Of a DNA stretch of 64,000 nt, positions 1 through 64,000 are shown piece after piece. The stretch comes from Alphaproteobacteria bacterium (GTDB lineage: Bacteria > Pseudomonadota > Alphaproteobacteria > Rs-D84). Where the stretch lies: positions 75,370 through 139,369 of the forward strand of contig JAVBUT010000002.1 of the NCBI GenBank assembly GCA_031555055.1. The letters run 5' to 3'. Positions within the stretch are counted from its first letter, which is position 1, and each line of letters begins with the position of its first letter. The notes beneath the pieces were generated by a model. It was not told where the DNA came from. It saw nothing but the letters and a program-made list of their open reading frames with translations, and did not search any database. The translations under genes were made by a program, and so were the position numbers.

Positions 1-277
1 CTTGTTTCAGCATATTAAGAAAGTTCGCTTTTTTACCAATCGATTCAATTGCGATCACGTTCCAACCCAGTATCGCCAAAACCACCGCTGGGAATCCTGC
101 CCCGCTGCCCATATCGACAATCTGGACGTCACGTGGCAAAATATCCGCCAATTGCGCGGAATCATCAATATGCCGCGCCTGGATATCATCCAGCGTACTG
201 GGCGCGACCAGGTTCATGCGCACCGACCATTCGCGCAACAGATCAGCATATCTGGCAAATTTCTCTTTATTATTCAT
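1..277 (-). CDS. rsmG: 16S rRNA m7G527 methyltransferase RsmG (GidB), N-terminal part; 3' end lies outside the window
   Basis: Hand translation of the minus strand from ATG 277-275 gives MNNKEKFARYADLLREWSVRMNLVAPSTLDDIQARHIDDSAQLADILPRDVQIVDMGSGAGFPAVVLAILGWNVIAIES... It has the SAM-binding DxGSGAGFP motif. It is absent from the ORF track because it runs off the edge. Confidence 0.8.
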   Translation of the reverse strand, partial: MNNKEKFARYADLLREWSVRMNLVAPSTLDDIQARHIDDSAQLADILPRDVQIVDMGSGAGFPAVVLAILGWNVIAIESIGKKANFLNMLKQ

Positions 278-338
278 GGTCTTTATTGTAACATAGCAAA
301 TACGAATTAGCAAAAAAATTACCAAGCGATAATAAACC

Positions 339-1952
339 ATGAAACATATAGAAAAATTATTTATCGGTATTGGCCTATTCTCGGTTATTTGCATCACAGG
401 CGCCGCGATATGGCAATCCACATCGTCGTCGCACAAAGACGGCCATGTGTATCCTGCGAACAAATACGGTGCATTCCTGGCGGCCCAGCATGCAATATAT
501 GTAAACGATTTCGACAGCGCGTCCAAGTTTGCAAAATCGTTCCAGGACCGCGATCTGCCAATTATAAAAAACACCCTAGTGCTGTCCGATTTTCTGACCG
601 GTCGGTTGCCTGATGATCCCGCACTGGCCAAGGCTGACAGTTCGGCACCAATGCAGCTGATAAACGATGCCTATTCTATCCTGGAAAACGATTGGGCGGC
701 GGTATACGCGCGCCACAAGAAAGACGAATCCACACTGGCCGCACCACTGCGCATATGGTCCGGTGTTGCCACCGGCAAATCGGCCGATGTGTTGAAATTC
801 GTGGATTCTATGGCGACAAACGATTCTTGGAAACACTTTGTTCGCGGGATGATTTATGCCGAAACTGCTAAGCCGGCCGCGGCCGCGAAAGAATTCGCCC
901 AGGTTAAAACCGATTTTTTAAATATCAACGACTATCTGTATCTTATCGCGTTTTATAACGAGCATGACATGGTTGAAAAATCGACCAAACTGCTGACGGA
1001 ATTTACCGAAAAACCGGGCGGAATGTTCATGCTGGATTCGATCATCGCGCCAAAATGGTCCGATTATTCCGGATATAACCACGCACTGACGTTCAGTTTG
1101 GTCCAAAGCGTGTCGCACACCCAGGTAATGCTGTTTTCAGACCTGTCGCTGCTGCTGTTGCGCTTTGCGGAAATAGTGCAGGGCGATAAAACCGCCCAGA
1201 ATGATGCGATCAATTATTATCTGGGCCAGTATTTCTTTAACAACGGCGGCGATTATAAAAAATTCTTTGACGCGATCGATCCGTTAAGCCCGTTTTATCC
1301 GTTCAGCGTTATGAAAACCGCCGAAAAAAGCGGCAAAATCAGCGAGCTGGAACGCGCGACACGCGCGAACCCGCTGTTCGTTCCTGCAATAACAAAACTG
1401 GTTGCGAAATATATCCAGTCCGGCGACCAGAACAAGGCTATACGCGTCGTTAATCGCGCGCTGGATAACAAAAATTTAACCGAAGCAGGCCGGTCGTTTT
1501 TCCTGAAAACACGCGCCCAGATTCATATGACGTTCGGCGATCTTGACGCGGCCCAGGACGACATCCGTGCCGCCGCAGACATTCTGCCGATGGATGCCGG
1601 CATTCTGGCGATCCAGTCGCGCATATGGTCGGGCCAGGGACGCGAACTGGACACTGCATACGAATACGCAATCGCACTGGTGCATAAAAACCCTGCAGAT
1701 GTAGAGCTGTGGGATGTTTTGGGATTGGCTGTCGCCGCGCGCGAAGGCCCCCAGGCCGGACTGGATATCATAGAACGCGTCGGCCAAATATCATACACAT
1801 GTTCGTCTTTGTTCGAACATTTGGGCGATCTGTATGCGGAAATCGGCAATGAAAAACAGGCGCGCGACGCATATTTGCGCGCGATCGATCTGTCCGACGA
1901 CGGCCTGAGCATAGTACCGGTTCTGGAACGTAAATTAAAGAGGTTGAAATGA
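339..1952 (+). CDS. membrane-anchored or secreted TPR-like repeat protein
   Basis: 537-aa ORF with an N-terminal hydrophobic segment (LFIGIGLFSVICITGAAIW). The C-terminal half has TPR-like helical repeats (ELWDVLGLAVAAREG..., LGDLYAEIGNEKQARDAYLRAIDL). Its stop overlaps the gpsA start (ATGA). Confidence 0.5.
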   Translation: MKHIEKLFIGIGLFSVICITGAAIWQSTSSSHKDGHVYPANKYGAFLAAQHAIYVNDFDSASKFAKSFQDRDLPIIKNTLVLSDFLTGRLPDDPALAKADSSAPMQLINDAYSILENDWAAVYARHKKDESTLAAPLRIWSGVATGKSADVLKFVDSMATNDSWKHFVRGMIYAETAKPAAAAKEFAQVKTDFLNINDYLYLIAFYNEHDMVEKSTKLLTEFTEKPGGMFMLDSIIAPKWSDYSGYNHALTFSLVQSVSHTQVMLFSDLSLLLLRFAEIVQGDKTAQNDAINYYLGQYFFNNGGDYKKFFDAIDPLSPFYPFSVMKTAEKSGKISELERATRANPLFVPAITKLVAKYIQSGDQNKAIRVVNRALDNKNLTEAGRSFFLKTRAQIHMTFGDLDAAQDDIRAAADILPMDAGILAIQSRIWSGQGRELDTAYEYAIALVHKNPADVELWDVLGLAVAAREGPQAGLDIIERVGQISYTCSSLFEHLGDLYAEIGNEKQARDAYLRAIDLSDDGLSIVPVLERKLKRLK

Positions 1953-2818
1953 GTATGCGCGTTGGAATAATCGGGACTGGCGCATGGGGGACGGCGCTTG
2001 CAATATCATCGGCGCGCGCAAAAAACATTGTGACGTTGTGGTCATTTGACGGCCAGATGGCCAGTTTTGACGGTGTAAAAATACCGAAAAATATTACTGT
2101 GACCCGCGATATGGCCGATTTGAAAAACACAGATGTTTGGCTGATTGTCACCCCAGCGGCATATTTTCGCGAAACAGTTCAAAAAAGCCGGCTTTTTTAT
2201 AAAAAACAACCGGTAATAATATGCACCAAAGGGATCGAATCTGTAACCAACAAACTGATGTCCGAAGTGCTGATGGACGAATTGCCGGAATGCCTAAACT
2301 ATGGCGTCCTGTCGGGCCCACAATTCGCGGGCGAAGTCGCGTCCGGTGTCCCAACCGGCAGCACGTTGGCCGGAACGAAACGCGCGCGCCGGGCAGGGCA
2401 TACGGCATTGTCCGAATTGCATCTGCATGATTCCGACGATGTTATCGGCGCCGAAATATGCGGCGTTGGCAAGAACGCGGTCGCGTTGATATCCGGATAC
2501 TGCAGCATTGCGGGACGCGGCGAAAACGAAAAAGCGATGATATTCACGCGCGCATGGAACGAAGTCGTAAAATTCGGATTGTCCGGTGGTGCGAAAACCG
2601 AAACGTTTTTGGACCTGTGCGGAATAGGGGACTTGTTCCTGTCGGCAACATCACCAACCAGCCGCAATTATTCCGCCGGTGTCGCAATAGCCCAGAAAAC
2701 GAAAATCGTCGGCACAGTCGAAGGAATAAACGCATTAATCGGTCTGACACATCGCGCGGCCAAGAAAAAAATCAAAACACCAATTTTGACCGAGATGTTA
2801 AATCGTTTAAAAGTATAA
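1949..2818 (+). CDS. gpsA: NAD(P)H-dependent glycerol-3-phosphate dehydrogenase
   Basis: N-terminal Rossmann motif MRVGIIGTGAWGTALA and a GpsA-like core (ICTKGIE, LSGPQFAGEVA, GVGKNAVAL). At 289 aa it is somewhat short. Confidence 0.8.
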   Translation: MSMRVGIIGTGAWGTALAISSARAKNIVTLWSFDGQMASFDGVKIPKNITVTRDMADLKNTDVWLIVTPAAYFRETVQKSRLFYKKQPVIICTKGIESVTNKLMSEVLMDELPECLNYGVLSGPQFAGEVASGVPTGSTLAGTKRARRAGHTALSELHLHDSDDVIGAEICGVGKNAVALISGYCSIAGRGENEKAMIFTRAWNEVVKFGLSGGAKTETFLDLCGIGDLFLSATSPTSRNYSAGVAIAQKTKIVGTVEGINALIGLTHRAAKKKIKTPILTEMLNRLKV

Positions 2819-2953
2819 AAATCAAAAATACGCAAAAAAGCCGGCTTTGGAAAAATAAATCAATTCAATAAAATACCGGCCATTTCATATGAAATTGTTT
2901 ATTTTACCGGCCTTTTTGTGGTATTTTGCATAACAATACTATAAATCGCCTAT

Positions 2954-2980
2954 AAAACGGGCCCATTTTGGGCCCGTTTT
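2954..2980. terminator. bidirectional rho-independent terminator between convergent genes
   Basis: aaaacgggccc-atttt-gggcccgtttt is a perfect GC-rich stem flanked by A and T runs. Confidence 0.6.
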
Positions 2981-3008
2981 ATAAAATTACCGGTGTTTTG
3001 ATCGTTTT

Positions 3009-3464
3009 TTATAATGAATAATAACAAGGGGGTGTTGCATATTCCCAAGCCCCATTCCCATCTGATCCGGTTATCGTCAATGTATAACAACTGGTTATTT
3101 GCGTACCGTTACCACCGGCAGACATGCCACCGGATGGACACGCCGCACATCCGGTCACACCATTTGTTGTGGTACCATAATACCCAGGGGCGCACCTGTA
3201 CTCTGTGCTTGAATTACATATGTTACAATTGCATGTTCGCGCTGTCCTGGATTGGTATCCCGCGCCCAGATTCGCCCATGACGTACTGGTGCAATCAGTG
3301 CATCCAGTACAGGCCAGACAATTACGATTCGACAGGTAATATCCGGCGTTACAGTTTTTGTAATAACTTTGGCCGCACAACGATGCACCATACGCGATCA
3401 CAGGCATTGTGAAAATCAGTAAAAAAACAGACAGTTTTTTTAGCACTGCGCCGGCTCCTCGCAA
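3009..3464 (-). CDS. small secreted cysteine-rich protein (14 Cys)
   Basis: Signal-like KKLSVFLLIFTMPVIAYGA precedes C-x2-C clusters and GYY motifs (CNAGYYLSNRNCLACTGCTDC, CAPGYYGTTTNGVTGCAACPSGG). The track start at 3464 is TTG. GTG at 3446 is an alternative that overlaps the upstream stop by a few nt. Confidence 0.55.
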   Translation of the reverse strand: MRGAGAVLKKLSVFLLIFTMPVIAYGASLCGQSYYKNCNAGYYLSNRNCLACTGCTDCTSTSWANLGAGYQSRTARTCNCNICNSSTEYRCAPGYYGTTTNGVTGCAACPSGGMSAGGNGTQITSCYTLTITGSDGNGAWEYATPPCYYSL

Positions 3465-3724
3465 TTATGGCCACCATCATCGCATACCCATGTCGCCAGC
3501 CCATAACAAACAAGCGTACATATGGTACCTTTGGTATCCTGATGACAATCTTCTGTGGCGCAATATGGATATTCACAGTTTTCCTCGCCCGGCATAACCG
3601 ACTGGCCCAGGGGACATTCATAATGACCGGTCGACGCAAATCCTGGTCGTGAAAACACAATCACAAAAAGCACAAATGATACAATTGTAAAAACTTTCTT
3701 CACAATCACCCCCATAACATTCAA
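3440..3724 (-). CDS. small secreted cysteine-rich protein (9 Cys)
   Basis: The hydrophobic N-terminus VFTIVSFVLFVIVFSRPGFAS is followed by about 64 aa containing 9 Cys. It sits immediately upstream of, and overlaps, the 3009-3464 gene. Confidence 0.5.
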   Translation of the reverse strand: MNVMGVIVKKVFTIVSFVLFVIVFSRPGFASTGHYECPLGQSVMPGEENCEYPYCATEDCHQDTKGTICTLVCYGLATWVCDDGGHNCEEPAQC

Positions 3725-3758
3725 TTAATGATAGTATTATCCGCAAGCCCAACGCAAG

Positions 3759-3788
3759 AAAAAACGGCGTACGATTGTACGCCGTTTT
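3759..3788 (-). terminator. rho-independent terminator downstream of pal
   Basis: aaaaaacggcgtac-gatt-gtacgccgtttt lies directly after the pal stop on the minus strand. Confidence 0.6.
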
Positions 3789-3808
3789 CGATATCGAACA
3801 ATAAACTA

Positions 3809-4222
3809 TTATTTAACAGTTGTTGTCGCGTTACGGTTCTGTGCCCAGACTTCTTCGCCTGTGCCTTTGACGGCCGGACGTTCTTTGCCATAAGAAATGG
3901 TAGAGATACGTTTAGCTTCGACACCGTCGTTAACCATAACGGCCTTGGCTGCGTTTGCACGACGTGCGCCCAGTGCCAAGTTGTATTCTGTGGAACCACG
4001 TTCGTCACAGTTACCAGCGATCTGGATTTTGGTGTCCGCATGATTTTTCATGTACAAAGACTGGCCCAACAGATTATCGCGAGCTTCGCTGTGGATTTCG
4101 GAAGAATCAAAAGCAAAATATACTTTCTGATTGTTCATATCGGCCGGTTCAACGATGTTTGAACCACCGCAAGCAGCCAGAGCCAATACGCCAGCCAACA
4201 TTGCATAGTTTTTAATTTTCAT
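3809..4222 (-). CDS. pal: peptidoglycan-associated lipoprotein (OmpA-like domain)
   Basis: Lipobox LALAAC-GG, then an OmpA/Pal C-terminal domain (VYFAFDSSEI, GNCDERGSTEYNLALGARRA). Confidence 0.85.
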   Translation of the reverse strand: MKIKNYAMLAGVLALAACGGSNIVEPADMNNQKVYFAFDSSEIHSEARDNLLGQSLYMKNHADTKIQIAGNCDERGSTEYNLALGARRANAAKAVMVNDGVEAKRISTISYGKERPAVKGTGEEVWAQNRNATTTVK

Positions 4223-4300
4223 GGAAATACTCCCTTGTATTTTTGTTGCTCAGGTACTAGTGTATACCAAAATATCATAAGAATCAAGAGAAATCGGGAA

Positions 4301-5053
4301 ATGGGATTAAATTCGTTACACGACTTGCATTTGGCTGGCGTAAAGTGGGAACTGGCTGAAAATCCGCATGTTTGCGACGCCACAAAACATTCGGAAAAAA
4401 CGGCGCCCGGAACACCGTCGTTGGGCATTCCGTCAATTTCAGAATCGTCCATAATTCCGGCGATCGCACCAATGACGATCGCAATGGCCCAAGATTCTGC
4501 CGCGCACGCCGCGGACCTGTCGGCGCTGACCAACGCCATAATTGATTTCAAGCATCCGTTAAAACAATTTGCAAAAAACACCGTGCGACCCACATTCTCC
4601 AGTGATTCGAAATTGCTGATTATAACCGACGCACCGTCCGGCGATGATGATGAATGCGGTAATATTCTGTGCGGGGCGGGCGGCGATCTGTTGGACAAGA
4701 TGTTGAATGCCATCGGATTGTCACGCGATAATGTCTCGATCATACCGATGATATTCTGGCGGACGCCGGGCGGACGCGGCGCCACGCGTGAAGAACTGGA
4801 CCTGGCGCGACCATTCGTTGCGCGCGCGATCGAATTACTGGCGCCGCGTGCGATACTGACACTGGGGACGCTGGCCGCACTGGAGATTGCCGGTGCAAAA
4901 TTACCAAAGCAGCACGGTGAATTTGTTGAACGCAGCGGAATGGCGCCAGTTGTTCCGATTTATCATCCGAATTACCTGTTGCTGAAACCGGACGCAAAGC
5001 GCGATGTTTGGAACGCACTGCAAAGCATGCAAAATTTCTTGAAAAACCCATAA
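4301..5053 (+). CDS. uracil-DNA glycosylase superfamily protein (family 4/5-like)
   Basis: LLIITDAPSGDDDE...G..G.LLDKML.AIGL and a C-terminal IYHPNYLL motif resemble family-4 UDGs, although the first motif deviates from GE(A/G)PG. I prefer ATG 4301 to the track start 4235, which would abut the divergent pal start. Confidence 0.6.
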   Translation: MGLNSLHDLHLAGVKWELAENPHVCDATKHSEKTAPGTPSLGIPSISESSIIPAIAPMTIAMAQDSAAHAADLSALTNAIIDFKHPLKQFAKNTVRPTFSSDSKLLIITDAPSGDDDECGNILCGAGGDLLDKMLNAIGLSRDNVSIIPMIFWRTPGGRGATREELDLARPFVARAIELLAPRAILTLGTLAALEIAGAKLPKQHGEFVERSGMAPVVPIYHPNYLLLKPDAKRDVWNALQSMQNFLKNP

Positions 5054-5096
5054 AAATGTTTAATAATCTGCACATAAGCTTATAAAGGAGCATACA

Positions 5097-5645
5097 ATTA
5101 GACCGCCAGTACAACGTGATAACCGCAGGGATTTAGGTCCCCGCATGAACAATAAAATTTTCGCCAAAAGCGTCCAGGTGATTTCTGATACCGGCGCAAA
5201 TCTGGGCATTATGCCAACGCCCCAGGCGCTGTCTATGGCGATGGATGCGGGCTTGGACCTGGTTGAAATCAATGCAACCAACGTGCCGCCGATCGTCAAG
5301 ATCATGGATTACGGCAAGTTCAAATACGATCAGAAAAAACGCGCGAATGAAGCGCGCAAGAACCAGAAAACCACCGAAATGAAGGAAGTCTGGATAAAGC
5401 CGTTTATCGAAGAAAACGATCTGAACGTCAAAATGAAAAAGGTTTTCGAATTCCTGGGCGAAGGCGACAAGGTCAAGATTTCCGTCATGACCAAAGGATC
5501 GAAAAAGGTTTTGGCGCGCGGCAAAGACGCGGTTCCCGAACTGTTTGCACGGGTTATTGAAATCATCGGCGATCATGGAAACTTGGAATCCAAATCAAAG
5601 CCTGATGAACGAACAAAATCGATCATCATCGCACCTGCAAAGTAA
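5097..5645 (+). CDS. infC: translation initiation factor IF-3, probable ATT start
   Basis: The IF-3 core is clear (GIMPTPQALSMAMDAGLDLVEI, PPIVKIMDYGKFKY). In-frame upstream of the track ATG (5145) the frame reads IRPPVQRDNRRDLGPR, like alphaproteobacterial IF-3 N-termini. ATT at 5097 follows AGGAG (5086-5090) by 6 nt. Confidence 0.8.
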   Translation: MRPPVQRDNRRDLGPRMNNKIFAKSVQVISDTGANLGIMPTPQALSMAMDAGLDLVEINATNVPPIVKIMDYGKFKYDQKKRANEARKNQKTTEMKEVWIKPFIEENDLNVKMKKVFEFLGEGDKVKISVMTKGSKKVLARGKDAVPELFARVIEIIGDHGNLESKSKPDERTKSIIIAPAK

Positions 5646-5648
5646 AAA

Positions 5649-5671
5649 ATCCGGCAACTGCCGGATTGTTT
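5649..5671 (+). terminator. hairpin after infC
   Basis: atccggc-aact-gccggat followed by a weak T tract (tgttta). Confidence 0.45.
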
Positions 5672-5722
5672 ATCATATTTTATTTGCAAATGTTTTTTGG
5701 TTTGTTATAATTCGGCGCACAT

Positions 5723-5799
5723 GGGTGTGTAGCTCAGTTGGTTAGAGCGTTACGTTGACATCGTAAAGGTCGTCGGTTCGAGTCCAATCACACCCACCA
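5723..5799 (+). tRNA. tRNA-Val (anticodon GAC)
   Basis: Hand-folded cloverleaf. The acceptor GGGTGTG/CACACCC is followed by ACCA. The D arm is GCTC..GAGC and the anticodon arm is TTACG-TTGACAT-CGTAA. The T loop is TTCGAGT, with one C-A mismatch in the T stem by my fold. Confidence 0.85.
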
Positions 5800-5805
5800 G
5801 ATTAA

Positions 5806-5868
5806 TTTATGATTTCTGATTTACGATTTAATAAAAAAATCAGAAATCAGCAATCATAAATCAGAAAT
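5806..5868. repeat. imperfect hairpin built from 7-nt units (TGATTTN / AATCAGA family) abutting the metG start
   Basis: The left arm is tttatgatttctgatttacgattt. The right arm is aaatcagaaatcagcaatcataaatcagaaat and runs directly into ATG 5869. Confidence 0.85.
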
Positions 5869-7884
5869 ATGAATAACAAATTTTTAATCACATCTGCACT
5901 GCCGTACGTTAACAACGTCTTGCATATCGGACATCTGATCGGTTGCTGGCTGCCATCGGACGTATATGCGCGCTTTTGCCGCAGCATGGGTCGCGATGTC
6001 TTGTTTATATGCGGCGCAGACGAATATGGAACCACCAGCGAAATTGGTGCACTGAAAGAAGGCATGCCCGTCGAAGAATACGTTGACAAGTATCGCACAG
6101 AACACGAAAAATCTGTTCGGGATTTTAATTTGTCATTTGATCTGTACGGGCGCACGCATACAGAACTACATACAAAACTGGTACAATCATTATTCACGCG
6201 TCTGGACGAAGAGGGGTTGATTGAAGAACGTACATCAATTCAACCATATTCAGTAAAAGACAAAATGTTTCTGGCCGATCGGTTTGTTATCGGCACATGC
6301 CCGAAATGCGGGTATGACAATGCGTACGGCAACGAATGTGGCCAGTGCGGCACAACACTGGACCCTGGTGATCTGATCAGTCCGCACAGTGCCGTGAACG
6401 CTGATTCTCCGGTCGAAATGCGCGAAACAAAACATCTGTACATCAAACTGTCCGCTATGCAGGACAAATTGCGCGCATGGATAGACTCACGCGTCGGCTG
6501 GCCAAAAACCGCGCTGACTATTGCGAACAAATGGCTGGACGAAGGGCTGCGCGATACGCCGATTACACGCGATCTCAAATGGGGTATTCCGGTAAACAAG
6601 CCAGGGTACGAGAATAAGGTTTTCTATGTGTGGTTTGATGCGCCGTGGGGATATGTTTCAATTTCACAGGCTGCCACCAAAGACTGGGAATCATGGTGGA
6701 AAAATCCAGACTGCCACTACAGACAATTTATGGGCAAAGATAATGTTGCATTCCACGCCGTAACATTTCCATCGCAGCAATTGGCGATCAATGACGGATG
6801 GAAAATGGTCGATGTGCTAAAGGCTTTGAATTTTCTAAATTTCGAAGGCGCAAAAATATCAAAATCGACCGGCAATGGAATTTTCCTGAACGAGGCAATA
6901 AAAGACGCACCGGCGGACGCGTGGCGTTATGCATTAATGGCGTCCGCGCCGGAAACGGATGATACGGACTTTACTATCCAGCGCTTTGCCGATATTGTCA
7001 ACAAGGACCTGAACGGCATGCTGGGGAACTTTGTTTCGCGCGTATGCAAACTGACCGAAAAGAATTTCGGGAATCAGGTACCCGCAGGGGCGAATAATAT
7101 TCGTCCAAATCATCAGGGCGAATGTGATTCGCCCCTACAAAAATCAATCAATGAAAAATTATCGGAATTGACTGCTGCGCTGGACGCGTGCGAATTTCGA
7201 AACGCCGTATTCGCACTGCGCGGACTGTGGGCGATCGGCAACGAATTTATGACGGAAACAGCGCCATGGACGATGGTTAAAAATGGTGATATGGATGGCG
7301 CTGGGGCCGCATTAAACGAATGTTTTCAGCTGATCGATTTTTATGCACGCGTATCCGCACCGTTTATTCCGGACGCGGCGGGGAAAATGCTTCGCATTTT
7401 CAGGAATCAGGAACCAGGAATCAGTTGGCCAAGCGCGTACGAACGCCGCATTGCGGCCGGCACAGAATTTGTCGTACCTGAAAATCTTTTCGAAAGAATC
7501 GATGATGATAAAATTAAATTGTTAACCGAAAAATACGCGTCAAAGAAACTGGACGCGCCGAAAATTGTTACCGCGAAAATATTGACTGTGGACGCGCACC
7601 CGACCAAGGAAGGCCTGGCGGTTCTGACCGTGGACGCGGGCGATGAAAAACCGCTGACAATCGTCTGTGGCGCGCCGAATGTACGGCCGGGCTTTGTCGG
7701 CGTATTGGCACACGTTGGCGCGATTTTGCCCGGCCAGAAAAAGCCGATCACAAAACGCGCTGTCGCCGGCGTCGAAAGCCATGGCATGATGTGCAGCGCC
7801 GCAGAGCTGGGCGTCGGCCAGGACGGTGACAATATTTTGGAACTGGCCGGCGACAGTATGATCGGCGTAAAGTTTAACGCCTAG
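5869..7884 (+). CDS. metG: methionyl-tRNA synthetase with C-terminal tRNA-binding OB-fold domain
   Basis: HIGH-type motif (PYVNNVLHIGHL), Zn knuckles (CPKCG...CGQCG) and KMSKS-type motif (KISKSTGNG). The C-terminal roughly 105 aa form a tRNA_bind-type domain. Confidence 0.9.
   Translation: MNNKFLITSALPYVNNVLHIGHLIGCWLPSDVYARFCRSMGRDVLFICGADEYGTTSEIGALKEGMPVEEYVDKYRTEHEKSVRDFNLSFDLYGRTHTELHTKLVQSLFTRLDEEGLIEERTSIQPYSVKDKMFLADRFVIGTCPKCGYDNAYGNECGQCGTTLDPGDLISPHSAVNADSPVEMRETKHLYIKLSAMQDKLRAWIDSRVGWPKTALTIANKWLDEGLRDTPITRDLKWGIPVNKPGYENKVFYVWFDAPWGYVSISQAATKDWESWWKNPDCHYRQFMGKDNVAFHAVTFPSQQLAINDGWKMVDVLKALNFLNFEGAKISKSTGNGIFLNEAIKDAPADAWRYALMASAPETDDTDFTIQRFADIVNKDLNGMLGNFVSRVCKLTEKNFGNQVPAGANNIRPNHQGECDSPLQKSINEKLSELTAALDACEFRNAVFALRGLWAIGNEFMTETAPWTMVKNGDMDGAGAALNECFQLIDFYARVSAPFIPDAAGKMLRIFRNQEPGISWPSAYERRIAAGTEFVVPENLFERIDDDKIKLLTEKYASKKLDAPKIVTAKILTVDAHPTKEGLAVLTVDAGDEKPLTIVCGAPNVRPGFVGVLAHVGAILPGQKKPITKRAVAGVESHGMMCSAAELGVGQDGDNILELAGDSMIGVKFNA
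7401..7424 (+). repeat. 7-nt tandem array inside metG
   Basis: caggaat caggaac caggaat cag, translated in-frame as RNQEPGIS. Confidence 0.8.
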
Positions 7885-7890
7885 GTCAAC

Positions 7891-8193
7891 ATGAATCCGA
7901 AGATTTTGCAAATTTACTTGTCGCACGCAAACGTCACATACGCGCCGATATACGGCGAAACATTGTCATGCGCGGATTGCACAAATCTGGGCATTTGCGA
8001 AAAAGATCGATATCTGTTTATGCCGAATTGCGCGGTTGCGAATTTTATTATGGAACGTGTTCCCGGCAACATCAGGTATAACGAAGGCGCACGCACCATG
8101 ATCGTGTCATACCGCGAACCGCGAACGCGACTGACAACGTTGCAGCACGCCGTCGATACAGCAAAACAGCAATTTTTTGCGAAAATGAAATGA
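7891..8193 (+). CDS. hypothetical protein
   Basis: 100-aa ORF filling the metG-queH gap. Its stop overlaps the queH start (ATGA). I recognise no motif. Confidence 0.4.
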   Translation: MNPKILQIYLSHANVTYAPIYGETLSCADCTNLGICEKDRYLFMPNCAVANFIMERVPGNIRYNEGARTMIVSYREPRTRLTTLQHAVDTAKQQFFAKMK

Positions 8194-8852
8194 GAAACTC
8201 TGATATCCGTCTTGTATTAGTATCATGCTGTGCGCCGTGCAGCGCGGGCGCAATCAAACAATTAGTGGATATATGCTCCTTGTCAAACTCCCCCCTTGCG
8301 GGGGAGTCGACCACGCTGTCATGCGGGTCGGTAGGGGGTATAACAAACAATGCAGATACCCCCCACCGGCGCTACGTGTCGACTCCACCACAAGGGGGGA
8401 GTTTAACCGACTTCATCGTATTATTTTATAACCCTAATATTTATCCCGATACGGAATATCAAAAAAGACTGGCCGAGCAGGTTCGATACTGCGAATCACT
8501 TGGCGTGAAATATCATGTCGGCAATTATGATCATACTGCGTGGCTGCGCGAGATTGCAGGTACCGAATCCGAACCGGAACGCGGCGCACGATGTTCCAGA
8601 TGTTTCAAGTATCGCTTTAAATACGCCGCAGAATTCGCACGCACCAACGGATATAATGCAATTGCCAGCGTACTTGGTGTATCACGCCATAAAGATCAAT
8701 CGCAAGTCGATGCCGCTGCCATAAATGTTTTGACCGACATTAAATACATCCCGATTAAGTGGGATGACGAATTAAGATCAAAAATCAATAAAAAAGCCGG
8801 CTTTTACAGGCAAAATTATTGTGGTTGCGAATTCTCTATCCGGAAAGTATAA
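8190..8852 (+). CDS. queH: epoxyqueuosine reductase QueH (DUF208) carrying a 40-codon repeat insertion
   Basis: Conserved Cys motifs CCAPCS, RCSRCF and NYCGCEFS plus FYNPNIYP..EY match QueH. The segment SNSPLAGESTTLSCGSVGGITNNADTPHRRYVSTPPQGGSL is encoded by the palindromic element at 8285-8404. Confidence 0.75.
   Translation: MRNSDIRLVLVSCCAPCSAGAIKQLVDICSLSNSPLAGESTTLSCGSVGGITNNADTPHRRYVSTPPQGGSLTDFIVLFYNPNIYPDTEYQKRLAEQVRYCESLGVKYHVGNYDHTAWLREIAGTESEPERGARCSRCFKYRFKYAAEFARTNGYNAIASVLGVSRHKDQSQVDAAAINVLTDIKYIPIKWDDELRSKINKKAGFYRQNYCGCEFSIRKV
8285..8404. repeat. 120-bp GC-rich palindromic element inserted in-frame in queH (RPE-like)
   Basis: aaactcccccctTG...CAaggggggagttt are the outer arms, and gggggagtcgac/gtcgactcc and ggtagggggta/tacccccc(a)cc are inner arms. 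Related copies lie at 17900-17960 and 44078-44108. Confidence 0.8.
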
Positions 8853-8882
8853 TTTATTTATAATTATAATAAGGAGTATCGC

Positions 8883-9758
8883 ATGTCTTCCATTTTCGTA
8901 TTCCCAGGCCAAGGGTCCCAGACCGTCGGCATGGGCAAAGAACTGTTTGATAACCATGAAATCGCGCGCCGCGTATTCGAAGAAGTTGACGACGCGCTGA
9001 ACCAGAAACTGTCCGATATTATATTCAACGGTCCAATGGAAACACTTACCATGACTGCAAATGTTCAGCCTGCAATTATGGCGGTTTCAATCGCAATGTT
9101 TCGGGCGTCTGGACTTGAAATCACGCCTTATGTCGCGGGCCACAGCCTGGGCGAATATTCCGCGTTGTGCGCGGCGGGATCATTATCACTGACGGATACG
9201 GCGCGTCTGTTGCGTCTGCGCGGTGACGCGATGCAGCGCGCGGTTCCGGTTGGCGTCGGCATGGTGTCTGTTATTATGGGATTGGATATAGACAAGGTCA
9301 CTGACATTTGTCGTGACACCGGGGCCGAAGTCGCAAATGACAACACACCCGGCCAGGTTGTAATATCCGGTCTGAAAGAAAATGTCGAACGCGCAATGGA
9401 AATCGCGAAAGAGCAGGGCGCCAAACGTGCAATGCCACTGCCATTGTCTGCGCCGGTTCACTGTTCGTTGCAAGAGGGGGCCGCGGACGAAATGCGTGCC
9501 GCCTTGGCCGACATTGATATGAAAATGCCAAAGGTTCCATTGATCTCTAACAAAACATGTACACCGCTGCACGGGCCGGCCGACATCAAAGAAGCGCTGG
9601 TATATCAGATAACGCATGGCGTACGCTGGCGCGAATCGGTGTTGGCAATGCCGGCACTGGGGATTACCGAAACAATCGAAGTCGGCCCGGGCAACGTGCT
9701 GACGGGCCTGACACCGCGCATCGTAGATTCCATGACATCCAGAAAGTTGGAGATATAA
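8883..9758 (+). CDS. fabD: malonyl-CoA:ACP transacylase
   Basis: FVFPGQGSQTVGMG and the active site GHSLGEYSAL. Confidence 0.9.
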   Translation: MSSIFVFPGQGSQTVGMGKELFDNHEIARRVFEEVDDALNQKLSDIIFNGPMETLTMTANVQPAIMAVSIAMFRASGLEITPYVAGHSLGEYSALCAAGSLSLTDTARLLRLRGDAMQRAVPVGVGMVSVIMGLDIDKVTDICRDTGAEVANDNTPGQVVISGLKENVERAMEIAKEQGAKRAMPLPLSAPVHCSLQEGAADEMRAALADIDMKMPKVPLISNKTCTPLHGPADIKEALVYQITHGVRWRESVLAMPALGITETIEVGPGNVLTGLTPRIVDSMTSRKLEI

Positions 9759-9762
9759 ACCA

Positions 9763-10029
9763 ATGCCGGAATGGTTGCTGATATTGTCAGAGATTATTAT
9801 ATTCGTCTGTGGCACAGGCGCAATTTGGCTGTTAAACCAGAATAACAAATATTCCAAGTACGGCGTATTGCTGGGGCTGTTTTCGGAACCGTTCTGGTTC
9901 GTATCCGCATACCACAGCCGTTCTTGGGGAATATTCGCGCTGACGTTCATATACACCGTATCATACATCGTTGGCGTATATAATTTCTGGTTCAGAAAAA
10001 AACAAACAAAATCAAAAAGCAAAAGGTAA
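9763..10029 (+). CDS. small integral membrane protein (hypothetical)
   Basis: 88 aa with three hydrophobic segments and a basic tail. It fills the fabD-fabG gap. Confidence 0.4.
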   Translation: MPEWLLILSEIIIFVCGTGAIWLLNQNNKYSKYGVLLGLFSEPFWFVSAYHSRSWGIFALTFIYTVSYIVGVYNFWFRKKQTKSKSKR

Positions 10030-10033
10030 AGAA

Positions 10034-10759
10034 ATGATATTAAAAGATAAAGTCGCGCTAATCACCGGCGCGACCGGCGGAATCGGCGGCGCAATCGCAC
10101 GCGAATTTAAGAATGTCGGCGCGACTGTTGTGGTGACCGGACGTTCTATGGAAAAATTAAACGCGGAATTTGATGACGGCTATATCAAAATCTCGGTTGA
10201 TATTTCCAAAGACGGTGCGGCCGACGAATTAATCAAAAGCACAATCGAGTCAGCTGGAAAAATCGATATCTTGGTCAATAACGCCGGCATTACCAAGGAT
10301 ACATTGTTAATGCGCATGACGGACGAACAGTTCGATGATGTTATCAACACCAACTTGCGCAGCTGTTTTAAACTGTGCCGCGCGGTAATTATGCCGATGA
10401 TCAAAAACAAGGGTGGCCGGATTATAAATATGGCGTCAATTATCGGTGCGATCGGCGGGCCGGGCCAGGCGAACTATGCGGCCAGCAAAGGCGGCATGAT
10501 CGCGATGACAAAATCCATTGCGGCGGAATACGCGTCGCGCGGGATTACTGCGAACTGTGTCGCACCAGGCTTTATCAAAACGCCGATGACGGATGTTTTG
10601 ACCGACGAATTAAAAGACGCGTATCTGAAACAAATCCCCGCCGGCAGATTCGGCGAACCAAGCGACATTGCGAATGCATGTATATTCTTGGCGTCTGATA
10701 TGGCATCGTATATCACCGGCCAGACAATCCACGTAAACGGCGGAATGGGAAGGTTTTAA
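10034..10759 (+). CDS. fabG: 3-oxoacyl-ACP reductase
   Basis: SDR motifs TGATGGIGGAIA, NNAG and YAASKGG in fabD context. I chose ATG 10034 (MILKDKVALITG) over the upstream track start. Confidence 0.85.
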   Translation: MILKDKVALITGATGGIGGAIAREFKNVGATVVVTGRSMEKLNAEFDDGYIKISVDISKDGAADELIKSTIESAGKIDILVNNAGITKDTLLMRMTDEQFDDVINTNLRSCFKLCRAVIMPMIKNKGGRIINMASIIGAIGGPGQANYAASKGGMIAMTKSIAAEYASRGITANCVAPGFIKTPMTDVLTDELKDAYLKQIPAGRFGEPSDIANACIFLASDMASYITGQTIHVNGGMGRF

Positions 10760-10763
10760 AAAC

Positions 10764-10835
10764 TAGCGCATAGCGAGATAGCAAATAGCGCATAGCGTTA
10801 TAGCGAAATCACTAATCACTATACGCTATGCGCTA
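10764..10835. repeat. 7-nt tandem array with palindromic ends (TAGCGCA family)
   Basis: tagcgca tagcgag atagcaa atagcgc atagcgt tatagcg aaatcac taatcac tatacgc tatgcgc ta. The ends tagcgcatagcg and cgctatgcgcta are inverted. The array runs into the candidate mnmG start codons. Confidence 0.85.
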
Positions 10836-12514
10836 TGAACTATATGCTAATGTTAAATTACGACGTAATCATCATCGGTGGGGGGCATGCGGGCGTGGAA
10901 AGCGCAACCGCATCTGCGCGCCGTGGCGCAAACACACTGCTGATTACAAAATCAAAATCCGACCTGGGGGCGATGTCATGCAATCCATCGATCGGTGGTC
11001 CCGGCAAATCACAAATGGTCGCAGAAATGGACGCACTGGGCGGGATTATGCCAATTGCGGCAGATCGCGCGGGAATTCATTGGCGAACGCTGAACGCGAC
11101 CCATGGCGCGGCAACGACGGCCTTGCGCGCGCAGATTGATCGTAAAAAATATCACAACGCGATTGTGGAAATACTATCAGATTATCCGAATTTGACTGTC
11201 GAGTTTGGCGATGTTGAAACATTGGATTTAGAAAATAAAATCGTCAATGGAAACTATTCGGCGCACGCGATTGTTTTAACCACGGGGACTTTCCTGGGCG
11301 GACTGGTCACACGCGGGGCCGAAAAAATCGAATCAGGTCGTCTGCGCGACGATAATACATACCAGGAAAACGATAAAAATATATCAAAAATACTGCAAAA
11401 GGCCGGCTTTTCGATATTAAGATTGAAAACCGGAACGCCCGCACGCATATGGCGCGATTCGATTGATTTTTCCGTCTGCGAAGTGCAATCCAGTGATCTG
11501 GAACACGAATATTTTTCCGGAACGCCACGAATCACGAATCACGAACCACAAATCACGAATTGCTATATCACACACACAAACGAATCTGTTCATCAGTTTA
11601 TCCGCGATAATATTACCGACGCGCCGATGTATAACGGCGATATAACAGGCACCGGGCCGCGATATTGCCCAAGTCTGGAAGACAAGGTCATGCGTTTTCC
11701 GGAACACAAATCGCACCATGTTTTTCTGGAACCCGAAGGCACGGACAGTGATCTGATTTATCCCAACGGAATTTCAACCAGTATGAGTGCCGACGCCCAG
11801 GACAAATGGATACGCATGATCCCAGGACTGGAGAATGCGCGGATCGAACGGTACGGATATGCGATCGAATATGACGCGATTGACGCACGTGCACTGAAAC
11901 CGACGTTGGAATCCAAAGATATTCCGGGACTGTTTTTTGCCGGCCAGATCAACGGCACATCCGGATACGAAGAAGCCGCCGCCCAAGGCATCGTTGCAGG
12001 CGCGAATGCGGCCGGATGTGCGATGGGCGAATATGATTCTCCCATACAAATCGATCGCACGAATTCCATGATCGGGGTTATGATTGACGACATCACAACG
12101 CTGGGCGTGGACGAACCTTACCGTATGTTCACATCACGCGCGGAATTTCGATTGTCGCTGCGCGCGGATAATGCAATTGCGCGTCTGGGTGATATGGCGG
12201 TCAAATTAAATTTGATAACGGAACCCGAACGAAAACAAAAACATGATCAAAAGGCCGGTAAAATCACCGAAAATGATAAATTTTATGCCGGATATATCGC
12301 ACGGAATTTGCGCGAAATCGAAAGTTATAAACGCGATGCAGATTTAAAAATCCCGGAAAATTTCGATTATAAATCATTACCGGGCCTGACCAATGAATTG
12401 GTTGAAAAATTATCCAGAACACGTCCCGCGAATATCGCGTCGCTGGCGCGGATTCCGGGAATTACCCCGGCGGGAATCATGGTCGTACTGCGCAAAATAA
12501 GGACAGGGAATTAA
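10835..12514 (+). CDS. mnmG: tRNA uridine-5-carboxymethylaminomethyl modification enzyme MnmG (GidA)
   Basis: YDVIIIGGGHAGVE FAD motif, GPRYCPSLEDK, and the C-terminal RIPGITPAG. The start is ambiguous (ATG 10835, 10844 or 10850, all in frame). Confidence 0.9.
   Translation: MNYMLMLNYDVIIIGGGHAGVESATASARRGANTLLITKSKSDLGAMSCNPSIGGPGKSQMVAEMDALGGIMPIAADRAGIHWRTLNATHGAATTALRAQIDRKKYHNAIVEILSDYPNLTVEFGDVETLDLENKIVNGNYSAHAIVLTTGTFLGGLVTRGAEKIESGRLRDDNTYQENDKNISKILQKAGFSILRLKTGTPARIWRDSIDFSVCEVQSSDLEHEYFSGTPRITNHEPQITNCYITHTNESVHQFIRDNITDAPMYNGDITGTGPRYCPSLEDKVMRFPEHKSHHVFLEPEGTDSDLIYPNGISTSMSADAQDKWIRMIPGLENARIERYGYAIEYDAIDARALKPTLESKDIPGLFFAGQINGTSGYEEAAAQGIVAGANAAGCAMGEYDSPIQIDRTNSMIGVMIDDITTLGVDEPYRMFTSRAEFRLSLRADNAIARLGDMAVKLNLITEPERKQKHDQKAGKITENDKFYAGYIARNLREIESYKRDADLKIPENFDYKSLPGLTNELVEKLSRTRPANIASLARIPGITPAGIMVVLRKIRTGN
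11526..11560 (+). repeat. 7-nt tandem array inside mnmG
   Basis: cacgaat cacgaat cacgaac cacaaat cacgaat, translated as PRITNHEPQITN. Confidence 0.8.
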
Positions 12515-12515
12515 C

Positions 12516-12977
12516 ATGGCAATATTCAAGACATCTTTGCGTACAGAATATTTTCAAACATATCGTAAATATATGGAAGAAAATATCCCGTCTATAAAAG
12601 CACATTGGGTTTATGGAAACAGTTTGGCAGTTGTAACACTTGAAAACAAGTTTTTTGAAATACGTATGGATGGGCAGAATTTCGGACACAAACCTTTGGA
12701 CTGGACAGATTACGCCTTATTCGGCGACTGGACCACGGTACGTACCGGCGACGGCAAATGGCGAATAATCGCCAGCACCGGCATCATGCACGGGCGCAAA
12801 TTCAATACGAAACCTATATTCATTGATACGGAATCAAACCGGGCCGCAAAGATATATAAAACAATTAATGCAGACGGCAAATACTATGTTATTGATACTG
12901 TAGGCGCCATACGGCCGTGCAATTATTTTTCCGGTGATGATATTGCCAGGCTGTTCGGTGGCAATCCAGGCAAATAA
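12516..12977 (+). CDS. hypothetical protein
   Basis: 153-aa ORF starting 1 nt after the mnmG stop. I recognise no motif. Confidence 0.4.
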   Translation: MAIFKTSLRTEYFQTYRKYMEENIPSIKAHWVYGNSLAVVTLENKFFEIRMDGQNFGHKPLDWTDYALFGDWTTVRTGDGKWRIIASTGIMHGRKFNTKPIFIDTESNRAAKIYKTINADGKYYVIDTVGAIRPCNYFSGDDIARLFGGNPGK

Positions 12978-13037
12978 TTAATACATCATAATTTTATTGA
13001 AAAATCTAAATCCCATGGTTATACTAACGCCGATTAT

Positions 13038-13113
13038 GCCGATGTAGCTCAGCTGGTAGAGCATCTCATTCGTAATGAGGGGGTCGCAAGTTCAAATCCT
13101 GTCATCGGCACCA
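13038..13113 (+). tRNA. tRNA-Thr (anticodon CGT)
   Basis: Acceptor GCCGATG/CATCGGC followed by ACCA. D arm GCTC-AGCTGGTA-GAGC and anticodon loop TTCGTAA. There is one mismatch in the T stem by my fold. Confidence 0.85.
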
Positions 13114-13125
13114 CATAAAATTGTT

Positions 13126-13149
13126 AATGGACGCACTTTTGCGTCCATT
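13126..13149 (+). terminator. hairpin downstream of tRNA-Thr(CGT)
   Basis: aatggacgca-cttt-tgcgtccatt followed by taaaatttt. It is paralogous to the hairpin after tRNA-Thr(GGT). Confidence 0.5.
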
Positions 13150-13331
13150 TAAAATTTTATAGTGCCCACCGTAGTCCGCCAACGGCGCGACGAATGTCGG
13201 GCTATCCAAAAACACATAAAACTTTTTCATCACCGGCTTTTTTGCCGGTTTTTTATTGCGGAATTGCTTCCTGATGATTGTCGGAATCTTTTGTTATAGT
13301 ATTCTGTACAAGTTTACACAAAGGAGAAACT

Positions 13332-13907
13332 ATGAAAAAAATTCTGACCGCAGCATCCGTGCTGTCGGTATTTGCCATACTGCCGGCGTCCGCGGAATTC
13401 TATGGCGCAATCGGCGCTGGTTCAAACCTTAGCAGCGATATAAACGTTTCCGGCCAAGGTGTTGATTTGGACTTGTCGACAGACCCGGGCGTCGCGGCAT
13501 CATTGGCCGTTGGATACCAGATACCGTCATGGTGGCACATACGCGCCGAAGCGGAATATCTGTTTATTGGCGCCAATATTAAAAACCACCCGGTCAGCGA
13601 CGCCATGCAGTTGCGCACCCAAGGCGGAATGTTGAACGCATACATACCGATACCGATTCCCGTGGTCCAGTTGTACGCCGGTGCCGGTATCGGATACATG
13701 ATGGCGACCGGATATGACAAGAACGCCGACATCGGAAACACCAGCGATTTCAAAGTCGCATACCAGGCCATCGTGGGTGTCGAAATCGAAATGCCTGTTA
13801 TCAAGGCACTGGGGATCGAAGCGCGATATTTGCGCGTCGAAGCCGATTTCCCAGGCGTCAATGTTAACGGCGACCACTGGCTGCTGATGCTGCGCGCACG
13901 TTTTTAA
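13332..13907 (+). CDS. outer-membrane beta-barrel protein (OmpW/Opa-like small porin family)
   Basis: AAGGAG (13321-13326) precedes ATG 13332. The signal peptide is MKKILTAASVLSVFAILPASA. Alternating beta-strand patterning ends in a C-terminal aromatic residue (LRARF). Confidence 0.65.
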   Translation: MKKILTAASVLSVFAILPASAEFYGAIGAGSNLSSDINVSGQGVDLDLSTDPGVAASLAVGYQIPSWWHIRAEAEYLFIGANIKNHPVSDAMQLRTQGGMLNAYIPIPIPVVQLYAGAGIGYMMATGYDKNADIGNTSDFKVAYQAIVGVEIEMPVIKALGIEARYLRVEADFPGVNVNGDHWLLMLRARF

Positions 13908-13927
13908 CCGACCAGCTTGACTTTACA

Positions 13928-13953
13928 AAAACCGGCGCATTGCCGGTTTTTTT
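13928..13953 (+). terminator. rho-independent terminator
   Basis: aaaccggc-gcatt-gccggttttttt. Confidence 0.65.
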
Positions 13954-14102
13954 AACTTTTTTGTGGAAATCGCAAAATATATGTACTAAAATTACACCCA
14001 TGAACAAAAAACAGATCATTATAAAATAACTGGCACACGCGCTTTGGCGGTGGCTGGGGCGCACGGCGTCCCTATTTTTTTATAAAAAAGGTATTAAACA
14101 CG

Positions 14103-17100
14103 ATGTCATATAAAAAGACAGATGCAAAAGCGAATTTTACGGCGATCGAACACGAAATGCTGAACGCATGGCGCAGTGGAAATATATTCCATAAATCGCT
14201 GAAACAGACCGAATCCGGAAAACCGTTCAGCTTTTATGACGGACCGCCGTTTGGAAACGGTCTGCCGCACTGGGGGCACTTGGGCGTAACCGCGGTAAAA
14301 GATATGGTATGCAGATACCAGACGATGACTGGTCGCCATGTCCAGCGCGAGCTGGGGTGGGACTGTCACGGATTGCCGGCGGAAAATTCGGTCGAGAAAA
14401 AACAAAAGCGCAGCGCCAAGGATATTGTCGCAAATGACGGCATGGACGTGTTCTGTGATATGTGCCGCATTGACGTCATGACATATACCAAAGAATGGGG
14501 CAGATTTATCGAACGTATGGGTCGCTGGGTTGATATCGGCGACGAATACGGATATCGCACAATGGACCGCGATTATATGGAATCCATGCTGTGGACCTTG
14601 AAAACACTGTATGACCGCGGACTGCTGTACAAGGATTATTCCGTAAACTGGTTCGACTGGGTCAATGGCACAATCGTTTCCAATTCCGAAGCGTCCCAGG
14701 ATTACCGTGATGTTGTCGACGACGCAGTAACGGTATGGTTTGGGCTGGAGAACGGCAGACGGGTTTTGGCATGGACAACGACGCCATGGACGCTGCCTGC
14801 AAACTCTGCCTTGGCCGTGAATCCAAAAATGCAATATGCCGTTATGCGGGACAACGACGGCGCGGAATACATCATCGCAGAATCCAGATTGACCGCCTAT
14901 GAAAAACAGTTCGCAGATGCGACACGCGTCGGCACAATATCTGGCGCGGACCTGGTCGGTTTAAAATATGCACCACTGTTCAATTATTATACCGATGAAA
15001 AGCTGTACCGCATAATTTCCGCCGATTACGTCAGCGACGGCGACGGTACCGGAATCGTGCACATTGCGCCGGCGTATGGCGCCGAAGATTTTTGGGCGGT
15101 AAAGAACATCGACCCGGAATTCCCGGTCATCCTGAACGTCGACAACTATGGAAACTTTACGGCCGATGTTACTGATTTTGCAGGCCAGAATATCTTTGCG
15201 GCCGGGCCACAGATTATCGAAAACCTTAAAAAGGCCGGTAATTTGGTCAAAAAAGAACAATACAAGCACAACTATCCGTACGGCGACCGGTCGCACGAAA
15301 AGTTGATCCAGCGCGCGACTGATTCCTGGTATATCAATGTGCCAAAAATCAAGGATAAACTGCTGGCTAATAATGCAAAGGTTAATTGGACTTCGGCTGG
15401 CGAGCGTTTCCGCGCATGGATTGAAAATGCGCGTCCTTGGGCGATTTCGCGCAACCGTTTCTGGGGAACACCATTGCCGATCTGGACACGTGGCGGCGAA
15501 TTCAAAGTATTCGGATCAATCGCAGAATTGGAAGAATTCTTTGGCGTAAAGATAAACGATCTGCATCGCCCGACATTGGATGCATTGGAAAAAGACGGCT
15601 GGAAACGCATTCCGGACGTTCTGGATTGTTGGGTGGAATCCGGGTCAATGCCATGGGCGTCGCTGCACTATCCGTTCGAAAACACCGACAAATTCAATGC
15701 AACATTTCCGGCGGATTATATTATCGAAGGCCAAGATCAAACCCGCGGATGGTTCTATGCGCTGATGGTTTTGGCGACCGCATTGTTTGATCAGCCTGCA
15801 TTTATGACCGTATCTGCGAACGGTATGATCGTTGATGAAAACAAAAAGAAATTTTCAAAATCATTAGGTAACTTTGTAAATCCCGAAGGACAAATTGAAC
15901 AGTTTGGCGCAGACGCGATCCGCCTGTTCATCCTGGGGTCTAATTTCATGAAGGCCGAGCCTGTCCCCGTCGACAAGGAAGGCAAAGTATTTGCCGAGCC
16001 GATAAAATCGGTCCTGACTCCGTTATGGAATGCGTATCATTTCTTTACGCTGTATGCGAATGCTGGGGATATAAGTGTCAGTGTCAGTGACAGTGTCAGT
16101 GACAGTGTCACCAGAAATATCCTTGACCAATATATTGTCGCAGAATTGGATAGTTTGGTCATCGTCGCGCGCGACGCACTGGACGCATATGCACCAGACC
16201 GTGCACTTGCCAGTGTCACAAGGTTCTTGGACATTTTAAACAACTGGTACATACGTCGTTCACGGGAACGTTTCTGGGACGAAGAGCAGGGCGCATTCGA
16301 TACACTGTACTTTGTTCTGACCGAGCTTTGTAAATTGCTGGCGCCATTCGCACCGTTTATATCAGACTATATCTATAAAAATCTGACAGGCGCAGAATCC
16401 GTGCATCTAGAGAAGTTCCCAGGAATCAAGAATCAAGAATCAGATGCTAATAGTCTGCTGGCCAATATGCGCCAGATTCAAACAATCGTATCCGTCGGGA
16501 AACAGTTGCGTGAAAAGTATGGTATGCGTAATCGCTTGCCGTTGGCATCTATGACGCTGGCTGCGACAAACATCGGCGCGTTTGATAATGCGTACAAAGA
16601 AATTATCGCAGACGAACTGAACGTCAAAAACGTAAACATCGTTGATGAAATTTCATCAGTTGCTGACAGTTTTGTATACCTGATCACGCCGAAAATCGGT
16701 GCGCGTCTGGGTGGCGCGTTGAAAGAAATCATCCCGGCCGTCAAGAATGGAAATTACACTATCGACAACGGGCAACTTATTGTCGATACGATTCACGATT
16801 CACAGTTCACGATTCACGACGATGAATTCGAATCACGTTTAACCATAAAGCCGGGCATCACCGGCGCGGCGCTGCCGGATAATACTGCGGTGGTTGTTCT
16901 GGATACCGAATTGAATTCGGAATTGATCGCCGAAGGTTTGGCAAACGACGCATTGCGCTTTATCCAGGATACGCGCAAGACCGTTGGGTTAAATGTTTCC
17001 GATCGCATAACACTGGAATACAGTGCTGATCCTGCATTGGCGGATGCGATGGAATCGCATCGCGCACGTATCATGGCCGACACATTGGCAACTGATATGA

Positions 17101-17171
17101 TCCGCGGGGCCGGCGAACATTCGACCGAAATCGAAGGATATAATTTTGCAATAACGATCAAAAAGGCATAA
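14103..17171 (+). CDS. ileS: isoleucyl-tRNA synthetase, type 2 (eukaryote-like)
   Basis: FYDGPPFGNGLPHWGH (type-2 style HIGH region) and KFSKSLGN (KMSKS). It is 1022 aa and carries three in-frame short-repeat arrays. Confidence 0.9.
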   Translation: MSYKKTDAKANFTAIEHEMLNAWRSGNIFHKSLKQTESGKPFSFYDGPPFGNGLPHWGHLGVTAVKDMVCRYQTMTGRHVQRELGWDCHGLPAENSVEKKQKRSAKDIVANDGMDVFCDMCRIDVMTYTKEWGRFIERMGRWVDIGDEYGYRTMDRDYMESMLWTLKTLYDRGLLYKDYSVNWFDWVNGTIVSNSEASQDYRDVVDDAVTVWFGLENGRRVLAWTTTPWTLPANSALAVNPKMQYAVMRDNDGAEYIIAESRLTAYEKQFADATRVGTISGADLVGLKYAPLFNYYTDEKLYRIISADYVSDGDGTGIVHIAPAYGAEDFWAVKNIDPEFPVILNVDNYGNFTADVTDFAGQNIFAAGPQIIENLKKAGNLVKKEQYKHNYPYGDRSHEKLIQRATDSWYINVPKIKDKLLANNAKVNWTSAGERFRAWIENARPWAISRNRFWGTPLPIWTRGGEFKVFGSIAELEEFFGVKINDLHRPTLDALEKDGWKRIPDVLDCWVESGSMPWASLHYPFENTDKFNATFPADYIIEGQDQTRGWFYALMVLATALFDQPAFMTVSANGMIVDENKKKFSKSLGNFVNPEGQIEQFGADAIRLFILGSNFMKAEPVPVDKEGKVFAEPIKSVLTPLWNAYHFFTLYANAGDISVSVSDSVSDSVTRNILDQYIVAELDSLVIVARDALDAYAPDRALASVTRFLDILNNWYIRRSRERFWDEEQGAFDTLYFVLTELCKLLAPFAPFISDYIYKNLTGAESVHLEKFPGIKNQESDANSLLANMRQIQTIVSVGKQLREKYGMRNRLPLASMTLAATNIGAFDNAYKEIIADELNVKNVNIVDEISSVADSFVYLITPKIGARLGGALKEIIPAVKNGNYTIDNGQLIVDTIHDSQFTIHDDEFESRLTIKPGITGAALPDNTAVVVLDTELNSELIAEGLANDALRFIQDTRKTVGLNVSDRITLEYSADPALADAMESHRARIMADTLATDMIRGAGEHSTEIEGYNFAITIKKA
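16074..16109 (+). repeat. 6-nt tandem array (AGTGTC/AGTGAC) inside ileS
   Basis: Six hexamer units, translated as SVSVSDSVSDSV. Confidence 0.85.
16421..16444 (+). repeat. 7-nt tandem array inside ileS
   Basis: aggaatc aagaatc aagaatc aga, translated as GIKNQESD. Confidence 0.8.
16788..16820 (+). repeat. 7-nt tandem array inside ileS (inverse orientation of the AATCGTG family)
   Basis: acgattc acgattc acagttc acgattc acgac, translated as TIHDSQFTIHDD. Confidence 0.8.
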
Positions 17172-17174
17172 GGA

Positions 17175-17603
17175 ATGACAAAAAAGAAAGAAATTATAAA
17201 CGCGGCAGAAAAAAAGTTCGTGGGCAAAATGCACCCGATTACAAAAAAGTATCTGGAACAATTGTACGGTATGACCCGAATATTCGCTTCATGCGACGCC
17301 TTTGGAAATTACACAGATACCGAAGATTGTTTCTGCATATACCCAAACAACAAGGACCAGATCGGACAAATTACAAATCTGCTGGCGATGGTAGGTGTTC
17401 AAAAAATAAAAGAAATAACCGTCAAGGCACCGAAAACGGAAACAGTGATTCTGTTGCCATATCTGGCCAGCAATATTGGATTCCAACGCATTGCGGTCGA
17501 AATGATCGCAAAAGAATTCAAAGACATGGCCCATAAAAACAATGACCTGATGTTTTCATCGATAAAACAAATGTACGCCGCCGAACAAGGCAAAAACAGG
17601 TAA
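17175..17603 (+). CDS. hypothetical protein
   Basis: 142-aa ORF tightly packed between ileS and nth. Its stop overlaps the nth start. Confidence 0.4.
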   Translation: MTKKKEIINAAEKKFVGKMHPITKKYLEQLYGMTRIFASCDAFGNYTDTEDCFCIYPNNKDQIGQITNLLAMVGVQKIKEITVKAPKTETVILLPYLASNIGFQRIAVEMIAKEFKDMAHKNNDLMFSSIKQMYAAEQGKNR

Positions 17604-18310
17604 TGAAATTAACACCGGAAATTTATTTTCGCGAAGTGCCCCGGGTTCTGGACATGGATATCCGGACAGAGTTATACACGACAAATGAATTCACATTGGC
17701 GGTGGCGGTGATTTTGTCGGCCCAGACAACCGACAAACAGGTTAACACTGTGACGCCAACGCTGTTCGCGATTGCAGACACGCCGGAAAAGATGTTGGTT
17801 TTGGGCGAAAATGGTTTGAAAAACCATATCAAAACAATTTCATTTTTTAATAACAAGGCAAAAAACATTATCGGATTATCAGTACAACTGGCACAGACTA
17901 ATTACTCCCCCCCTGAGGGGGAGTCGACCGCGCCATCATGCGGGTCGGTGGGGGGTAATTCCGACTGGAAATTTTCACCCGAATACCACAATCGCGACGC
18001 GCTGATGAAATTGCCGGGGATTGGTCAGAAAACCGCGAATGTCATAATGAACGTTTGCTGGGGTGAACCATTGCTGGGGGTGGACACGCACGTATTCCGC
18101 AATGCACACCGTTATGGATGGGTTGATAAATCAGACAATACGCCTGAAAAAGTTGAAGCAAAATTAATGAAATTTATTCCGAAAAAGTACCACGCAATGG
18201 CGAATCACGTAATGGTCTTGCACGGGCGTTATATATGCCAGGCCCGCCACCCAAAATGCGGTGAATGTCCGGTTGCAAAATGGTGCGAATCCAAGGATAA
18301 AATTATTTAA
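17603..18310 (+). CDS. nth: endonuclease III with repeat-encoded insertion
   Basis: HhH-GPD features (LPGIGQKTANVIMN, GVDTHVFR) and the 4Fe-4S motif C..R.PKCGECPVAKWC. There are about 22 extra aa (PPEGESTAPSCGSVGGNS...) between the helices compared with E. coli Nth. Confidence 0.85.
   Translation: MKLTPEIYFREVPRVLDMDIRTELYTTNEFTLAVAVILSAQTTDKQVNTVTPTLFAIADTPEKMLVLGENGLKNHIKTISFFNNKAKNIIGLSVQLAQTNYSPPEGESTAPSCGSVGGNSDWKFSPEYHNRDALMKLPGIGQKTANVIMNVCWGEPLLGVDTHVFRNAHRYGWVDKSDNTPEKVEAKLMKFIPKKYHAMANHVMVLHGRYICQARHPKCGECPVAKWCESKDKII
17900..17960. repeat. GC-rich hairpin element (half-size RPE-like copy) inside nth
   Basis: aattactccccccctgagggggagtcgaccgcgccatcatgcgggtcggtggggggtaatt is nearly identical to the left half of the queH element. 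Confidence 0.8.
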
Positions 18311-18311
18311 C

Positions 18312-18350
18312 AAAAACACCGGCCTTTTCATCAAAAAGGCCGGTGTTTTT
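18312..18350. terminator. bidirectional terminator between nth and pheT
   Basis: aaaaacaccggcctttt-catca-aaaaggccggtgttttt. Confidence 0.7.
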
Positions 18351-20335
18351 TATTTTATAAAATCCGTCGCGTCTTGCATGATTTTTACGATCAGCGCGTT
18401 TATTTCATCGGTCTTGAAATCGCGCGGAACAAATGCCAATGTGTATGTAACATTGCGAACTGATTCTTTTGGCTTTTCAAAAACGTCGGCGATTTTGACA
18501 TCCGCAATCTCTTTGAAATTTTTCAAGATAAATTCGGCGACGTCTCCCGCATGCTTGCCATACGGTACCGCAACGGATACATCGCGAACACTGGCAATTG
18601 TTGCGGACGGCGATTCGTATTTGATTTTGCGCGGCGCCAGATTTAACAATTCTTCACAATCAAAGAATTCAAAAATCACGGGCAGATCATTTTTTATATC
18701 CCATTCGGCCAATAACACCGGGTGTATTTCGCCAAAGATGCAAATTTCCCGGCCTTTTGATACAATTTTGCCGCAACGGGTTGGGTGTATGCATGGTTTT
18801 ACACAAAAATCAGCTGCATTGCCATATTCAATCGAATATTCAATACCTAAATCTTTCATCAGATTTTCCAGCAGTCCTTTGACATCCAGTGGCGATATTT
18901 TCGCACCATTCATAACACCCCACAGGACGTTGTGCTCGCCGTCTTTTTGGAAAACCTTGCCCCATTCATAGCACCGAATTTCGCGATTTTTTACATTGAT
19001 ATTTTTCGCAACCAGTTCTGCGGCCTGGACAATCGCATTGTTTTTCATAAACGCATACCCGCCGTCCACACTGTTTTCCAGCGCGATATGATCCGCAACC
19101 GGCGACATATTGGCGTGTTTCGGCGAATACAGATTATCTGTAAATACCTCGTAAAATCCATTATGAACCATGTACGAATCGATTTCTGATTTACGCAACT
19201 GGGCGGATGTTGGTTCGGCGCCGATTGTAACCTGTGGCAAACGCGACGACAGATTGTTATAGCCAATCGAACGACACAACTCTTCAATCAAATCGGCGCG
19301 TGTACCCTTGATATCCCATACGCGCCATGTTGGAATCATGTATCCGCCGGGCGTTTTTTCAAACCCGTACCGCGCCAGGCGTTCATCAATTTCCTTGTCC
19401 GTGATCTTGATTTCCAGCGCATTGCGAACATAGTCGCCGGACATTTCGATATATTGTTTTTCAATGCGTTTTGACCGCGCAAAACAGAACTGGCCGTTTG
19501 GTTCCCAACCCATGTCCGAATACAGTTTATGCGCACGCGCAGCCCCCGCACATATCGCGGAAATATCGCCACCACGTTCGAATATCTGGGCGGCAATTGT
19601 CGGCTTTTCCAACAACGCACGTTCAGTCCGGCGGATAGATACAGGATCAAACAGCGCGGTTTCAAATAATATATTGGTTGTGTTTTCATCAACGTCCGCG
19701 CCATGGCATCCGATAACGCCACCAACGCATAAAATCTTTTCATCGTCGGCGATTACCACAGTGCCAGCCGGCAATTCGGTCATGCCTTCGTGAAATAACA
19801 GGGCGGCCATTTCGCCCTTTTTTGTTTCGCGTACATGGATTTTGCCAACAATCTTGTCTGCGTCGTATATGTGCGCCGGCTGGCCGTATTCCAACAAGAC
19901 GACATTTGTCACGTCAATTGCCGGCAAAATCACGTTAACACCGCTGGCGGTCAGCATTTCAGTGTAGTTTGCCGGTGTTTTGACATGTTTTTTGAATTTA
20001 TAAGGCGTTAACGAGAACGCGATACACTTATCTGTTTCCAATTCGAACAGGTGTTTTTGACCTGGTGTTTTGATATATTTCGAATCAGCATCATATTCGT
20101 GATCATCCTGCATAACGGGCGTTGATTTCGGAATAGTGATTTTTCCACCCGTGCGTCCAGAAATTTCACGCGCCAATCCCATATAGCAATAATGATCACC
20201 ACGATTGGCCAGCAATTCCAAGTTTATAATATCACCATCGACGGTTTTAACCTCTAACCCGACATCCTCCATCAGATCGATCCAGTCTTTTGGCAGATCG
20301 ACAAATGTTTTTAATGTTTTTAAAAAGAACTTCAT
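18350..20335 (-). CDS. pheT: phenylalanyl-tRNA synthetase beta subunit lacking the N-terminal B2 (tRNA-binding OB) domain
   Basis: MKFFLKTLKTFVDL...GLEVKTVDGDIINLELLANRGDHYCYMGLAREI joins B1 directly to the segment that follows B2 in E. coli PheT. It is 661 aa against about 795 aa. Confidence 0.85.
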   Translation of the reverse strand: MKFFLKTLKTFVDLPKDWIDLMEDVGLEVKTVDGDIINLELLANRGDHYCYMGLAREISGRTGGKITIPKSTPVMQDDHEYDADSKYIKTPGQKHLFELETDKCIAFSLTPYKFKKHVKTPANYTEMLTASGVNVILPAIDVTNVVLLEYGQPAHIYDADKIVGKIHVRETKKGEMAALLFHEGMTELPAGTVVIADDEKILCVGGVIGCHGADVDENTTNILFETALFDPVSIRRTERALLEKPTIAAQIFERGGDISAICAGAARAHKLYSDMGWEPNGQFCFARSKRIEKQYIEMSGDYVRNALEIKITDKEIDERLARYGFEKTPGGYMIPTWRVWDIKGTRADLIEELCRSIGYNNLSSRLPQVTIGAEPTSAQLRKSEIDSYMVHNGFYEVFTDNLYSPKHANMSPVADHIALENSVDGGYAFMKNNAIVQAAELVAKNINVKNREIRCYEWGKVFQKDGEHNVLWGVMNGAKISPLDVKGLLENLMKDLGIEYSIEYGNAADFCVKPCIHPTRCGKIVSKGREICIFGEIHPVLLAEWDIKNDLPVIFEFFDCEELLNLAPRKIKYESPSATIASVRDVSVAVPYGKHAGDVAEFILKNFKEIADVKIADVFEKPKESVRNVTYTLAFVPRDFKTDEINALIVKIMQDATDFIK

Positions 20336-20345
20336 TTTATACTCC

Positions 20346-20394
20346 GTAATTCGTGACTCGTGATTCGTGACTCGAATTACGAATCACGAATTAA
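20346..20394. repeat. 7-nt array hairpin in the pheS-pheT intercistronic gap
   Basis: gtaattc gtgactc gtgattc gtgactc gaattac gaatcac gaattaa, with inverted matches gtaattcg/cgaattac and cgtgattcg/cgaatcacg. Confidence 0.85.
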
Positions 20395-20397
20395 GAG

Positions 20398-21384
20398 TTA
20401 CGACTTTATCTGTTTAAACACCCGCATATCCATTCCGTACAATTCCCGCATATTTGCGCCGGTAAATTCGCCGGCCAGGCGCGATGTGCCGAATCCGAAT
20501 GCAAAGCCAGTCACGCGGTCCGGATCAAACCCGAAATTTCGCATAACACGTGGCGACACCATTCCCGCGCCCACAATTGTAATCCATTTCCCGGACGCGG
20601 TTTTAATGTCTGCGCCGATTGACGGTTCGGTGTATGGGTAATACTTTGGCTTGAATCGCACTTGGACTTCCGGACCATAAATCTCGCGCAGGATATATTC
20701 CAGCGTACCCTTTAATTCTGAAACTTTCATATCATGACCAACCATCAGACCTTCGAATTGATGAAATATCGCCAGGTGGGTTGCATCGACGGCTTCGTTA
20801 CGATAAACGCGGCCCGGGGAAACAATACGTATCGGCAGTTTGGATTCATCACCTTTTAAATCCATCATATAACGGCTTTGCACGGATGTGGTGTGCGTAC
20901 GCAGGACGATTTTATCTTTCTTGATCCAGAAAGTGTCCTGCATATCGCGGGCAGGGTGGTTTTCATCAATATCCAACAGATCGAAATTGTACTTTGGCTC
21001 CTCTACCTCTGGTCCGGTAACCGCGACAAAGCCCAGACGCGCCATGGCGGCGATACACTTTTCTTCGATAACCGACACCGGGTGGCGCGCGCCGCATTCC
21101 GTACCAATACCCGGCAGGGTCATATCAAAGGTATCATTTTGCAATTTCTGATTTATGATTGCCAATTGCTGATTTTTCTTGGCATTCTCGATCAGTTCTT
21201 CAATTTCCATGCGCAGTTTATTAATTTCAGCACCCGCCGCGGCACGTTTATCCGGCGTCAGATCGCGCAAGGCGTCCATTTGCGCCTTGATCTCGCTTTT
21301 TTTGCCCAAGTATTTGGATTTTATATTATCCAAGTCCTGGGGCGTCTTTGCGCCGGCTAATTCTTTTTGCAGTTCTTTGATCAT
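20398..21384 (-). CDS. pheS: phenylalanyl-tRNA synthetase alpha subunit
   Basis: Class II motifs ([19 protein letters not shown]-like [15 protein letters not shown]) and a typical coiled-coil N-terminus. Confidence 0.9.
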
Positions 21385-21752
21385 AATTTATACTCCGTAC
21401 CCGGTTTTGCGTTTTCTGGCAATTCCAATATCCCGCTGTGGTCGTTCGACAGACCCAGTTCCTTGGCCGAACACATCATGCCAAATGATTCCACCCCGCG
21501 CAAGGCAATCGGCGCCAGTGCGTCCGTTTCCCCAGGCAAGATCGCCCCAGGGCGGGCCAATACGCCGACAAACCCCGCACGTACGTTCGGTGCGCCACAG
21601 ACGATCTGCTGTATGTCGCCGCACCCGCAATCAACGCGCAGCACATGCAGCCGGTCCGCATTCGGATGTTTTTCAACCGCGATGATTTTCGCGACGACCA
21701 GTGTCGGTGCGGATTTTTCTTTTTTTGAAAATAATTTTTTTAACCAGTTCAT
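21381..21752 (-). CDS. stand-alone tRNA-binding OB-fold protein equivalent to the PheT B2 domain
   Basis: [25 protein letters not shown]...[11 protein letters not shown]...[29 protein letters not shown] aligns motif for motif with E. coli PheT residues about 45-150. Its stop overlaps the pheS start (ATGA). Confidence 0.8.
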
Positions 21753-21795
21753 ATTCTATCCGTTTTGTCTTTGGGCGAATATAATTCGCCCATAT

Positions 21796-21824
21796 GAAAA
21801 ACAAACCTGCCGATTGGCAGGTTT
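21796..21824 (-). terminator. hairpin with T tract between rplT and the pheS operon
   Basis: On the minus strand this reads aaacctgcc-aatc-ggcaggtttgttttt. Confidence 0.55.
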
Positions 21825-21856
21825 ATTATTACAAATCAAAACCACCCCGCCAAGGC

Positions 21857-22225
21857 TTATTTAGCATCTTTGGAGATAAATCGTTTCGCAGTGTCGCACA
21901 GTGTCGCGAAGTTCGCGTCGCCGGCGTACGCCATTTCGGCCAATACTTTGCGATCCAGTTCGATCCCGGCCTTTTTCATGCCGTTCATGAACTGGCTGTA
22001 TGTCAGACCGTTCGCGCGAACCGCCGCATTGATACGGACGATCCACAATGATCTAAAGTCGCGCTTTTTGGTGCGACGATCACGGTATGCATACTGGCCT
22101 GCCTTTTCGGTCTTTTCACGGGCGGCACGGTATGTCGTGCTGTGACGTCCCAGATAGCCTTTGGCGCGTTGCAGAATTTTATTGTGTTTTTGTTTGACGG
22201 TTGTGCCGCGTTTTACTCTTGCCAT
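21857..22225 (-). CDS. rplT: 50S ribosomal protein L20
   Basis: [18 protein letters not shown]..., typical L20. Confidence 0.95.
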
Positions 22226-22238
22226 TTTACTGCCCCTT

Positions 22239-22445
22239 TTATTTCTTTAGTCCATAAGGGGTCAAGATTTTAGCCTGTCCCATCATATTGTCATTCAGAT
22301 ATTGCGCCTTGGACCCCTGGTTGTTTGAACGCTTGGTCTTTTTGCGCAACAGTTTTTTGTGGCTGTTTCTGGCAACGCGGATTTTGCCGGTTGCAGTAAT
22401 GCTCGCACGTTTTTTCATGTACGATTTTGTTTTCATTTTTGGCAT
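22239..22445 (-). CDS. rpmI: 50S ribosomal protein L35
   Basis: [22 protein letters not shown]..., typical L35. Confidence 0.9.
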
Positions 22446-22465
22446 TTTAAGCTCCTGTTAGTCGC

Positions 22466-22528
22466 CGTGATTCGTAATTAGTGATTCATGATTCGAAAAC
22501 CATAAATCATAAACTACCAATCATAAAT
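22466..22528. repeat. 7-nt tandem array upstream of rpmI
   Basis: cgtgatt cgtaatt agtgatt catgatt cgaaaac cataaat cataaac taccaat cataaat. A second short array (acgaatc acaagtc acgaatc) lies at 22613-22636. Confidence 0.8.
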
Positions 22529-22710
22529 TAAGCTTTGATGGCAACGCCGTGCCATTTCAAGCCCGCCAATTATTGCTTAAAATATAAAAAAAGCAAGTTT
22601 TTTATTCGATTTACGAATCACAAGTCACGAATCACGTTTAAGTTTTTATTGAATGTTATGATTTTAAATATTACCCTGACCCTGTAAAACACATTCCCGG
22701 ACATAATGTT

Positions 22711-23532
22711 ATGAACCAAAAAAAGATATCTTCACGCGTTTATCAGATAGTTAAATCCGCCCTGGCGGCCGCAATTTTGCCGGTGTTTTTGATATATATT
22801 ATGATTGATAAGCCCGATTACAGGATAATGAACGCCGCGTCCCATGTCGTTCTGCCGGTGGCGAACTGGGTCGGTGACGTGGTTTCGTGGCCAATCCGCG
22901 CAATCGGCAATGCTGTTGGCGGAATCCGCGAACTGTCGAATCTGCACGACGAGAACGAAGAACTGCGTGCAAAACTGGACGAAAATCTGCAGGCCCGCCA
23001 CGAATACGATGTCGCAATATCGGAAAACCAGCGTCTGCGCCGGGAATTGGACATTGCGCGCGCCATGCCGCAAAAGGTGATCGTCGCCGGCGTTTCGTAC
23101 GATAATTCCGCATTTCATCATAATACGTTCTTTATAAACAAGGGTGTAAACGCCGGGATAGAAGCCGGCATGGCGGTCGTGTCGTTTGACCGCGTCTTGG
23201 TCGGCATAGTATCCGATGTTGGCGCGAATTTCGCACGGGTGCGCGCGCTGGCCGATTCCAAGTCAAATATTCCGGTCCGCATCGCCGGATCAGAAGTATA
23301 TGGATTTTTGGCCGGCAACGGTTCTGACGGGGCATCAATCGGATTTTTGAGTGATCCGGAATTCCAGGCGACACCAGGGCTAAAACTGATCACCAGCAGC
23401 ATTCGCGGCGTATTGCCGGACGGAATTTATGTCGGCGAAATGACAAACGACAAAGACGTTAACATTCTGCCAATGTCGCGCGTCAGCGATGTAATGGTGC
23501 TGCAGTTTAATAACAAGGACAGATATAAGTGA
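22711..23532 (+). CDS. mreC: rod shape-determining protein MreC
   Basis: N-terminal TM segment, coiled coil (ENEELRAKLDEN...NQRLRREL) and beta-barrel domains (GMAVVS...LVGIVSDV). It sits upstream of mreD, mrdA and rodA. Confidence 0.85.
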   Translation: MNQKKISSRVYQIVKSALAAAILPVFLIYIMIDKPDYRIMNAASHVVLPVANWVGDVVSWPIRAIGNAVGGIRELSNLHDENEELRAKLDENLQARHEYDVAISENQRLRRELDIARAMPQKVIVAGVSYDNSAFHHNTFFINKGVNAGIEAGMAVVSFDRVLVGIVSDVGANFARVRALADSKSNIPVRIAGSEVYGFLAGNGSDGASIGFLSDPEFQATPGLKLITSSIRGVLPDGIYVGEMTNDKDVNILPMSRVSDVMVLQFNNKDRYK

Positions 23533-23591
23533 CAGTGTCAGTGTCAGTTACAGAAAAGGTTACTGACACTGACACTGACACTGACACCGAC
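23533..23591. repeat. hexamer-array hairpin (GTGACA)n / (TGACAC)n in the mreC-mreD gap
   Basis: gtgacagtgtcagtgtcagt-tacagaaaaggtta-ctgacactgacactgacactgacac. A near-identical copy lies at 47906-47968. Confidence 0.85.
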
Positions 23592-24032
23592 ATGAAATAC
23601 ATACGTCTCATCTTTCCGTTTCTGGTCACGATTTTATTGTGGCGGTTATCGGTGCCGTTTTGGAATCCGGCCGGTATTCTGGCCATGATTCCGATATTCT
23701 ATTATTCTTTTATTCGCCCAACGCCATGGTTTGCGCCATTCGCAGGAATTTTTTGTTTTTTGATCGACTATCGGTTTGATACACTGTTGTTTTGGACATC
23801 ATTGTACTGTTTGTTTTACGCGGTGAACGGATTGCAGAACTTTGTCGATCTGACACGGCAAAAGTACGACGGCGCACTGGTGTTCCTGGGATACTTTGGC
23901 GCCGCATTGCTGATACTGGCGCTGATGGGATGGAACTGGACCGGACTGGCGCGCGCTATATGGCTGTTTCTGTGGGCTGGAATATGGTATATGCCTTTTA
24001 CATCATTATCAAAAAGGTTGCTTGATGATTGA
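23592..24032 (+). CDS. mreD: rod shape-determining protein MreD
   Basis: Multi-pass hydrophobic protein of about 146 aa in mreC-mrdA context. I prefer ATG 23592 to GTG 23529, whose extra residues are purely repeat-encoded (TVSVSVTEKVTDTDTDTDTD). Confidence 0.7.
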   Translation: MKYIRLIFPFLVTILLWRLSVPFWNPAGILAMIPIFYYSFIRPTPWFAPFAGIFCFLIDYRFDTLLFWTSLYCLFYAVNGLQNFVDLTRQKYDGALVFLGYFGAALLILALMGWNWTGLARAIWLFLWAGIWYMPFTSLSKRLLDD

Positions 24033-25797
24033 TACCGAAGTAGCACGGCTTTTTGACCGACGCAGCGCGCTGTTTCTGACGGCGGGCGCCGTGCTGACGT
24101 CCGTGCTGGTCATGCGCATGCTGCAGATGCAGGTATTCAATTACGGCGATTATAAAAAGAAATCGGAAAACAATTCATTTCGCATCCAGATAAATATGCC
24201 CGAACGCGGAAAAATCTTATCCGCGCGCGGCATGCCGATATCGCGCGACGCCCCGATTTACCGCATATACATCATCCCCGAAGAATCCGATGACGTGGAA
24301 AAACTGGTCGCGACGGTGGCATCAGAATTAAAACTGCGACAAAAGCGTATCGACAAGATATTCGCACGAATAAAAAAACAGGCACGGTTCCAGCCTGTAC
24401 TGATCAGTGAAAATTCCGACTGGAATACGCTGGCGGGACTGCAGGCGCAAAACCTGGCGGGACTACACATACGCAGCGGATTTGCGCGCATATACGAACT
24501 GGGGCCCGCCGGGGCGCAGATTTTCGGATATGTCGGCGTGCCGGACCGCCCGGTTCCAAACGCGCCGTTCTATGCCACAGGCATAACGGGCCTGGAAAAA
24601 ACATTCAATGATTCCCTGATCGGAAAACCCGGCCAGACAGTGATGATTGCAAACGCGGTCGGACGCATAACCGGCGAAGACAAATCACAGTATATCCCAG
24701 GCGAAGTCGGAACAAATTTAAAAACCACAATCAATGAGAATATCCAGCGCAGACTCCAGGACTCGCTGACTATGAACCGTTCCGGGTGCGGCGTCGCGAT
24801 TGAAATAAAGACCGGAAATATTCTGGCGATGGTATCCGCCCCCAGCTTTGACCCTAATAATTTCAGAAACGACGACGGCGACGAATACATAGCGTCATTG
24901 CGCGATGATCCGGCCAAGCCGTTCATGAACAAGGCACTAGAAGGATTATACCCGCCGGGATCGACATTTAAAATCGTGGTGGCGTTGGCCGCGCTGGAAT
25001 CCGGCGCGCTGTTGCCGTCTGAAAAGATATTCTGTCCGGGCCACTGGGATTACGGCGACCGGCGGTTTAACTGTTGGGAACCAAAGGGCCACGGATACGT
25101 TGACCTGGAAGACGCGTTAAAACATTCGTGCGACACGTATTTCTATCAGATCGCACTGCGCATTGGTATCGACGCGATCAAGGCGATGGGGATACGGCTG
25201 GGGCTGACCGACAAATACATGCACGACATTCTGCCACGCGAAATGGCCGGAATAATCCCGGACCGCCAGTGGAAAGAAAAAAATATCGGATCGCGCTGGA
25301 TGCACGGCGACACGGTTATATCCGGCATCGGCCAGGGATTCATACTGTCCAACTGTCTGGAATTGGCCATAATGATGGCGCGCGTGGCCAGCAATAAAAT
25401 CATATTGCCGCGACTTATTAACGGGAATCAGGAATCAGGCTTCAAGGCTTTGGGTCTGCAGAAAAAAAACATTGATGCGGTGCTCAAAGGACTCGAAGGC
25501 GTTTTGCAGGCCGGCGGTACCGCATCGGGCAGCGCGATCAACGTAGGCGGCAAGAAAATGGGTGGCAAAACCGGCACATCCCAAGTGCGCAGCATATCAC
25601 GCGCAGAGCGCGAAACGGGCGTCCTGACCAACGAACAGTTAAAGTGGAACATGCGAAACCACGGATTGTTTGTGGGATATGCGCCGACAAACAATCCGAA
25701 ATATGTCATATGCACTATAACGGAACATTCCGGCAGCAGCGGTCCCGCCGCGCGCGCCGCCGCGGATGCAATGAAGGAATTATTAAAGGAGATATGA
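24025..25797 (+). CDS. mrdA: penicillin-binding protein 2 (elongasome transpeptidase)
   Basis: Active-site STFK (PPGSTFKIV) and KTGT (GGKTGTSQV), in mreCD-rodA context. Confidence 0.9.
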   Translation: MIDTEVARLFDRRSALFLTAGAVLTSVLVMRMLQMQVFNYGDYKKKSENNSFRIQINMPERGKILSARGMPISRDAPIYRIYIIPEESDDVEKLVATVASELKLRQKRIDKIFARIKKQARFQPVLISENSDWNTLAGLQAQNLAGLHIRSGFARIYELGPAGAQIFGYVGVPDRPVPNAPFYATGITGLEKTFNDSLIGKPGQTVMIANAVGRITGEDKSQYIPGEVGTNLKTTINENIQRRLQDSLTMNRSGCGVAIEIKTGNILAMVSAPSFDPNNFRNDDGDEYIASLRDDPAKPFMNKALEGLYPPGSTFKIVVALAALESGALLPSEKIFCPGHWDYGDRRFNCWEPKGHGYVDLEDALKHSCDTYFYQIALRIGIDAIKAMGIRLGLTDKYMHDILPREMAGIIPDRQWKEKNIGSRWMHGDTVISGIGQGFILSNCLELAIMMARVASNKIILPRLINGNQESGFKALGLQKKNIDAVLKGLEGVLQAGGTASGSAINVGGKKMGGKTGTSQVRSISRAERETGVLTNEQLKWNMRNHGLFVGYAPTNNPKYVICTITEHSGSSGPAARAAADAMKELLKEI

Positions 25798-25850
25798 AAT
25801 AGTAGATAAAATTGATCTTATGCAAATATCTAATATCTAGTATCTAAAAA

Positions 25851-27008
25851 ATGGAGTTTTTTGTGGCACGACAGACAAGAGTTTCTAATGCAAACATGAT
25901 GACACTGTCCGAAAAGCTAAAGCGCTTTTCCTGGGCATTGTTTGTGCCGATGTGTTTGGTTCTGACACTGTCGATCATTGTTCTTTATTCGGCCGGCGGC
26001 GGGTCTTGGCATCCGTTCGCATTGTCCCAGTTAAGCAAAATGGCACTGGGGTTCGCCGTGTTCTTTTTCGCGGCCTTTTCAAACATAAAGCTGTGGGTGA
26101 AATCCGCATACTGGATATATGCGATCGCGTTAATACTGATAATACTGGTGACATTCGTCGGGCATACCGGCATGGGCGCCCAGCGGTGGCTGGACCTGGG
26201 GATCATGCATGTCCAACCGTCCGAATTGATCAAAATTGCGCTGGTTTTGGCATTGGCGCGATACTTTGCATGGATGAATTCTGTCGAATTGTCCCAATTG
26301 AAAAAATATCTGATCCCGTTCGGCATGCTGCTGGTGCCGTTTTTATTGATTGTATTACAGCCGGATTTGGGCACGGCGGTATCATTGGCGCTGATCACGA
26401 TCGGAATGTTCTATATCGTCGGCGCGAACAAGAAATGGTTTTTGGTCGGCGCGATATTGGCCGCGCTGGCCGCGCCGGTTGTGTGGTTTGGCGGAATGCA
26501 TGATTACCAGCGCGAAAGAATCATTACTTTTGTGGATTCCGACCATGATTCCCAAGGGTCCGGATACCAGATAAACCAGGCAAAGATCGCATTCGGGTCC
26601 GGCGGTTTTGTCGGCAAGGGATATATGTCCGGCACCCAGTCCCAACAGCAGTTTCTGCCGGAAAAACAAACCGATTTCATCTTTACCATGCTGGGCGAGG
26701 AATTCGGATTCGCGGGCGCGTTCGCATTATTGATCATCTATTCCGCGATCACGGCGATACTGTTCTGGATGGCGAAAACGTGCAGGAACAGATTCGGCCA
26801 ATTGGTCTGTTTTGGTTTTATGTTGAACTTTTTCATTTATTACTTTATAAATATCGCCATGGTCTTGGGATTGATGCCGACGGTCGGGGTACCGTTGCCG
26901 TTGATGTCATTCGGCGGCAGTTCGCTGTTATCCCTGATGTTTGGGTTCGGCCTGTGCCAGAATGCGCATATAAACAAAGACCAGCAATTAAGCGCCAAGG
27001 GCTTTTAG
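25851..27008 (+). CDS. rodA: peptidoglycan glycosyltransferase RodA (SEDS family)
   Basis: Polytopic SEDS pattern (QPSELIKI, LQPDLGTA, EKQTDFIF, GVPLPLMSFGGSS). Confidence 0.9.
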   Translation: MEFFVARQTRVSNANMMTLSEKLKRFSWALFVPMCLVLTLSIIVLYSAGGGSWHPFALSQLSKMALGFAVFFFAAFSNIKLWVKSAYWIYAIALILIILVTFVGHTGMGAQRWLDLGIMHVQPSELIKIALVLALARYFAWMNSVELSQLKKYLIPFGMLLVPFLLIVLQPDLGTAVSLALITIGMFYIVGANKKWFLVGAILAALAAPVVWFGGMHDYQRERIITFVDSDHDSQGSGYQINQAKIAFGSGGFVGKGYMSGTQSQQQFLPEKQTDFIFTMLGEEFGFAGAFALLIIYSAITAILFWMAKTCRNRFGQLVCFGFMLNFFIYYFINIAMVLGLMPTVGVPLPLMSFGGSSLLSLMFGFGLCQNAHINKDQQLSAKGF

Positions 27009-27064
27009 AGGTTTAAGGTTTGAGGTTTGAGACCTCCTGCCACAAACCTTCTACCTCAAACCTA
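27009..27064. repeat. 7-nt array hairpin (AGGTTTG family) between rodA and topA
   Basis: gaggttt aaggttt gaggttt gag ... tacctcaaacct, with arms inverted. Confidence 0.8.
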
Positions 27065-27077
27065 AAAAGAGTATATA

Positions 27078-29345
27078 ATGAACTTAGTTATAGTTGAATC
27101 ACCGTCCAAAGCAAAAACAATCGAGAAATATCTTGGTCGTGATTGGCGCGTTGTAGCGTCGGTTGGCCATGTGCGCGATCTGGTGCCGGAAAACGGCAGT
27201 GTCGATGTCGATCATGATTTCGCGATGAAGTGGCAGATTATGCCCGGCAAGGAAAAACAAATGAAACTGATTCTGGACGAAGTCAAAAAGGCGGATGCTG
27301 TATATCTGGCAAGCGACCCGGACCGCGAAGGAGAAGCGATCAGCTGGCACATACTTGATATACTGAATGCTAAAAAAGCGCTGAGTGGGAAAAAAGTATA
27401 CCGCGTCGCATTCCATGAAATTACAAAAAAAGCCGTGAACGAAGCAATCTCAAACCCGCGCGAAATCGACCAAAATCTGGTTGATGCATATTTGGTTCGC
27501 CGCGCTTTGGACTATCTGATCGGGTTTGGCGTGTCGCCATTATTGTGGCGCCGCAACCTTGGGAAATCTGCTGGCCGCGTACAATCGGTTGCCGTAAAAC
27601 TGGTCGTTGATCGTGAACGCGAAATCGAAGCATTCAAACCGGTGGAATACTGGTCACTGGATGCGGAATGTAATAAAGATAAAAATAAATTCAATGCGCG
27701 CCTGTCACAATTCAATGGCAAAAAAATTGACAAGATGACCATTGAAAACAAAGAACAAATGGATCGCATTCTGGATGTCTTGAAAACACCGCTGGATGCA
27801 TCAGTGTCTAATGTTGAGCGGAAAAAAGTATCGCGCAAGCCATATGCACCTTTTACCACATCGACACTGCAACAGGAAGCCGCGCGCAAACTATACTTTT
27901 CGTCCAAACGCACAATGTCCGCCGCACAAAAACTGTACGAGCAGGGCTTGATCACATACATGCGTACAGACGCGACCAACCTGTCCAATGACGCGGTTAC
28001 TGAAATACGCGAATTTATTGGTCGCGAATATGGTGATGCGTTCTTGCCAAAATCACCGAACATATATGTCACAAAATCCAAAAATGCCCAAGAAGCGCAC
28101 GAAGCAATACGTCCAACAGGAATCAGTTTAAAGGAATCGGGAATCAGTGGTGACGAAGCAAAACTTTATGATCTGATATGGAAGCGTACCGTTGCATGCC
28201 AGATGACCAATGCGGAATTCGACAGTGTGGCCGTTGACATTGAAACAAAATCCGCCGTATTCCACGCCACCGGCCAGACACGCACATTTGACGGATTTAT
28301 GAAAGTTTATATCGAAGACAAAGATGATTCCGATGACAACGAGGGCGAATCTAAACTGCCGGTATTAAATGTCGGCGATGCGATCAGTATTGAAAAACTG
28401 ACCCCGGATCAGCACTTTACACAACCGCCCGCCAGATATACCGAAGCGTCATTGGTTAAAAAATTGGAAGAGCTGGGGATCGGGCGCCCGTCCACATACG
28501 CGGCGATCATGTCAACGATTGTCGATCGTAATTACGTCGAACAGGACAAGTCGCGCCGCTTTAACCCGACGGCCGGCGGATGGGTGATTTCCGGGTATTT
28601 GACGAAATACTTCCCGGATTTGGTCGATGTGAACTTTACCGCGAAAACCGAAGATAAACTGGACGACGTTTCAAACGGCGATGCACAAAAAATTCCTGTG
28701 CTGACCGGATTCTGGACACCGACGCAAAAGATGATCGACGCGGCAAAAGATATAAAAACCACTGAAATTATAAACGACCTGAATGACAGTATGGCGTATC
28801 ATCTGTTCCAAGACAACGGCAATAAGTGTCCACAGTGCGCGAACGGAACATTAGGATTAAAACTGTCTAAATACGGCGCGTTTATCGGGTGTTCAAATTA
28901 TCCGGAATGCAAATATACACAGAAACTGGATACTGTCGCTGATGGTGTTGTGCACTCTGTCGAAGAAGGCAAACCAGGTGCCAAAGGCCAAGAATCAATC
29001 GATCTGGGCAACGGTGTATTATTCAAAATCGGACGGTTTGGCCCCTATGTTACAAATGGCGAAAAAAACGCCAGTGCCAAGAAATACAACGCAGACACGA
29101 TCACGCTGGAAATTGCAAACGAACTTTTGTCGGGTGAAAAAAAGAAAGCTGTGGGCGAAGAACTTGGTGCCAATCCCGCCAGTGGCAAACCGATTTTATA
29201 CTATGCCGACGGCCGATATGGCGCGTATATTTCCAGTAACAAAGTAAACGTTTCCGTCAAGGAACAACCGACACTGGACGAAGCAATTGAATTGATCAAC
29301 AACAAAAAACCAAGTGCGAAAAAGGGTTGGGGACGCAAAAAGTAA
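27078..29345 (+). CDS. topA: DNA topoisomerase I
   Basis: Toprim N-terminus (LVIVESPSKAKTIEKYLG), active-site region (LITYMRTD) and C-terminal Zn ribbons (CPQCANG...CSNYPEC). Confidence 0.9.
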   Translation: MNLVIVESPSKAKTIEKYLGRDWRVVASVGHVRDLVPENGSVDVDHDFAMKWQIMPGKEKQMKLILDEVKKADAVYLASDPDREGEAISWHILDILNAKKALSGKKVYRVAFHEITKKAVNEAISNPREIDQNLVDAYLVRRALDYLIGFGVSPLLWRRNLGKSAGRVQSVAVKLVVDREREIEAFKPVEYWSLDAECNKDKNKFNARLSQFNGKKIDKMTIENKEQMDRILDVLKTPLDASVSNVERKKVSRKPYAPFTTSTLQQEAARKLYFSSKRTMSAAQKLYEQGLITYMRTDATNLSNDAVTEIREFIGREYGDAFLPKSPNIYVTKSKNAQEAHEAIRPTGISLKESGISGDEAKLYDLIWKRTVACQMTNAEFDSVAVDIETKSAVFHATGQTRTFDGFMKVYIEDKDDSDDNEGESKLPVLNVGDAISIEKLTPDQHFTQPPARYTEASLVKKLEELGIGRPSTYAAIMSTIVDRNYVEQDKSRRFNPTAGGWVISGYLTKYFPDLVDVNFTAKTEDKLDDVSNGDAQKIPVLTGFWTPTQKMIDAAKDIKTTEIINDLNDSMAYHLFQDNGNKCPQCANGTLGLKLSKYGAFIGCSNYPECKYTQKLDTVADGVVHSVEEGKPGAKGQESIDLGNGVLFKIGRFGPYVTNGEKNASAKKYNADTITLEIANELLSGEKKKAVGEELGANPASGKPILYYADGRYGAYISSNKVNVSVKEQPTLDEAIELINNKKPSAKKGWGRKK

Positions 29346-29611
29346 TGAGCATATTCGCAAAACGAAATTTTTATAAAACCCTGTTGAACGCCAAACCGTT
29401 TGATTTTGAGATACATCAAAAAACACTTGATAACCTGATGTTTCATAGAACAGATGTTTTTTATGGAAACATCAGAATAACATTGTGCCGCCTTATGGAT
29501 AATAAACCAAAAGCCTATTATGCCGAAGCATACGAATATGACGAATCTTTGTTTGTATTCCGCGGTCGGCGCGCACGAAAACTATACGAACATTTTAATT
29601 CCGGCCGGTAA
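29345..29611 (+). CDS. hypothetical protein
   Basis: An 88-aa ORF. Its ATG overlaps the topA stop (TAATG). I recognise no motif. Confidence 0.35.
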   Translation: MSIFAKRNFYKTLLNAKPFDFEIHQKTLDNLMFHRTDVFYGNIRITLCRLMDNKPKAYYAEAYEYDESLFVFRGRRARKLYEHFNSGR

Positions 29612-29656
29612 AACAATAAATTTGATTCTTGGAGTTTCCCGGTCTATAATTGGCGC

Positions 29657-31282
29657 ATGGCAAACACCGGGCGCAATTTCACAGACGAGCTACGCGAAAG
29701 ATTATCAATCGTCGACGTTGTTGGGCGGCGCGTGCCGCTGAATAAAAAAGGCCAGAATTTTTGGGGATGCTGTCCGTTTCATAATGAAAAGACCCCCAGT
29801 TTTTCCGTTAATGAAGAAAAAGGTTTTTACCACTGTTTCGGGTGTGGCGAACACGGCGATATAATCTCATTCGTGATGAAGTCAAATAATATGGACTTTA
29901 AGTCCGCGATCGCGGAGCTGGCCCAAATGGCCGGCCTGAAAATGCCGGAATACAAACCAAAAAGCGCAGAGCAGGTAAAGCGCGAAGAAACCTATATCGA
30001 CATCACGGAATCCGCCACCAGATTATATCAGCAAAAGTTGTTTGAGCCCGACGGCGCGGTGGCATTGGCATACGTGCGCAAGCGCGGATTCACCGACGAT
30101 ATGATAAAAAAATACCGCCTGGGGTATGCGCCTAAAAACAACACGATCGCAAACAAATTCGCAAACACCAAACAGGATACTTTGATTGCGACCGGCCTGT
30201 GTCGGCGCGGCGATTACGGAATGTATGACTTTTTCCGCGACAAATTAATGTTCCCGATTATGAACCCAAACGGCCAGGTGATTGCTTTTTCCGGACGTTC
30301 GTTGGACGGATCGGAACCAAAATATATCAACACATCCGACACGGAATTGTTTCATAAAAGAAAAACTGTATTCGGCCTGAACTTTGCGCGCGATTCGATA
30401 CATCGCAGCAACCGCGCAATCGTGGTCGAAGGACAGATCGACGCAATCCAAATGCAATGTCATGGATTCGGCGAAACTGTCGCGCCACTGGGGACCGCAC
30501 TGACCGAAGATCATATCGCGATACTATGCAAACTGAATCGCAACATCACGTTTTGCTTTGACGGCGACAATGCAGGACAAAAGGCTGCGGCGCGCGCATG
30601 TGGCATAATTCTGGCATTTATACGGGATAATTCTGAAATCAAATTTGCGTTTATGCCAAAGGGCTCTGACCCGGACGAGATATTAAGGAATCAGTCTGCT
30701 GGTAATGAAAAAATGAAATCAATCATTGATTGTGCAATACCTTTGGTTGATTTTTTGTGGAACCTGGCAAATACCGGATTTCTGGTATCGACACCGGGCG
30801 GACGCACCCAGTCCGAAAAATTTTTGAAAAAAGAATTGGAAAAAATCACCGATCCGGATTTAAAAAAAGAATTTTCCAAAGAATACGATTCACGAAAATT
30901 CAAACACTGGCACAGCTGGAAAAAGGATGTAGGGGCGAATATAAATTCGCCCGTGCCAAACGTTGACGCAATCACAACAAAAACATTGCGCGAGATTGTT
31001 GAACATTTTCCGGACCTGGCCGAACGTCACGGCGAATTCTTGGCAACCTTAAATATATCGTTTGACGGCGGTCCGGATAAAACAAATATGACTGTCGCAG
31101 ATGCTGAAAAATTCATCGTGTCGTTAAAGTTAAAAAAGTATCTGGAAAAATTAAACGCGGAACGTAAAGCGCTGACCGTAAAAATACTGACCGGCGACAA
31201 CGCCAGCAAAGACAGGATTTCCGCTATCGACGCCGAGATTGCAAAATCAAACGAACGTTTGCAAAAATTGAGCGATATATAG
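29657..31282 (+). CDS. dnaG: DNA primase
   Basis: Zn finger CCPFHNEKTPSFSV...YHCFGCGEHGD and a Toprim core (VVEGQIDAI, FDGDNAGQKAA). Confidence 0.9.
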   Translation: MANTGRNFTDELRERLSIVDVVGRRVPLNKKGQNFWGCCPFHNEKTPSFSVNEEKGFYHCFGCGEHGDIISFVMKSNNMDFKSAIAELAQMAGLKMPEYKPKSAEQVKREETYIDITESATRLYQQKLFEPDGAVALAYVRKRGFTDDMIKKYRLGYAPKNNTIANKFANTKQDTLIATGLCRRGDYGMYDFFRDKLMFPIMNPNGQVIAFSGRSLDGSEPKYINTSDTELFHKRKTVFGLNFARDSIHRSNRAIVVEGQIDAIQMQCHGFGETVAPLGTALTEDHIAILCKLNRNITFCFDGDNAGQKAAARACGIILAFIRDNSEIKFAFMPKGSDPDEILRNQSAGNEKMKSIIDCAIPLVDFLWNLANTGFLVSTPGGRTQSEKFLKKELEKITDPDLKKEFSKEYDSRKFKHWHSWKKDVGANINSPVPNVDAITTKTLREIVEHFPDLAERHGEFLATLNISFDGGPDKTNMTVADAEKFIVSLKLKKYLEKLNAERKALTVKILTGDNASKDRISAIDAEIAKSNERLQKLSDI

Positions 31283-31284
31283 AA

Positions 31285-31306
31285 AAGGGCGCAAATATGC
31301 GCCCTT
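31285..31306. terminator. bidirectional hairpin between dnaG and ychF
   Basis: aagggcgca-aata-tgcgccctt. Confidence 0.55.
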
Positions 31307-31319
31307 ACGTTATCGTGCT

Positions 31320-32414
31320 TTAATTATTAAACAAAAAGTGACAAATGTCGCCGTCGTTCATAACATAATCCCGGCCGACCAGACGCATTTTGCCGGCATC
31401 CTTGACAGCAACCTCGGACCCAAGTGTGATATAATCGCTAGGCGATATGATTTCCGCGCGGATAAAACCTTTTTCAAAATCAGTATGTATCTTGCCGGCG
31501 GCTTGGGGCGCGGTCATCCCGCGACTGATTGTCCATGCGTGCGCTTCCTTAGGGCCGATCGTATAAAACGTCTGCAGACCCAATGTTTCATATCCTGTGC
31601 GGATAATCTGTGACAGGCCGGATTCGGTCAGGCCCAGTTCATCCAAAAACATTTTACGCTCGGCCGGATCGACAATTTGTGAAATTTCCATTTCTATTTT
31701 TGATGAAATTACCAGAACCGGTGATGTATTTCCAAACTTTTCAGTCACAGCGCGCGAATATTCGTTGCCAGTGGCGGCGGCTGATTCTTCGACATTACAC
31801 ACGTAAATTACCGGCTTTTCGGTTAATAAATTGAAAAGATTTCCGATTTCTGATTTCTGATTTCTGATTTGATCCCTGGCCGGTGTTCCGTCCTCTAGCC
31901 CTTTTTTAATTTCATTCGCCAGGTCCAATTGTTTTATCGCTTCCTTGTCCTGGCCGCGGGCCTTTTTGGTTAAATTCGCAATCTGTTTATCCAAAGATTC
32001 CAAGTCAGCCAGCATCAGTTCTGTTTCAATAATATCAATATCGGCCAATGGGTCTATGCGGCCGGCAACATGCACAATATCATCGTTTTGAAAACAACGT
32101 ACGACATGTATGATCGCGTCTGTCGCCAAAATATTGCCCAAGAATTTATTCCCCAAACCTTCGCCAGATGACGCCCCTTTGACCAGGCCCGCTATATCGA
32201 CAATTTCCAGTTGGGTCGGGATTATTTTTTGCGAACCGGCAACCGTGGCCAGTTTGTGCAACGTCTCGTCCGGAACAACCACGCGGCCTGTGTTCGGCTC
32301 TATGGTGCAAAAAGGATAGTTTTGGGCATCGGCTGTGGCACTCATCGTCAATGCGTTAAACAATGTTGATTTACCAACATTCGGCAGTCCTACAATTCCA
32401 CAGTTGAATCCCAT
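31320..32414 (-). CDS. ychF: ribosome-binding ATPase YchF
   Basis: GIVGLPNVGKSTLFNAL P-loop and a TGS-like C-terminus (GFIRAEI). Confidence 0.9.
   Translation of the reverse strand: MGFNCGIVGLPNVGKSTLFNALTMSATADAQNYPFCTIEPNTGRVVVPDETLHKLATVAGSQKIIPTQLEIVDIAGLVKGASSGEGLGNKFLGNILATDAIIHVVRCFQNDDIVHVAGRIDPLADIDIIETELMLADLESLDKQIANLTKKARGQDKEAIKQLDLANEIKKGLEDGTPARDQIRNQKSEIGNLFNLLTEKPVIYVCNVEESAAATGNEYSRAVTEKFGNTSPVLVISSKIEMEISQIVDPAERKMFLDELGLTESGLSQIIRTGYETLGLQTFYTIGPKEAHAWTISRGMTAPQAAGKIHTDFEKGFIRAEIISPSDYITLGSEVAVKDAGKMRLVGRDYVMNDGDICHFLFNN
31838..31872 (-). repeat. 7-nt tandem array inside ychF
   Basis: The forward strand reads gatttcc gatttct gatttct gatttct gatttga. In the sense orientation this is the AATCAGA family, translated as IRNQKSEIGN. 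Confidence 0.8.
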
Positions 32415-32430
32415 TAAAAACTCCGTTTTT

Positions 32431-32465
32431 TATTTATGATTGCTGATTTATGATTTATGATTTAT
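32431..32465. repeat. 7-nt tandem array (GATTTAT family)
   Basis: gattgct gatttat gatttat gatttat, lying between ychF and the SufD-like gene and containing that gene's candidate start codons. Confidence 0.8.
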
Positions 32466-33173
32466 ACTTTGGTTACTATGAACTACTTGTGGCAAGAATT
32501 CAATATAAAAACCTTTCCATCCGAAACGATTGTGTTTCGTGACGGGGTGTTTCAACCCGAATTATCAACTGTCCGCGAATCAGATTTTAATAATCCAGAA
32601 TCAGATATTATTATAAACAAAGTTCATGATCTGCCGATCCATATAATTTATATTGGTGAAATTGATGGACAACATAATATTAAAATTAATTTATCTGCGC
32701 CGGAACAACCGGTGTTTTTAACCGTAAAAATTCAAAATAAAAAGCCGGCTTTTTTAAACATTTTTGTTAAAAACACCGGTAAAAATTCGGAATTTAATGG
32801 GAACATATTGGCACAAAATTATTCTGAACTCTTGGTTGAAACAACCGGTCTGCATATGGCACCAGATACAAATATATTTATAAAAACAAAAGTTGTCGCG
32901 CACAAATCCACAGACACCAAATTAACCGGCGCTGCAATAATTGAACCTGTTTGTAAAAATTGTAAATCTGATATTGAATTTTCTGTTCTGGCCGATCCAT
33001 CCGCAAAAATAATGTTTGAACCAAAACAACTGATATCCGCCGCACCGGAATCAGCTGAACACTCTGCATCCTTATATAAAGGTACTGCGCCACAGATTGA
33101 ATACTTACGCACCACAGGCATGGGCACGTTGGAAATTAAAAAAATTCTGGAAGAAGCGTTTATTAATAATTAA
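32457..33173 (+). CDS. SufD/SufB-family (UPF0051) domain protein, short orphan
   Basis: The C-terminal pattern ...EPKQLISAAPESAEHSASLYKGTAPQIEYLRTTGMGTLEIKKILEEAF parallels the SufD ADDVKcSHGAtvG..d.eqiFYLrsRGi...A..ll..aF segment. There is no sufB, sufC or sufS nearby. The start is uncertain (ATG 32457 or 32478). Confidence 0.45.
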   Translation: MIYTLVTMNYLWQEFNIKTFPSETIVFRDGVFQPELSTVRESDFNNPESDIIINKVHDLPIHIIYIGEIDGQHNIKINLSAPEQPVFLTVKIQNKKPAFLNIFVKNTGKNSEFNGNILAQNYSELLVETTGLHMAPDTNIFIKTKVVAHKSTDTKLTGAAIIEPVCKNCKSDIEFSVLADPSAKIMFEPKQLISAAPESAEHSASLYKGTAPQIEYLRTTGMGTLEIKKILEEAFINN

Positions 33174-33189
33174 TTTAATGACTAATAAA

Positions 33190-33214
33190 AAACCGCCATA
33201 CGGCGGGTTTTCTT
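33190..33214 (+). terminator. rho-independent terminator
   Basis: aaaaaaccgcc-atac-ggcgggttttcttt. Confidence 0.6.
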
Positions 33215-33320
33215 TAAAAATCAATTTATATGTGACGAATGCGGTGTTTTAATCAAGGGAGTGTACAAACAAGTACATAACCGGCCATTAAAACAAGCAG
33301 GCGGCCATAGAAATTGATTT

Positions 33321-33452
33321 TTATTTCTTAAAGCCCTGCTTAGCCTTGAATTTAGGCTTATCCGGGTCGATAAGAATGACTTGCTTACCACGGCGAATTT
33401 GTTTTATGTTACCGCGCTTCTTCCAAGCCTTTAAAGAACTTAAGAACTTCAT
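33321..33452 (-). CDS. rpmJ: 50S ribosomal protein L36 (Cys-less, YkgO-like type)
   Basis: Not in the ORF track because it is under 60 aa. Hand translation gives MKFLSSLKAWKKRGNIKQIRRGKQVILIDPDKPKFKAKQGFKK, which parallels E. coli YkgO [41 protein letters not shown]. AAGGA lies upstream. Confidence 0.8.
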   Translation of the reverse strand: MKFLSSLKAWKKRGNIKQIRRGKQVILIDPDKPKFKAKQGFKK

Positions 33453-33768
33453 AATAATATCCTTTATTGCCATGCGATTATAACGACTTTTTAATAAAAA
33501 TCAAATAAATCTTTGATTATTTATATATATTGTTGTTTTTGTTGTAGCTGTTAGTTTTGTTGAAATTGGTTTTTATAAGATTTTTAACAAATTTTTAACA
33601 AAAATTCCCAGTGTTTCTGCGAGTTTTATAAAAATTGTTAAAAAAACACAAAAATAATTAACAGTTTAAAACAAGACTTTTATTAACATATTTTGACATG
33701 ATTTTTCCAAATTCAGACAATATTGTTAAAAAAGGTTGAAAAACCGAAGACACAAATCACTTTTGTTA

Positions 33769-33797
33769 TTGTTAAAAATTGTTGAAATTGTTATAAT
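33769..33797 (+). promoter_or_regulatory. candidate sigma70-type promoter for virB3-virB4
   Basis: TTGTTA (33769-33774), a 17-nt spacer, then TATAAT (33792-33797). This is followed by AGGAG and ATG 33816. Confidence 0.4.
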
Positions 33798-33815
33798 TTA
33801 ACCACAGGAGAAAGA

Positions 33816-34112
33816 ATGCGTCAGCAGGTTTTGAAAGCTTTGGCGAATCCATCGCGCATATTTTACGTGCCTTATTCTTTGGCTGTGGCCAATTTCGCCA
33901 TACAATTTCTGGTATTTATCGCAATTTTTGTTGCGACTCTGATTGCGACGGGTGGCTCGGCCAGTTTGGACCCACTGACATTTTTAATTTCGGTTATAGT
34001 TGTGCATGTTATTTTGGCCAGTTTTTCAAAATCAGAACCGCAATTAGCCCAAATAATATCTGCAAAAATACAACTTTATAAACACAGGGTGCCAGAACGA
34101 ATGGCAGCATAA
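33816..34112 (+). CDS. virB3: type IV secretion system protein VirB3/TrbD family
   Basis: 98 aa with an N-terminal LKALANPSRIFYVP (the VirB3 L..L.RP....GVP pattern) and two TM segments. It sits immediately upstream of virB4. Confidence 0.7.
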   Translation: MRQQVLKALANPSRIFYVPYSLAVANFAIQFLVFIAIFVATLIATGGSASLDPLTFLISVIVVHVILASFSKSEPQLAQIISAKIQLYKHRVPERMAA

Positions 34113-34114
34113 AA

Positions 34115-36523
34115 ATGAAAGATTTTTTTAATTTTTTCGTCGGTATGGATTTTCCTATAACATCGATAATTCTGGTTATGGCGGTGATTTTGGTGTTTGT
34201 GATTCTTATGCTGTATGTGCCGACATTGACGCTGTGGATTTTTCCAAAATTCGGGTATAAAAAATATTCGGAATATCTGCCGTTCAAGACAATTTATACA
34301 GACAATACCATACAGTTGACCGACGGATCACTGATACGCGCGTATCGCGTCGACGGCGTCCAAACCAGCATGCAGGATGACAAGACACGTGAAAAATTCC
34401 TGGAACTGCGCGCGCAGTTGTTCAATCAGATTCGCGACCCGGGCGTTACTATGCGTTTTTATATGATCCGCGATGCCGCGCCGGACAAAACAGATTATGA
34501 ATTTGATCAGCAGACACTGCAAAGAATTTATGATAAATGGAACAGCCAGGGTCTGAAAATATTCAACAATAACTATTACATTGTGCTGTCGGCGTCCGGC
34601 ACCGGTGCGCGTGAAAAACTGAACCAATATGGAAACTATCTGGAATCCATACTGGCCGCATACAAACCGGTCGTGCTTGCCCATAACAAGCCTGAAAATA
34701 TGGCAAAACTGTTCGGACGGATATTGTCGCCGATTACAAAACCGACCCCGCAAAAATGCGATCAAAAAATGGCCGACACAATAACTGTCGACGATGTAGA
34801 GTTTATGAAAAACGGAACTGTCCGATATATCAGCGGCGGTGTTCAGACTTTCGCTGCAATGGTGTCATTCAAAGTATCCCCGGATTTTCTGGACGAGGAA
34901 TTTTTTAACTCGGTATCCACAATCCAGACAGAAATGATCACGATGAATGGATTTCGAATAATGGGCGGTGCAGATGTAGAGGCTGTGATCCGCCAACGCC
35001 GCGCCACCGTAGAGGAAACAGACACATCATCAGACCAGCAGATAGAAGCCGCACAATCCGCCATGGACGAGAATATCACAGGCACCCAGACACTGATAAA
35101 TTATTATCCATTGTTTGTGCTGTTCGGCGCGACAGAATCTGCGCTGATCGACAGTGTTAACGAATTTAAAAAAATCTGTGCGTCGTTTGGCGTATCGCCG
35201 GTTGTTGAAAACTTTGCAGCCAAAGTATCATGGTTTGCACAGTTGCCAGGATTCGACACTTTTCCGCGCAGCTTTAAAATGCTGTCGAAAACGGCCGCGG
35301 TCAGCATACCGATGTCCAGCACCCCAAAGGGTGTTCCGAATTCCGACTGGGGTCCGGGTCCGCTGGTTGTATTCCCAACCGCCCAGGGCACACCATATCA
35401 ATTCCAATTTCATGTATCCAGCGCGCCTGCGGCGGTCGGACACACGTTGACCATTGGCCCGACAGGTGGTGGTAAAACAACTCTATTCTCTTTCCTGATC
35501 GCGCAATCGTTGCGTCACCCAAAACTAAAAGCTTTCTTTTTCGATCGCAACAAGGGTGCGGAAATATTCACCCTGTCTGTTGGTGGAAAATACGTGACCA
35601 TGCAGGGCAAGGAAAAATCAGCCGGTATGAATTTCGAAGCGCACCTGAACCCGCTGAAGATGGAAGATTCTGTCGCAAACCGCGCATTTTTGCGGCGTTG
35701 GTTCGCAATGATATCTGGACAAAGCGATCCAAAATCTGCGGATGAAATTGCGCGCGCGGTATCGGTGAATTTCGACTATTTGTCCGATGATAACAGAATG
35801 CTGAAAAACCTGTGGGAAAGTTGTTTTTCATCAAATGGCACCATGCGCGCAGCGCTGAAAAAGTGGGTCGATCCGCTGCAATATGGTGAAATATTTAACG
35901 AGGACAAGGATACATTAGACCTGTATTCGCGACTGACAACGTTTGATTTTACTGATATTCTGGCTGATGAAAACCTGGCCCCGGCAGTTATATCGTACAT
36001 ACTGCACAGAATAAACAATACTACGGTGTCCGGCGGAAATCCGTCGCTGATTATGATCGACGAAACGGCACCGATGTTGGAAAACAAAATGTTCCGCGAC
36101 AACTTTATCGTAGGTTTGCAAGAAGGCAGAAAAAACCGCCAGGCATACATGGTTTCTTTCCAGCGCGCAAACGTGCTGGACAAGCTGGGGATTGGCGATG
36201 TTGTCCGCGGCCAGGCCCAAACAGTGCTGTTTTTCCGCAATCCGGCGGCCGATGCGAACGACTATGCGCACTGGAATCTTAACCCGCTGGAAATGGCCTT
36301 TATCCAGGGCAAGGCGTATCCAAACCTTAAACGCGCGGTATTGTTATCGCGGCCCGTAAACGGCGAATCTGTGATATTGAATACAGAGCTGGGCGGACTT
36401 GGCAATCTGCTGCGTCTGTTTGAATCCGGACGTTCCAGCGTCTTGTTGGCCGAAGATTTGTACAAGCAATACGGAAACGCCTTTGTGGATGAATATTTGA
36501 AAAAGCAGGGCGCCGCTGAATAG
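34115..36523 (+). CDS. virB4: type IV secretion system ATPase VirB4/TrbE family
   Basis: 802 aa with an N-terminal TM segment, Walker A GPTGGGKTT, Walker B-like LIMIDETAPML, and the expected size and position after virB3. Confidence 0.85.
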   Translation: MKDFFNFFVGMDFPITSIILVMAVILVFVILMLYVPTLTLWIFPKFGYKKYSEYLPFKTIYTDNTIQLTDGSLIRAYRVDGVQTSMQDDKTREKFLELRAQLFNQIRDPGVTMRFYMIRDAAPDKTDYEFDQQTLQRIYDKWNSQGLKIFNNNYYIVLSASGTGAREKLNQYGNYLESILAAYKPVVLAHNKPENMAKLFGRILSPITKPTPQKCDQKMADTITVDDVEFMKNGTVRYISGGVQTFAAMVSFKVSPDFLDEEFFNSVSTIQTEMITMNGFRIMGGADVEAVIRQRRATVEETDTSSDQQIEAAQSAMDENITGTQTLINYYPLFVLFGATESALIDSVNEFKKICASFGVSPVVENFAAKVSWFAQLPGFDTFPRSFKMLSKTAAVSIPMSSTPKGVPNSDWGPGPLVVFPTAQGTPYQFQFHVSSAPAAVGHTLTIGPTGGGKTTLFSFLIAQSLRHPKLKAFFFDRNKGAEIFTLSVGGKYVTMQGKEKSAGMNFEAHLNPLKMEDSVANRAFLRRWFAMISGQSDPKSADEIARAVSVNFDYLSDDNRMLKNLWESCFSSNGTMRAALKKWVDPLQYGEIFNEDKDTLDLYSRLTTFDFTDILADENLAPAVISYILHRINNTTVSGGNPSLIMIDETAPMLENKMFRDNFIVGLQEGRKNRQAYMVSFQRANVLDKLGIGDVVRGQAQTVLFFRNPAADANDYAHWNLNPLEMAFIQGKAYPNLKRAVLLSRPVNGESVILNTELGGLGNLLRLFESGRSSVLLAEDLYKQYGNAFVDEYLKKQGAAE

Positions 36524-36572
36524 CGCGCAATTTAAGAATTGTTTTATCGGATAATTATTCTATAATCCAATC

Positions 36573-37190
36573 ATGAAACATTTTTTGTTCATCATTATTT
36601 TTGTATTTTCTATCGCGCCTTCTGTTTTTGCCGACGAGTGCCTTTCGTACAAGCTGAATCCGAATATCGAAATACTTGTCCCAGAATGGCGCAAAGAAAT
36701 CGTACAGCCGATAAAACACATGGATTTATGGCATGGAAATGTTGTTGCCACACTGTCTGAAAACTATGACATAACAGGTGACACAACATATATCGAAGAC
36801 GGTATCTGTGTCAGTCTGCGCGATGTTTCCGCCATGGTCGGATACAGCGATTTTCTTGTCCAGGTTGATTCGCGACATATGCCAAATTCATGCACATACA
36901 ACGCGGTTTTGTCTCATGAAGACGAACATATTCGCGCATACTTGTCTGTGATTGATGATTATAAAAACGATATTCGCTCTGCCGTGTCGACGGCGTCTAA
37001 TTCGATAATGCCGGTGTTTGTGCGCGATATATCTGAAATAGACGGTGCTTTGGACATATTGCACGACAAGCTGCAACAACATCCGGAAGTAATATTGATA
37101 AAGCAAAAAATCCAAGCAGAACAAGAAATCCGTAACAAACGTGTCGACCAACACGACCATGGCAATACACTGAAACAGTGTATGAAATAA
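36573..37190 (+). CDS. secreted protein with HExxH motif (possible DUF922-like Zn peptidase)
   Basis: Signal peptide MKHFLFIIIFVFSIAPSVFA and a single HEDEH motif (LSHEDEHIRAY). The family assignment rests on the motif only. Confidence 0.35.
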   Translation: MKHFLFIIIFVFSIAPSVFADECLSYKLNPNIEILVPEWRKEIVQPIKHMDLWHGNVVATLSENYDITGDTTYIEDGICVSLRDVSAMVGYSDFLVQVDSRHMPNSCTYNAVLSHEDEHIRAYLSVIDDYKNDIRSAVSTASNSIMPVFVRDISEIDGALDILHDKLQQHPEVILIKQKIQAEQEIRNKRVDQHDHGNTLKQCMK

Positions 37191-37292
37191 TTAAACAGTA
37201 TTTAACTTTATGTTTCATTCTGCTCCAGAGTTTGTATCTTGAATAATCCGCTCTCTGTATTTTGTAATAAATAAAAGTATTTCACATTTACC

Positions 37293-37363
37293 GTCACCCC
37301 GTCGGACGACGGGGTCCAGAAGTATAAAGTGCCAATCCGTATTCCCGCCTGCGCGGGAATGAC
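37293..37363. repeat. two GC-rich REP-like hairpins
   Basis: gtcaccccgtc-ggac-gacggggtccag and attcccgcctgcgcgggaat (ATTCCC-N8-GGGAAT). Confidence 0.7.
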
Positions 37364-37504
37364 AAAAATAACAAAGTTGTTCTTATAAAAGAGACAAATT
37401 ATTGAACAGAGTAAAATAATTAAATAATGTTTTTCTTTAAATTTTATCGCCTAATAATACATATCCAAAAAAACACAAAACTCACCAAAATAGAATTATA
37501 GAAA

Positions 37505-37530
37505 TAAAAAATCCCCATAAACTGGGGGAA
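37505..37530 (-). terminator. terminator after initiator tRNA
   Basis: On the minus strand this reads ttcccc-cagtttat-ggggatttttt, directly 3' of the tRNA. Confidence 0.55.
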
Positions 37531-37532
37531 TT

Positions 37533-37609
<77 letters not shown>

Positions 37610-38170
37610 TCGAAATTGTTCGAGCAATGCCAAAATATCGTGTTTATTTGATATGGTTCTCTTTAATTTTGTCTTGTTATCTTTATATCCCGATGGATGT
37701 TTTATAACAAACAAAAAACAAAAACGTAATCAACGACATGGCAATATAAATGCGTCGAATAGGTCGTATTATATAGATATGCAGCCAAATGTCAAATAAA
37801 AAATGCCAAGGCGTTCAGTATAACTTTCCTGTCTTGGGTGGGTATCAGTATGTTCTGAATGATATGTAGTTCGTTTGTTGCGTAATGGGGTGTGGCTTGT
37901 TGTTTTATGTTGCAAAACAACCATAAGTTGAGTCGGTTTATATAAAAAACAAAAAGTTTTTAATTTGATAATATTGCCTGTTTCGCTGGATAGTATTCAA
38001 TCTCAGGTTGAATCAATGTTTTTTGTTAATGTAAAAATATTTGTGTTTTAGATGTATCTTCAACGGGTTATTGAATTTACAATTCTTAACTATTTGGAAA
38101 TAATATTTTTTTATTATCTTTATTTTCCAAATCTAGTGTTTATAATCTGGCGGGTAAAAGGACGACAAAA

Positions 38171-38788
38171 ATGAATAAGCCTTTATTAGTCTGGTTGCAT
38201 GGGTTTTGTTTTGATCATAATCGCGACACGGAATTTGTAAATAAACTGCGCGATGCACTGGGTGCGAATTTATTGAATATTGACGCGCCGCATATAGGTT
38301 CCAGACCGCGTGGAGGTTATATGTGGCATGATGTGCCAATAAAGCACCGGGCCGGCATAACACGCGAATTTGTTTCGGAATGCACAAGACAATTAAAAGT
38401 TAGTGCGGATCATATAAGAAAAACTGTAGAGGCAGAACTGGAGCGGTTGGGCCTGTCCTGGGGTGATGTTATTGTGGCCGGACATTCCCAGGGTGCGGAT
38501 ATGGCGGTGCGGTTTATTCTGCAGCATCAGCCGGTAAAGTACGCACTGTCTTTTTGTGGTGCAGATCCAGAATATACAATCCAGAAAAATATTAAATTTA
38601 AAACAACACCAATCATTTGGGTTGCCGGAATTGGTGATATAATTTTGCCACAAGAATATCGGAACTGTTGGATTGTGTATCGTGACGCTGGTGTCCCGGT
38701 TGAATACATGGAAACCGAATGTCGTGACAATGGCCATGATTATCCGCATGATACGATTATTCCAAAAGTTGTAGAGGCGATAAAATGA
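38171..38788 (+). CDS. alpha/beta hydrolase (phospholipase/carboxylesterase-like)
   Basis: LLVWLHGF and the nucleophile elbow GHSQGA, with late Asp/His candidates (GIGDIILP, NGHDYPHD). Confidence 0.6.
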   Translation: MNKPLLVWLHGFCFDHNRDTEFVNKLRDALGANLLNIDAPHIGSRPRGGYMWHDVPIKHRAGITREFVSECTRQLKVSADHIRKTVEAELERLGLSWGDVIVAGHSQGADMAVRFILQHQPVKYALSFCGADPEYTIQKNIKFKTTPIIWVAGIGDIILPQEYRNCWIVYRDAGVPVEYMETECRDNGHDYPHDTIIPKVVEAIK

Positions 38789-39693
38789 CAAAAATTAAAT
38801 TACATATTTCCTGCTTGTCTCCGGTGTCAAAAGACGCATTGGATTTGGTGCAAAATGATAAATATGAATTATCTTTTCAAGAAAAAATGGCATCAAATGA
38901 AGAAGAATTAATCGATCTGATTTCTGACAAGGATGCGGTGTATCTTGGCGGGGATGATTTCTTTTCAGAAAGAGTTTTGTGTGCTACAAAAAATTTAAGA
39001 TTACTTTCGTTTGGCGGAACCGGATATGATGTATTTATAGATTCCGAGGCAGCAAAAAAATTAGGAATCACCATAACAAATACACCGGGCGCTAACTCAC
39101 AATCCGTTGCGGAAATGGCGATAGGATTATGTTTAGACGCTTTACGAAAAATAACATTTACAAATAAAACACAAGTAAGACCTGTATCGCGTGAGCTCGG
39201 CAAGTTGAAAATAGGACTTATTGGATTTGGGAATATAAACAAATCGGTATATAGAATTCTGAAAGAAGGTTTCGGTGCGGATGTTCGCTATTGGAATAGA
39301 CATAGTAACGCAACGTCATTGGATGTTATTCTTTCGGAAAGTGATATTATCTTTATCGCGATTACGTCAAACAAAGAAACTAAAGATTTTATTGATGCGG
39401 ACAAAATAGCAAGAATGAAGGATGGTGTTATTTTGATAAATCCTGCCAGTCCAAGTCTGATAAACCATGAAGCTTTGCTGGCGGCCTTGAAATCTGGCAA
39501 GGTTTCATCAGTGGCGCAGGATGGATATTATGAGGATCAGGAATTTATAAAATTGGGCGCAGATAAATTTATTGCAACACCTCATATCGCTGCGCGCACA
39601 ATTGACGCATGGAACAAAACAGATATGGCAGCATTTCAAAATATTGTTGATTTTTTTGAAACTGGAACCAGCAAAAATATTGTAAACTTATAA
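38785..39693 (+). CDS. D-isomer-specific 2-hydroxyacid dehydrogenase family protein
   Basis: NAD fold GLIGFGNINKSV, catalytic-region pattern (LINPASPSLINHEAL, TPHIAART). The start overlaps the upstream stop (ATGA). Confidence 0.65.
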   Translation: MTKIKLHISCLSPVSKDALDLVQNDKYELSFQEKMASNEEELIDLISDKDAVYLGGDDFFSERVLCATKNLRLLSFGGTGYDVFIDSEAAKKLGITITNTPGANSQSVAEMAIGLCLDALRKITFTNKTQVRPVSRELGKLKIGLIGFGNINKSVYRILKEGFGADVRYWNRHSNATSLDVILSESDIIFIAITSNKETKDFIDADKIARMKDGVILINPASPSLINHEALLAALKSGKVSSVAQDGYYEDQEFIKLGADKFIATPHIAARTIDAWNKTDMAAFQNIVDFFETGTSKNIVNL

Positions 39694-39990
39694 AAACAAG
39701 AATAGAGTTAAAGACAAAATATAATGCTGTTCACGTGTCGTCAACCATAGGTTGAATTAACGGCTTTTAGTCAAATAGTGTTTTTCATTCTGCACAATTT
39801 TACTATAAAAAAACAGAAAGTCAGCAAAAATAAAATTTTTTTAACAGGTGTGATATTTTATGTTGAGTGTGGGAAAACTGTGCTATATTCCAAGTAGAGC
39901 GTATATTTTTCGTCCCCGCTCTGGACGACTAAGTGTGATGCATTCTTAATACCAACCAAGGGTCAGAGTGCTAGAGGGTTCTAAACCTGA

Positions 39991-40018
39991 AATCCCCGCT
40001 AATCACGGGGATTTTTTA
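39991..40018 (+). terminator. rho-independent terminator with no ORF upstream
   Basis: aaatccccg-ctaatca-cggggatttttta. The nearest upstream CDS ends at 39693. Confidence 0.6.
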
Positions 40019-40089
40019 TATTTGTTTTAATTTAAGATTGCTTTTGAATAATTATAGTCTAAAATCCGAAAACTCTAAGAGTCGAATAT

Positions 40090-40764
40090 ATGACCCATTC
40101 ACAAAACTCAATTATTCAATACAAACCGATGGTTGCGATTGCCGGTAAATCCGGGTCAGGAAAAACGACGCTGTTGAATGCGTTGAAAAGCGAATTCCCC
40201 AGTGCGCTGGCGATATCAGGCGGCGGGATTCTGCGCGCGATTGTGCACAGGCTGATCGAAGCAAAAGATAATTTAAATTCGCCGAATGTCGGTTTGATAA
40301 AATACTTTTTGGATAACGATCCGTCGCTGGTTTTGTCTGATATGAATCTGGGTGGCGAAGGTTATGCACAGCTGTCTGGCAAACTGATGTCAAATCCGCA
40401 GATTCAAAAATTGTTTATTGATTATTATGCCAATATCGCATGGCAGCGTGTGGATTGCAGTGCAGTGTTCTTTGATTCTCATTTGGAATACGGACCCGTA
40501 GGTAGAAATAGTGTCGTCGCTTTTCGTTTGATTGCGGAACCAGGCATCCGGGCGATCAGAAAATGGAATGATTATAAATTAAAAGATCCAGATGTATCGT
40601 TGTCGTCAGTTATTAAATCTGTTGAATCGCGTGACGCGGGTGATGCCAAACGTGACGGATATAATCAGAATGCAATAGAAATTGATACCAGTAAAATACC
40701 AGTTAATGCGGTTTGTGATATTGCGGCCGGCGCAATTCGCGATCGATTGCAGATATTGCGATAA
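40090..40764 (+). CDS. P-loop NTPase/kinase-like protein
   Basis: Walker A IAGKSGSGKTTLLNAL near the N-terminus. The rest is unrecognised. Confidence 0.45.
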   Translation: MTHSQNSIIQYKPMVAIAGKSGSGKTTLLNALKSEFPSALAISGGGILRAIVHRLIEAKDNLNSPNVGLIKYFLDNDPSLVLSDMNLGGEGYAQLSGKLMSNPQIQKLFIDYYANIAWQRVDCSAVFFDSHLEYGPVGRNSVVAFRLIAEPGIRAIRKWNDYKLKDPDVSLSSVIKSVESRDAGDAKRDGYNQNAIEIDTSKIPVNAVCDIAAGAIRDRLQILR

Positions 40765-40876
40765 ATTCCAAAAACATATAAAAACACCGGTGTTTTTATA
40801 TAATTTTCATGAAATTCCTAAATTGTTGAAATTTTTGTTTTATCTTGCTAGTATCAGCAATAATTTGAGGATTAGC

Positions 40877-41650
40877 ATGAAAAAGACATTTAGAAAAGTT
40901 TGGAAAGGTTTTTGGGAACCGATTTTACGTCTGCCGGTTATGCAATGGGTTGTGGCGATACTGATGTCGCTGGCGATATGGCTGGTTTATTACACCAGCT
41001 GGCGCAAGATAAACAGGGAAGGTCGCCAAATATTCCGCGCGTATCGCAAAAAAGCCGCAGTATTCGTATTCTGGCACGGGCGATCAATGATGTTGTCGCC
41101 AATTGTACGCCGATACGGAATTCGTGGATACGCGGTGTCATCCCGTCACCGCGACGGCCGCATGATGGCGAAACTGCAGCGGTTGTTCGGATTAAAGCCG
41201 ATCTATGGCAGTACGTCCGAAGGCGGCGTGTCCGTTCTGCGCCAGGGTGTGCGCATTCTGCGCGACGGCAAGAATGTCGTCTGTCTGTCGCCGGACGGCC
41301 CGTCTGGGCCCAGCTTGCGCGTTCAGGACGGCGCGCTGTATTTTGCGAAAATGTCCGGCGCACCGATTATTCCAGTATGCTTTTCATGTTCGCGCCCTTG
41401 GTTTCAAAACCGTTGGGACCGGTATCTGATTGCAAAGCCGCTGTGCCAGATCAGATGTAATGTTGGCAAGCCTGTGTTTGTCGACGCCAAGGCCGGCAAG
41501 GAAGAATTCGAAAAAATAAGAAAAGACCTGGAAGACTTTATGGTATGGCAGACGCGCAGCATGGACGCGCAATTTACCAAGTTCCAAGTCGAACAAGATC
41601 AGGACGCAACAAGCTTTAAAGACAAACAACGCGCACAGAAAAAGAAATAA
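40877..41650 (+). CDS. DUF374-family (lysophospholipid acyltransferase-like) protein
   Basis: GAGGA precedes ATG 40877. It has an N-terminal TM segment, FVFWHGRSMM and LSPDGPSGP, which are typical DUF374 motifs. In alphaproteobacteria this family commonly sits beside lpxK or waaA. Confidence 0.6.
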   Translation: MKKTFRKVWKGFWEPILRLPVMQWVVAILMSLAIWLVYYTSWRKINREGRQIFRAYRKKAAVFVFWHGRSMMLSPIVRRYGIRGYAVSSRHRDGRMMAKLQRLFGLKPIYGSTSEGGVSVLRQGVRILRDGKNVVCLSPDGPSGPSLRVQDGALYFAKMSGAPIIPVCFSCSRPWFQNRWDRYLIAKPLCQIRCNVGKPVFVDAKAGKEEFEKIRKDLEDFMVWQTRSMDAQFTKFQVEQDQDATSFKDKQRAQKKK

Positions 41651-41658
41651 TTTCCATT

Positions 41659-42603
41659 ATGAAAACACCGTCGTGGTTTCTTAAAAAGAATTTTGCGGCA
41701 TACGCTTTGCTGCCGATTGCGGTTTTGTATTATTTGATTTCCAAAACTGTGTATATTTGCCGGTCTTTTGGTCAAAAAACATCAAAAAGGCCGGTAATTT
41801 GCATTGGAAACATTCTGGCCGGCGGGGTCGGCAAAACACCGATAGTCATGCAGGTGGCAAAACGTCTGTCTGCGCCGGTTGTTATGCGTGGGTATAAAAG
41901 GAAAAAGGAATCAGAAATCAGAAATCAGAAACTTGGCGATGAAGCAACGATGATGAAAAATTATGGTATCGATGTATATGTTGGAAATCGGGCAAAAAAT
42001 ATTGCGATTTTAAATCAAAAATCAAAAATCACAAATCACAAATCCCCGATCGTCATGGACGATGGCTTTCAAAATCCGACGGTTAAAAAGGACGTATCGG
42101 TTCTGGTGTTTGATGAAAAGATCGGTGTTGGAAATGGATTTATTCTGCCGGCGGGACCGTTGCGCGAACCGATGTGCGCGATCCGTCGCGCGGATGCGGT
42201 GATAGTTATCAGGAATCAGAAATCAGAAATCAGGAATCAGGAATTTATGGGCAAAATTACGCGTTATGAGAAGCCGGTGTTTTTTGCAACAAATAGAAAT
42301 ATTATGCCCAAGGGTGCAAAGCGTACGATTGCATTCGCCGGTATCGGATATCCGCAGAAATTCTTTGAAGCACTGGATGATAGTGTTATTGACACATATG
42401 CATTCCCGGATCATTATGAATACAAAAAAACAGATATAAGAAAGTTGTTAAGGATTGCGAAAAAACATAATGCGTCGCTTGTCACGACTGCAAAGGACTG
42501 GGTGCGTTTGCCCGAAGATATACAGAACAGGGTACGTGTCGCAAAATTAGAAACAGTGATAGAGCCGGCGTTCTGGACATGGCTGGGGGATAAATTGAAA
42601 TGA
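41659..42603 (+). CDS. lpxK: tetraacyldisaccharide 4'-kinase with three repeat-encoded insertions
   Basis: P-loop GNILAGGVGKTP, DDGFQN, PAGPLREP, and C-terminal TTAKD. Confidence 0.85.
   Translation: MKTPSWFLKKNFAAYALLPIAVLYYLISKTVYICRSFGQKTSKRPVICIGNILAGGVGKTPIVMQVAKRLSAPVVMRGYKRKKESEIRNQKLGDEATMMKNYGIDVYVGNRAKNIAILNQKSKITNHKSPIVMDDGFQNPTVKKDVSVLVFDEKIGVGNGFILPAGPLREPMCAIRRADAVIVIRNQKSEIRNQEFMGKITRYEKPVFFATNRNIMPKGAKRTIAFAGIGYPQKFFEALDDSVIDTYAFPDHYEYKKTDIRKLLRIAKKHNASLVTTAKDWVRLPEDIQNRVRVAKLETVIEPAFWTWLGDKLK
41907..41934 (+). repeat. 7-nt array 1 in lpxK
   Basis: ggaatca gaaatca gaaatca gaaactt, translated as ESEIRNQKL. Confidence 0.85.
42011..42045 (+). repeat. 7-nt array 2 in lpxK
   Basis: aaatca aaaatca aaaatca caaatca caaatcc, translated as NQKSKITNHKS. 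Confidence 0.85.
42211..42245 (+). repeat. 7-nt array 3 in lpxK
   Basis: aggaatc agaaatc agaaatc aggaatc aggaatt, translated as RNQKSEIRNQEF. Confidence 0.85.
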
Positions 42604-43529
42604 GAACATTTGAAAAGCAAATAAAATTCTCTGGTATCGGAATCCATTCCGGTGCGCCGGTGCATGTGACGGTAAAGCCGTCAAAGCGGCCGGGAATATT
42701 CTTTAGGCGCACGGACATGCCGGGCACGAAATTAATTCCGGCAAAATACGACAATGTCGGCGAAAGCAACCTGCGCAACACAACCGTCGGCGATGTTCGC
42801 GGCGCGCATGTACAAACAATAGAACATATGATGGCGGCACTGTTCCTGGTCGGCGTGGATAGCGCGGTGATTGAGATTGACGGCCCAGAGACCCCGATTC
42901 TGGACGGCAGCGCGATGGAATTTTACAATATGTTTTCGTCTGTTAAAACAATCGGAAAGTCCATAAAAAAAATCATTATAAAAAAAGAAATAGTTGTTAA
43001 AAAAAGCGAGATACTAAAACATTTGCCGCTGGTTACGCGGATAATGGTTGTTGTTCACGACTGGGTTCTGGGGCGACGCAACAACGGGTTTATGCGGCTG
43101 TCGCCTAATCCGGCGGGTTTGAACATCAAGGCGACCATGGATTATCCGGACAAGATAATCGGGCGCCAGACATTCGAATATCTGTTTGCAGCGGATAAAA
43201 AATCCATAGATAAGTTTGTTTCAGAAATTGCACCTGCGCGCACGTTCGGAAGATATTCCGAATGGGAATACCTGAAGTCGCGCGGCATGGCGCGCGGCGC
43301 GTCGGAAAAAAATGTGATCGCGCTGAATGACAAGGGCGACGGAACCTTGAACGGGCTTAAATGGCCGGACGAATTCGTGCGGCACCAGATAATCGACGTG
43401 CTGGGCGATATGTTCACGTCCGGCGGAATGATCGTCGGAAACATAGAGTTGTACAAGGGTGGGCACGCGATGAACAACATCGCGCTGAAAAAACTGTTCA
43501 GCGATCGGGCAAATTATGATATAGTATGA
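42600..43529 (+). CDS. lpxC: UDP-3-O-acyl-N-acetylglucosamine deacetylase
   Basis: FSGIGIHSGAPV, QTIEHMMAAL, GPETPILDGSA and a C-terminal HAMNN motif. Confidence 0.9.
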   Translation: MRTFEKQIKFSGIGIHSGAPVHVTVKPSKRPGIFFRRTDMPGTKLIPAKYDNVGESNLRNTTVGDVRGAHVQTIEHMMAALFLVGVDSAVIEIDGPETPILDGSAMEFYNMFSSVKTIGKSIKKIIIKKEIVVKKSEILKHLPLVTRIMVVVHDWVLGRRNNGFMRLSPNPAGLNIKATMDYPDKIIGRQTFEYLFAADKKSIDKFVSEIAPARTFGRYSEWEYLKSRGMARGASEKNVIALNDKGDGTLNGLKWPDEFVRHQIIDVLGDMFTSGGMIVGNIELYKGGHAMNNIALKKLFSDRANYDIV

Positions 43530-43565
43530 TCAGTATTTGGTCACTAGTGAATCAGGAGATTCGAA

Positions 43566-43964
43566 ATGAAAAAAATATTTATTCTGGTGCTTGCGCTTGT
43601 GCTGGTTGGTTGCGGAAACATGGTAAAAAATGAAAACGGCAGCGAATATCTGGTACAGCTGGATTCCGAACCGATCGGTTGCGTATATCTGTACAAGCTG
43701 GAATCCGAAGTGTCCGTATATGACACAGACGATGCGCGCAGATATTTGGAAAACAGGATCGCGGACCAGTCGCGCCCGGGTAACGCCTATTGGATCACCA
43801 GCCAACGCACGCGCCCGAACGAATGGGTCGTGTTTGGTCCGGAACGCGCGTTTGTTTTGAACGCGAACGTTTACGATTGTCCGAATCCTAAAAATATCAA
43901 GACTGCAAAATCAGCCAAGACATCACCGTCGCAACCGGCAGACATGTACGGAATAATGTATTAA
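43566..43964 (+). CDS. lipoprotein (possibly DUF4156-like)
   Basis: Lipobox LVLVGC-GN. The family guess comes only from overall pattern. Confidence 0.5.
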   Translation: MKKIFILVLALVLVGCGNMVKNENGSEYLVQLDSEPIGCVYLYKLESEVSVYDTDDARRYLENRIADQSRPGNAYWITSQRTRPNEWVVFGPERAFVLNANVYDCPNPKNIKTAKSAKTSPSQPADMYGIMY

Positions 43965-43990
43965 AAAAACCGGCCGACCGGCCGGTTTTT
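43965..43990 (+). terminator. rho-independent terminator
   Basis: aaaaaaccggcc-gacc-ggccggtttttt. Confidence 0.7.
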
Positions 43991-44259
43991 TAGTCGATAG
44001 TCATTAGTAGGGGCGCAGTCCGAAACGCGCCCCCTACATAAAAAAAAGTATGTCACCCCCCTCGGTCGCTTTGCGACCACTCCCCCCGCAAGCGGGGTGA
44101 GACGCGACAGAGCGTAGGGGCGCATACTTGCGCCCTTTGTTTCTCGTACGCGCGGGTTTGTAGGGGCGCAGTCCGAAACGCGCCATCTGATTTAACTGGG
44201 TTGCTTCGCGTTCGCTCGCAATGACGGATTTGTTCTTAATCACTAAATACTATCGACTA
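43991..44259. mobile_element. MITE-like composite repeat with 18-bp terminal inverted repeats
   Basis: The left end is tagtcgatagtcattagt (43991-44008). The reverse complement of the right end (44242-44259) is tagtcgatagtatttagt, a 16/18 match. The interior is packed with GC-rich hairpins (gtaggggcgca... three times, plus an RPE-like core at 44078-44108) and has no ORF. Confidence 0.4.
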
Positions 44260-44330
44260 ACGACTAATAACTAATTGCTAAATATTTCATATTTGTGTTA
44301 TAATCATACGTACGCAGAGAGAGAAGCGAA

Positions 44331-45596
44331 TTGGTACAGCAAGTTATTTCCATTGACAGAAAAAAATATGCCGTCAGTTTATTCTGGCAGCCTGTCGCCA
44401 GCGGCTTTGTCGCGCGCAATTACGCGCGCAGCCTGTCACGTTCAGTCGATCGAAAGTTAAATCTTTTTTCAGAGTATCGTGCTATGGTCGGTCTGGGTGC
44501 GCGCCGATTTGGTCATCGGTCCGGTATGCCGTCCGCCGCCGCCGAGGTTATGGAATCTTTCGCAGAATTTTCATCGTTTTTGGCGGCATTCAAGGTGGAA
44601 AATAATTTTTGGATCGTCGCTGTACGCAATGGGATAATTTTACAGGACGCGCTGTTTGAAACAGAATCTGCAGCACGTAACGAATATTTGCGCCTGTCAG
44701 GGATGCCAGATTGGGGGTCTGTTTTTGCGCCGGGGTCTTGGTCCATGCCGCGCGCGGTTGAAAAACGGGTCGAAGATGTGGTGACCGGAAATGTCAAGGC
44801 GACACTGCACACGATCAGCCGATTCAAGGCGAACTTTTTGGCGCTGCTGTTGCTGGGGGCGCTTGTCTTGGGATTGGGGTATTTGTTTCATGAACCGATC
44901 GTCAAGGTTTTTGCGCCAAAGCCGCAAGTGTCAGAAATAGACCCGGTGCTGGCTGAAAAATACAAAAGACAAATCGAAGAAAAAAATAAGGAGTTGGATC
45001 AGAAATACGGTCCGCGCGGTGATGTTTCCGCGCCGGAACCTGTGCTTATGCCATATGACCTGTTGCCCGATCCCCAGGCGCGTGCGCGAATATGCTATGC
45101 GGCGACCGGATTTTTGATGCAGCCGATCCCCGGCTGGGTCCAGACAAGTATCGAATGCAACGAGACGCATGCCATAGCCGTGTTTCAACGCGGATTTGGA
45201 AATCTGGCCGATTTTTACGAAGTGGCATCCGGACTGATGCCTGGTGTTTTTGTCGAAGAAAAATCAGAATCTGAAATTCGTGTCACGGCGAAACTGCCGG
45301 GGTTGGTGACTTATTCGTCACTGGAAGAAAAAGACCCGGACACGATTGCGCGCGAAGTAAACACTGCATTCCAACGTCTGGATATGACCGTCGACACAAA
45401 CATTGCGGTCGATCCGGTTAATGACGTGAATGGCGTGAGAAACCTGAATGTCGTCGAAGTTGGTGCAAAATCAAAACTGATCCCGATGGAATTTATGAAA
45501 ATATTCGGCGATCTGTACGGCGTCTATATGACACTGGCCGCGTGGGATGTAAAAAGCAGAACCTGGAACTATGAGGTGATAATCTATGCAAAATAA
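44331..45596 (+). CDS. bitopic membrane protein, PilO(R64)/PilO2/BfpC-position protein of type IVb pilus systems
   Basis: 421 aa with one central TM segment (FLALLLLGALVLGLGYLF). The N-terminus ISIDRKKYAVSLFWQPV resembles my recollection of the IncI1/ICE PilO family. Its position, two genes upstream of the ATPase, fits. Confidence 0.4.
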   Translation: MVQQVISIDRKKYAVSLFWQPVASGFVARNYARSLSRSVDRKLNLFSEYRAMVGLGARRFGHRSGMPSAAAEVMESFAEFSSFLAAFKVENNFWIVAVRNGIILQDALFETESAARNEYLRLSGMPDWGSVFAPGSWSMPRAVEKRVEDVVTGNVKATLHTISRFKANFLALLLLGALVLGLGYLFHEPIVKVFAPKPQVSEIDPVLAEKYKRQIEEKNKELDQKYGPRGDVSAPEPVLMPYDLLPDPQARARICYAATGFLMQPIPGWVQTSIECNETHAIAVFQRGFGNLADFYEVASGLMPGVFVEEKSESEIRVTAKLPGLVTYSSLEEKDPDTIAREVNTAFQRLDMTVDTNIAVDPVNDVNGVRNLNVVEVGAKSKLIPMEFMKIFGDLYGVYMTLAAWDVKSRTWNYEVIIYAK

Positions 45597-46260
45597 TAAA
45601 AAACGAAAAATGAAAAATGAAAAATGTTTTCTTTTCGCACTGGCGGCAATTTTTCTTGCGACACCCGTGTTCGCAGATGCTTTGGATTCCGAAATGGAAG
45701 ATGTATCGGCTGACGCAATCGCGGTATATGATACGACCGGAACCGTGTTTCAGCGTATCACCGATCTGGAACAGGAAAAAGTCCTGATGCAATTGGAAAA
45801 AGAAAAAGCACAATTGGATCTGGAACTGGATCGTCTGGCGGCTGAAAAGATCAAGCTGCATATGGAAATCGACACGCTGTCGGGACGCGCCGAAGAACAA
45901 CAGGCCGCGCTGGATGCGGAACGCGCGAAGCTGGAAGCCGAAATGGCAAAGCTGGAGCGGGAAAAACAATCCATGACATCGTCTGGTGAAAAGTCCGCGC
46001 CAGCAGTAGCGGCCAAGGTGCAGAAAGAAGAACCGGTTGAGAATTTGATCGCAAAAAAATATGCGCTGGTGGATATTATCGGCGCGGGCCGGCAATTGCA
46101 GGCGACCGTCCAGGACACCGCGAACGGCCAGCGTAAAAAAATCACCGTCGGAAAAACTATCGACGGATACACTGTCAAATCTATATCTTTGGACGACGGC
46201 GTGACGTTTGCCAAAGACGATATTATCGAAACGCTGAATATCGGCAAAGAAGTAAAATAA
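45586..46260 (+). CDS. secreted coiled-coil protein with PilP-like C-terminal domain
   Basis: Signal peptide CFLFALAAIFLATPVFA and a long coiled coil (LEKEKAQLDLELDRLAAEKIKL...). The C-terminus LVDIIGAGRQLQATV....ITVGKTIDGYTVKSISLDDGVTF resembles type IVb PilP. Confidence 0.4.
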   Translation: MQNNKKRKMKNEKCFLFALAAIFLATPVFADALDSEMEDVSADAIAVYDTTGTVFQRITDLEQEKVLMQLEKEKAQLDLELDRLAAEKIKLHMEIDTLSGRAEEQQAALDAERAKLEAEMAKLEREKQSMTSSGEKSAPAVAAKVQKEEPVENLIAKKYALVDIIGAGRQLQATVQDTANGQRKKITVGKTIDGYTVKSISLDDGVTFAKDDIIETLNIGKEVK

Positions 46261-46264
46261 AGCA

Positions 46265-47905
46265 ATGGAAAACGCATTAGACCAAGTCTTGAATAAAAAG
46301 CGCGAAGCAGGCCAGGCATCCATTCCGGCCGGTCTGGAAAACGCGACGCAAAAAGACATTCTGGATTTTTTGTTTTCTAATAACAACCGGCTGTTGACGG
46401 CGACCGCCGCGGAACTGGAATTGTCCAAGGACACCCAAAATCTGGTCGCATATTTTGACCATGGCGAAATCATAATTTCCCGCACGCACAGATATGACGG
46501 CCGTGTGCTGGCTTTTCTGGAACTGTTGGGCAAAGAAAAACGCCCGATGCTGGCGCCGTATTATTCCGACTTGGGGCTGTTGTCGAATATTTATAAAACG
46601 TACGAAGGCAGGCTGGGCGGTCTAGAGTCCAGATCACGTCTGGATTACGACAACCAGATGCAAAAGGATTTTGTCGATATAATCGCGCGCGCCGCGTCGC
46701 AAAAGGTTTCCGACATACATATCGAAGTTGCCGACCAGACGACGATTTATTTCAGACTGGACGGCAGTTTGCAACCGGTACTGGAATACAATTCCGGGTG
46801 GGGCGAATCATTCGTTCGCGCCGCATTTGCGTCCGCGGATATTTCCAATTCAAACTATGCCCAGAATGAATACCAGTCCGCGCAAAAAGATGGGCGCACG
46901 CCGCTGCGCGGGACCAAGGATTTGTATTTGCCGGGCGGGGTAATCGGTATTCGTATGCAGTTTAATCCGATTGCGTTCGGATCGCGCTATGTCGCTATGC
47001 GCCTGCTGTACGACAACCCCAGTGAAGGGATAAAGACCGAACAGGAATTCGGCGAATATGAACAAAAATTATTAATGCGCCTGCGTTCCTTTCCGACGGG
47101 GATGGTGCTGGTCGCGGGTCCTACGGGTTCCGGTAAATCTACGACGCTGTTCCGCAATATGTCGATGATGCTGAAAGAGCGCAACTATGAAATCAATCTG
47201 ATCACCGTCGAAGACCCGGCGGAACAAAAAATATTCGGTGCGCACCAGATGCCCGTCGTGAATACTTATAACGAAGAACAGCGCGAAGAGAAATTCAACG
47301 AAGCTCTGGCGGCCGCATTGCGCAGTGATCCGGACACGCTGATGGTCGGCGAAATAAGAACGCTGTCGGCGGCGCAATTGACCGTGCGCGGCGCGTTGTC
47401 CGGGCATAATGTCTGGACGACGGTGCACGCCAATTCCGCTATGGCCGCGCTGACGCGTCTGCTGGACATGGGTGTCGAAGGATTCAAACTAAAAGACGAA
47501 ACGATGATGCGCGGATTGGTATCTATGCGCTTGTTTAAAAAACTGTGCCCGTTTTGCCGCGAACGTCTGGCGGATCATCCGAACCATCCCGCGTACAAGC
47601 GCGTGTATGACGCGTTCGGCGAAATCGGCCTGCAACAGGTTTATATCCGCGGCGCCGGGTGCGAAGAATGCAAAGGTGCCGGTACAATCGGCCGTATCAA
47701 GGCGGGTGAGATAATTATCGCGGACAGCGAATTCTTGCGCCGCGCACTGGCCGGCGACACTATTGGCGCGACACGCTATTGGCTGGAAGAGTTGGACGGA
47801 CGCACGCTGAAAGAATCTGCGATGGAACTGATGTTGCAGGGTGTGATCGGCGTGGATGAATTGGAACGCTGGGTCGGATTGCTGGACCAGCCGGGGGTTT
47901 ATTAG
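46265..47905 (+). CDS. GspE/PilB-family secretion ATPase (type IVb PilQ/BfpD/TcpT-like)
   Basis: Walker A GPTGSGKST, Asp box ITVEDPAE, Walker B DPDTLMVGEIR, His box GHNVWTTVHAN and the tetracysteine motif CPFC...CEEC. Confidence 0.85.
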   Translation: MENALDQVLNKKREAGQASIPAGLENATQKDILDFLFSNNNRLLTATAAELELSKDTQNLVAYFDHGEIIISRTHRYDGRVLAFLELLGKEKRPMLAPYYSDLGLLSNIYKTYEGRLGGLESRSRLDYDNQMQKDFVDIIARAASQKVSDIHIEVADQTTIYFRLDGSLQPVLEYNSGWGESFVRAAFASADISNSNYAQNEYQSAQKDGRTPLRGTKDLYLPGGVIGIRMQFNPIAFGSRYVAMRLLYDNPSEGIKTEQEFGEYEQKLLMRLRSFPTGMVLVAGPTGSGKSTTLFRNMSMMLKERNYEINLITVEDPAEQKIFGAHQMPVVNTYNEEQREEKFNEALAAALRSDPDTLMVGEIRTLSAAQLTVRGALSGHNVWTTVHANSAMAALTRLLDMGVEGFKLKDETMMRGLVSMRLFKKLCPFCRERLADHPNHPAYKRVYDAFGEIGLQQVYIRGAGCEECKGAGTIGRIKAGEIIIADSEFLRRALAGDTIGATRYWLEELDGRTLKESAMELMLQGVIGVDELERWVGLLDQPGVY

Positions 47906-47968
47906 TGACAGTGACAGTGACAGTGACAAAAGTGGTCGCTGACACTGACACTGACACTGACACTGATT
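47906..47968. repeat. hexamer-array hairpin filling the ATPase-platform intercistronic gap
   Basis: gtgacagtgacagtgacagtgaca-aaagtggtcgc-tgacactgacactgacactgacactg. It is the twin of 23533-23591. Confidence 0.85.
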
Positions 47969-49039
47969 ATGAACAAACTTGAATTATTTTACGCAAAATG
48001 GTCTTTCCGCTTGAATACAGCTAAGCGGATGGCGCTGTATCGCAAGCTGGCGTCGCTGTTGCGTAATAACTTTACGCTGATGGATGCGCTGGGTCGGATC
48101 GAGCGTGTCGAATCCAAAGGTGGCGCAAAACCGGACGAGCCCTTTGCAATCGTTATGCGCGAATGGCAGAAAAGTCTGGAACGCGGACAGTCTTTTTCCG
48201 ACGCTACGCGCGGATGGGTTCCGGTGAATGAAACGCTGATGATGACACTGGGGGATGTGTCCAAGCTGTCGGTCGCGATCGAAAATGTTGTGCGCGTCGG
48301 GACCGGCGCAACACGGATAAAGCGCGCGATGACATCCGCGGTCGCATATCCGCTGTTTCTGCTGGTGCTGACACTGGGGATTATCATAATGGTCGGGTTG
48401 TACCTGGTGCCGCCTCTGGCCGCGGCCGCGGGGTCTGACATAGTGTGGACCGGCACCGCTGCGTCGCTGGTTTGGGTGGCTGATTTTTCAAAACACTATT
48501 GGTATGTTTTTGCGACCGGATTTTTTTCCGTGGTTTTGGCAGTATGGATCAGTATGCCAATATGGTCGGGACGTCTGCGCACATTGTTTGACAATATCCC
48601 ACCGTGGGGTCTGTATAAAATCCAGATATCCGTCGGATGGCTGATGTCATTGTCGTCTATGGTCGGCGCCGGTGGTGCGGTTCCGGTCGCGATGAAAATG
48701 CTGGCGGACAACGCGAATCCGTATCTGAAAAACATTTTGGAATCGGCGCTGCGGTATATCGCGAACGGTGACAATCTGGGCGCTGCGCTGGCGAATACAG
48801 GGCGTAATTTTCCAAACGAAGAGATAATCGGCGATCTGACAATCTATGCCGACATGAATGGGTTTGATCAGAATCTGGCGCAGATTGCGAACGATTATTT
48901 GGATGAATCCGTCCGTAAAATGGAATCAATTTCAGAAACGCTGAACAGCATTGGCATAATGCTGGTGTCTATCATTATCGGCTGGGTTGTTCTGGGGACA
49001 TTCCAGATGCAGGATCAAATCACCGCCGCTTTGACATAG
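47969..49039 (+). CDS. GspF/PilC-family inner-membrane platform protein
   Basis: 356 aa with two repeats of the T2SSF pattern and three TM segments. It follows the ATPase, as in type II secretion and type IV pilus loci. Confidence 0.75.
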   Translation: MNKLELFYAKWSFRLNTAKRMALYRKLASLLRNNFTLMDALGRIERVESKGGAKPDEPFAIVMREWQKSLERGQSFSDATRGWVPVNETLMMTLGDVSKLSVAIENVVRVGTGATRIKRAMTSAVAYPLFLLVLTLGIIIMVGLYLVPPLAAAAGSDIVWTGTAASLVWVADFSKHYWYVFATGFFSVVLAVWISMPIWSGRLRTLFDNIPPWGLYKIQISVGWLMSLSSMVGAGGAVPVAMKMLADNANPYLKNILESALRYIANGDNLGAALANTGRNFPNEEIIGDLTIYADMNGFDQNLAQIANDYLDESVRKMESISETLNSIGIMLVSIIIGWVVLGTFQMQDQITAALT

Positions 49040-49056
49040 TCAAAGCGGCGGTGATT

Positions 49057-49087
49057 AGTGAATAGTTATCAAGTGAAAAGTGATGAG
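49057..49087. repeat. left 31-bp inverted repeat of the ridA cassette
   Basis: agtgaatagttatcaagtgaaaagtgatgag matches the reverse complement of 49842-49872 at 29/31 positions. Confidence 0.85.
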
Positions 49088-49471
49088 TTATTGTTTTGGT
49101 AAAATCGCCGTGACTTCAATTTCGATTTTTGCGCCACAGCGTGTAAATTTATTAACTTCAATAAGTGTTGAAACTGGTTTGGAATTTTGAAAATATTCTG
49201 CCCGGATTTTTGAAACTATGTCAAAATCTGTCATGTTTGTCAGATATATCACAGCTTTGACAATATCGCCCATTGATGCGCCGGCAAAATCTAGACTTTT
49301 TTGAATTTCTTCAAAGACCATTTTTGTTTGTTCGGCAATATCGTCAGTTGTAACAATTTTGTTTTCATTAACGGGCGGTTGTATGCCGGATACAAATATT
49401 AAATAACAATTTCCGATATCAATTTTTTTTGCCTGGGTATATGTTACTCCGGCGCCATAGTTTTGTATCAT
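49088..49471 (-). CDS. ridA: RidA/YjgF-family reactive intermediate deaminase
   Basis: 127 aa with GIQPPVN, KAVIYLTNMTDF and a C-terminal EIEVTAI. Confidence 0.8.
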   Translation of the reverse strand: MIQNYGAGVTYTQAKKIDIGNCYLIFVSGIQPPVNENKIVTTDDIAEQTKMVFEEIQKSLDFAGASMGDIVKAVIYLTNMTDFDIVSKIRAEYFQNSKPVSTLIEVNKFTRCGAKIEIEVTAILPKQ

Positions 49472-49476
49472 AATAC

Positions 49477-49839
49477 TTACCCTTGGTTTTGCTTGTCTTT
49501 CAAAGTTTTTATTGACGAAGCTAGCATCTTTTCTAATTCCAGATTATCCGAATATATAGAATTAAAACTGATTTCTGTTATAAATCCACCAGCTTTTAAT
49601 CTTTTTAGCCAGAACAAAGTTTCTGCACATTCTTTGGCCGCGATTTGTAACTTGTTTATAAAATCTTTTTTGGACGCTGCCAATGCGGCCTCTGCAATAT
49701 TTGCACCAATGCTTGTGCCAGAGCGTAATATTTGATTTGATAATGTGAATTCTTTCTTTTCGGATAATAAATATTTAGACAGTTTTACAATCCGATCTGC
49801 GAAAAGTTCGCTTTTGTCCCTTAATACGCTAGGTTTCAT
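49477..49839 (-). CDS. four-helix-bundle protein (23S rRNA intervening-sequence protein family)
   Basis: The characteristic segment is QILRSGTSIGANIAEA...K.DFINKL.IA.KE..ET.FWL. Confidence 0.75.
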   Translation of the reverse strand: MKPSVLRDKSELFADRIVKLSKYLLSEKKEFTLSNQILRSGTSIGANIAEAALAASKKDFINKLQIAAKECAETLFWLKRLKAGGFITEISFNSIYSDNLELEKMLASSIKTLKDKQNQG

Positions 49840-49841
49840 AA

Positions 49842-49872
49842 CTTATCACTTTTCACTTGTTAACTATTCACT
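49842..49872. repeat. right 31-bp inverted repeat of the ridA cassette
   Basis: cttatcacttttcacttgttaactattcact, lying 3 nt upstream of the four-helix-bundle start codon. Confidence 0.85.
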
Positions 49873-49873
49873 A

Positions 49874-49919
49874 GAAAATCTTCCATTCATGGTCGTCAGA
49901 CCATGAATGGAAGATTTTC
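49874..49919 (-). terminator. perfect 21-bp-stem palindrome containing the stop codon of the 189-aa gene
   Basis: gaaaatcttccattcatggtc-gtca-gaccatgaatggaagattttc. The right arm encodes the last 7 codons (ENLPFMV). Confidence 0.6.
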
Positions 49920-50465
49920 CAATGTTCCTTCTTCGACCCTTACGTTAATGTCCAGCATCATGAACACGGTGTCGCCGTTGCGCGACGCAGTTTCTGCAAA
50001 TAGATGTGTCGATAAAAGGTGGCTGGTGTTGACAGTCAGCTTTGTTACCAAATGATCGTCGTCCAACAGTGTGTAAATCGGGCCAATATTCTTTGGTGTG
50101 TTTTCGCCGATCTCGTGTTCATTCTGGGGACAGCGCAGACCATCCAAAATCGTCTTGACGCGATTATCGATATCGGATCGCGCGACGCCGACGATTTCCG
50201 GATGAAACAGCTGGATTTCAATTTCCGCCAACAGTTTCAAATTCGGCGTGATTATCGGATTCCAGTCGATTCCGCCGATGTGGCGTGTAGAGATCGGGCT
50301 TTTTGTAGCACCCGGCATCATGTATTTTGTCAGGTTGTTCCAAGGGCTGTGTTCCAACAGCTTTTTCAGCTGGGGGTGAAACTGCATGCGTATATCCGCG
50401 ATATGCTGGGCCCGTTTTTTTGGATTGGTTAAAATATCCCCGAAATACAATAGTTTGAACTTCAT
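49896..50465 (-). CDS. hypothetical protein with weak RusA-like D-x-D-N motif
   Basis: 189 aa. SDIDNRVKTILDGL ... LLDDDHLV recalls the RusA DLDN..K...DAL...DD pattern. This is motif-level only. Confidence 0.4.
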   Translation of the reverse strand: MKFKLLYFGDILTNPKKRAQHIADIRMQFHPQLKKLLEHSPWNNLTKYMMPGATKSPISTRHIGGIDWNPIITPNLKLLAEIEIQLFHPEIVGVARSDIDNRVKTILDGLRCPQNEHEIGENTPKNIGPIYTLLDDDHLVTKLTVNTSHLLSTHLFAETASRNGDTVFMMLDINVRVEEGTLENLPFMV

Positions 50466-50504
50466 AAAAAATCACCTTTGTTTTTGTAAATTATACCATA
50501 TTTT

Positions 50505-50546
50505 TAGTCATTAGTCACTAGTCATTAGTCAATAGTCAATAGTGCG
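50505..50546. repeat. 7-nt tandem array (TAGTCAT family) upstream of gyrB
   Basis: tagtcat tagtcac tagtcat tagtcaa tagtcaa tagtgcg. An inverted partial copy (cgactattgactagttgcta) lies at 50571-50590. Confidence 0.85.
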
Positions 50547-50644
50547 AAAATATGCGATAAATCCAATGATCGACTATTGACTAGTTGCTATAAAATTGCT
50601 ATGTTTCAAGGGCAAAAAACACAATAAGAAAATACAGAAAGTAG

Positions 50645-53059
<2,415 letters not shown>

Positions 53060-53076
53060 TAAAAGGATACAAAGAT

Positions 53077-53448
53077 ATGACTTTATATGAAGAAACAATA
53101 AACTTGGTAAATCAAATTATAACCACAGGATCAAGCGGTATAAACGACAGCAAGAGACTTGCGCTGGTTGTCCGTTTAAAAGAACATCTGCAACGCCCAG
53201 AGGTTGCGATACCACAACGTACATTAAAAGCGAATTTAGAAAGAGTTTTAAACAATCGCCAACATTACATGACGACTTCTGATTTTATAAATGATTTAAT
53301 TATGGTAGTTGATGATTTTAAAAAGAAAACGATTTTATTGGATAAGGCAAAACAAAAAATGAAATCTGTTTCTGATTCTGTCCAAGATTTTACAATCGCA
53401 GAAGACGGTACGATAATCCGACATAATTTCAATGATCGGGAAAAATAA
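53077..53448 (+). CDS. hypothetical protein
   Basis: 123-aa ORF. Its stop overlaps the next start (TAATG). I recognise no motif. Confidence 0.35.
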   Translation: MTLYEETINLVNQIITTGSSGINDSKRLALVVRLKEHLQRPEVAIPQRTLKANLERVLNNRQHYMTTSDFINDLIMVVDDFKKKTILLDKAKQKMKSVSDSVQDFTIAEDGTIIRHNFNDREK

Positions 53449-54206
53449 TGTTCACACGCGAATGGTTTTTTGATCTGGATCGGCGTCTGCGTGATGCCGG
53501 CTTGGATTCAGACCGTTCGACGTTTGATGAAATATTAAAAAATCTTCAACCCGCCGCCGCCAAGGCTATGGCGGGCAAAGAAAGCCGGCTTTTGACACCT
53601 GATGAATTCGCACACGAGTGTATTTACGTAATCCTGGCGTCCGGGTTTTCACAAAAAACCGCCAAACGAAAACATACCGAGATTATGGAATATATCAAAA
53701 AGGCCGGTAAAAATCCAATTTTGGAAGAATTGTTAAAAATTTTTAACAACAAAAACAAAATGAATGCGATTATTAAAATTTGGAACAATCGTGAACGGTA
53801 TCAAAACGACTATTATTCAATTAAAAAAAATCATAAATCAGAAATCATAAATCAGAAATTGACTTTTTTATCCACGTTGCCACACATTGGAAAAATAACC
53901 GCGAATCATCTGGCGCGGAATCTGGGTGAAAACGTTGTGAAATACGATATTTGGATTCAGCGACTTGGTGTTTGCTTTGCAAACAAATTCTCAAATTGCA
54001 ATGTTCAAAGTTCAAATATAGATAATGGTAAACTTTGTCCGGAAATTAAATCCGCATGCGATGAAATGTTTGCGCATTTGTCGCGCGAGACAAATCTGCC
54101 AATCGGATATATTGACGTCGTGTTATGGAAGGCAAGCCAGAATAATTTAATTCCACTCCTGCGGAGTGGTGTCGGCGCTGTTTTGCGCGACGGGGAGGGT
54201 TCATGA
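53448..54206 (+). CDS. helix-hairpin-helix protein, possible DNA-glycosylase-like
   Basis: LSTLPHIGKITANHLARNLG looks like an HhH motif. The gene is translationally coupled to ung and contains a 7-nt array. This is a weak call. Confidence 0.3.
   Translation: MFTREWFFDLDRRLRDAGLDSDRSTFDEILKNLQPAAAKAMAGKESRLLTPDEFAHECIYVILASGFSQKTAKRKHTEIMEYIKKAGKNPILEELLKIFNNKNKMNAIIKIWNNRERYQNDYYSIKKNHKSEIINQKLTFLSTLPHIGKITANHLARNLGENVVKYDIWIQRLGVCFANKFSNCNVQSSNIDNGKLCPEIKSACDEMFAHLSRETNLPIGYIDVVLWKASQNNLIPLLRSGVGAVLRDGEGS
53828..53862 (+). repeat. 7-nt tandem array inside the HhH protein gene
   Basis: aaatcat aaatcag aaatcat aaatcag aaattga, translated as NHKSEIINQKL. Confidence 0.85.
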
Positions 54207-54868
54207 ACGTAAAAATAGAAACCTCTTGGAAAGACGCGCTGTCGGCAGAATTTGATAAAGATTATTGGATCAAGCTGACCGATTTTGTGCGCGGTGAATA
54301 TATGGCGGGCAAGAAAATTTATCCCGCGCCCGCTAATATTTTCAATGCGTTCAACCTGTGTCCGCTGGACGCGGTCAAAGTAGTTATCATCGGTCAGGAC
54401 CCGTATCACGAACCGGGCCAGGCGCACGGCCTGTGCTTTTCGGTGCAAGACGGTGTCGCGCTGCCACCGTCTTTGCAAAATATTTATAAAGAAATAGAAG
54501 CGGACCTGGGGCGCAAATCAATAACGCATGGCGATCTGACCCACTGGGCGTCACAGGGTGTTTTGCTGTTAAATTCTACATTGACGGTTATGGCGCATGC
54601 CGCAGCCAGTCACGCCGGCAAGGGGTGGGAGCAATTTACAGATGCCGTGATCCATGCATTGGCAAACCGGCGCAAAAATATTGTCTATATGCTGTGGGGA
54701 TCATACGCCGGGCGCAAGGCCGAATGTGTAAACGCGGATGAAAATTTGATTTTAAAAAGTGTGCACCCGTCGCCATTGTCTGCGCATCGCGGATTCTTTG
54801 GCAATCATCATTTTTCGCGCGCAAACGAATATTTAACCGCGCATGGCAAAACGCCGATCCAGTGGTGA
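54203..54868 (+). CDS. ung: uracil-DNA glycosylase (family 1)
   Basis: VVIIGQDPYH, GVLLLN and HPSPLSA motifs. Confidence 0.9.
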   Translation: MNVKIETSWKDALSAEFDKDYWIKLTDFVRGEYMAGKKIYPAPANIFNAFNLCPLDAVKVVIIGQDPYHEPGQAHGLCFSVQDGVALPPSLQNIYKEIEADLGRKSITHGDLTHWASQGVLLLNSTLTVMAHAAASHAGKGWEQFTDAVIHALANRRKNIVYMLWGSYAGRKAECVNADENLILKSVHPSPLSAHRGFFGNHHFSRANEYLTAHGKTPIQW

Positions 54869-54869
54869 T

Positions 54870-55430
54870 TTAAAAATTATAACCAATCCCCAGTCCGTAA
54901 AACGCGTACGAATTGTTCGCATAGCCGGTATTTCCGTTGGAAAAATGCTGCATAAATATTTCCAGGTTTGTCTGGGGCGCGATTTTATATCCTGCGAATA
55001 ATTTAAATCCGAATATCAGTTTTGATCCGATACGGTCGTTTTCCTTTGCCTGGAATCCGGCGCCCAGGCCGGTTCCGAAATACCATTTGTTCGTATTATA
55101 CAGCGACACATCTTCGGATATTAAAAACATAGGAATCGAATAGTCCGCCCAGTCCCAACCATATTTGTCAGCGTATCCGATCGTCTGGAATATATTCAGT
55201 GATGCGCGCGCAGGCAATGTAAAGAACGTATTCGGGCGCGAATACTGCAAATGCAACATACTGAACGGGACCCATTGTGTCGGTGGCGGGATTAGAAAAC
55301 CGGAATTTACACCTTGGCCGAAATTAAATGTGATCTGGTTAGAATACTTGCCAAAGAAAGGATTGTCGCCAGCCACGGCTGGCGCGGCGCCGACAAACAG
55401 TGCCAGCAAACATAATGCATTTTTTTTCAT
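54870..55430 (-). CDS. outer-membrane lipid A deacylase PagL-like protein
   Basis: Signal peptide MKKNALCLLALFVGAAPAVA, HFSNG (PagL His/Ser motif) and a C-terminal GLGIGYNF. Confidence 0.55.
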   Translation of the reverse strand: MKKNALCLLALFVGAAPAVAGDNPFFGKYSNQITFNFGQGVNSGFLIPPPTQWVPFSMLHLQYSRPNTFFTLPARASLNIFQTIGYADKYGWDWADYSIPMFLISEDVSLYNTNKWYFGTGLGAGFQAKENDRIGSKLIFGFKLFAGYKIAPQTNLEIFMQHFSNGNTGYANNSYAFYGLGIGYNF

Positions 55431-55482
55431 ATTATAAATATAAATAATTCTGCTGAAAATACAATGGGATACTAATCAACTG

Positions 55483-56079
55483 TTAAAAGTTGTATCCAAC
55501 CCCCAGCCCGATAAAATTATAAGAATAGTTCGCCGATCCGCCGGTATCACCGTTGGAAAAATGCTGGGTGAACAGTTCAATATTCCAGCCGTCTGTTATT
55601 CTGTATCCGGTAAATAATTTGAACGGCAGCAGAAATTTCGTTCCTTCGCGGTCGTTTTGCTGTCCCTGGATCGCGACGCCCGCGCCGACCCCGAAATACC
55701 ATCGCTCTGTATGCAGGAAAATCACATCCCATGATATCATGGCGATCTGGGTCGCATAATCGGACCAGTTCCATTCGAACGTGCCGTTATAGTCGGTATA
55801 CTGGTACTTTGATCCGTATCCGATCGTCTGGATCGCACTGAAATTCTGGCGCGCCGGCAGACGGAATACGGTGACCGGCTGGGAATAGGTCAGCTGGATC
55901 ATATTAAAAGGCACGAACATTTCCGGAACCGGGATCAGACCGAAATTATTGACCCCTTGGCCAATGTTCAGTATGATTTGATTTTGGCGTTCGCCAAATA
56001 TCGGGTTTTTAGGCATGTCAGCCGCACCCGCGTTCGCGATCAGCAGCATGGTTAGAAAAAATACAGTTATTTTACGCAT
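55483..56079 (-). CDS. outer-membrane lipid A deacylase PagL-like protein (paralogue)
   Basis: I prefer the start at ATG 56079 (MRKITVFFLTMLLIANAGA). It has the same HFSNG and GLGVGYNF features and is collinear with the neighbouring paralogue. Confidence 0.55.
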   Translation of the reverse strand: MRKITVFFLTMLLIANAGAADMPKNPIFGERQNQIILNIGQGVNNFGLIPVPEMFVPFNMIQLTYSQPVTVFRLPARQNFSAIQTIGYGSKYQYTDYNGTFEWNWSDYATQIAMISWDVIFLHTERWYFGVGAGVAIQGQQNDREGTKFLLPFKLFTGYRITDGWNIELFTQHFSNGDTGGSANYSYNFIGLGVGYNF

Positions 56080-56163
56080 GTGGACCATATTATAGCATAC
56101 AAACAGTCCTTTCAATAATATTTTTGTATAAAAACAAAACCGGGATAACCCCGGTTTAATTTT

Positions 56164-56238
56164 TGGTAGCGGCGGAGGGATTTGAACCCCCGACCAAAGG
56201 ATTATGATTCCTGTGCTCTACCCCTGAGCTACGCCGCC
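56164..56238 (-). tRNA. tRNA with CAT anticodon (elongator Met or lysidine-modified Ile2)
   Basis: The reverse complement is GGCGGCG TA GCTC AGGGGTA GAGC A CAGGA ATCATAA TCCTT TGGTC GGGGG TTCAAAT CCCTC CGCCGCT ACCA. Positions 1 and 72 pair (G-U), so it is not an initiator. Confidence 0.8.
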
Positions 56239-56359
56239 AGTGCGCCCAATTATAACAGTCAAAAATTAAAAATCAATCATGAATTTTACTAAATCGCGAT
56301 TGAATTTCGCCATTGCATACCTATATAGATCGCATGGAAAAGAATCAAAGGAGAATATC

Positions 56360-56734
56360 ATGAACAAGATGAAACAGTTTCTGATCATGCTAACCGTTAT
56401 TGCGGCGCCTTTTGGCGCGAACGCGGGCTTTGTCGGCACCAGCGAACAGGCCGTGATTACCGTGGCCGAAGTTTCGAATATGGGCGACGACAAGGCTGTC
56501 GTTATGCGGGGCAGTATTGAAAAACACCTGAAGAAAGATAAATATCAATTTGTTGATCAAACCGGCAAGATAGTTGTCGAAATCGACGGCGACGAATGGC
56601 GCGGAATTGATGTGACGCCCAATGACACGGTATTGATTATCGGCGAAACGGACAAAGACTGGTTCAGTGATACCAGCGTAGATGTCAAAACGATCCAAAA
56701 GGTCGCAAACGATAATGTAAAACCGAAAAAGTAA
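56360..56734 (+). CDS. periplasmic OB-fold protein, YgiW/YdeI (BOF) family
   Basis: AAAGGAG precedes ATG 56360. The signal peptide is MNKMKQFLIMLTVIAAPFGANA. V.MRGSIEKHLKKDKYQFVDQTGKIVVEID matches the family pattern. Confidence 0.6.
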   Translation: MNKMKQFLIMLTVIAAPFGANAGFVGTSEQAVITVAEVSNMGDDKAVVMRGSIEKHLKKDKYQFVDQTGKIVVEIDGDEWRGIDVTPNDTVLIIGETDKDWFSDTSVDVKTIQKVANDNVKPKK

Positions 56735-56740
56735 CAAAAA

Positions 56741-56765
56741 ACCGGCGAAAAGGCCGGTTTTTTTG
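56741..56765 (+). terminator. rho-independent terminator
   Basis: accggc-gaaaag-gccggttttttt. Confidence 0.7.
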
Positions 56766-56788
56766 AGTAATGTAGTTTATAATTTATT

Positions 56789-56975
56789 AACTGGATTGCC
56801 ACGCTTTGCTCGCAATGACGGATTTGTGCTTTATGCTCTAAAATATTTAAAACTTAGAAACAGCACCAAAATAGTAGGGGCAGAGATCATCTGCCCTTTT
56901 GTATTTTCATAGTCCTGGGTGCCAGCCTTCCAGCCTGCGCCAAGGCTACGGCGGACGCGACGCCGGGATGACGGG
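56789..56975. repeat. cluster of REP-like GC-rich repeats
   Basis: aactggattgccacgctttgctcgcaatgacggatttgt is nearly identical to 44193-44233. gtaggggcagagatcatctgccc belongs to the same family as 44007, 44114 and 44160. gtgccagcc...ggctacggcgg is related to motifs near 58096 and 59655. Confidence 0.75.
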
Positions 56976-56981
56976 TTGTTT

Positions 56982-57719
56982 TTATAAATGTCCGCCATGA
57001 ACCTCTAGTACTGTTCCGTTTACATAACTGGCGTCATCGCTGCATAGAAATACAATTGCTTTTGCGATTTCGTCTGGTTTTGCGATGCGCCCCAACGCGA
57101 TTTTCTCTACTTCATCAGCCATATAGTCTGCAGGCAAGCCTTTGTTCATATCTGTGTCAACCCAGCCTGGCGCCACGGCATTCACATTTATATATGGTGA
57201 GAATTGAATGGCCAGGCTTTTTGTTAATGATATCATACCGGCCTTGCTAGCATTATAATCAATTGCATATGGTGAAAAATCGCGCATGCCGCTGGTGCTG
57301 GATAAATTGACGATTTTTCCAAATTTATTATCCATCATAATTTCACCGACATATTTAGAAACAATAAAGGCACCAAATAAATTTGTTGAAAATGTCTTTT
57401 GCCAATCTGCGATTGTACGATCTGAAAATTCTTTATCATTTGCTATTCCGGCATTATTGATCAAAAAGTCTATATGCCCGAATTCGGCCATTACAATATC
57501 AATCATTGATTCGACTTCGGCTTCGATGCTTATATCTGTGCGGATTGTTATTGCGCGTGCGCCATATTCGGAAATAAGATGTTTTTTCAACTCTTCTGTG
57601 GCTTTTGTATTTTCTTTATAATTTATAATAATATTTGCGCCGCGTTTTGCGAATTCAATTGCAGTTGCGCGTCCAATTCCACGAGATGCGCCTGTAATTA
57701 ATACAACCTTATCTTTCAT
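56982..57719 (-). CDS. short-chain dehydrogenase/reductase (FabG-like)
   Basis: I prefer the start at MKDKVVLITGASRGIGRA. It has NNAG and YNASKAG motifs. Confidence 0.75.
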   Translation of the reverse strand: MKDKVVLITGASRGIGRATAIEFAKRGANIIINYKENTKATEELKKHLISEYGARAITIRTDISIEAEVESMIDIVMAEFGHIDFLINNAGIANDKEFSDRTIADWQKTFSTNLFGAFIVSKYVGEIMMDNKFGKIVNLSSTSGMRDFSPYAIDYNASKAGMISLTKSLAIQFSPYINVNAVAPGWVDTDMNKGLPADYMADEVEKIALGRIAKPDEIAKAIVFLCSDDASYVNGTVLEVHGGHL

Positions 57720-57759
57720 ATTTTCTGCCTTTTTATGGATTTTAGGACAGGGCGCCGCC

Positions 57760-57930
57760 CTGGTCAAGACGTTATTACCCGCCCCAAATGGGCGGGTCGA
57801 AATGCGTCAGCATTTCGGGGTGGGGCAGGAATGTGGAATAATGTATAGTTTTTATAACCACACCCCGAAAAATGCAGCGCATGAGCGGCTTGCATTTTTC
57901 GGCCCGCCCGGGGCGGGCGGGTGATAACAA
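57760..57930. repeat. cluster of four GC-rich hairpins
   Basis: acccgcccc-aaat-gggcgggt, cgaaatgc-gtca-gcatttcg, ccgaaaaatgca...tgcatttttcgg and gcccgccc-gggg-cgggcgggt. Confidence 0.7.
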
Positions 57931-57975
57931 AAATTATTGCAATTTATTGCGGGGCCGTTATAATACACCGCACAC

Positions 57976-58049
57976 GCCCGCATAGTATAGTGGTAGAACA
58001 CGTCCTTGGTAAGGACGAGGCGCAAGTCCGATTCTTGCTGCGGGCACCA
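57976..58049 (+). tRNA. tRNA-Thr (anticodon GGT)
   Basis: Acceptor GCCCGCA/TGCGGGC followed by ACCA, anticodon arm CGTCC-TTGGTAA-GGACG, T arm GCAAG-TCCGATT-CTTGC. Confidence 0.85.
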
Positions 58050-58390
58050 CCAAAAATTGTTGATGGCCGCATTTGCGGCCATTTAGAATTTTTGAGTGCC
58101 CGCCGGAGTTTTAACGAAGGCTGGGCCGGCTTGCCAGACGAAGCGTTCCGCGAAGTTTGGTTGTGATGAAGTCACGAAAACTTGACGTAGACCAAGGTCA
58201 CCAAGAGTTCGGCAAGTCCGATATCTTGGTTTAAAAAATGGTCAGATTTTGATAATTATCGGACTATTTTGCGAAAAGCCTTAGATGCCTTGCCCCGTGC
58301 AAATTTTTAATGCAAATCAGAATTTTTTGATTATAATTATCTCACAAATCAATTTGAGAGAGAAGATTGTAGTTTGGGTGGAATAATAAA

Positions 58391-58747
58391 ATGTTTTTCA
58401 ATACTGTAAAATATAAATTTGCACAGGTAAAACCGATATATAATTTACCTAAAAATGACCCTAATTCCCAACTGGTATCGTATGTGATTTTAGAAAAAGA
58501 TGAAGAGCAGTATAACCTGTTATTAGAGCAAGCAAGACATGATGGTAAGCTTGTTGCAAATATTTTTTACAGTCCGTTAAAAATAATCTTCAAAAACAAT
58601 TTAGTAATTCTTAAAGGAGATGGCGTACTGTCCAAATGTAAAAATATTGATACTGCAACCAATCAAGCAATAGAGCAATCGTTTTCTGATATTGGTAATC
58701 AGTATATTTCAGGATTTCCTGTAAGAACTATTGGTAAACGAAGATAA
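58391..58747 (+). CDS. hypothetical protein (islet cassette 1)
   Basis: 118-aa AT-rich ORF. I recognise no motif. Confidence 0.35.
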   Translation: MFFNTVKYKFAQVKPIYNLPKNDPNSQLVSYVILEKDEEQYNLLLEQARHDGKLVANIFYSPLKIIFKNNLVILKGDGVLSKCKNIDTATNQAIEQSFSDIGNQYISGFPVRTIGKRR

Positions 58748-59005
58748 TAATTTAGCCAAATCAGTCCGATATCGCCACAGCAAGGCGCACCAGGTTGTGA
58801 TGACGCGTCGTAATGGCGCGTTTTTTCATTGTCACCTTGGTCCAGACCCAGTCCGATAATGCGGTTCCAAAAACCAGTCCGATTTGGCAAAATATCGGAC
58901 TATTTATGAAAAAGCCTCAGATTTGCCGATCTGTATAACATTCGATTATCGCTAGCGTTTTTGTAATATATTGATTATTATAATGCCAAGACAAGAGGTT
59001 TTATA

Positions 59006-59554
59006 ATGATTCCAATTATTGAAAGTATTGATGAAAACAAATTAAATCCAGATGCAAAGATGACTGAACGGGATGTTATTATGATTGTTGTAAAGCATCC
59101 AACAGAAGATAAATATTTATACATTCATTATAAAAATTTTGGCTGGAACGTATTGGTCCAGGGTGGTATCGAAGACAATGAAAATTCTTTTATTTCGGCA
59201 GTCCGTGAATTAGAAGAAGAGACAGGTTTTTATGATATTGCAAGTATTGAAAAATTGCCGCTTGAAATGGATAATGTTTTCTATGCTGCACATAAGAAAG
59301 TAAACCGATTGGCAAAAATAAAAACATTTTTTATAAAACTGAATAGTATGGCACAAAAATCTCACGAGGACGAGTTTGATGTAATGTTTGATACATATGA
59401 AAACCTGTATGATATTTTTGGGCCATCGTTCCGCCATCACTATTTCTTGCTGGGGATTGCCGTAGGCAAAGAAAGTATGGATAACCTGGATGTGAATGAC
59501 GAAAATCATTTAGGCAATGTTGAAATGGTTAACCATAAGATTTCATACAGATAA
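59006..59554 (+). CDS. NUDIX hydrolase (islet cassette 2)
   Basis: The Nudix box GGIEDNENSFISAVRELEEETGF fits G-x5-E-x7-REUxEExGU. Confidence 0.7.
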   Translation: MIPIIESIDENKLNPDAKMTERDVIMIVVKHPTEDKYLYIHYKNFGWNVLVQGGIEDNENSFISAVRELEEETGFYDIASIEKLPLEMDNVFYAAHKKVNRLAKIKTFFIKLNSMAQKSHEDEFDVMFDTYENLYDIFGPSFRHHYFLLGIAVGKESMDNLDVNDENHLGNVEMVNHKISYR

Positions 59555-59909
59555 ATTGGATTTGAAGGTCTGGATTTTCGAGTGTAATGTTGTGTAAAGG
59601 TTGCTGTGATTAGCGTGCCGCACGAAGCCCAAAGGGCGAAGTGTGGTCCGATGATGCCACCCAGCCTTCGCCGAGGCTTCGGCGGGCACAGCGGCAAGGC
59701 GCACCACCAAAAATTGTTGATGGCCGCATTCGCGGCCGTTTAAAATTTTTGAGTGCCCGCCGGAGTTTTAACGAAGGCTGGGCCGGCTTGCCAGACGAAG
59801 CCTTGGCGTAGTCTGATTATGATGGCGCGTCCATTGGGCGCGTTTTTTATTATTTTTGCTTGCTATTGACAAATTTTGTTTTAGAATAAGTTGTAAAAGA
59901 GGTGCGATT

Positions 59910-60224
59910 ATGGATAAAAAACAGTACTCGACCGTGGATATTGAAAAAATTATTTCTGAAAACAAGTGCCTGAAAGACAAAGTCGGCAGATTTCCTTTTA
60001 ACGACTGTGGCGGATATGGATGCACAACCACTGTCATAATATGTGCATTATTTTTTCTGACGGGCTGGGGCGCCAGATCATGTTCTGATGATATTAGTCT
60101 GATCCCGTCCAAGAAGAAAACAGTCGTCGCGCCGGCAGATAGGCAATCATGGCTGAACCGGCCGCTTAGCCATGGTCGCATGTGCGATTTTATAACGGCG
60201 TATCGTAAAATGTATTCCAAATAA
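59910..60224 (+). CDS. small membrane protein (hypothetical)
   Basis: AAGAGG precedes ATG 59910 (MDKKQYS...). It has one hydrophobic segment (TTTVIICALFFLTGWG). Confidence 0.35.
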   Translation: MDKKQYSTVDIEKIISENKCLKDKVGRFPFNDCGGYGCTTTVIICALFFLTGWGARSCSDDISLIPSKKKTVVAPADRQSWLNRPLSHGRMCDFITAYRKMYSK

Positions 60225-60452
60225 AAATTAGGTTGAAATTCGGTAATTTTTAGTTAAACATATATGATGTATTGTATGTGGTTTCTGTGGCGATCCGATT
60301 AACGACCGGTGAACAGGAATCTCATTATTCCAAAGGCCGATGTCCCAAGGGAGCACGGCAAAGCAGGGTGGCACCGCGGTTGATAACCGCCCCTGTGGAT
60401 TGCAAGAAAACAAACCGGCAATCCGAAATCAAAAATAACAAAAGGTGTCGAA

Positions 60453-62225
60453 ATGTTAAGCTTAAAATCAAAATACAGAACACATACTTGCGGGGAACTG
60501 AATTCCGCGCATGTGGGGCAAACCGTGACTTTGTCGGGTTGGGTTCATCGCAAGCGCGATCACGGCCAACTGATGTTCATCGATATTCGCGACAATTACG
60601 GAATCACGCAATGCGTGTTCGACAGTGGTTTGGCGGAACTGGAAAAAGTTCGTCCGGAATCCGTTGTCATGATTTCCGGAACAGTGATCGCGCGCGACGG
60701 ATCGGCCGTCAACGACAAGATTCCGACCGGTGCAATCGAAATCAAAGCGACAGAATGGAAGGTTTTGTGCGAATCAGAAGTTTTGCCGTTCCAAGTTTTT
60801 GGTGATGAAGATGTCGGCGAAGATTTGCGCCTGAAGTATCGATACTTGGATTTGCGCCGTGAAAAGATGCATAATAAGATATTATTTCGTAATCGTGTAA
60901 TCAAAGGCATACGTGATAAAATGTGGGATATGGGATTCTCTGAATTCCAGACACCTATCTTGGGTGCGACATCACCCGAAGGCGCTCGCGACTTTATAGT
61001 TCCAAGCCGTCTGCACCATGGGGCTGTATATGCATTGCCACAATCACCACAGCAATGGAAACAGTTGACTCAAATCTCAGGATTTGATCGGTATTTCCAG
61101 ATCGCACCATGTTTCCGAGATGAAGATTTGCGTGCGGACCGCATGTTGGAATTCTATCAGCTGGACATAGAAATGTCTTTTGTGTCCCAACGCGATGTTC
61201 AAGATGTATGCGAATCGTTGTTAGTATCGCTGATAAAACAATTTGCACCCGATGGTAGATTGTATCCGGAAATCCCACAGTTCACATATGCCGAGGCTAT
61301 GTTGAAATACGGTGTTGATAAACCTGATTTGCGTAATCCTATAATAATTAGTGATGTTTCTGAAGTTTTTCGTAACTCTGATTTTGGAATATTTGCCGAT
61401 GCGGTTAAAAACGGTAGTGTTGTTCGTGCAATACCGGCTCCAAATACGGCAGACCAGCCGCGTTCTTGGTTTGACAAGACGGAAGTGTTTGCCAAGGAAG
61501 AGTTGGGATTGGCAGGCCTTGGATACATAGTGTTTGCCGAAGAAGTCAAAGGACCTGTTGCAAAGAAACTAAAATCAACAGAAATAGAACAGTTAAAAAC
61601 CATAACTGGTGCGGAATCTGGAACGACATTATTTTTTGTCTGTGAAAAAGAGAAAGTTGCCGCCAAAGCCGCCGGAAAATTGCGTACTCGTGTTGGTGAA
61701 GAATTGAATTTAATCAATCAGCGTGATTTTCGTTTGTGTTGGGTTGTAGATTTCCCATTCTTTGAAGAGGATGAAAATTCACCGACAGGGATTGGATTTG
61801 GGCATAATCCGTTCGGCATGCCCCAGATAGATTTAGAAAATGCGGATTTATCAGACCCGCTGAAAATACCGGCCTATCAATATGATTTTGTTCTAAATGG
61901 TGAAGAGGTTGGCGGTGGCGGATTGCGTAACTATGATCAGAAAACAATGTTAAAATTGTTTGATATTACCGGATATGACGAAGAAACTGTTAAACAAAAA
62001 TTCGGTGGATTGTACACAGCATTTCAATACGGCACACCTCCGCATGGTGGCTTGGCTATGGGGGTAGACCGTATCGTATGCATATTGTTGGGCGAACCTA
62101 ATTTGCGTGAAATCACAGTATTCCCTACTAACCAGCGTGGACAGGACCTGATGATGGGGTCTCCGAACACACCGACGGAACAGCAGTTGCGTGATGTGCA
62201 TATACAATTTAGAAAAAAGAACTAA
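60453..62225 (+). CDS. aspS: aspartyl-tRNA synthetase
   Basis: N-terminal OB domain (RTHTCGEL...V.LSGWVHRKRDHG.L.FIDIRD) and class II motifs (FRDEDLRADR, GGGLRNYD, GLAMGVDR). Confidence 0.95.
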   Translation: MLSLKSKYRTHTCGELNSAHVGQTVTLSGWVHRKRDHGQLMFIDIRDNYGITQCVFDSGLAELEKVRPESVVMISGTVIARDGSAVNDKIPTGAIEIKATEWKVLCESEVLPFQVFGDEDVGEDLRLKYRYLDLRREKMHNKILFRNRVIKGIRDKMWDMGFSEFQTPILGATSPEGARDFIVPSRLHHGAVYALPQSPQQWKQLTQISGFDRYFQIAPCFRDEDLRADRMLEFYQLDIEMSFVSQRDVQDVCESLLVSLIKQFAPDGRLYPEIPQFTYAEAMLKYGVDKPDLRNPIIISDVSEVFRNSDFGIFADAVKNGSVVRAIPAPNTADQPRSWFDKTEVFAKEELGLAGLGYIVFAEEVKGPVAKKLKSTEIEQLKTITGAESGTTLFFVCEKEKVAAKAAGKLRTRVGEELNLINQRDFRLCWVVDFPFFEEDENSPTGIGFGHNPFGMPQIDLENADLSDPLKIPAYQYDFVLNGEEVGGGGLRNYDQKTMLKLFDITGYDEETVKQKFGGLYTAFQYGTPPHGGLAMGVDRIVCILLGEPNLREITVFPTNQRGQDLMMGSPNTPTEQQLRDVHIQFRKKN

Positions 62226-62234
62226 AAAACATCA

Positions 62235-62258
62235 AAAAGGCCGGTAAAACGGCCTTTT
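62235..62258 (+). terminator. rho-independent terminator after aspS
   Basis: aaaaggccg-gtaaaa-cggcctttttc. Confidence 0.7.
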
Positions 62259-62332
62259 TCTTTGCAAGAAAACAAGCCTATTTTAATCAGTGTTTTTCTG
62301 GTTTATGCTGGGGACCAAGAGAGGATACAGCA

Positions 62333-62659
62333 ATGGACCAATCACGCGTTTCAGCATTGTGCAACCAATTGCAGTTGTCGCCATACCAATCGTATATTCT
62401 GGAAAACAATGCCAAGAAATACGATCTGGAAAAACTGATAAAGCGCGGCGGGATACTGTATGCGCCGCATGCGCACACGTATGAATTGAAAGAATACGTT
62501 GCGCGTGTTCTGGTCGGGCCGCGTGCGGATGTCATCGGGTCCGACAAAATGCTGGTGGCCGACCAGCGTGGTGTCAAAGTTCATACCGGTGGCACTTTTT
62601 CAGCATATAAAAACGGGATCAGATACCATGCGGACGCATTCGGCAACCGTATAAAATAA
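62333..62659 (+). CDS. hypothetical protein
   Basis: 108-aa ORF. I recognise no motif. Confidence 0.35.
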   Translation: MDQSRVSALCNQLQLSPYQSYILENNAKKYDLEKLIKRGGILYAPHAHTYELKEYVARVLVGPRADVIGSDKMLVADQRGVKVHTGGTFSAYKNGIRYHADAFGNRIK

Positions 62660-64000
62660 TCAGAATTTATCATGGGTGGCGACAAAACCACGCAGAAAAT
62701 CAGGATCGAAATTCATCATTATCTGGGACAGAGAATAATTTCGCGTACCATCGGGCATGATCGTGATTGCGATCGGCGATGGATCCGGTGATGTTCCGCG
62801 CATAATCATATTGACTTTCATTTCGACCTGGCCGTCCATAATGCTTAACATTCCAGCCGCGTCCGCGTGGTGCAGTGCCAATGAAAACGGTTCGGTCGAT
62901 GTAAAGTTTCCACCATTGTAATATCCGGTCAAGCGCAGTTTTTTTATACGGCTGGCGCCACTGTCCAATGCGGCGGATAAAATGTATTCCGCGTTCAGCG
63001 TTGTGATATTTCCAACATTTGCATAAAAGTCATCAACCCCCAGACCATGCAGAATTCCACCGTCAAAAGACATATCTAATGTTCCGTTCAAATTGCGCCA
63101 AATGTCATATGCGATCTGTCCGGATGTCGACAGTTTGGCTTCGCCGGTGATCGATGTGTCGGAAATATTGATCGGCAATGCGGTATTCAATAATTTTCCA
63201 GGTATGACGAATTTGTTCAGCTGCAGCACAAGGTTGTATTTGTTCTGGTCTTTGGATATTGTCGCCAACAGGTTGCCACGTTTGCTGTCTGTGATAGAAA
63301 ACGTCTGGCGTTCGTCTTTTAGAGAATATACAAAGTTTGCGAATTCGTTTCCATTGTGGATCAGACGATCCGCGGACACAGACACATTTGTGCCCAGATA
63401 AAATGGCAAAATCATAGGGTCCTGGGCCAGAAACTGGAATTCTTCGTAATTGTCTATGAAAGTCTGGCTGACGAACGCATCCATGTTCAACAGGTCTGTC
63501 TTTAACGTCAGCGTGCCGTCCGCATACGATCCATGAAATGTATGCCCGGCGATTCTGATTTCCAAATTAGAAACGTTGCCGTTCTTATAGTTGCCGGAAA
63601 CAATGTATTCCAAATCGTTCATTGAACGCAGATCAATATTAGGAAACCATTCTTTAGCGTTTTCACCGTTCAGATAAAATGTTCCGCGATTGAATGACAG
63701 CTTCCACCGGCCTGAATCCGGCGTAAAGGTCAATCCGCCGCTGTCCCACACAAAATCGCCAAGTGCGTTCTGCATTGATTCTGGAACAAATCCGATGTCC
63801 GTGCCCAGCCATTTTAACGTCTTGTTTTTTGCAAATGTATAGGACGGTGTCAGCCGGTCTTTGACAATATCGATTGTTCCGCCGACATCGCTGAACTGAA
63901 AGTTTATTTTGCCGCGCGCGCCCAACAGTTTCGCAGTATCAAATGCGCTTGCGTTGTTTGGCATTTCTTTATCTGACTGAATAAATATTTCGAACGTGTC
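62660..64000 (-). CDS. AsmA-family outer-membrane biogenesis protein, C-terminal part (5' end outside the window)
   Basis: The reading frame stays open upstream of the track Met (63964) to the window edge. It is a beta-rich repetitive sequence typical of the AsmA/TamB-like C-terminal region. Confidence 0.55.
   Translation of the reverse strand, partial: DTFEIFIQSDKEMPNNASAFDTAKLLGARGKINFQFSDVGGTIDIVKDRLTPSYTFAKNKTLKWLGTDIGFVPESMQNALGDFVWDSGGLTFTPDSGRWKLSFNRGTFYLNGENAKEWFPNIDLRSMNDLEYIVSGNYKNGNVSNLEIRIAGHTFHGSYADGTLTLKTDLLNMDAFVSQTFIDNYEEFQFLAQDPMILPFYLGTNVSVSADRLIHNGNEFANFVYSLKDERQTFSITDSKRGNLLATISKDQNKYNLVLQLNKFVIPGKLLNTALPINISDTSITGEAKLSTSGQIAYDIWRNLNGTLDMSFDGGILHGLGVDDFYANVGNITTLNAEYILSAALDSGASRIKKLRLTGYYNGGNFTSTEPFSLALHHADAAGMLSIMDGQVEMKVNMIMRGTSPDPSPIAITIMPDGTRNYSLSQIMMNFDPDFLRGFVATHDKF

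Follow-up and report, generated by a model that had tools for sequence, protein, structure and literature searches.

Heptanucleotide tandem arrays in spacers and in variable loops of housekeeping genes of a gut alphaproteobacterium of the order Rs-D84

Heptanucleotides were the most over-represented class of long simple sequence repeats (SSRs) in bacteria in the survey of Mrazek et al. (2007), as it is cited in two later papers (PMC4692102, PMC4679880). According to these citations, the survey included units of 5-11 nt and linked long SSRs to large, GC-rich, free-living genomes. The citing papers attribute the heptamer excess to polymerase slippage, present it as sporadic across phyla, and refer to the heptameric STRR repeats described in the cyanobacteria Calothrix and Nostoc (PMC4692102, PMC4679880). 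The GGGAATC repeats of Xanthomonas have 7-nt units with the degenerate consensus GGGANTN, mostly in about four copies (Rehm et al. 2015, PMC4692102). Approximately 90% of them are intergenic, mostly between co-directional open reading frames (ORFs) and near the upstream ORF; at about 70 loci, two inverted arrays are paired and can form stem-loops, and a minority of 7-11% are inside ORFs (PMC4692102). TAACTGA direct repeats occur in marine Beggiatoaceae (giant sulfur bacteria), cyanobacteria, and Bacteroidetes, as arrays of 2-6 copies that directly precede start codons, and a Shine-Dalgarno sequence is often missing (MacGregor 2015, PMC4679880). The system has one dominant unit, and inverted pairs are almost absent, with one indirect repeat. 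Because one orientation of the unit has stop codons in all three frames, copies inside ORFs are in the other orientation only, at the termini of mostly hypothetical proteins (PMC4679880).

The window, which is the whole 64-kb stretch of DNA analyzed here, belongs to an uncultured gut alphaproteobacterium of the order Rs-D84 with a reduced, compact genome of approximately 46% GC. Tandem Repeats Finder (TRF) reported 31 period-7 rows in the window; 50 dinucleotide shuffles averaged 1.74 such rows and never had more than 5. At period 6 it reported six rows, compared with an average of 0.78 and at most 3 in the shuffles. Periods 8-11 were close to the shuffle expectation, and no period apart from 7 and 6 was enriched to a comparable degree over the shuffles in the TRF analysis of the window. 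A stricter fixed-lag test, with a threshold of at least 13 matches of 14, identified 14 lag-7 segments, where 100 third-order Markov sequences gave 0.02. An earlier note, made from the sequence alone, had proposed a non-random family of 7-nt arrays and one of 6-nt arrays in two settings, intercistronic hairpins and in-frame positions in housekeeping genes. Both families and both settings are borne out, and an array is present at every locus it named; its copy numbers of up to ten were too high, the range being 2.1 to 6.2. The density of arrays in the window is 0.47 per kb, with approximately 20 in intergenic spacers and about 14 in-frame within genes. The sequence outside the ORF set, 10% of the total, holds 17 of 36 arrays, and array density is about 12-fold higher in spacers than in genes. 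The arrays are heptanucleotide SSRs of the long-SSR or STRR-like class, which has been described before. The note's suggestion that they belong to no described repeat class was wrong, as heptameric SSRs, including inverted pairs between co-directional genes, are in the literature (PMC4692102, PMC4679880).

An origin of the arrays as artefacts of assembly or sequencing is very improbable. Tandem repeats are prone to assembly errors, and many (AAATCAG)n matches in other genomes are at contig ends. However, L081, an independent Logan contig from a short-read assembly, is identical to the window over the three arrays of lpxK and has one mismatch and no indel in 6501 bases. Furthermore, every host gene is in frame and full length, and orthologous arrays are present in other samples and assemblies. 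At least 120 genomes, from many phyla, contain the sequence (AAATCAG)3 amid other heptamer arrays. In 855 kb from genomes carrying it there are 333 period-7 rows; inverted pairs are among them, and so are arrays located within genuine genes. Heptamer-rich genomes include the window's own, GCA_031554955.1, and Gx481_bin12.

Inverted array pairs fold as hairpins at eight intergenic loci, with energies of -12 to -36 kcal/mol. The hairpin at 5805-5868, built of CTGATTT-type units (3.7 copies) and inverted AAATCAG-type units (4.6 copies), fills the spacer between tRNA-Val and the ATG of metG (5869), and a variant unit (ATG/CAT) is mirrored in its opposite arm. The hairpin at 10764-10843 (-32 kcal/mol), with inverted TAGCGCA/CTATGCG arrays and two copies of AATCACT in the loop, extends from the stop codon of a fabG-like gene into the start codon of mnmG. 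Inverted TCGTGAY/CGAATYA arrays (20345-20406) fill the spacer of pheS and pheT, which are on the minus strand; this spacer is 62 nt long in the window and 15 nt in genome L204. The rpmI-mreC spacer contains inverted GTGATTC/AATCATA arrays (22466-22530), orthologous to a GTAATCG/CGGATTA hairpin of genome L213. The two genomes share both boundaries of the hairpin, the 5' one being GCCGTGATTCGTAAT, whereas the units differ in both arms. Two hairpins are composed of 6-mers. The first (AGTGTC and CTGACA units, 23528-23592, -35 kcal/mol) extends from the stop codon of mreC as far as the following ORF, the start of which is probably ATG 23592; this ORF matched no family and is likely mreD from its operon position. 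In L204 and L213, the same spacer holds array hairpins built of other units. The second (AGTGAC in 4.2 copies and CTGACA in 4.7, 47904-47966) extends exactly from the T2SSE stop codon to the T2SSF ATG, in a gap of 63 nt in the window versus 2 nt in genome L083. All four of its left-arm units carry an identical T>A change that produces one mismatch per unit, and both its arms and its loop resemble those of the hairpin at 23528. Inverted AGGTTTG/CAAACCT arrays (27004-27066) extend from the rodA stop codon towards topA, in a spacer that in L213 holds an AATTAAG/TTAATTC hairpin. The hairpin at 50504-50590, with a left arm of TTAGTCA (5.7 copies), a long loop, and a right arm of inverted TGACTAR, occupies the divergent spacer upstream of gyrB.

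Spacers also contain direct arrays, all on the plus strand: ACGAATC/ACAAGTC (3.4 copies, 22606-22640) upstream of mreC; AATATCT (3.3 copies, 25825-25847) between mrdA and rodA, 3 nt ahead of the ATG of rodA; ATTTATG (4.9 copies, 32432-32465) between the divergent ychF and SufBD-like genes; ACTAACG (2.7 copies, 44249-44275) in a 366-nt spacer upstream of a PilO-like gene; AATGAAA (4.6 copies, 45595-45626), with an ATG in every unit, where the PilO-like and PilP-like genes meet; and a weak ACTTTTC array (4.4 copies, 49841-49872). Two loci that had been listed as hairpins together with the eight that fold, 25824-25848 and 32431-32465, are direct arrays and not convincing hairpins.

The hairpins were rejected as intrinsic terminators, because they lack a U-tract and are located inside operons. 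It has also been considered that they are selected RNA (or DNA) elements, for which the tandem structure would be a way of building stems. They could then act as mRNA stabilizers or processing sites, in translational coupling, or as multivalent binding sites of a regulator, as proposed for TAACTGA. The stems reach exactly from the stop codon of the preceding gene to 0-14 nt from the start codon of the following gene, and a terminating ribosome would therefore open the stem base beside the start codon. Variant units are mirrored between arms, and the mreC-mreD hairpins of three related genomes have unrelated sequences, so that structure would be kept and sequence not. However, approximately one-quarter of spacers are occupied, and shared occupancy is therefore expected by chance. 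No hairpin is present in the pheS-pheT and mrdA-rodA spacers of L204 or in the T2SSE/F gap of L083, and array hairpins are absent altogether from about 80 Enterousia-like relatives. The antisense fold is the more stable in five of six oriented hairpins, and there is neither a sense-strand advantage nor a G-U signature. The hairpin at 47904 tolerates a mismatch in every unit, and the same units occur inside genes, where such a role is inapplicable. A selected element is thus quite unlikely.

In-frame arrays are located in metG, mnmG, ileS, mrdA, ychF, lpxK, and two unnamed ORFs. Pfam identifies metG, mnmG, ileS, and the PBP2/mrdA-type gene, and matches to solved structures identify lpxK and ychF, in agreement with the names given previously. 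All host ORFs are intact and align over their full length to homologues; the encoded peptides are hydrophilic, and both properties had been noted correctly. All arrays except that of ychF are on the plus strand. The metG array (TCAGGAA, 3.6 copies, 7400-7424) encodes RNQEPGI with a net gain of 1 aa relative to six orthologues, and an internal metG hairpin with CGAAT/ATTCG-containing arms (7086-7136, plus strand, -32 kcal/mol) coincides with an insertion of 9 aa relative to Enterousia-like MetG. The mnmG array (CACGAAT, 5 copies, 11526-11560) encodes PRITNHEPQITN, a net gain of 1 aa relative to E. coli MnmG and of 2 aa relative to L204, which has CATCGTA (2.4 copies) in this loop. At two positions the array departs from the perfect unit, which restores Pro and Gln, both also present in E. 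coli MnmG; this points to selection against homogenization. The ileS gene contains a 6-mer array (AGTGTC/AGTGAC, 6.2 copies, 16074-16110) encoding SVSVSDSVSDSV (net +2 to +5 aa), a GAATCAA array (2.9 copies, 16423-16442, net +2 to +3 aa) in a loop where L204 has TCGTCCT (2.3 copies), and an ACGATTC array (4.6 copies, 16788-16819, net +5 aa) encoding TIHDSQFTIHD. The short mrdA (PBP2) array (GGAATCA, 2.3 copies, 25424-25439) entails no net length change relative to L204. The ychF array (AGAAATC, 4.7 copies, 31838-31870, minus strand) encodes QIRNQKSEIGN, a net gain of 1 aa relative to H. influenzae YchF (1JAL). Array 1 of lpxK (two copies of AAAAGGA followed by 3.3 of AATCAGA, 41896-41931, net +4 aa) encodes KKESEIRNQK; array 2 is AAATCAA/AAATCAC (4.7 copies, 42012-42044, net +4 aa) and array 3 is ATCAGGA/ATCAGAA (5.3 copies, 42208-42244, net about +6 aa). 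A weak ACCGCGA array (3 copies, 8111-8130) lies in an unnamed 100-aa ORF, and an AAATCAT AAATCAG array (2.3 copies, 53828-53859, encoding NHKSEIINQK) and a weak TCAAAGT array (3.7 copies, 53991-54016) share an unnamed 252-aa ORF. The gene at 53448-54206, previously called an HhH gene, has no Pfam or NCBIfam match; the actual HhH-GPD gene is at 17603-18310.

The in-gene arrays span 7-12 codons, always at alignment-variable positions, whereas the net length change relative to orthologues is just 0 to +6 aa. Judged from these alignments, the arrays overwrite pre-existing variable loops and are not the simple insertions that had been assumed. Arrays 2 and 3 of lpxK have the same site, frame, and length as in L083 and L082, respectively (LpxK 61-62% identical), with AATCAGG (3.6 copies) in the same frame at the array 3 site of L082 and a decayed copy of equal length opposite array 2 in L083. 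Yet neighboring units of both arrays are identical in the window, which suggests concerted evolution. The decayed copy is, in part, a case of an orthologous peptide without nucleotide periodicity, which the earlier note had counted as evidence against the family; the decay indicates age and turnover rather than the absence of the phenomenon. Genomes with 20-40% protein difference can share orthologous arrays and hairpins, while the units within one array are near-identical. Units of 11 of the 14 in-gene arrays are stop-free in all sense-strand frames and have TGA in all three frames when reverse-complemented, compared with 27% of random stop-free heptamers that are closed in all three frames when inverted; orientation is therefore simply filtered. 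The proposal that frame preservation implies selection on copy number or insertion length holds insofar as selection must filter for frame, but with this orientation filter no special control of copy number is needed.

Unit families are strongly shared within the genome. The core AATCA is common to 14 of 30 arrays (null 3.2%, p about 1e-13) and was not found to be over-represented outside arrays. The loci 32432-32465 and 5844 have a common non-periodic 18-nt string, AAATCAGCAATCATAAAT. In L204, a different family, CATCGTC, dominates at the same MnmG and IleS loops. Two hairpins of L213 with different unit counts have common termini and the common loop TTGCGGTCGG, which hints that sequence is copied from one locus to another. 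Another palindromic element, which is GC-rich, occupies non-orthologous sites in the window and L213, and small dispersed elements therefore do move in the subclade. These observations, and the likeness of hairpins 23528 and 47904, favor tiny elements that are mobile or copied, like REPIN, MITE, or the SDR of cyanobacteria, and that a trans-acting enzyme or ectopic gene conversion would spread between loci before slippage merely adjusts the copy number. Such an origin is possible but unlikely. There is no consensus element, as units, loops, and lengths are specific to each locus, and comparison of the filled and empty T2SSE/F sites reveals no target-site duplication or terminal inverted repeats. 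A Pfam scan of approximately 55 ORFs of the window, itself part of the genome, revealed no gene for a transposase, a RAYT, or a reverse transcriptase. The in-gene arrays overwrite rather than insert, and the unit after mreC seems to have been seeded locally, as the stop codon of mreC is followed by TAGTGA in L213 as well as in the window.

The explanation that we favor, with a probability of approximately 0.6, is that the arrays are heptanucleotide microsatellites that proliferated in one Rs-D84 sub-lineage by slippage and out-of-register templating filtered by selection. Replication slippage and transient use of the template 7 nt out of register would generate new units and homogenize old ones. 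Within genes, only length-neutral or multiple-of-3 outcomes would survive, and an array would therefore spread through a tolerant loop by templated substitutions, not clean insertion. In spacers, arrays could expand freely until the gap between the stop codon and the ribosome-binding site is full, and inverted arms may be created, or kept alike, by fold-back (quasi-palindrome) template switching. Any influence that the hairpins may have on the stability of mRNA or on translational coupling would be secondary. The slippage explanation is supported by the enrichment of period 7 with neighboring periods at chance, by the identical change in the left-arm units of hairpin 47904, which represents within-arm homogenization despite mismatches, by the spacer insertions at the T2SSE/F and pheS/T gaps relative to L083 and L204, and by the conserved boundaries and different units of the rpmI-mreC hairpin. 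It is also supported by the concentration of arrays outside the ORF set, the orientation filter, the small net length changes in variable loops, the two departures in mnmG, the concerted evolution in lpxK, the lack of a sense-strand advantage of the hairpins, and the occurrence of period-7 arrays in genomes of many phyla. Local slippage alone explains neither the AATCA bias among arrays nor the different dominant family of L204 at the same loops, and the non-periodic strings common to distant loci argue against it. Net insert sizes of 3-18 nt are not multiples of 7, and extra events must therefore be assumed. No strain polymorphism of the arrays was observed, and the explanation does not account for the period of 7.

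The STRR1-3 unit sequences of cyanobacteria differ from the units of the window. The host, with its small genome, approximately 46% GC, and gut association, differs from the long-SSR genomes of Mrazek et al. as these are characterized in later citations. As in Xanthomonas, 7-nt arrays form inverted pairs between co-directional genes, with a minority in ORFs, and the unit GGAATCA resembles GGGAATC. In contrast to Xanthomonas, the window combines several unit families unrelated to one another with a 6-mer family, approximately 40% of arrays are in genes rather than 7-11%, and the host is a reduced-genome gut symbiont; because the units are A-rich, not G-rich, they have no G-quadruplex potential. 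Features shared with the TAACTGA system are heptamer arrays just upstream of start codons, an orientation restricted by stops in ORFs, and a related core (CTGATAA there, CTGATTT here); unlike TAACTGA, in-ORF copies of the window are internal to essential enzymes. Rickettsia palindromic elements (RPEs) are likewise alphaproteobacterial palindromic repeats in-frame within essential genes that they do not destroy, and the metG hairpin at 7086-7136 is the most similar to them. RPEs are 100-150 bp long, have a family consensus, and lack an internal periodicity of 7 nt, whereas the elements of the window are 20-90 nt long without consensus. Similarly to REP/BIME/REPIN sequences, the hairpins are short palindromes outside genes, frequently arranged as inverted doublets, which are located between co-directional or convergent genes and belong to genome-specific sequence families. 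REPs have a conserved consensus of 20-40 nt, are not tandem heptamers, avoid coding sequence, and are associated with RAYT transposases; no RAYT gene was seen in the window. New in comparison with the known systems are the density of 0.47 arrays per kb in an Rs-D84 host with a reduced genome, the replacement of variable loops by in-gene arrays instead of clean insertion, and the presence of arrays, some with different units, at the same loops and spacers of related genomes.

Heptamer arrays, that is, tandem runs of 7-nt units, are a real and striking feature of the window. TRF returned 68 rows in the 64 kb, 31 of them with period 7 and six with period 6. In 50 dinucleotide-preserving shuffles, the comparison proposed in the earlier note, rows of period 7 numbered 1.74 on average and five at most, those of period 6 numbered 0.78 on average and three at most, and periods 8–11 in the window were near chance. 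The units of the period-7 rows follow each other head to tail in 2.1–5.7 copies with 73–100% matches. The specificity for period 7 is also evident from a stricter count, in which a segment was defined by at least 13 of 14 matches at a fixed lag and third-order Markov sequences served as the null. Lag 7 gave 14 segments, lag 6 five, and lags 2–5 and 8–10 none, whereas the null yielded about 0.02 per lag. An array is present at every locus listed in the earlier note; its figure of 3 to 10 copies is slightly generous, as the measured range is 2.1–6.2. An independent Logan contig (L081, SRR23967709) matches 6501 bases of the window, including the three arrays of lpxK (41896–41931, 42012–42044, and 42208–42244), with one mismatch and no indels. 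This short-read contig, together with arrays at the same places in other assemblies of relatives, rules out an assembly artefact.

The window encodes IF3, tRNA-Val, metG, queH, fabD/fabG-like genes, mnmG, ileS, an HhH-GPD glycosylase, pheST, rplT, mreC, PBP2 (mrdA), rodA, topA, dnaG, ychF, VirB3/VirB4-like genes, lpxK, lpxC, a type IV pilus/T2SS cluster, gyrB, and aspS. The gene at 53448–54206, previously labelled as an HhH gene, has no match in Pfam or NCBIfam, and the true HhH-GPD/EndoIII-like gene is located at 17603–18310. The closest relatives are uncultured gut Alphaproteobacteria named 'Candidatus Enterousia', 'Rickettsiales bacterium', or 'Alphaproteobacteria bacterium', with best protein identities of 70% for MetG, 64% for LpxK, and 78% for both IleS and PBP2. 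Enterousia has been placed in Rs-D84, an uncultured order with genomes no larger than about 1 Mb (PMC12306168). The segment at approximately 32500–40000, which contains the VirB3/VirB4-like genes and tRNA-Met, has a low GC content (39–41%). Arrays of the AATCA type are absent from it, with just an AAACAAA run of low complexity present, and the segment may be an island that was acquired more recently.

About 20 of the 36 non-overlapping arrays of period 6 or 7 are located in spacers, and 17 of the 36 fall in non-ORF sequence, which forms only about 10% of the window. This bias corresponds to an approximately 12-fold enrichment, and the arrays abut stop and start codons. The gene-start arrays at 45595–45626 (AATGAAA) and 32432–32465 (ATTTATG) contain an ATG in each unit, so that slippage would do no more than move the start codon or alter the length of the N-terminus. 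At eight loci, inverted array pairs fold as hairpins of −12 to −36 kcal/mol. The hairpins usually start at or beside the upstream stop codon and finish 0–14 nt before the next start codon, between co-directional genes within the mreC-mrdA-rodA and pheS-pheT clusters. No T-run follows any of them, while ordinary GC-rich, canonical terminators occur elsewhere in the window (e.g., 18312–18350 and 49018–49056). Therefore, the array hairpins are not intrinsic terminators, and their positions inside gene clusters lead to the same conclusion. Near-identical hairpins with 21-nt arms (AAAATTGTTRATGGVCGCA ...) are positioned directly after both tRNA-Thr genes (13115–13160 and 58051–58094), which probably have a terminator or processing element in common.

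The stem base of the array hairpins spans stop and start codons, a geometry that would suit translational coupling. The intercistronic hairpins may have a selected role; we regard this as rather improbable. When both strands were folded, the sense strand had no advantage, and the antisense strand was more stable in five of six oriented hairpins. Nothing therefore points to G-U pairing, and selection at the RNA level through sense-strand G-U pairs was rejected. In the hairpin between tRNA-Val and metG (5805–5868) the unit variants are mirrored in both arms. In the hairpin between T2SSE and T2SSF (47904–47966) all four units of the left arm are AGTGAC and the right arm is (CTGACA)n, which results in one mismatch per unit. 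A mismatch in every unit indicates that homogenisation along an arm outpaces any force for arm complementarity.

About 14 arrays, approximately 40% of the total, are located in frame within genes: metG, mnmG, ileS (three), mrdA, ychF, lpxK (three), and two unnamed ORFs. This share exceeds the figures reported elsewhere. Three copies of a 7-nt unit traverse all three frames, and (AAATCAG)3 consequently always encodes a cyclic version of KSEIRNQ. The orientation of the units in genes is filtered: reversing and complementing the unit would place a TGA in each of the three frames for 11 of the 14 in-gene arrays, compared to 27% of random stop-free heptamers. This filter accounts for the uniform orientation on the sense strand. 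The arrays are not contingency loci for phase variation, in which frameshifts switch surface or restriction-modification genes on and off, as they reside in essential housekeeping genes that all remain in frame.

The view of the in-gene segments as clean insertions had to be abandoned. The arrays span 7–12 codons, whereas the net change in length relative to orthologues is far smaller: one additional residue in YchF (versus 1JAL), MnmG (versus E. coli), and MetG (versus six relatives), none in PBP2 (versus L204, a locus of GCA_031554955.1), two to five in IleS, and four, four, and about six in LpxK. All in-gene arrays are located in loops, at alignment-variable positions. Two deviations from the perfect unit in the mnmG array restore Pro and Gln, residues that E. 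coli MnmG also has there, as would be expected if purifying selection resists homogenisation. A second PDB search, with the loop of MnmG, gave matches to E. coli-like sequences alone and no further information. In addition, metG contains a strong internal hairpin of −32 kcal/mol (7086–7136) at the site of a nine-residue insertion relative to Enterousia-like MetG; its counterpart in GCA_031554955.1 is equal in length and unrelated in sequence.

The core AATCA/TGATT is present in 14 of 30 period-7 arrays, compared to 3.2% expected from window heptamers (p about 1e-13). Other unit families are TAGCGCA, AGGTTTG, TTAGTCA, AATATCT, and the 6-mer AGTGAC/AGTGTC. Outside the arrays, AATCA, GAATCA, AAATCAG, GTGACA, and TAGTCA occur at expectation, and the array words are thus not dispersed single-copy motifs of the DUS, HIP1, or REP kind. 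Distant loci also have non-periodic strings in common, for example the 18-nt AAATCAGCAATCATAAAT at 5844 and 32432. The window contains 214 sites of the CcrM motif GANTC (197 GAATC/GATTC and 17 GACTC/GAGTC), 22 of which (about 10%) are within arrays that occupy 1.9% of the sequence. However, the commonest unit, AAATCAG, lacks GANTC, and the motif is not depleted genome-wide. Arrays of CcrM sites were therefore rejected as an explanation, and the GAATC/GATTC within many units is treated as a by-product.

Enterousia-like loci (25 around metG and 80 around mrdA, 1.04 Mb) have no excess of period 7, which yields 0.07 rows per kb and is less common than periods 9, 10, and 12. Two genomes are array-rich exceptions: Gx481_bin12 (L022 and L213), with 13 period-7 rows in 13.8 kb, and GCA_031554955.1, with eight in 23 kb. 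The Gx481_bin12 locus L213 has the ACGAATC/ACGAGTC family in common with the window, and its mre operon contains array hairpins, built from other units, in the four spacers that also have them in the window. The rpmI-mreC hairpin (22466–22530 in the window) is clearly orthologous in the two genomes, with identical boundaries (GCCGTGATTCGTAAT ... TACCARTCA) and different units in both arms. The dominant family of GCA_031554955.1 differs (CATCGTC, CATCGTA, TCGTCCT) and occupies the same MnmG and IleS loops as CACGAAT and GAATCAA of the window. A relative with a 61% identical LpxK (L082) has (AATCAGG) x3.6 at the site and in the frame of lpxK array 3, and another lpxK locus (L083) has a decayed copy of array 2, unchanged in length. 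The choice of units is thus lineage-dependent, not absolute: L213 and L082 share the ACGAATC and AATCAGG families of the window, which excludes a strictly genome-specific family, though that of GCA_031554955.1 differs. In the lpxK comparison the flanking codons are saturated with change and neighbouring units of the window are identical, and therefore the arrays must be continually re-homogenised.

Orthologous arrays with turned-over units are found between genomes 20–40% apart, and the near-identical contig L081 shows no difference. It was the single Logan contig retrieved by an exact-protein look-up of LpxC, and is effectively identical to the window; RodA and T2SSF look-ups gave no record, and no match emerged when JGI metagenomes were scanned for the flanks of lpxK array 3 separated by a variable gap. 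A TTAGTGG/ACTAACC heptamer array occurs at similar positions in several Enterousia genomes that are otherwise array-poor (L224 521–629, where it is paired, L277 533–573, L245 13323–13346, and L285 12844–12870). The lpxK neighbourhood of L083 includes what looks like a mobile island (1273–5488), where an RVT_1 reverse transcriptase is encoded together with a resolvase and a phage integrase; TRF gives no period-7 arrays at this locus.

Compared with some relatives, the spacer hairpins are inserted sequence: the gap between T2SSE and T2SSF measures 63 nt in the window and 2 nt in L083, and the pheS/pheT gap (hairpin 20345–20406) is 62 nt compared to 15 nt in GCA_031554955.1. It is conceivable, but unlikely, that a mobile element or a conversion process spreads the arrays. 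Non-random, lineage-dependent units and hints of copying between loci speak for such spreading; no target-site duplication is visible between filled and empty T2SSE/F and pheS/T sites, and the window ORFs scanned against Pfam include no RAYT (Y1 transposase), other transposase, or reverse transcriptase.

The explanation that we favour, with a probability of about 60%, is slippage and templating filtered by selection. Slippage and transient templating 7 nt out of register would make and homogenise the units. In genes, frame-neutral outcomes alone would survive, so that the arrays would spread through tolerant loops by templated substitution, and in spacers they would grow until the gap is filled. 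The inverted arm may be generated or maintained by fold-back (quasi-palindrome) templating. The main weakness of the slippage explanation is the non-random, lineage-dependent choice of units and the hints of copying between loci, which leave room for the mobile-element or conversion process and for selected hairpins. A dedicated, sequence-selective process that writes the arrays and keeps loci homogeneous, in place of passive slippage, is very improbable. Candidates for it would be a transposase that recognises hairpins, a polymerase or primase working in a 7-nt register, and ectopic conversion at high frequency. Under this reading every genome would keep a unit family of its own, which would repeatedly colonise the same permissive protein loops and intercistronic gaps, and the arrays would be an unrecognised class of micro-mobile elements in many phyla.

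The excess of 7-nt repeats in bacteria has been on record since 1990 and was described once more in 2007. The three array-rich genomes and about 80 sisters without period-7 excess provide a natural comparison, the value of which is increased by orthologous arrays inside well-understood essential enzymes. Such a comparison could link particular repair or replication genes to heptamer richness and reveal how arrays extend within coding sequence that stays intact. Annotators should be aware that odd KSEIRNQ-like stretches in housekeeping proteins derive from repeat DNA.

The exact 21-mer (AAATCAG)3 is present in at least 120 species-representative genomes, compared to about 0.3 matches expected by chance in 596 Gb according to our arithmetic. 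Among the matches listed, the hosts are Chitinophagales, Verrucomicrobia, Chloroflexi, Planctomycetes, Acidobacteria, Nostoc, Brachyspira, Burkholderia, and others. The 855 kb around these matches contain 333 period-7 rows, only 121 of which have the seed unit, far fewer rows of other periods, and inverted neighbouring array pairs. In nine of ten cases checked there, the array-bearing ORF has a Pfam match, to families including peptidase M1, YjeF, a MalT-type regulator, an MMPL transporter, transketolase, SNF2 helicase, and sulfatase. In-frame heptamer arrays and inverted pairs are therefore widespread and not peculiar to this genome.

The statement that the arrays are not REP/BIME, ERIC, RPE, Correia, or CRISPR is correct. 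The palindromic consensus of about 20–40 nt of REP/BIME/REPIN is absent, loci share periodic units only (the longest shared non-periodic strings, 14–23 nt, are inside arrays), and the arrays are not strictly extragenic, as about 14 and one hairpin are in genes. MITE, Correia, and ERIC elements have terminal inverted repeats and target-site duplications and measure about 100–400 bp, whereas the window elements are 20–90 nt long and lack a duplication. Rickettsia palindromic elements resemble the arrays in being in frame, but not in size or consensus (100–150 bp). CRISPR has 24–48-nt repeats with unique spacers of similar length, unlike the contiguous 6–7-mers without spacers. The units of strict Calothrix/Nostoc STRR1–3 differ from those of the window (AATCA-core, TAGCGCA, AGGTTTG, TAGTCAT, and similar).

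Two further inverted repeats were observed. A GC-rich 30-nt repeat (59660–59689/59753–59782) has a 22-nt core, TTCGCCGAGGCTTCGGCGGGCA, that recurs at L213 2710–2731 in a non-orthologous pheS-pheT spacer and differs only at the degenerate W (A for T); it represents a second, REP-like dispersed element of the subclade, unrelated to the heptamers. The other (8282–8311/8378–8407), in the QueH-like ORF region, is 30 nt long and 90% complementary, with a C/G-rich core (CTCCCCCCTTGCGGGGGAG).

The claim that the arrays belong to no described class is incorrect, because heptamer arrays have been published (PMC4679880, PMC4692102). In Beggiatoaceae, cyanobacteria, and Bacteroidetes, TAACTGA arrays, closed in all frames in one orientation, directly precede start codons (MacGregor 2015, PMC4679880). 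As cited there, Mrazek et al. 2007 found heptanucleotide repeats to be the most abundant class of long SSRs in most genomes, which may reflect a polymerase contact of 7 nt. Rehm et al. 2015 described GGGGAYT arrays of Nostoc, mentioned Calothrix heptamers and the GTGATTA repeat of H. pylori, and stated that detailed literature on heptameric repeats does not exist (PMC4692102). The window arrays are a new member of this known but poorly understood heptanucleotide kind of long SSR, not a new repeat class, with tandem 7-nt units, a period-7-specific excess, a bias towards intergenic regions and ORF ends, and inverted pairs. Xanthomonas has 186 GGGAATC-type arrays, 89–93% of them intergenic and mostly between co-directional ORFs, and in 70 cases two convergent arrays could fold into a stem-loop (Rehm et al. 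2015, PMC4692102); eight loci of the window have such paired inverted arrays.

Follow-up and report, generated by a model that had tools for sequence, protein, structure and literature searches.

An in-frame doublet of inverted repeat units in queH belongs to a widespread structured-repeat family that is physically associated with DUF559 genes

Work on the BoxC/PIT/TM motifs dates back to the 1990s and has linked them to genome instability, but to our knowledge nobody has proposed where they come from or how they spread. REP units have a conserved 5′ GTAG, and the RAYT gene is flanked by inverted REPs, while for the palindromic elements of Rickettsia (RPEs) we know of no enzyme at all. BoxC/PIT (potential intrastrand triplex)/TM(ECO) repeats are found in numerous bacteria, E. 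coli among them (Holder et al. 2015, PMC4666352, which refers to earlier BoxC/PIT studies from Bachellier and from Hoyne/Maher). Five of the 23 copies of the E. coli motif are arranged in doublets, and triplex formation by this motif has been documented in vitro (PMC4666352). Whalefall-1 (Rfam RF01762) was described by Weinberg et al. 2010 as a candidate sRNA restricted to whale fall (PMC2864571). RPEs are palindromic, about 100-150 bp long, and frequently reside in frame in unrelated housekeeping genes, where they encode a conserved peptide that is tolerated in surface loops (reviewed in PMC10969869). Finally, Vsr-like homing endonucleases include I-Bth0305I and the endonucleases of 'fractured genes' (PMC3239194, PMC2677866, PMC3424549).

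The locus compared here with these systems lies in a 64-kb window, by which we mean the whole stretch of DNA that was analysed. At positions 8285..8404 (+) this window has a 120-nt doublet, in which two repeat units in inverted orientation flank a short centre. The first-pass annotation had described a 120-bp GC-rich palindrome with nested inverted arms that occupies exactly 40 codons in frame in queH, and our analysis bears out this description. The outer arms (8282-8311 / 8378-8407) are 90% complementary over 30 nt, the inner pair (8329-8341 / 8356-8368) is 92% complementary over 13 nt, the inverted repeat as a whole reaches 8282-8407, and the 120 nt (0 mod 3) fall within the intact ORF 8190-8852 (+). 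As to the contrast in GC with the surroundings, noted at the same time, the element has 60.8% GC versus 46.0% for the whole window; the contrast is modest when 120-nt sliding windows are compared. The predicted ssRNA fold of 8275-8414 has an energy of -77.4 kcal/mol compared with -47.0 +/- 4.2 for shuffled sequences (z = -7.3), a stability that none of the 200 shuffles reached.

The anatomy of the two units could be resolved with a covariance model, R1, constructed from 33 copies of other genomes with the window excluded. The left unit (8285..8340, +) matches R1 over the full model length (55.6 bits, E = 1.2e-12). In its hairpin 1, positions 8287-8294 pair with 8300-8307 (ACTCCCCC/GGGGGAGT); hairpin 2 (8308-8330) has the form CGACC..GGTCG with one bulge and is followed at 8331-8339 by a G-rich third block, GTAGGGGGT. 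The central loop of the doublet (8341..8356) corresponds to the position that a DUF559 gene occupies in ORF-bearing relatives, as seen by comparison with the composites L093, L026, L054, L201, L203, L212 and L214; the queH doublet carries no separate ORF. The right unit (8357..8404, -) is inverted and partly decayed (R1 42.5 bits, E = 2.9e-9), its hairpin 1 having one mismatch (GGTGGAGT) and its hairpin 2 being degenerate. Judged from the sequence, this imperfect right arm shows slow decay of the repeat.

The host gene, queH (8190..8852, +), encodes an epoxyqueuosine reductase QueH of 220 aa, identified by the ORF call, by Pfam (PF02677, E = 1e-40, the match being limited to residues 74-218 of 220) and by alignment with 16 orthologues, mostly of 176-196 aa (~180 aa). 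In agreement with the annotation, which had placed a split in QueH between CCAPCS and a downstream motif and had proposed an orthologue alignment to delimit the insertion, the segment from ...QL(V/A)D to DFIVLFYNPNIYP comprises 48 residues in the window protein versus 9 in typical orthologues. The net gain in this alignment is 39-40 residues, the orthologues have no such 40-residue segment, and the doublet encodes about 40 extra residues, SNSPLAGESTTLSCGSVGGITNNADTPHRRYVSTPPQGGSL. The QueH structure PDB 7lc5 is alignable only from window residue 76 onward. The insert is absent from QueH of 80 relatives, the nearest of which, with ~55-60% QueH identity, are Alphaproteobacteria of the gut (MAGs of Ca. 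Enterousia and 'Rickettsiales bacterium'). The most similar QueH, that of L002, carries a half-unit of 45 nt where the window protein has its insert (R1 17 bits, E = 0.004). The window protein retains every invariant column of the 16-orthologue alignment, CCAPCS and the C-terminal YCGCEF among them, and the gene has no other lesion that would indicate decay, a possibility raised with the original description. The AlphaFold2 model, too, matches the loop that had been envisaged: residues 33-71 are modelled as coil (pLDDT <50 for residues 37-63) between helix 15-32 and strand 72-79 of a confidently folded core. The insert peptide is thus probably a Gly/Pro/Ser-rich, disordered surface loop. As such a loop would be tolerable, QueH with its insert is most likely still functional, and we infer that the 40 residues are carried along, translated and retained in the protein. 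The open frame alone is weak evidence for selection, since three of the six frames of the queH element are stop-free.

A Logan contig from an independent public assembly (SRR23967709) is 100% identical to window positions 6052-11980, insert included, and the protein cluster of the queH allele has a size of one, the exact allele being found in one genome. As the metagenome scans returned neither an 'empty' queH site with joined flanks nor further copies of the window's own subfamily, they provide no presence/absence polymorphism. The 44-aa insert peptide gave no candidates when used as a protein-database query.

The queH doublet is not the only member of the family in the window. A covariance search, which the annotation had suggested for the genome and relatives, matched both queH halves and further copies, for a window total of 6 units at 4 loci. 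One of these is a single half-unit of the same subfamily as the queH copy at 17902..17957 (+; R1 61.5 bits, E = 3.5e-14), in frame in nth (endonuclease III, ORF 17603-18310), translated in silico as YSPPEGESTAPSCGSVGG and 89% identical to the queH copy over 54 nt (blastn). Pfam HhH-GPD covers residues 34-194 of this Nth, 42 of the 46 syntenic Nth orthologues have a gap of 15-20 aa at the position of the insert, and in L003 the matching site in Nth has a doublet. Both window proteins read the unit in a common frame, as SPLAGEST..SCGSVGG in QueH and SPPEGEST..SCGSVGG in Nth, so that the RPE-like in-frame behaviour proposed for the queH element is seen a second time. Outside genes, a doublet of a variant unit (ACCCGCCCC..GGGCGGGT..GGGGTGGGG) lies at 57775..57920 between an SDR gene and tRNA-Thr (40.2 bits for 57775-57827, +, and 20.5 bits for 57856-57920, -), and a diverged single unit lies at 44054..44102 (-; 23.2 bits, E = 2.8e-4), overlapped by no ORF of at least 70 aa. 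A weak, non-significant candidate unit (54148..54202, +; 13 bits, E = 0.12) sits at a gene junction, where it encodes the final ~17 residues of ORF 53448-54206 and has an GGGGAGGG tract directly 5′ of the ATG of the next, ung-like gene. Separate REP-like GTAGGGGCGCA palindromes are also present in the window. An Rfam search of the window at gathering thresholds returned tRNAs only, and no DUF559 homologue was found within the 64 kb.

Beyond the window, the queH segment belongs to a widespread family of structured repeats. The matches listed place the motif ACTCCCCCC-N3-6-GGGGGAGTCGAC in more than 117 stretches from GTDB species representatives, at several copies to a genome, and the MAGs that carry it bear the labels Alphaproteobacteria/Rickettsiales, Acidimicrobiia, Acidobacteria, Nitrospinota, Deferribacteraceae and Gammaproteobacteria. 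In at least six phyla the units are multi-copy in MAGs, reaching dozens of copies, and the unit is nearly identical across phyla. R1 detects 217 units in 707 kb of sampled motif-bearing loci, many of them as +/- pairs. Over 1.39 Mb from the nearest relatives (80 syntenic loci), R1 found no match except in one termite-gut MAG. The sequence of hairpin 2 is subfamily-specific, and the pattern GAGTCGACC-N7-CATGCGGGTCGG, taken from the two window copies, had no match in genome contigs. The canonical doublet likewise had no blastn match in a plasmid collection.

In other genomes, too, members of the family generally tend to reside in frame within genes. Units lie in frame at nine or more additional loci inside Pfam-verified genes, which encode an IleRS-type aaRS, XseA, a P-type ATPase, Tgt, an AddB-like nuclease, PrmC, a methyltransferase, a MacB/FtsX-type permease and HsdS, and the peptide that recurs among the hosts, QueH and Nth included, is NSPLEGEST. 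We found no target-site duplication flanking the window copy or any of 54 doublets; at the doublet ends the inverted repeat just runs 2-5 nt further (TC..GA, ACC..GGT or AA..TT). Since neither a target-site duplication nor an empty site was found, the mobility of the queH copy and of the family is putative.

Each unit of ~55 nt consists of a C-run/G-run hairpin 1, a covarying hairpin 2 and a mirrored G-rich tract. Changes on both sides are seen in all nine pairs of hairpin 2 and in three of the eight pairs of hairpin 1, and 93% of the cells are paired versus 40-55% when the 3′ partners are slid. A column-wise test across 139 distinct units revealed that the third block, too, covaries with the purine arm. 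At one arm position A goes with T in the third block in 123 sequences, and G in the arm with G in the third block in five of six; at another position, G to A in the arm is accompanied by G to A in the third block in six of six cases, although this triplet covariation rests on few subfamilies and may thus represent few independent events. A cruder test of mirror versus direct third strands favoured the mirror ~1.6-1.9 fold (136 versus 84 and 222 versus 117), but it counted both hairpin strands and G-runs match promiscuously, so it is superseded by the column-wise test. In the left unit of the queH doublet the three blocks read ACTCCCCC / GGGGGAGT / GGTAGGGGG with one mismatched triplet, and the nth copy, GGTGGGGGG, is a perfect mirror. 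These features identify the unit architecture, at the level of sequence, as that of the BoxC/PIT/TM intrastrand-triplex type, close to Rfam whalefall-1. The defining feature of this type is a third, purine-rich block that mirrors the purine arm in G*G, A*A or T*A triplets. The dispersed multi-copy occurrence and the inverted pairs of BoxC/PIT/TM are found here as well. The ITxF definition of PMC4666352 calls for loops of 1-6 nt, whereas here loop 1 is 4-5 nt long and loop 2 is 15-40 nt with a hairpin of its own, which makes the element a structural variant of BoxC/PIT/TM. By analogy, the window-type variant may form a triplex. The view that this family differs from RPEs is supported, and the family can further be placed near whalefall-1 by its BoxC/PIT/TM-type architecture and occurs beyond this lineage.

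The similarity to whalefall-1 is graded. A canonical relative (L027:5379-5435) aligns with it end-to-end and scores 33.6 bits (E = 7e-6), short of the 37 bits set as gathering threshold; against the same threshold the window nth copy scores 13.2 bits and the queH copy has no match. The true whalefall-1 matches (44.5 and 37.6 bits) form an inverted pair in the same MAG as the canonical copy.

The units and DUF559 genes are physically associated. Inverted units bracket a gene of DUF559 (Vsr-like, PD-(D/E)XK) in four loci (L026, L054, L093 and L201). Cultured carriers of a flanked DUF559 gene include Sphingopyxis sp. H053, Pseudoxanthomonas mexicana SDU_PSEU2, Dyella sp. RRB7 and Legionella anisa (L205, L256, L266 and L279). 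An inverted repeat of the triplex type hugs the ORF at 56 of 74 DUF559 loci versus 0 of 51 and 11 of 204 in controls, where the sample consists of the 80 closest relatives of genes known to be unit-flanked, so that the 76% describes that subfamily only, and the controls come from genomes of lower GC. The inverted repeats around DUF559 genes read CCCTCTCCC..GGGAGAGGG..TTAGGGTGAGGG, which is the BoxC/PIT/TM motif. Seven composites of units and DUF559 are in frame inside genes for class I aaRS (including IleRS), HsdS, PriA and radical-SAM proteins, and one composite lies inside QueH of a related genome from the same sample. In the 10 in-frame composites, Pfam detects host domains and DUF559/MTES_1575 only, with no splicing domains. 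In L009 a DUF559 gene also occurs among units, in another geometry: the ORF adjoins or separates doublets, another doublet begins with the downstream unit, and the upstream side is cut off by the contig end, so that we treat this locus as ambiguous. A literature search of incomplete coverage found no paper linking these repeats to DUF559 or to coding regions.

Taken together, the queH segment is likely a non-autonomous, ORF-less inverted doublet of a widespread structured-repeat family that is tolerated by selection. The doublet would have entered queH in an ancestor of the lineage, at the loop between helix α-1 (after CCAPCS) and strand β-2. It would have survived there because its length is a multiple of three, its frame is stop-free and it encodes a probably disordered, Gly/Pro/Ser-rich surface loop. 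Full-size relatives have a DUF559 endonuclease gene between the two inverted units, and the enzyme would act on the structured ends, either mobilising the elements, as RAYT does REPINs, or homing into existing doublets. If the analogy with RAYT applies, DUF559 might play a catalytic role in the spread of the repeats. We put forward a broader proposal tentatively, as one that may well prove wrong: BoxC/PIT/TM/whalefall-1 repeats might be the structured ends of an unrecognised class of mobile elements with a Vsr-like DUF559 enzyme, whose ORF-less doublets would be REPIN-like. Such elements would colonise permissive loops of essential genes (aaRS, PriA, QueH, Nth, Tgt, HsdS) and be expressed by read-through as in-frame insertions, in an intein-like niche without protein splicing.

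The part assigned to DUF559 in this proposal has a competitor that we regard as rather unlikely but deserving of attention. The doublets might spread by other means, such as host recombination, slippage at structured DNA or an unseen transposase, with DUF559 being either a selfish homing-type invader of doublet centres or a passenger. Only ~4 of 117 sampled element clusters carry a DUF559 ORF, E. coli BoxC/TM motifs are reported to have no mobility genes nearby (PMC4666352), and a Leclercia DUF559 gene found no DNA match in E. coli genomes. However, the two readings cannot be told apart by how rare the ORF is, for REP/RAYT likewise combines one enzyme gene with many ORF-less copies, and no other candidate enzyme was seen beside the units. 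An invader would be in keeping with the Vsr-like domains of known homing endonucleases (PMC3239194, PMC2677866, PMC3424549) and with the HsdS genes, four of which, from four phyla, have the composite at one common site; strict homing, on the other hand, is disfavoured by the aaRS composites, which are inserted at three different sites. Mobilisation by a RAYT (Y1 tyrosine transposase) of a queH element that is itself a REPIN, that is, a REP doublet, appears very improbable. The doublet-of-hairpins layout is similar, and the REP-like palindromes of the window could be cited in its favour, but the units start with ACTCC and lack the GTAG signature at the 5′ end, inverted units bracket a DUF559 gene (PF04480) rather than one for a Y1 transposase, and REP families are usually species-specific whereas this unit hardly changes from phylum to phylum.

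Similarly little credence can be given to a functional structured RNA, be it a whalefall-1-like sRNA or a regulatory structure of the mRNA. Rfam lists whalefall-1 as a candidate sRNA (PMC2864571), hairpin 2 covaries and the predicted fold is very stable; yet hairpins in ssDNA predict covariation equally, and the mirrored G-tract is what one expects of a purine-motif triplex, a structure reported not to arise in RNA (PMC4666352). Moreover, the units face either way with respect to genes and also form inverted pairs, they have no consistent gene neighbourhood, and their behaviour is that of dispersed repeats, in as many as dozens of copies. An adaptive, lineage-specific QueH domain exapted from the repeat is just as hard to credit. 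Its frame is kept open and a related insert in the same loop of the closest relative points to persistence, but the peptide is predicted to be disordered, the same peptide frame recurs in unrelated proteins, the right arm is decaying in DNA and the 80 relatives have no insert. The least probable reading of all is a decaying pseudogene or an assembly artefact. The single-genome allele (protein cluster size 1) would suit either, but the ORF is intact with all invariant residues kept, the core is confidently predicted, an independent assembly contains the identical sequence and family copies occur elsewhere in the window.

These results suggest that RPE-like colonisation of genes is not peculiar to Rickettsia, as a far wider repeat family does the same in several phyla and in essential genes. 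This is relevant to gene calling, to protein-family models and to the origin of new loops and linkers in proteins. The bracketing of DUF559 offers a concrete, testable candidate for the spread of BoxC/PIT/TM repeats and suggests a function for the large DUF559 family, and whalefall-1 would be reinterpreted as belonging to a DNA repeat instead of being an sRNA.

Compared with the described systems, the present family comes closest to BoxC/PIT/TM. Both are laid out as a pyrimidine arm followed by a purine arm and then by a G-rich third block in mirror arrangement, and both are G/C-rich, multi-copy, often arranged in inverted pairs, spread over very wide taxa and of no known function. The present family differs in its loop 2, a covarying hairpin bounded by CGAC/GTCG, and in its C6/G6-type arms. 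In addition, it has in-frame copies within protein-coding genes, whereas all copies of the E. coli motif are reported to be intergenic (PMC4666352), and its units bracket DUF559 whereas mobility functions were never found near BoxC/PIT/TM by the authors of that study (PMC4666352). With whalefall-1 it shares a CUCUCC/GGAGAG-type hairpin followed by a variable second hairpin and then GGGUGAGG; whalefall-1 was described neither as a dispersed repeat nor from within coding regions, and without a link to any gene. The likeness to RPEs is one of behaviour, namely in-frame insertion into unrelated protein genes with a recurrent peptide, together with a palindromic repeat of similar size and a reduced-genome alphaproteobacterial host. 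By description the two are set apart by the G/C-rich triplex-type units of the present family, its occurrence in several phyla versus one genus, and its ORF-bearing form.

Short hairpin units, dispersed inverted doublets and one bracketed enzyme gene are shared with REP/REPIN-RAYT. In the present family, however, the bracketed enzyme is the PD-(D/E)XK Vsr-like DUF559 and not a Y1 HUH transposase, GTAG is missing, the units are conserved across phyla and copies are tolerated inside genes. MITEs have terminal inverted repeats, as do the present elements, but target-site duplications were found at none of the 54 doublets nor at the window copy, and the ORF-bearing form encodes a PD-(D/E)XK endonuclease and no known transposase. 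The Vsr/DUF559 fold group and a location inside essential genes (aaRS, PriA, recA-type targets) link the family to Vsr-like homing endonucleases. Finally, the in-frame niche is shared with inteins, but Pfam finds no splicing (Hint) domains of inteins or introns, the ends are structured inverted repeats, and the insert, unlike an intein, is apparently read through and kept in the protein.

The element at 8285-8404 (AAACTCCCCCCTTGCGGGGGAGTCGACC...GTCGACTCCACCACAAGGGGGGAGTTT) had been described in the first-pass annotation as a GC-rich palindrome lying in frame in queH, and this description is correct. A repeat finder located outer inverted arms of 30 nt and 90% complementarity (8282-8311 and 8378-8407), an inner inverted pair (8329-8341 and 8356-8368) and a local hairpin (8287-8294 and 8300-8307). 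The element strand has a folding energy of -77.4 kcal/mol (z = -7.3 relative to dinucleotide shuffles), its GC content is 60.8% compared with 46.0% for the window, and all 120 nt are contained in the plus-strand queH ORF (8190-8852, 220 aa). Window positions 6052-11980 have a 100% identical counterpart in a contig of a Logan assembly. The Pfam QueH model covers only residues 74-218 of the encoded protein, and the QueH structure 7lc5 can be aligned with it only from residue 76 on. Nearly all of the best 120 of 3354 relatives in the database are 176-187 aa long. Alignment with orthologues delimits the insert: the segment between ...QL(A/V)D and DFIVLFYNPNIYP comprises 48 residues in the window QueH versus 9 in typical orthologues. 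As for the possibility that queH is simply decaying, the gene carries no other damage and every invariant QueH column is preserved. In the AlphaFold2 model (pTM 0.78), the core is confident, with pLDDT above 90 on either side of the insert, while residues 33-71 form a coil between a helix (15-32) and a strand (72-79), pLDDT falling below 50 at 37-63. The insertion is specific to the lineage and lies in a surface loop, and the doublet appears to be translated as a disordered Gly/Pro/Ser-rich loop tolerated by QueH. Between metG and queH there is also a 100-aa ORF (7891-8193), which shares 4 nt with the beginning of queH and has no Pfam match. Since ORFs of similar size occupy the same place in a termite-gut 'Rickettsiales bacterium' MAG (L003; 106 aa) and in GCA_031554955.1 (L201; 124 aa), it probably represents a genuine small gene that has been conserved.

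The element had also been taken for a repeat, a view borne out by further copies in the window. Comparing it with the window by blastn revealed a 54-nt copy, 89% identical, at 17904-17957, in frame in the ORF of endonuclease III (nth, 17603-18310; Pfam HhH-GPD at residues 34-194). The two copies share the unit reading frame (SPLAGESTTLSCGSVGG in QueH, SPPEGESTAPSCGSVGG in Nth), and exactly at this position a gap of 15-20 residues is seen in 42 of the 46 Nth orthologues from syntenic loci. A covariance model (R1), derived from an alignment of 33 short units from other genomes and run on the window with filters off, recovered the nth unit (17902-17957; 61.5 bits, E = 3.5e-14) and both units of the queH doublet (left, 8285-8340, 55.6 bits; right, 8357-8404, minus strand, 42.5 bits). 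It also detected two intergenic features: a variant doublet (57775-57827, plus strand, and 57856-57920, minus strand; 40.2 and 20.5 bits) and a single unit (44054-44102, minus strand, 23.2 bits). As a specificity control, R1 had no match at E < 0.1 in 1.39 Mb from 80 syntenic QueH loci of the nearest relatives (Ca. Enterousia and other gut Alphaproteobacteria, 52-60% QueH identity), with the sole exception of the termite-gut MAG.

The search motif ACTCCCCCC-N3-6-GGGGGAGTCGAC, with 21 specified bases, would by our estimate match about once by chance in 596 Gb. Among the matches listed, it is present in more than 117 stretches, usually several per genome, from MAGs labelled Alphaproteobacteria/Rickettsiales, Acidimicrobiia/Actinomycetota, Acidobacteria, Nitrospinota, Deferribacteraceae, Arenicellales, Pseudohongiella and others. 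Compared side by side, the copies follow a common plan: ACTCCCCCC-TTGA-GGGGGAGT (hairpin 1), a variable hairpin enclosed by CGAC and GTCG (hairpin 2) and the G-rich block GTGGGGGGT, followed by a variable centre and the same three blocks as reverse complement; many loci have a single half only, as in nth. The queH segment belongs to this cross-phylum family of structured repeat units.

Hairpin 2 is maintained by compensatory change. Both sides have changed in six of its nine pairs in a hand alignment and in all nine in a 150-unit alignment, where 93% of the cells are paired versus 40-55% with slid partners, although the latter alignment was fitted to the model and is thus biased towards structure. 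Hairpin 1 hardly varies, in part an effect of the way in which copies were retrieved; its variants nonetheless have both sides changed (AU to GC, UA to CG, CG to UA). The G-rich tail is a mirror image of the hairpin 1 purine arm, and the two covary: an arm A is opposite tail T in 123 sequences and opposite A in 8, an arm G at that position is matched by tail G in 5 of 6, and A at another arm position by tail A in 6 of 6. A pyrimidine arm, a purine arm and a mirrored purine block are the definition of BoxC/PIT/TM intrastrand purine-motif triplex repeats, and for the E. coli member the triplex has been shown in vitro (PMC4666352).

Family relatives reside in frame in many genes. The best 150 units form 117 elements, each of which was checked for a stop-free frame running through it with long flanks. 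Translation and Pfam analysis of the candidates identified genuine hosts with domains on either side of the element: an IleRS-type aaRS (L026), HsdS (L054), a MacB/FtsX-type permease (L093), XseA (L045), a P-type ATPase (L065), Tgt (L088), an AddB-like nuclease (L076), PrmC (L100) and a methyltransferase (L098). The peptide NSPLEGEST..., recurrent across hosts, corresponds to the frame used in the window. Hairpin 1 has a TGA, contributed by the canonical TTGA loop, in one of its three forward frames, and three of the six frames of the window element are open; the in-frame copies may represent the remainder left by selection. RPEs are the classic example of palindromic repeats that reside in frame (PMC10969869).

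The closest QueH (L002, 63-67% identity) has a 45-nt half-unit in the same place as the window insert (...QLVDTI-NSPLGRGVGVADGV-DFTQIS...; R1 17 bits, E = 0.004), and in the termite-gut MAG the Nth site that holds a half-unit in the window is taken by a full doublet. Given these matching sites, the QueH and Nth insertions are probably ancient and passed on by descent, unless the same loops have been hit repeatedly. QueH of the termite-gut MAG contains two other palindromic inserts. One (L003:10075-10195, GTAGAGCGCAGAGCG.../...CGCTCTGCGACCTGCGATCTACGCTC), unrelated to the window element, lies like it in the alpha-1/beta-2 loop; two or more families of repeats have settled in this loop. The second (10530-10600) is formed by the motif CCTTCGCCGAGGCT(A/T)CGG..GGCGGGCA of another GC-rich, intergenic palindrome of the window (59660-59782; arms CCCAGCCTTCGCCGAGGCTTCGGCGGGCAC / GTGCCCGCCGG..GAAGGCTGGG, 30 nt, 80% complementary). 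In two further relatives (L184 and L186, loci syntenic to 17603-18310), Nth has a different hairpin insert of about 25 residues (FPFTCEGVPGNTRRGSCEGGDRGTRWG) without an R1 match, in the same loop as the window half-unit.

Other repeats are found in the window as well. Compared with 79 syntenic MetRS orthologues, metG (ORF 5869-7884) has an in-frame insertion of 27 nt (9 residues) at 7086-7136, where two hairpins of REP-like type, GGGGCGAATAATATTCGTCC and GGGCGAATGTGATTCGCCCCTAC, are located; here an essential gene houses, in frame, a second type of repeat that is unrelated to the first. Palindromes GTAGGGGCGCA... with 5' GTAG, which is typical of REP elements, adjoin the intergenic triplex-type unit as three exact copies within 170 nt (44007-44017, 44114-44124, 44160-44170) and recur with one mismatch at 30929 and 31298; the window has 8 matches at ≤1 mismatch versus 0.76 expected. 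Intergenic AT-rich hairpins (5805-5868, 10778-10843, 20345-20402, 22466-22636, 23528-23592, 50519-50590), one right after tRNA-Val, consist of tandem heptamers followed by their inverse, such as TGATTCG/CGAATCA and GTGTCAG/CTGACAC; similar but GC-rich arrays follow triplex-type units in three Acidimicrobiia loci (L021, L028, L030). The hairpin AAAATTGTTRATGGNCGCA...TGCGNCCATTTAAAATTTT, repeated at 13115-13160, 58051-58094 and 59703-59750, is probably a shared terminator, as two copies are directly downstream of tRNA-Thr genes.

The inserts in the IleRS-type and HsdS hosts (L026, L054) are long and feature a DUF559 domain (PF04480, E = 1e-34 to 1e-42) between two inverted units. Searching all fetched loci by tblastn with these domains revealed the same arrangement at L093, as an intergenic composite with the ORF starting just inside the left unit, and a DUF559 match of ambiguous geometry at L009. 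PF04480 is also present in P0032, a homologue of QueH obtained in the initial protein search. Its DNA (L201, GCA_031554955.1) contains at 3511-3971 a complete unit-DUF559-inverted unit composite in frame in a related organism's QueH, in the loop before I.Y.PIKWDE and not in that of the window insert. This locus was also assembled from Logan run SRR23967709, which yielded the window contig (L001), and is from the same sample. In a protein-first set of the 80 closest DUF559 loci from GTDB representatives, many have a plus-strand R1 unit just upstream and a minus-strand unit just downstream of the ORF. A model-free test (blastn of upstream versus downstream flank, minus strand) found a significant inverted repeat around the ORF in 56 of 74 loci, almost always CCCTCTCCC-loop-GGGAGAGGG-(hairpin)-TTAGGGTGAGGG, versus 0 of 51 QueH genes and 11 of 204 arbitrary segments from control genomes of lower GC. 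The same units, then, bracket DUF559 genes, whose cultured carriers include Sphingopyxis, Sphingomonas, Bradyrhizobium, Pseudoxanthomonas, Dyella, Luteimonas and Legionella.

Of the 74 composites, seven keep an open frame across the locus, and each of these is inside a recognisable gene: class I aaRS (L212, L234), HsdS (L214, L217, L220), PriA (L203) and a radical-SAM enzyme (L225). The three aaRS composites occupy three sites, while the four HsdS composites, from four phyla, share one site yet have differing unit variants. The latter (L054, L214, L217, L220) come from Pseudohongiella, Ca. Binatia, Pseudomonadales and Nitrospira MAGs; their HsdS genes are highly similar, the insert lies between ...FDPVRAKAAL and DWTVERARAYLD..., and the reading frames differ too. 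The shared site could stem from a single insertion that travelled with an R-M system during horizontal transfer, or from homing that recurred at one site. DUF559 is part of the Vsr fold group, among whose members are proven homing endonucleases (PMC3424549, PMC3239194, PMC2677866). The DUF559 protein would act on unit ends, and might either mobilise the units, in the manner of RAYT with REPINs, or do no more than home into doublets. No DUF559 homologue was detected in the 64-kb window by tblastn, no target duplication was found at doublets, and a metagenome scan found no empty queH site with joined flanks. We consider the queH doublet a likely non-autonomous derivative.

Holder et al. (PMC4666352) reported the E. 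coli triplex motif to be intergenic in all cases and never to have mobility functions nearby. In the literature, our coverage of which is incomplete, we found no report of BoxC/PIT/TM-type units in coding regions, of the hairpin-in-loop-2 variant as a dispersed repeat or of a link between such repeats and DUF559; novelty is therefore provisional. Whalefall-1 (Rfam RF01762), a candidate sRNA from whale fall only (Weinberg et al., PMC2864571), has the same order of elements as the present units. A canonical family copy aligns with it end to end at 33.6 bits, below the gathering threshold of 37, and the MAG of that copy also contains true whalefall-1 pairs, whereas the window copies score 13 bits or have no match. 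By score the element falls outside whalefall-1, although close to it, and we file it as a structural variant of the BoxC/PIT/TM kind, in which loop 2 is expanded into a hairpin.

Follow-up and report, generated by a model that had tools for sequence, protein, structure and literature searches.

A 51-nt in-frame insertion in an alphaproteobacterial endonuclease III gene is one two-hairpin arm of a palindromic repeat linked to DUF559 endonuclease genes

The endonuclease III gene (nth) of an alphaproteobacterium carries a short stretch of hairpin-forming DNA within its reading frame, ahead of the helix-hairpin-helix (HhH) motif, which raises the question of what this DNA is and how it comes to lie inside the gene. 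We addressed the question within a 64-kb stretch of contig sequence (the window; features are listed in Table 1) and in related genomes and metagenomes. The 51 nt are probably the solo arm of a selfish family of GC-rich hairpin repeats, carried as a translated passenger without a function for the host, and units that contain a DUF559 endonuclease gene would be the autonomous form of that family.

Table 1. Positions of the genes, repeat copies, and repeat parts discussed in the text, numbered within the window.
Feature	Position	Strand	Description and basis
nth (endonuclease III) ORF	17603-18310	+	235 aa; Pfam HhH-GPD, HhH, EndIII 4Fe-4S motif
Solo module in nth	17905-17955	+	51 nt = 17 codons, encodes S102-G118; gap in closest orthologue
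nth copy as first quoted	17905-17957	+	ctccccccctgagggggagtcgaccgcgccatcatgcgggtcggtggggggta; inside ORF 17603-18310
nth hairpin 1	17905-17923	+	CTCCCCC / GGGGGAG, 7 bp, 5-nt loop CCTGA; fold and covariance model
nth hairpin 2	17924-17949	+	TCGACC...GGTCGG, T:G at base, family-variable inner stem CGC/GCG; covariation and fold
nth purine tail	17950-17957	+	TGGGGGGT(A); pairs with CCCCCCA of the opposite arm in full elements
queH ORF	8190-8852		220 aa (orthologues ~180 aa); Pfam QueH
queH copy as first quoted	8288-8340		inside ORF 8190-8852
queH left arm	8285-8340	+	complete module; 58.7 bits
queH palindrome spacer	8341-8356	.	loop
queH right arm	8357-8404	-	module with shortened hairpin 2; 51.3 bits
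Diverged solo module	~44048-44104	-	intergenic; 24.2 bits, E 1e-4
Diverged module	54148-54202	+	hairpin 1 CCACTCC/GGAGTGG; 13.4 bits, E 0.1, marginal
Diverged full palindrome	57775-57924	+ arm 57775-57827, - arm 57856-57924	hairpin 1 CCCGCCC/GGGCGGG; 33.8 and 17.6 bits; z -8.1

A sequence-only reading of the window had described the nth segment as a half-size copy of a palindromic element in the queH gene, and this description holds. A repeat search of the window aligned 8287-8340 in queH with 17904-17957 in nth at 89% identity across 54 nt, the nth element being a single arm and the queH element a palindrome of two. The similarity is above chance level: a 24-nt degenerate pattern covering hairpin 1 and the junction, CTCCCCCCNTGNGGNGGAGTCGAC, matches the window only at 8288 (+), 8378 (-), and 17905 (+), and three matches were reached in none of 100 dinucleotide-preserving shuffles of the window. 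The sequences, positions, and peptides quoted in that reading were found as stated, and the encoded peptides, SPPEGESTAPSCGSVGG and SPLAGESTTLSCGSVGG, are identical at 13 of 17 residues.

Within nth, the segment is an in-frame insertion between the helix ending in IIGLSVQL and the HhH motif, where it had been placed from the start. The closest orthologue, found among the best 120 Nth homologues in assembly GCA_031554955.1, is 82% identical and shows a clean 51-nt gap at the insert, and the gene order ileS-nth-pheT is the same in the window and in that assembly. Alignment to E. coli Nth (PDB 2ABK) shows 23 additional residues in the protein ahead of the HhH motif, where 22 or so had been estimated from the sequence alone. 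Only 17 of the 23 can be counted as the element, judging by the 51-nt gap in the closest orthologue, and the Nth alignment assigns the rest to a lineage-wide extension of the loop. The host gene is intact; as judged by alignment, it retains the catalytic Lys (K143) and Asp (D161) as well as the four Cys of the cluster, all at positions that are invariant across the Nth orthologues aligned. An AlphaFold2 model computed on this alignment has a mean pLDDT of 82.8 and drops below 50 only at residues 101-119, which correspond to the insert; this surface loop is predicted to be disordered. The best Nth matches come from MAGs of uncultured Alphaproteobacteria or "Rickettsiales", and none of the orthologues among the top 120 matches carries a DUF559 gene; the source run is labelled as an invertebrate gut metagenome, and the RNA runs of that study have no coverage of nth. 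The insert is bracketed by identical AAT codons (N100 and N119) that lie 54 nt apart, and a TAATT direct repeat, which may be a matter of chance, is found on both sides of it.

The copies share a module of fixed layout, which goes beyond what the sequence-only reading had described. Hairpin 1, A-CTCCCCCC-TTGA-GGGGGAG, is followed by hairpin 2, TCGAC-(variable stem-loop)-GTCGG, and by a tail, TGGGGGG; in a full element the module is succeeded by a spacer, by CCCCCCACC, which pairs with the tail, by a third hairpin, and by the reverse complement of hairpin 1. R1, a covariance model built for the module and run on the window without filters, matches the nth copy at 17902-17957 with 62.5 bits (E 8e-15). 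A pattern scan with CTCCCCCNNNNNGGNGGAGTCGAC, using one genome per species, returned at least 117 stretches. Hairpin 2 and the TGGGGGG tail, both of which lie outside the scanned pattern, are present in about two thirds of the matches listed (at least 76 instances), and about 50 of the 117 matches listed are chance occurrences in high-GC genomes that have no tail.

Covariation was assessed on an alignment of 28 distinct short-form copies from several phyla, the three arms from nth and queH in the window included. Hairpin 1 is invariant in this alignment. In hairpin 2, all five inner pairs show compensatory changes, with 38 double-change cells, a number reached in none of 500 shuffles; 94% of the cells of the inner stem are paired, and shifting the 3' partners by one to three columns lowers this to 43-60%. 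All 28 copies have T:G at the base of hairpin 2, from which neither pairing nor a mismatch can be inferred because both bases are invariant; that it might serve as a Vsr-type mismatch substrate is speculation on our part. The tetranucleotide GTAG is absent from the family consensus and from the nth copy (the queH arm has GGTAGGGGG and the nth arm GGTGGGGGG). Many family members have CGTC at the 3' side of hairpin 2, and the copies in the window do not. As a separate matter, Rfam searches of the whole window at gathering thresholds returned tRNAs only, and permissive scans yielded spurious matches to miRNA hairpins along with sub-threshold matches to Whalefall-1.

R1 detects five loci in the 64 kb, namely the nth and queH copies and those at 44048-44104, 54148-54202, and 57775-57924, of which two are in frame inside genes, one is at a gene end, and two are intergenic; each of the five folds into two hairpins followed by a tail. 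The full queH element (8285-8404) spans 120 nt, or 40 codons, in frame, and as single-stranded DNA the palindrome has a predicted folding energy of -41.8 kcal/mol (z -7.7). In the diverged copies, changes on both sides of the stem keep hairpin 1 paired (CCCGCCC/GGGCGGG and CCACTCC/GGAGTGG). The copy at 54148-54202 supplies the last ~18 codons of an ORF at 53448-54206, just upstream of a UDG-family gene, and the palindrome at 57775-57924 lies between an SDR gene on one side and a tRNA on the other. The non-coding relative that had been noticed near 44.08 kb is the intergenic minus-strand module of Table 1; separate, GTAG-tagged hairpins are present at 44007-44185. The further expectation that many more copies would exist genome-wide is only partly supported. 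The wider family is dense, with its five loci in 64 kb, and the close sub-family is small and (at 85% likeness or more) has only three loci in the DNA run of the source metagenome: nth, queH, and a palindromic copy on a 576-nt contig that also occurs in a metatranscriptome contig. The hairpin 2 of this sub-family had no matches in JGI metagenomes.

Beyond the source organism, the module is found in MAGs labelled as Alphaproteobacteria, Gammaproteobacteria (Pseudohongiella and Arenicellales), Nitrospinota, Acidobacteria, Acidimicrobiia, other Actinomycetota, and Deferribacteraceae, as well as in several unclassified bacteria. This spread across phyla rests on MAG labels, which can be wrong; local GC content at the loci ranges from 0.29 to 0.70, which shows the carrier genomes to be truly different. 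A search for the general module in the 2.9 million viral contigs of IMG/VR gave no matches, and thus no sign of carriage by phages.

The loop of Nth that holds the insert has received such DNA in other lineages as well. Nth orthologues range from 209 to 261 aa, with the length differences confined to the loop before the HhH motif, and four of the longer ones (L123-L126) have full palindromes of the same architecture in that same loop. R1 matches two of these palindromes (E = 4e-5 in L126 and 1e-4 in L124), and the other two, in L123 and L125, have a hairpin 1 of the TTCCCCTCC type. A single old insertion that later diverged could explain this pattern in place of repeated insertion. Further in-gene copies, with the domain of the host protein confirmed, are found in mnmG (L126), in a P-type ATPase gene (L090), and in a gene for an AddB-like nuclease (L108), and a histidine kinase gene (L072) is a possible further case. 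At least two sense and three antisense reading frames are used, giving peptides such as SPLEGES, PPLRGS, STPPQGGS, LPLKGG, and DSPSGGE. With the consensus loop CTTGA, hairpin 1 closes one of the six frames, by a TGA. The use of several frames and of both orientations points to selection that keeps a frame open, whichever peptide results.

Domains of unknown function of the DUF559 type are very common and have a Vsr/homing-endonuclease fold, and it is with genes for such domains that the module proved to be linked. In GCA_031554955.1, the queH gene (L121) encodes 368 aa, and a second site within it holds a 540-nt in-frame insert in which a module is followed by a DUF559 ORF and then by the anti-tail, a hairpin, and an inverted hairpin 1; the DUF559 domain (PF04480, 123.5 bits) has an intact D...E-x-D-G motif. 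Further units were sought with an HMM built from this domain, and the arrangement of module, DUF559 ORF, and inverted module was found in frame in ileS of an alphaproteobacterial MAG (L036) and in an hsdS-like gene of Pseudohongiella (L074), as well as in a contig from Acidimicrobiia (L010). Another queH (L127/P0241) and another hsdS (P0295) have the unit at the respective site, too. The second queH site is occupied differently from lineage to lineage, by a full unit, by a short remnant (P0150), or, in the queH gene of the window, by nothing. Inteins were considered as well and set aside: the nth insert has 17 aa, versus the ~130 aa or more that an intein needs, and the DUF559 inserts have no terminal His-Asn.

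The link is a physical one, and it was recovered from both directions. Clustering of the ORFs within 1.5 kb of modules at 66 loci left DUF559 as the only genuine protein family to recur; neither a RAYT nor any other transposase was found among these ORFs, and one confined to one or two of the loci would escape such clustering. Conversely, peptides that correspond to a C-run, loop, and G-run hairpin occur in the flanks of 60 of the 120 closest DUF559 homologues; the motif was counted 79 times over 4,482 residues of flank and not once over 12,805 residues of the domain. Five DUF559 genes picked solely for their long contigs all had inverted hairpin-plus-tail flanks, and four of the five score with R1. 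The window itself contains no DUF559 gene, and the nth copy contains no endonuclease ORF. A literature search did not find a paper that links DUF559 to repeats. The association, like the layout of the module and its spread across phyla, is an addition to the sequence-only reading. In a published classification (PMC3424549), DUF559 is grouped with Vsr and the homing endonuclease I-Bth0305I, and Vsr-like nucleases are known as homing-endonuclease genes within phage genes (PMC3239194). We infer a part for DUF559 in the spread of the module; the hairpins could alternatively be the target of the nuclease and not the ends of its unit.

The preferred explanation can be put as follows. Two inverted modules around a DUF559 ORF, which encodes a Vsr-like nuclease of the PD-(D/E)XK type, are taken as the autonomous form. 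The nuclease may mobilise hairpin-ended units, in which case the palindromes would be derivatives without the ORF, much as MITEs are of insertion sequences; or the DUF559 gene may act as a homing-endonuclease gene whose product cuts the centre of empty palindromes, into which the gene would then be copied by repair. The nth segment would be a passive remnant, either a single module that was inserted as such or a palindrome from which one arm was later deleted, the deleted length being divisible by three. Copies within genes would survive only if the frame is kept, no stop codon is introduced, and the site is a permissive surface loop, and the Nth loop before the HhH motif may be one such site. 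The nth module would be transcribed and translated along with the gene into 17 disordered residues, most likely as an in-frame passenger of the Rickettsia palindromic element (RPE) kind that does nothing for the host. The ends of the copies revealed neither a consistent target-site duplication nor a defined target: there is the TAATT at nth and nothing comparable at queH or at 57775.

A functional structured RNA related to Whalefall-1, acting either in cis on the mRNA (on its stability, processing, or the pausing of ribosomes) or as a small RNA, would also be expected to show the covariation of hairpin 2 and its invariant T:G (U:G) pair. Whalefall-1 is the nearest Rfam family and has the same layout of two hairpins and a purine tail, and the palindromic copy in a metatranscriptome contig fits an RNA as well. 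The hairpin of a single-stranded DNA, however, accounts for the covariation equally well, the 66 loci have no gene context in common, and the copies lie in either orientation relative to genes, both inside and outside coding sequence; they also form inverted pairs and enclose an endonuclease gene. The scores for Whalefall-1 itself are below its gathering cut-off of 37 (13.2 bits at 17902-17957, 25.5 and 23.8 bits in L074, and none in L127-L131), and we regard an RNA function as improbable. The hairpins might instead be REP or REPIN-type repeats mobilised in trans by an HUH tyrosine transposase (RAYT or TIRYT, IS200/IS605-like), with DUF559 as an unrelated neighbour. That hairpins occur as singlets and inverted doublets without target duplication and with strand asymmetry would agree with this, as would the CGTC on the 3' side of hairpin 2 in many members, which recalls the CGTC-tagged REPs, and the separate presence of GTAG-tagged hairpins in the window; intragenic REPs are moreover known, with an enrichment in repair genes (PMC3733652). 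The family consensus and the nth copy nevertheless have no GTAG tag, nothing other than DUF559 recurs beside the modules at the 66 loci, and modules flank DUF559 in every case examined, which makes such an origin unlikely.

Two further readings concern the fate of the insert in nth and start from the gene product. The insert could be skipped during expression, through ribosomal bypassing as in T4 gene 60 and the mitochondrial 'byps' or through excision from the RNA, which would yield an Nth without the 17 residues. The segment is of about the right kind, some 50 nt that begin with a stable hairpin and lie between the identical AAT codons of N100 and N119, and homing-endonuclease elements of phages carry such compensation devices (bioRxiv 10.1101/2022.08.31.505936). 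Against skipping, there is no stop or rare codon past the would-be take-off codon, and every in-gene copy seen, the ~540-nt DUF559 units included, keeps the frame and has no stop codon, which would be unnecessary if they were skipped; we give this reading very little weight. That Nth gained the extra loop as an adaptation, for example as a new interaction surface, with its origin from a repeat being incidental, is suggested by the inserts found in the same loop of many orthologues. These inserts vary, however, in length, sequence, and reading frame, the closest orthologue has none, the loop is predicted to be disordered, and the same DNA is found in unrelated genes and in intergenic DNA, all of which leaves an adaptive role highly doubtful.

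More broadly, and as a tentative proposal that we would put at somewhat under even odds, the module and DUF559 may together make up an undescribed class of mobile element that crosses phyla, in which the nuclease either homes into the units or drives their spread, in-frame read-through lets essential genes tolerate them, derivatives without the ORF appear as RPE-like or orphan CGTC-type palindromes, and the Whalefall-1 'RNA' is a member. To our knowledge, the movement of in-frame palindromic repeats, known since the RPEs of Rickettsia, has never been explained, and we know of no enzyme identified over 25 years as mobilising RPE-like and orphan CGTC-type intragenic palindromes. Here, an in-frame repeat is tied by structure and sequence to units with one candidate enzyme, DUF559, which makes the old question testable at the bench; if the proposal is true, a large orphan protein family gains a function. 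The Nth loop with its repeated inserts may also help to judge annotation artefacts, low-complexity 'PPLRG/PLKGG' tails of predicted proteins among them, and to choose permissive insertion sites in proteins.

Among known systems, the short hairpins resemble REPs and REPINs in occurring singly or as inverted doublets and in lying in some cases within genes, notably DNA-repair genes, and the CGTC-tagged REPs likewise have no identified transposase (Di Nocera et al. 2013, PMC3733652). They differ in having no conserved GTAG and no RAYT neighbour, and in consisting of a fixed pair of hairpins and a tail in place of a single stem-loop. The likeness to Whalefall-1 (Rfam RF01762) lies in the 7-bp pyrimidine/purine hairpin with its UUGG-like loop, the second, variable hairpin, and the purine-rich 3' tail; that family was described as a non-coding RNA of unknown function from whale-fall metagenomes only (Weinberg et al. 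2010, PMC2864571). As in MITEs, full copies have terminal inverted repeats (8285-8404, 57775-57924, and the loci L011, L025, and L074), and copies without coding capacity outnumber the ORF-bearing form; no consistent target-site duplication was seen, and the partner protein is DUF559 and neither a DDE nor another known transposase.

The DUF559 units share with homing elements of the I-Bth0305I family (PMC3239194) and with the VSR-like genes of T4-like phages a small gene for a Vsr-fold nuclease that sits in essential genes between the halves of a conserved sequence, and full, degenerate, and empty states can be found at one site, the second site of queH. In contrast to those elements, they involve no intron or intein, have structured hairpin flanks, and are included in the host protein by in-frame read-through, and short derivatives of the module without an ORF far outnumber the DUF559 unit.

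The closest parallel to the nth insert is with the RPEs (Ogata et al. 2000; reviewed in PMC10969869), which are likewise multi-copy palindromes in frame in unrelated housekeeping genes, at positions compatible with the protein surface and with no transposase nearby. The nth insert is a hairpin-forming repeat, in frame in an intact gene and absent from orthologues, and the host lineage is again alphaproteobacterial, with relatives labelled as Rickettsiales or Alphaproteobacteria. It differs from RPEs in that the nth copy is a half element of 51 nt, several frames are used, and complete units carry a DUF559 ORF; the organism is an uncultured alphaproteobacterium of an invertebrate gut metagenome and not a named Rickettsia. 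The spread of the module over several phyla is a further difference from RPEs, which are restricted to a single genus, and the likeness is judged by architecture and placement. The nth insert is likely to be of a known kind, an RPE-like in-frame palindromic insertion that is neutral for its host, and what appears to be new is the two-hairpin module common to several phyla together with its consistent tie to DUF559 genes that are read through in frame within essential genes, a tie that is new as far as our literature search goes.

The DUF559 (Vsr-like) endonuclease ORF that lies between inverted hairpin modules in L121, a queH locus of a compared genome, is read in frame with queH, whose product is lengthened from about 180 to 368 aa by the unit. 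The corresponding site in the window's queH is empty. The same in-frame, module-flanked DUF559 arrangement, again within a housekeeping gene, was found in L127, in L036 (within ileS), and in L074 (within an hsdS-like gene). At another compared locus, L131, a DUF559 gene is located between two direct copies of a stretch of about 230 nt (~1750-1995 and ~2400-2640) that itself carries hairpin modules; the arrangement suggests insertion of the gene into a pre-existing repeat array.

Further members of the nth/queH element family were found in other genomes. The mnmG (gidA) product containing a full palindrome is 615 aa long, versus 550-563 aa in relatives. A MAG with 30% GC, CAMCSJ01, harbors at least 10 intergenic solo modules that have a long hairpin 2 of 40 nt; its species label, "Rickettsia typhi", is doubtful.

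Coordinates of repeat features in the window and in compared genomes
Feature	Location	Remarks
DUF559 ORF between inverted modules, queH	L121 3451-3990	GCA_031554955.1; in frame
Full palindrome in mnmG	L126 6339-6436	another orthologous genome
CAMCSJ01 solo modules	L019, L047, L049, L056, L073, L092, L099, L101, L105, L107	
GTGWCA array in ileS (14103-17171)	16075-16110	in frame; encodes SVSVSDSVSDSV
GTGWCA palindromic array	23512-23602	(GTGACA)n...(TGACAC)n
GTGWCA palindromic array	47898-47967	(GTGACA)n...(TGACAC)n
Heptamer arrays	5833-5868, 11525-11560, 16416-16443, 20373-20406, 22482-22640, 31838-31871, 32426-32471, 41894-42247, 53810-53860	
GTAG-tagged hairpins	44007-44035, 44114-44135, 44160-44185	GTAGGGGCGCAGTCCGAAACGCGCCCC

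Arrays of the hexamer GTGWCA constitute a second repeat family in the window, and a third family in this genome consists of tandem heptamers (AATCAGA, AATCACG, and variants) that use both strands. The heptamer array at 16416-16443 is within ileS, and the others, where compared with ORF lists, are between ORFs. The same heptamers occur in the flank adjoining the third close copy of the palindromic element, on a contig of the source metagenome.

We also observed a 104-nt direct repeat with 96% identity (58044-58147 and 59701-59804), the first copy of which begins at the 3' end of a tRNA (57976-58046); a weaker relative at 13138-13175 lies directly past another tRNA (13038-13110). Over 74 nt, the 3' part of metG (7660-7733) matches 21532-21605, about 14 kb downstream, in inverted orientation (84%). 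This match probably reflects the tRNA-binding domain common to MetRS and PheT rather than a mobile repeat; this domain is present in the relatives' Pfam lists.

The three GTAG-tagged hairpins (44007-44185) cluster around the diverged solo module within one intergenic region, and they look like classical REPs.
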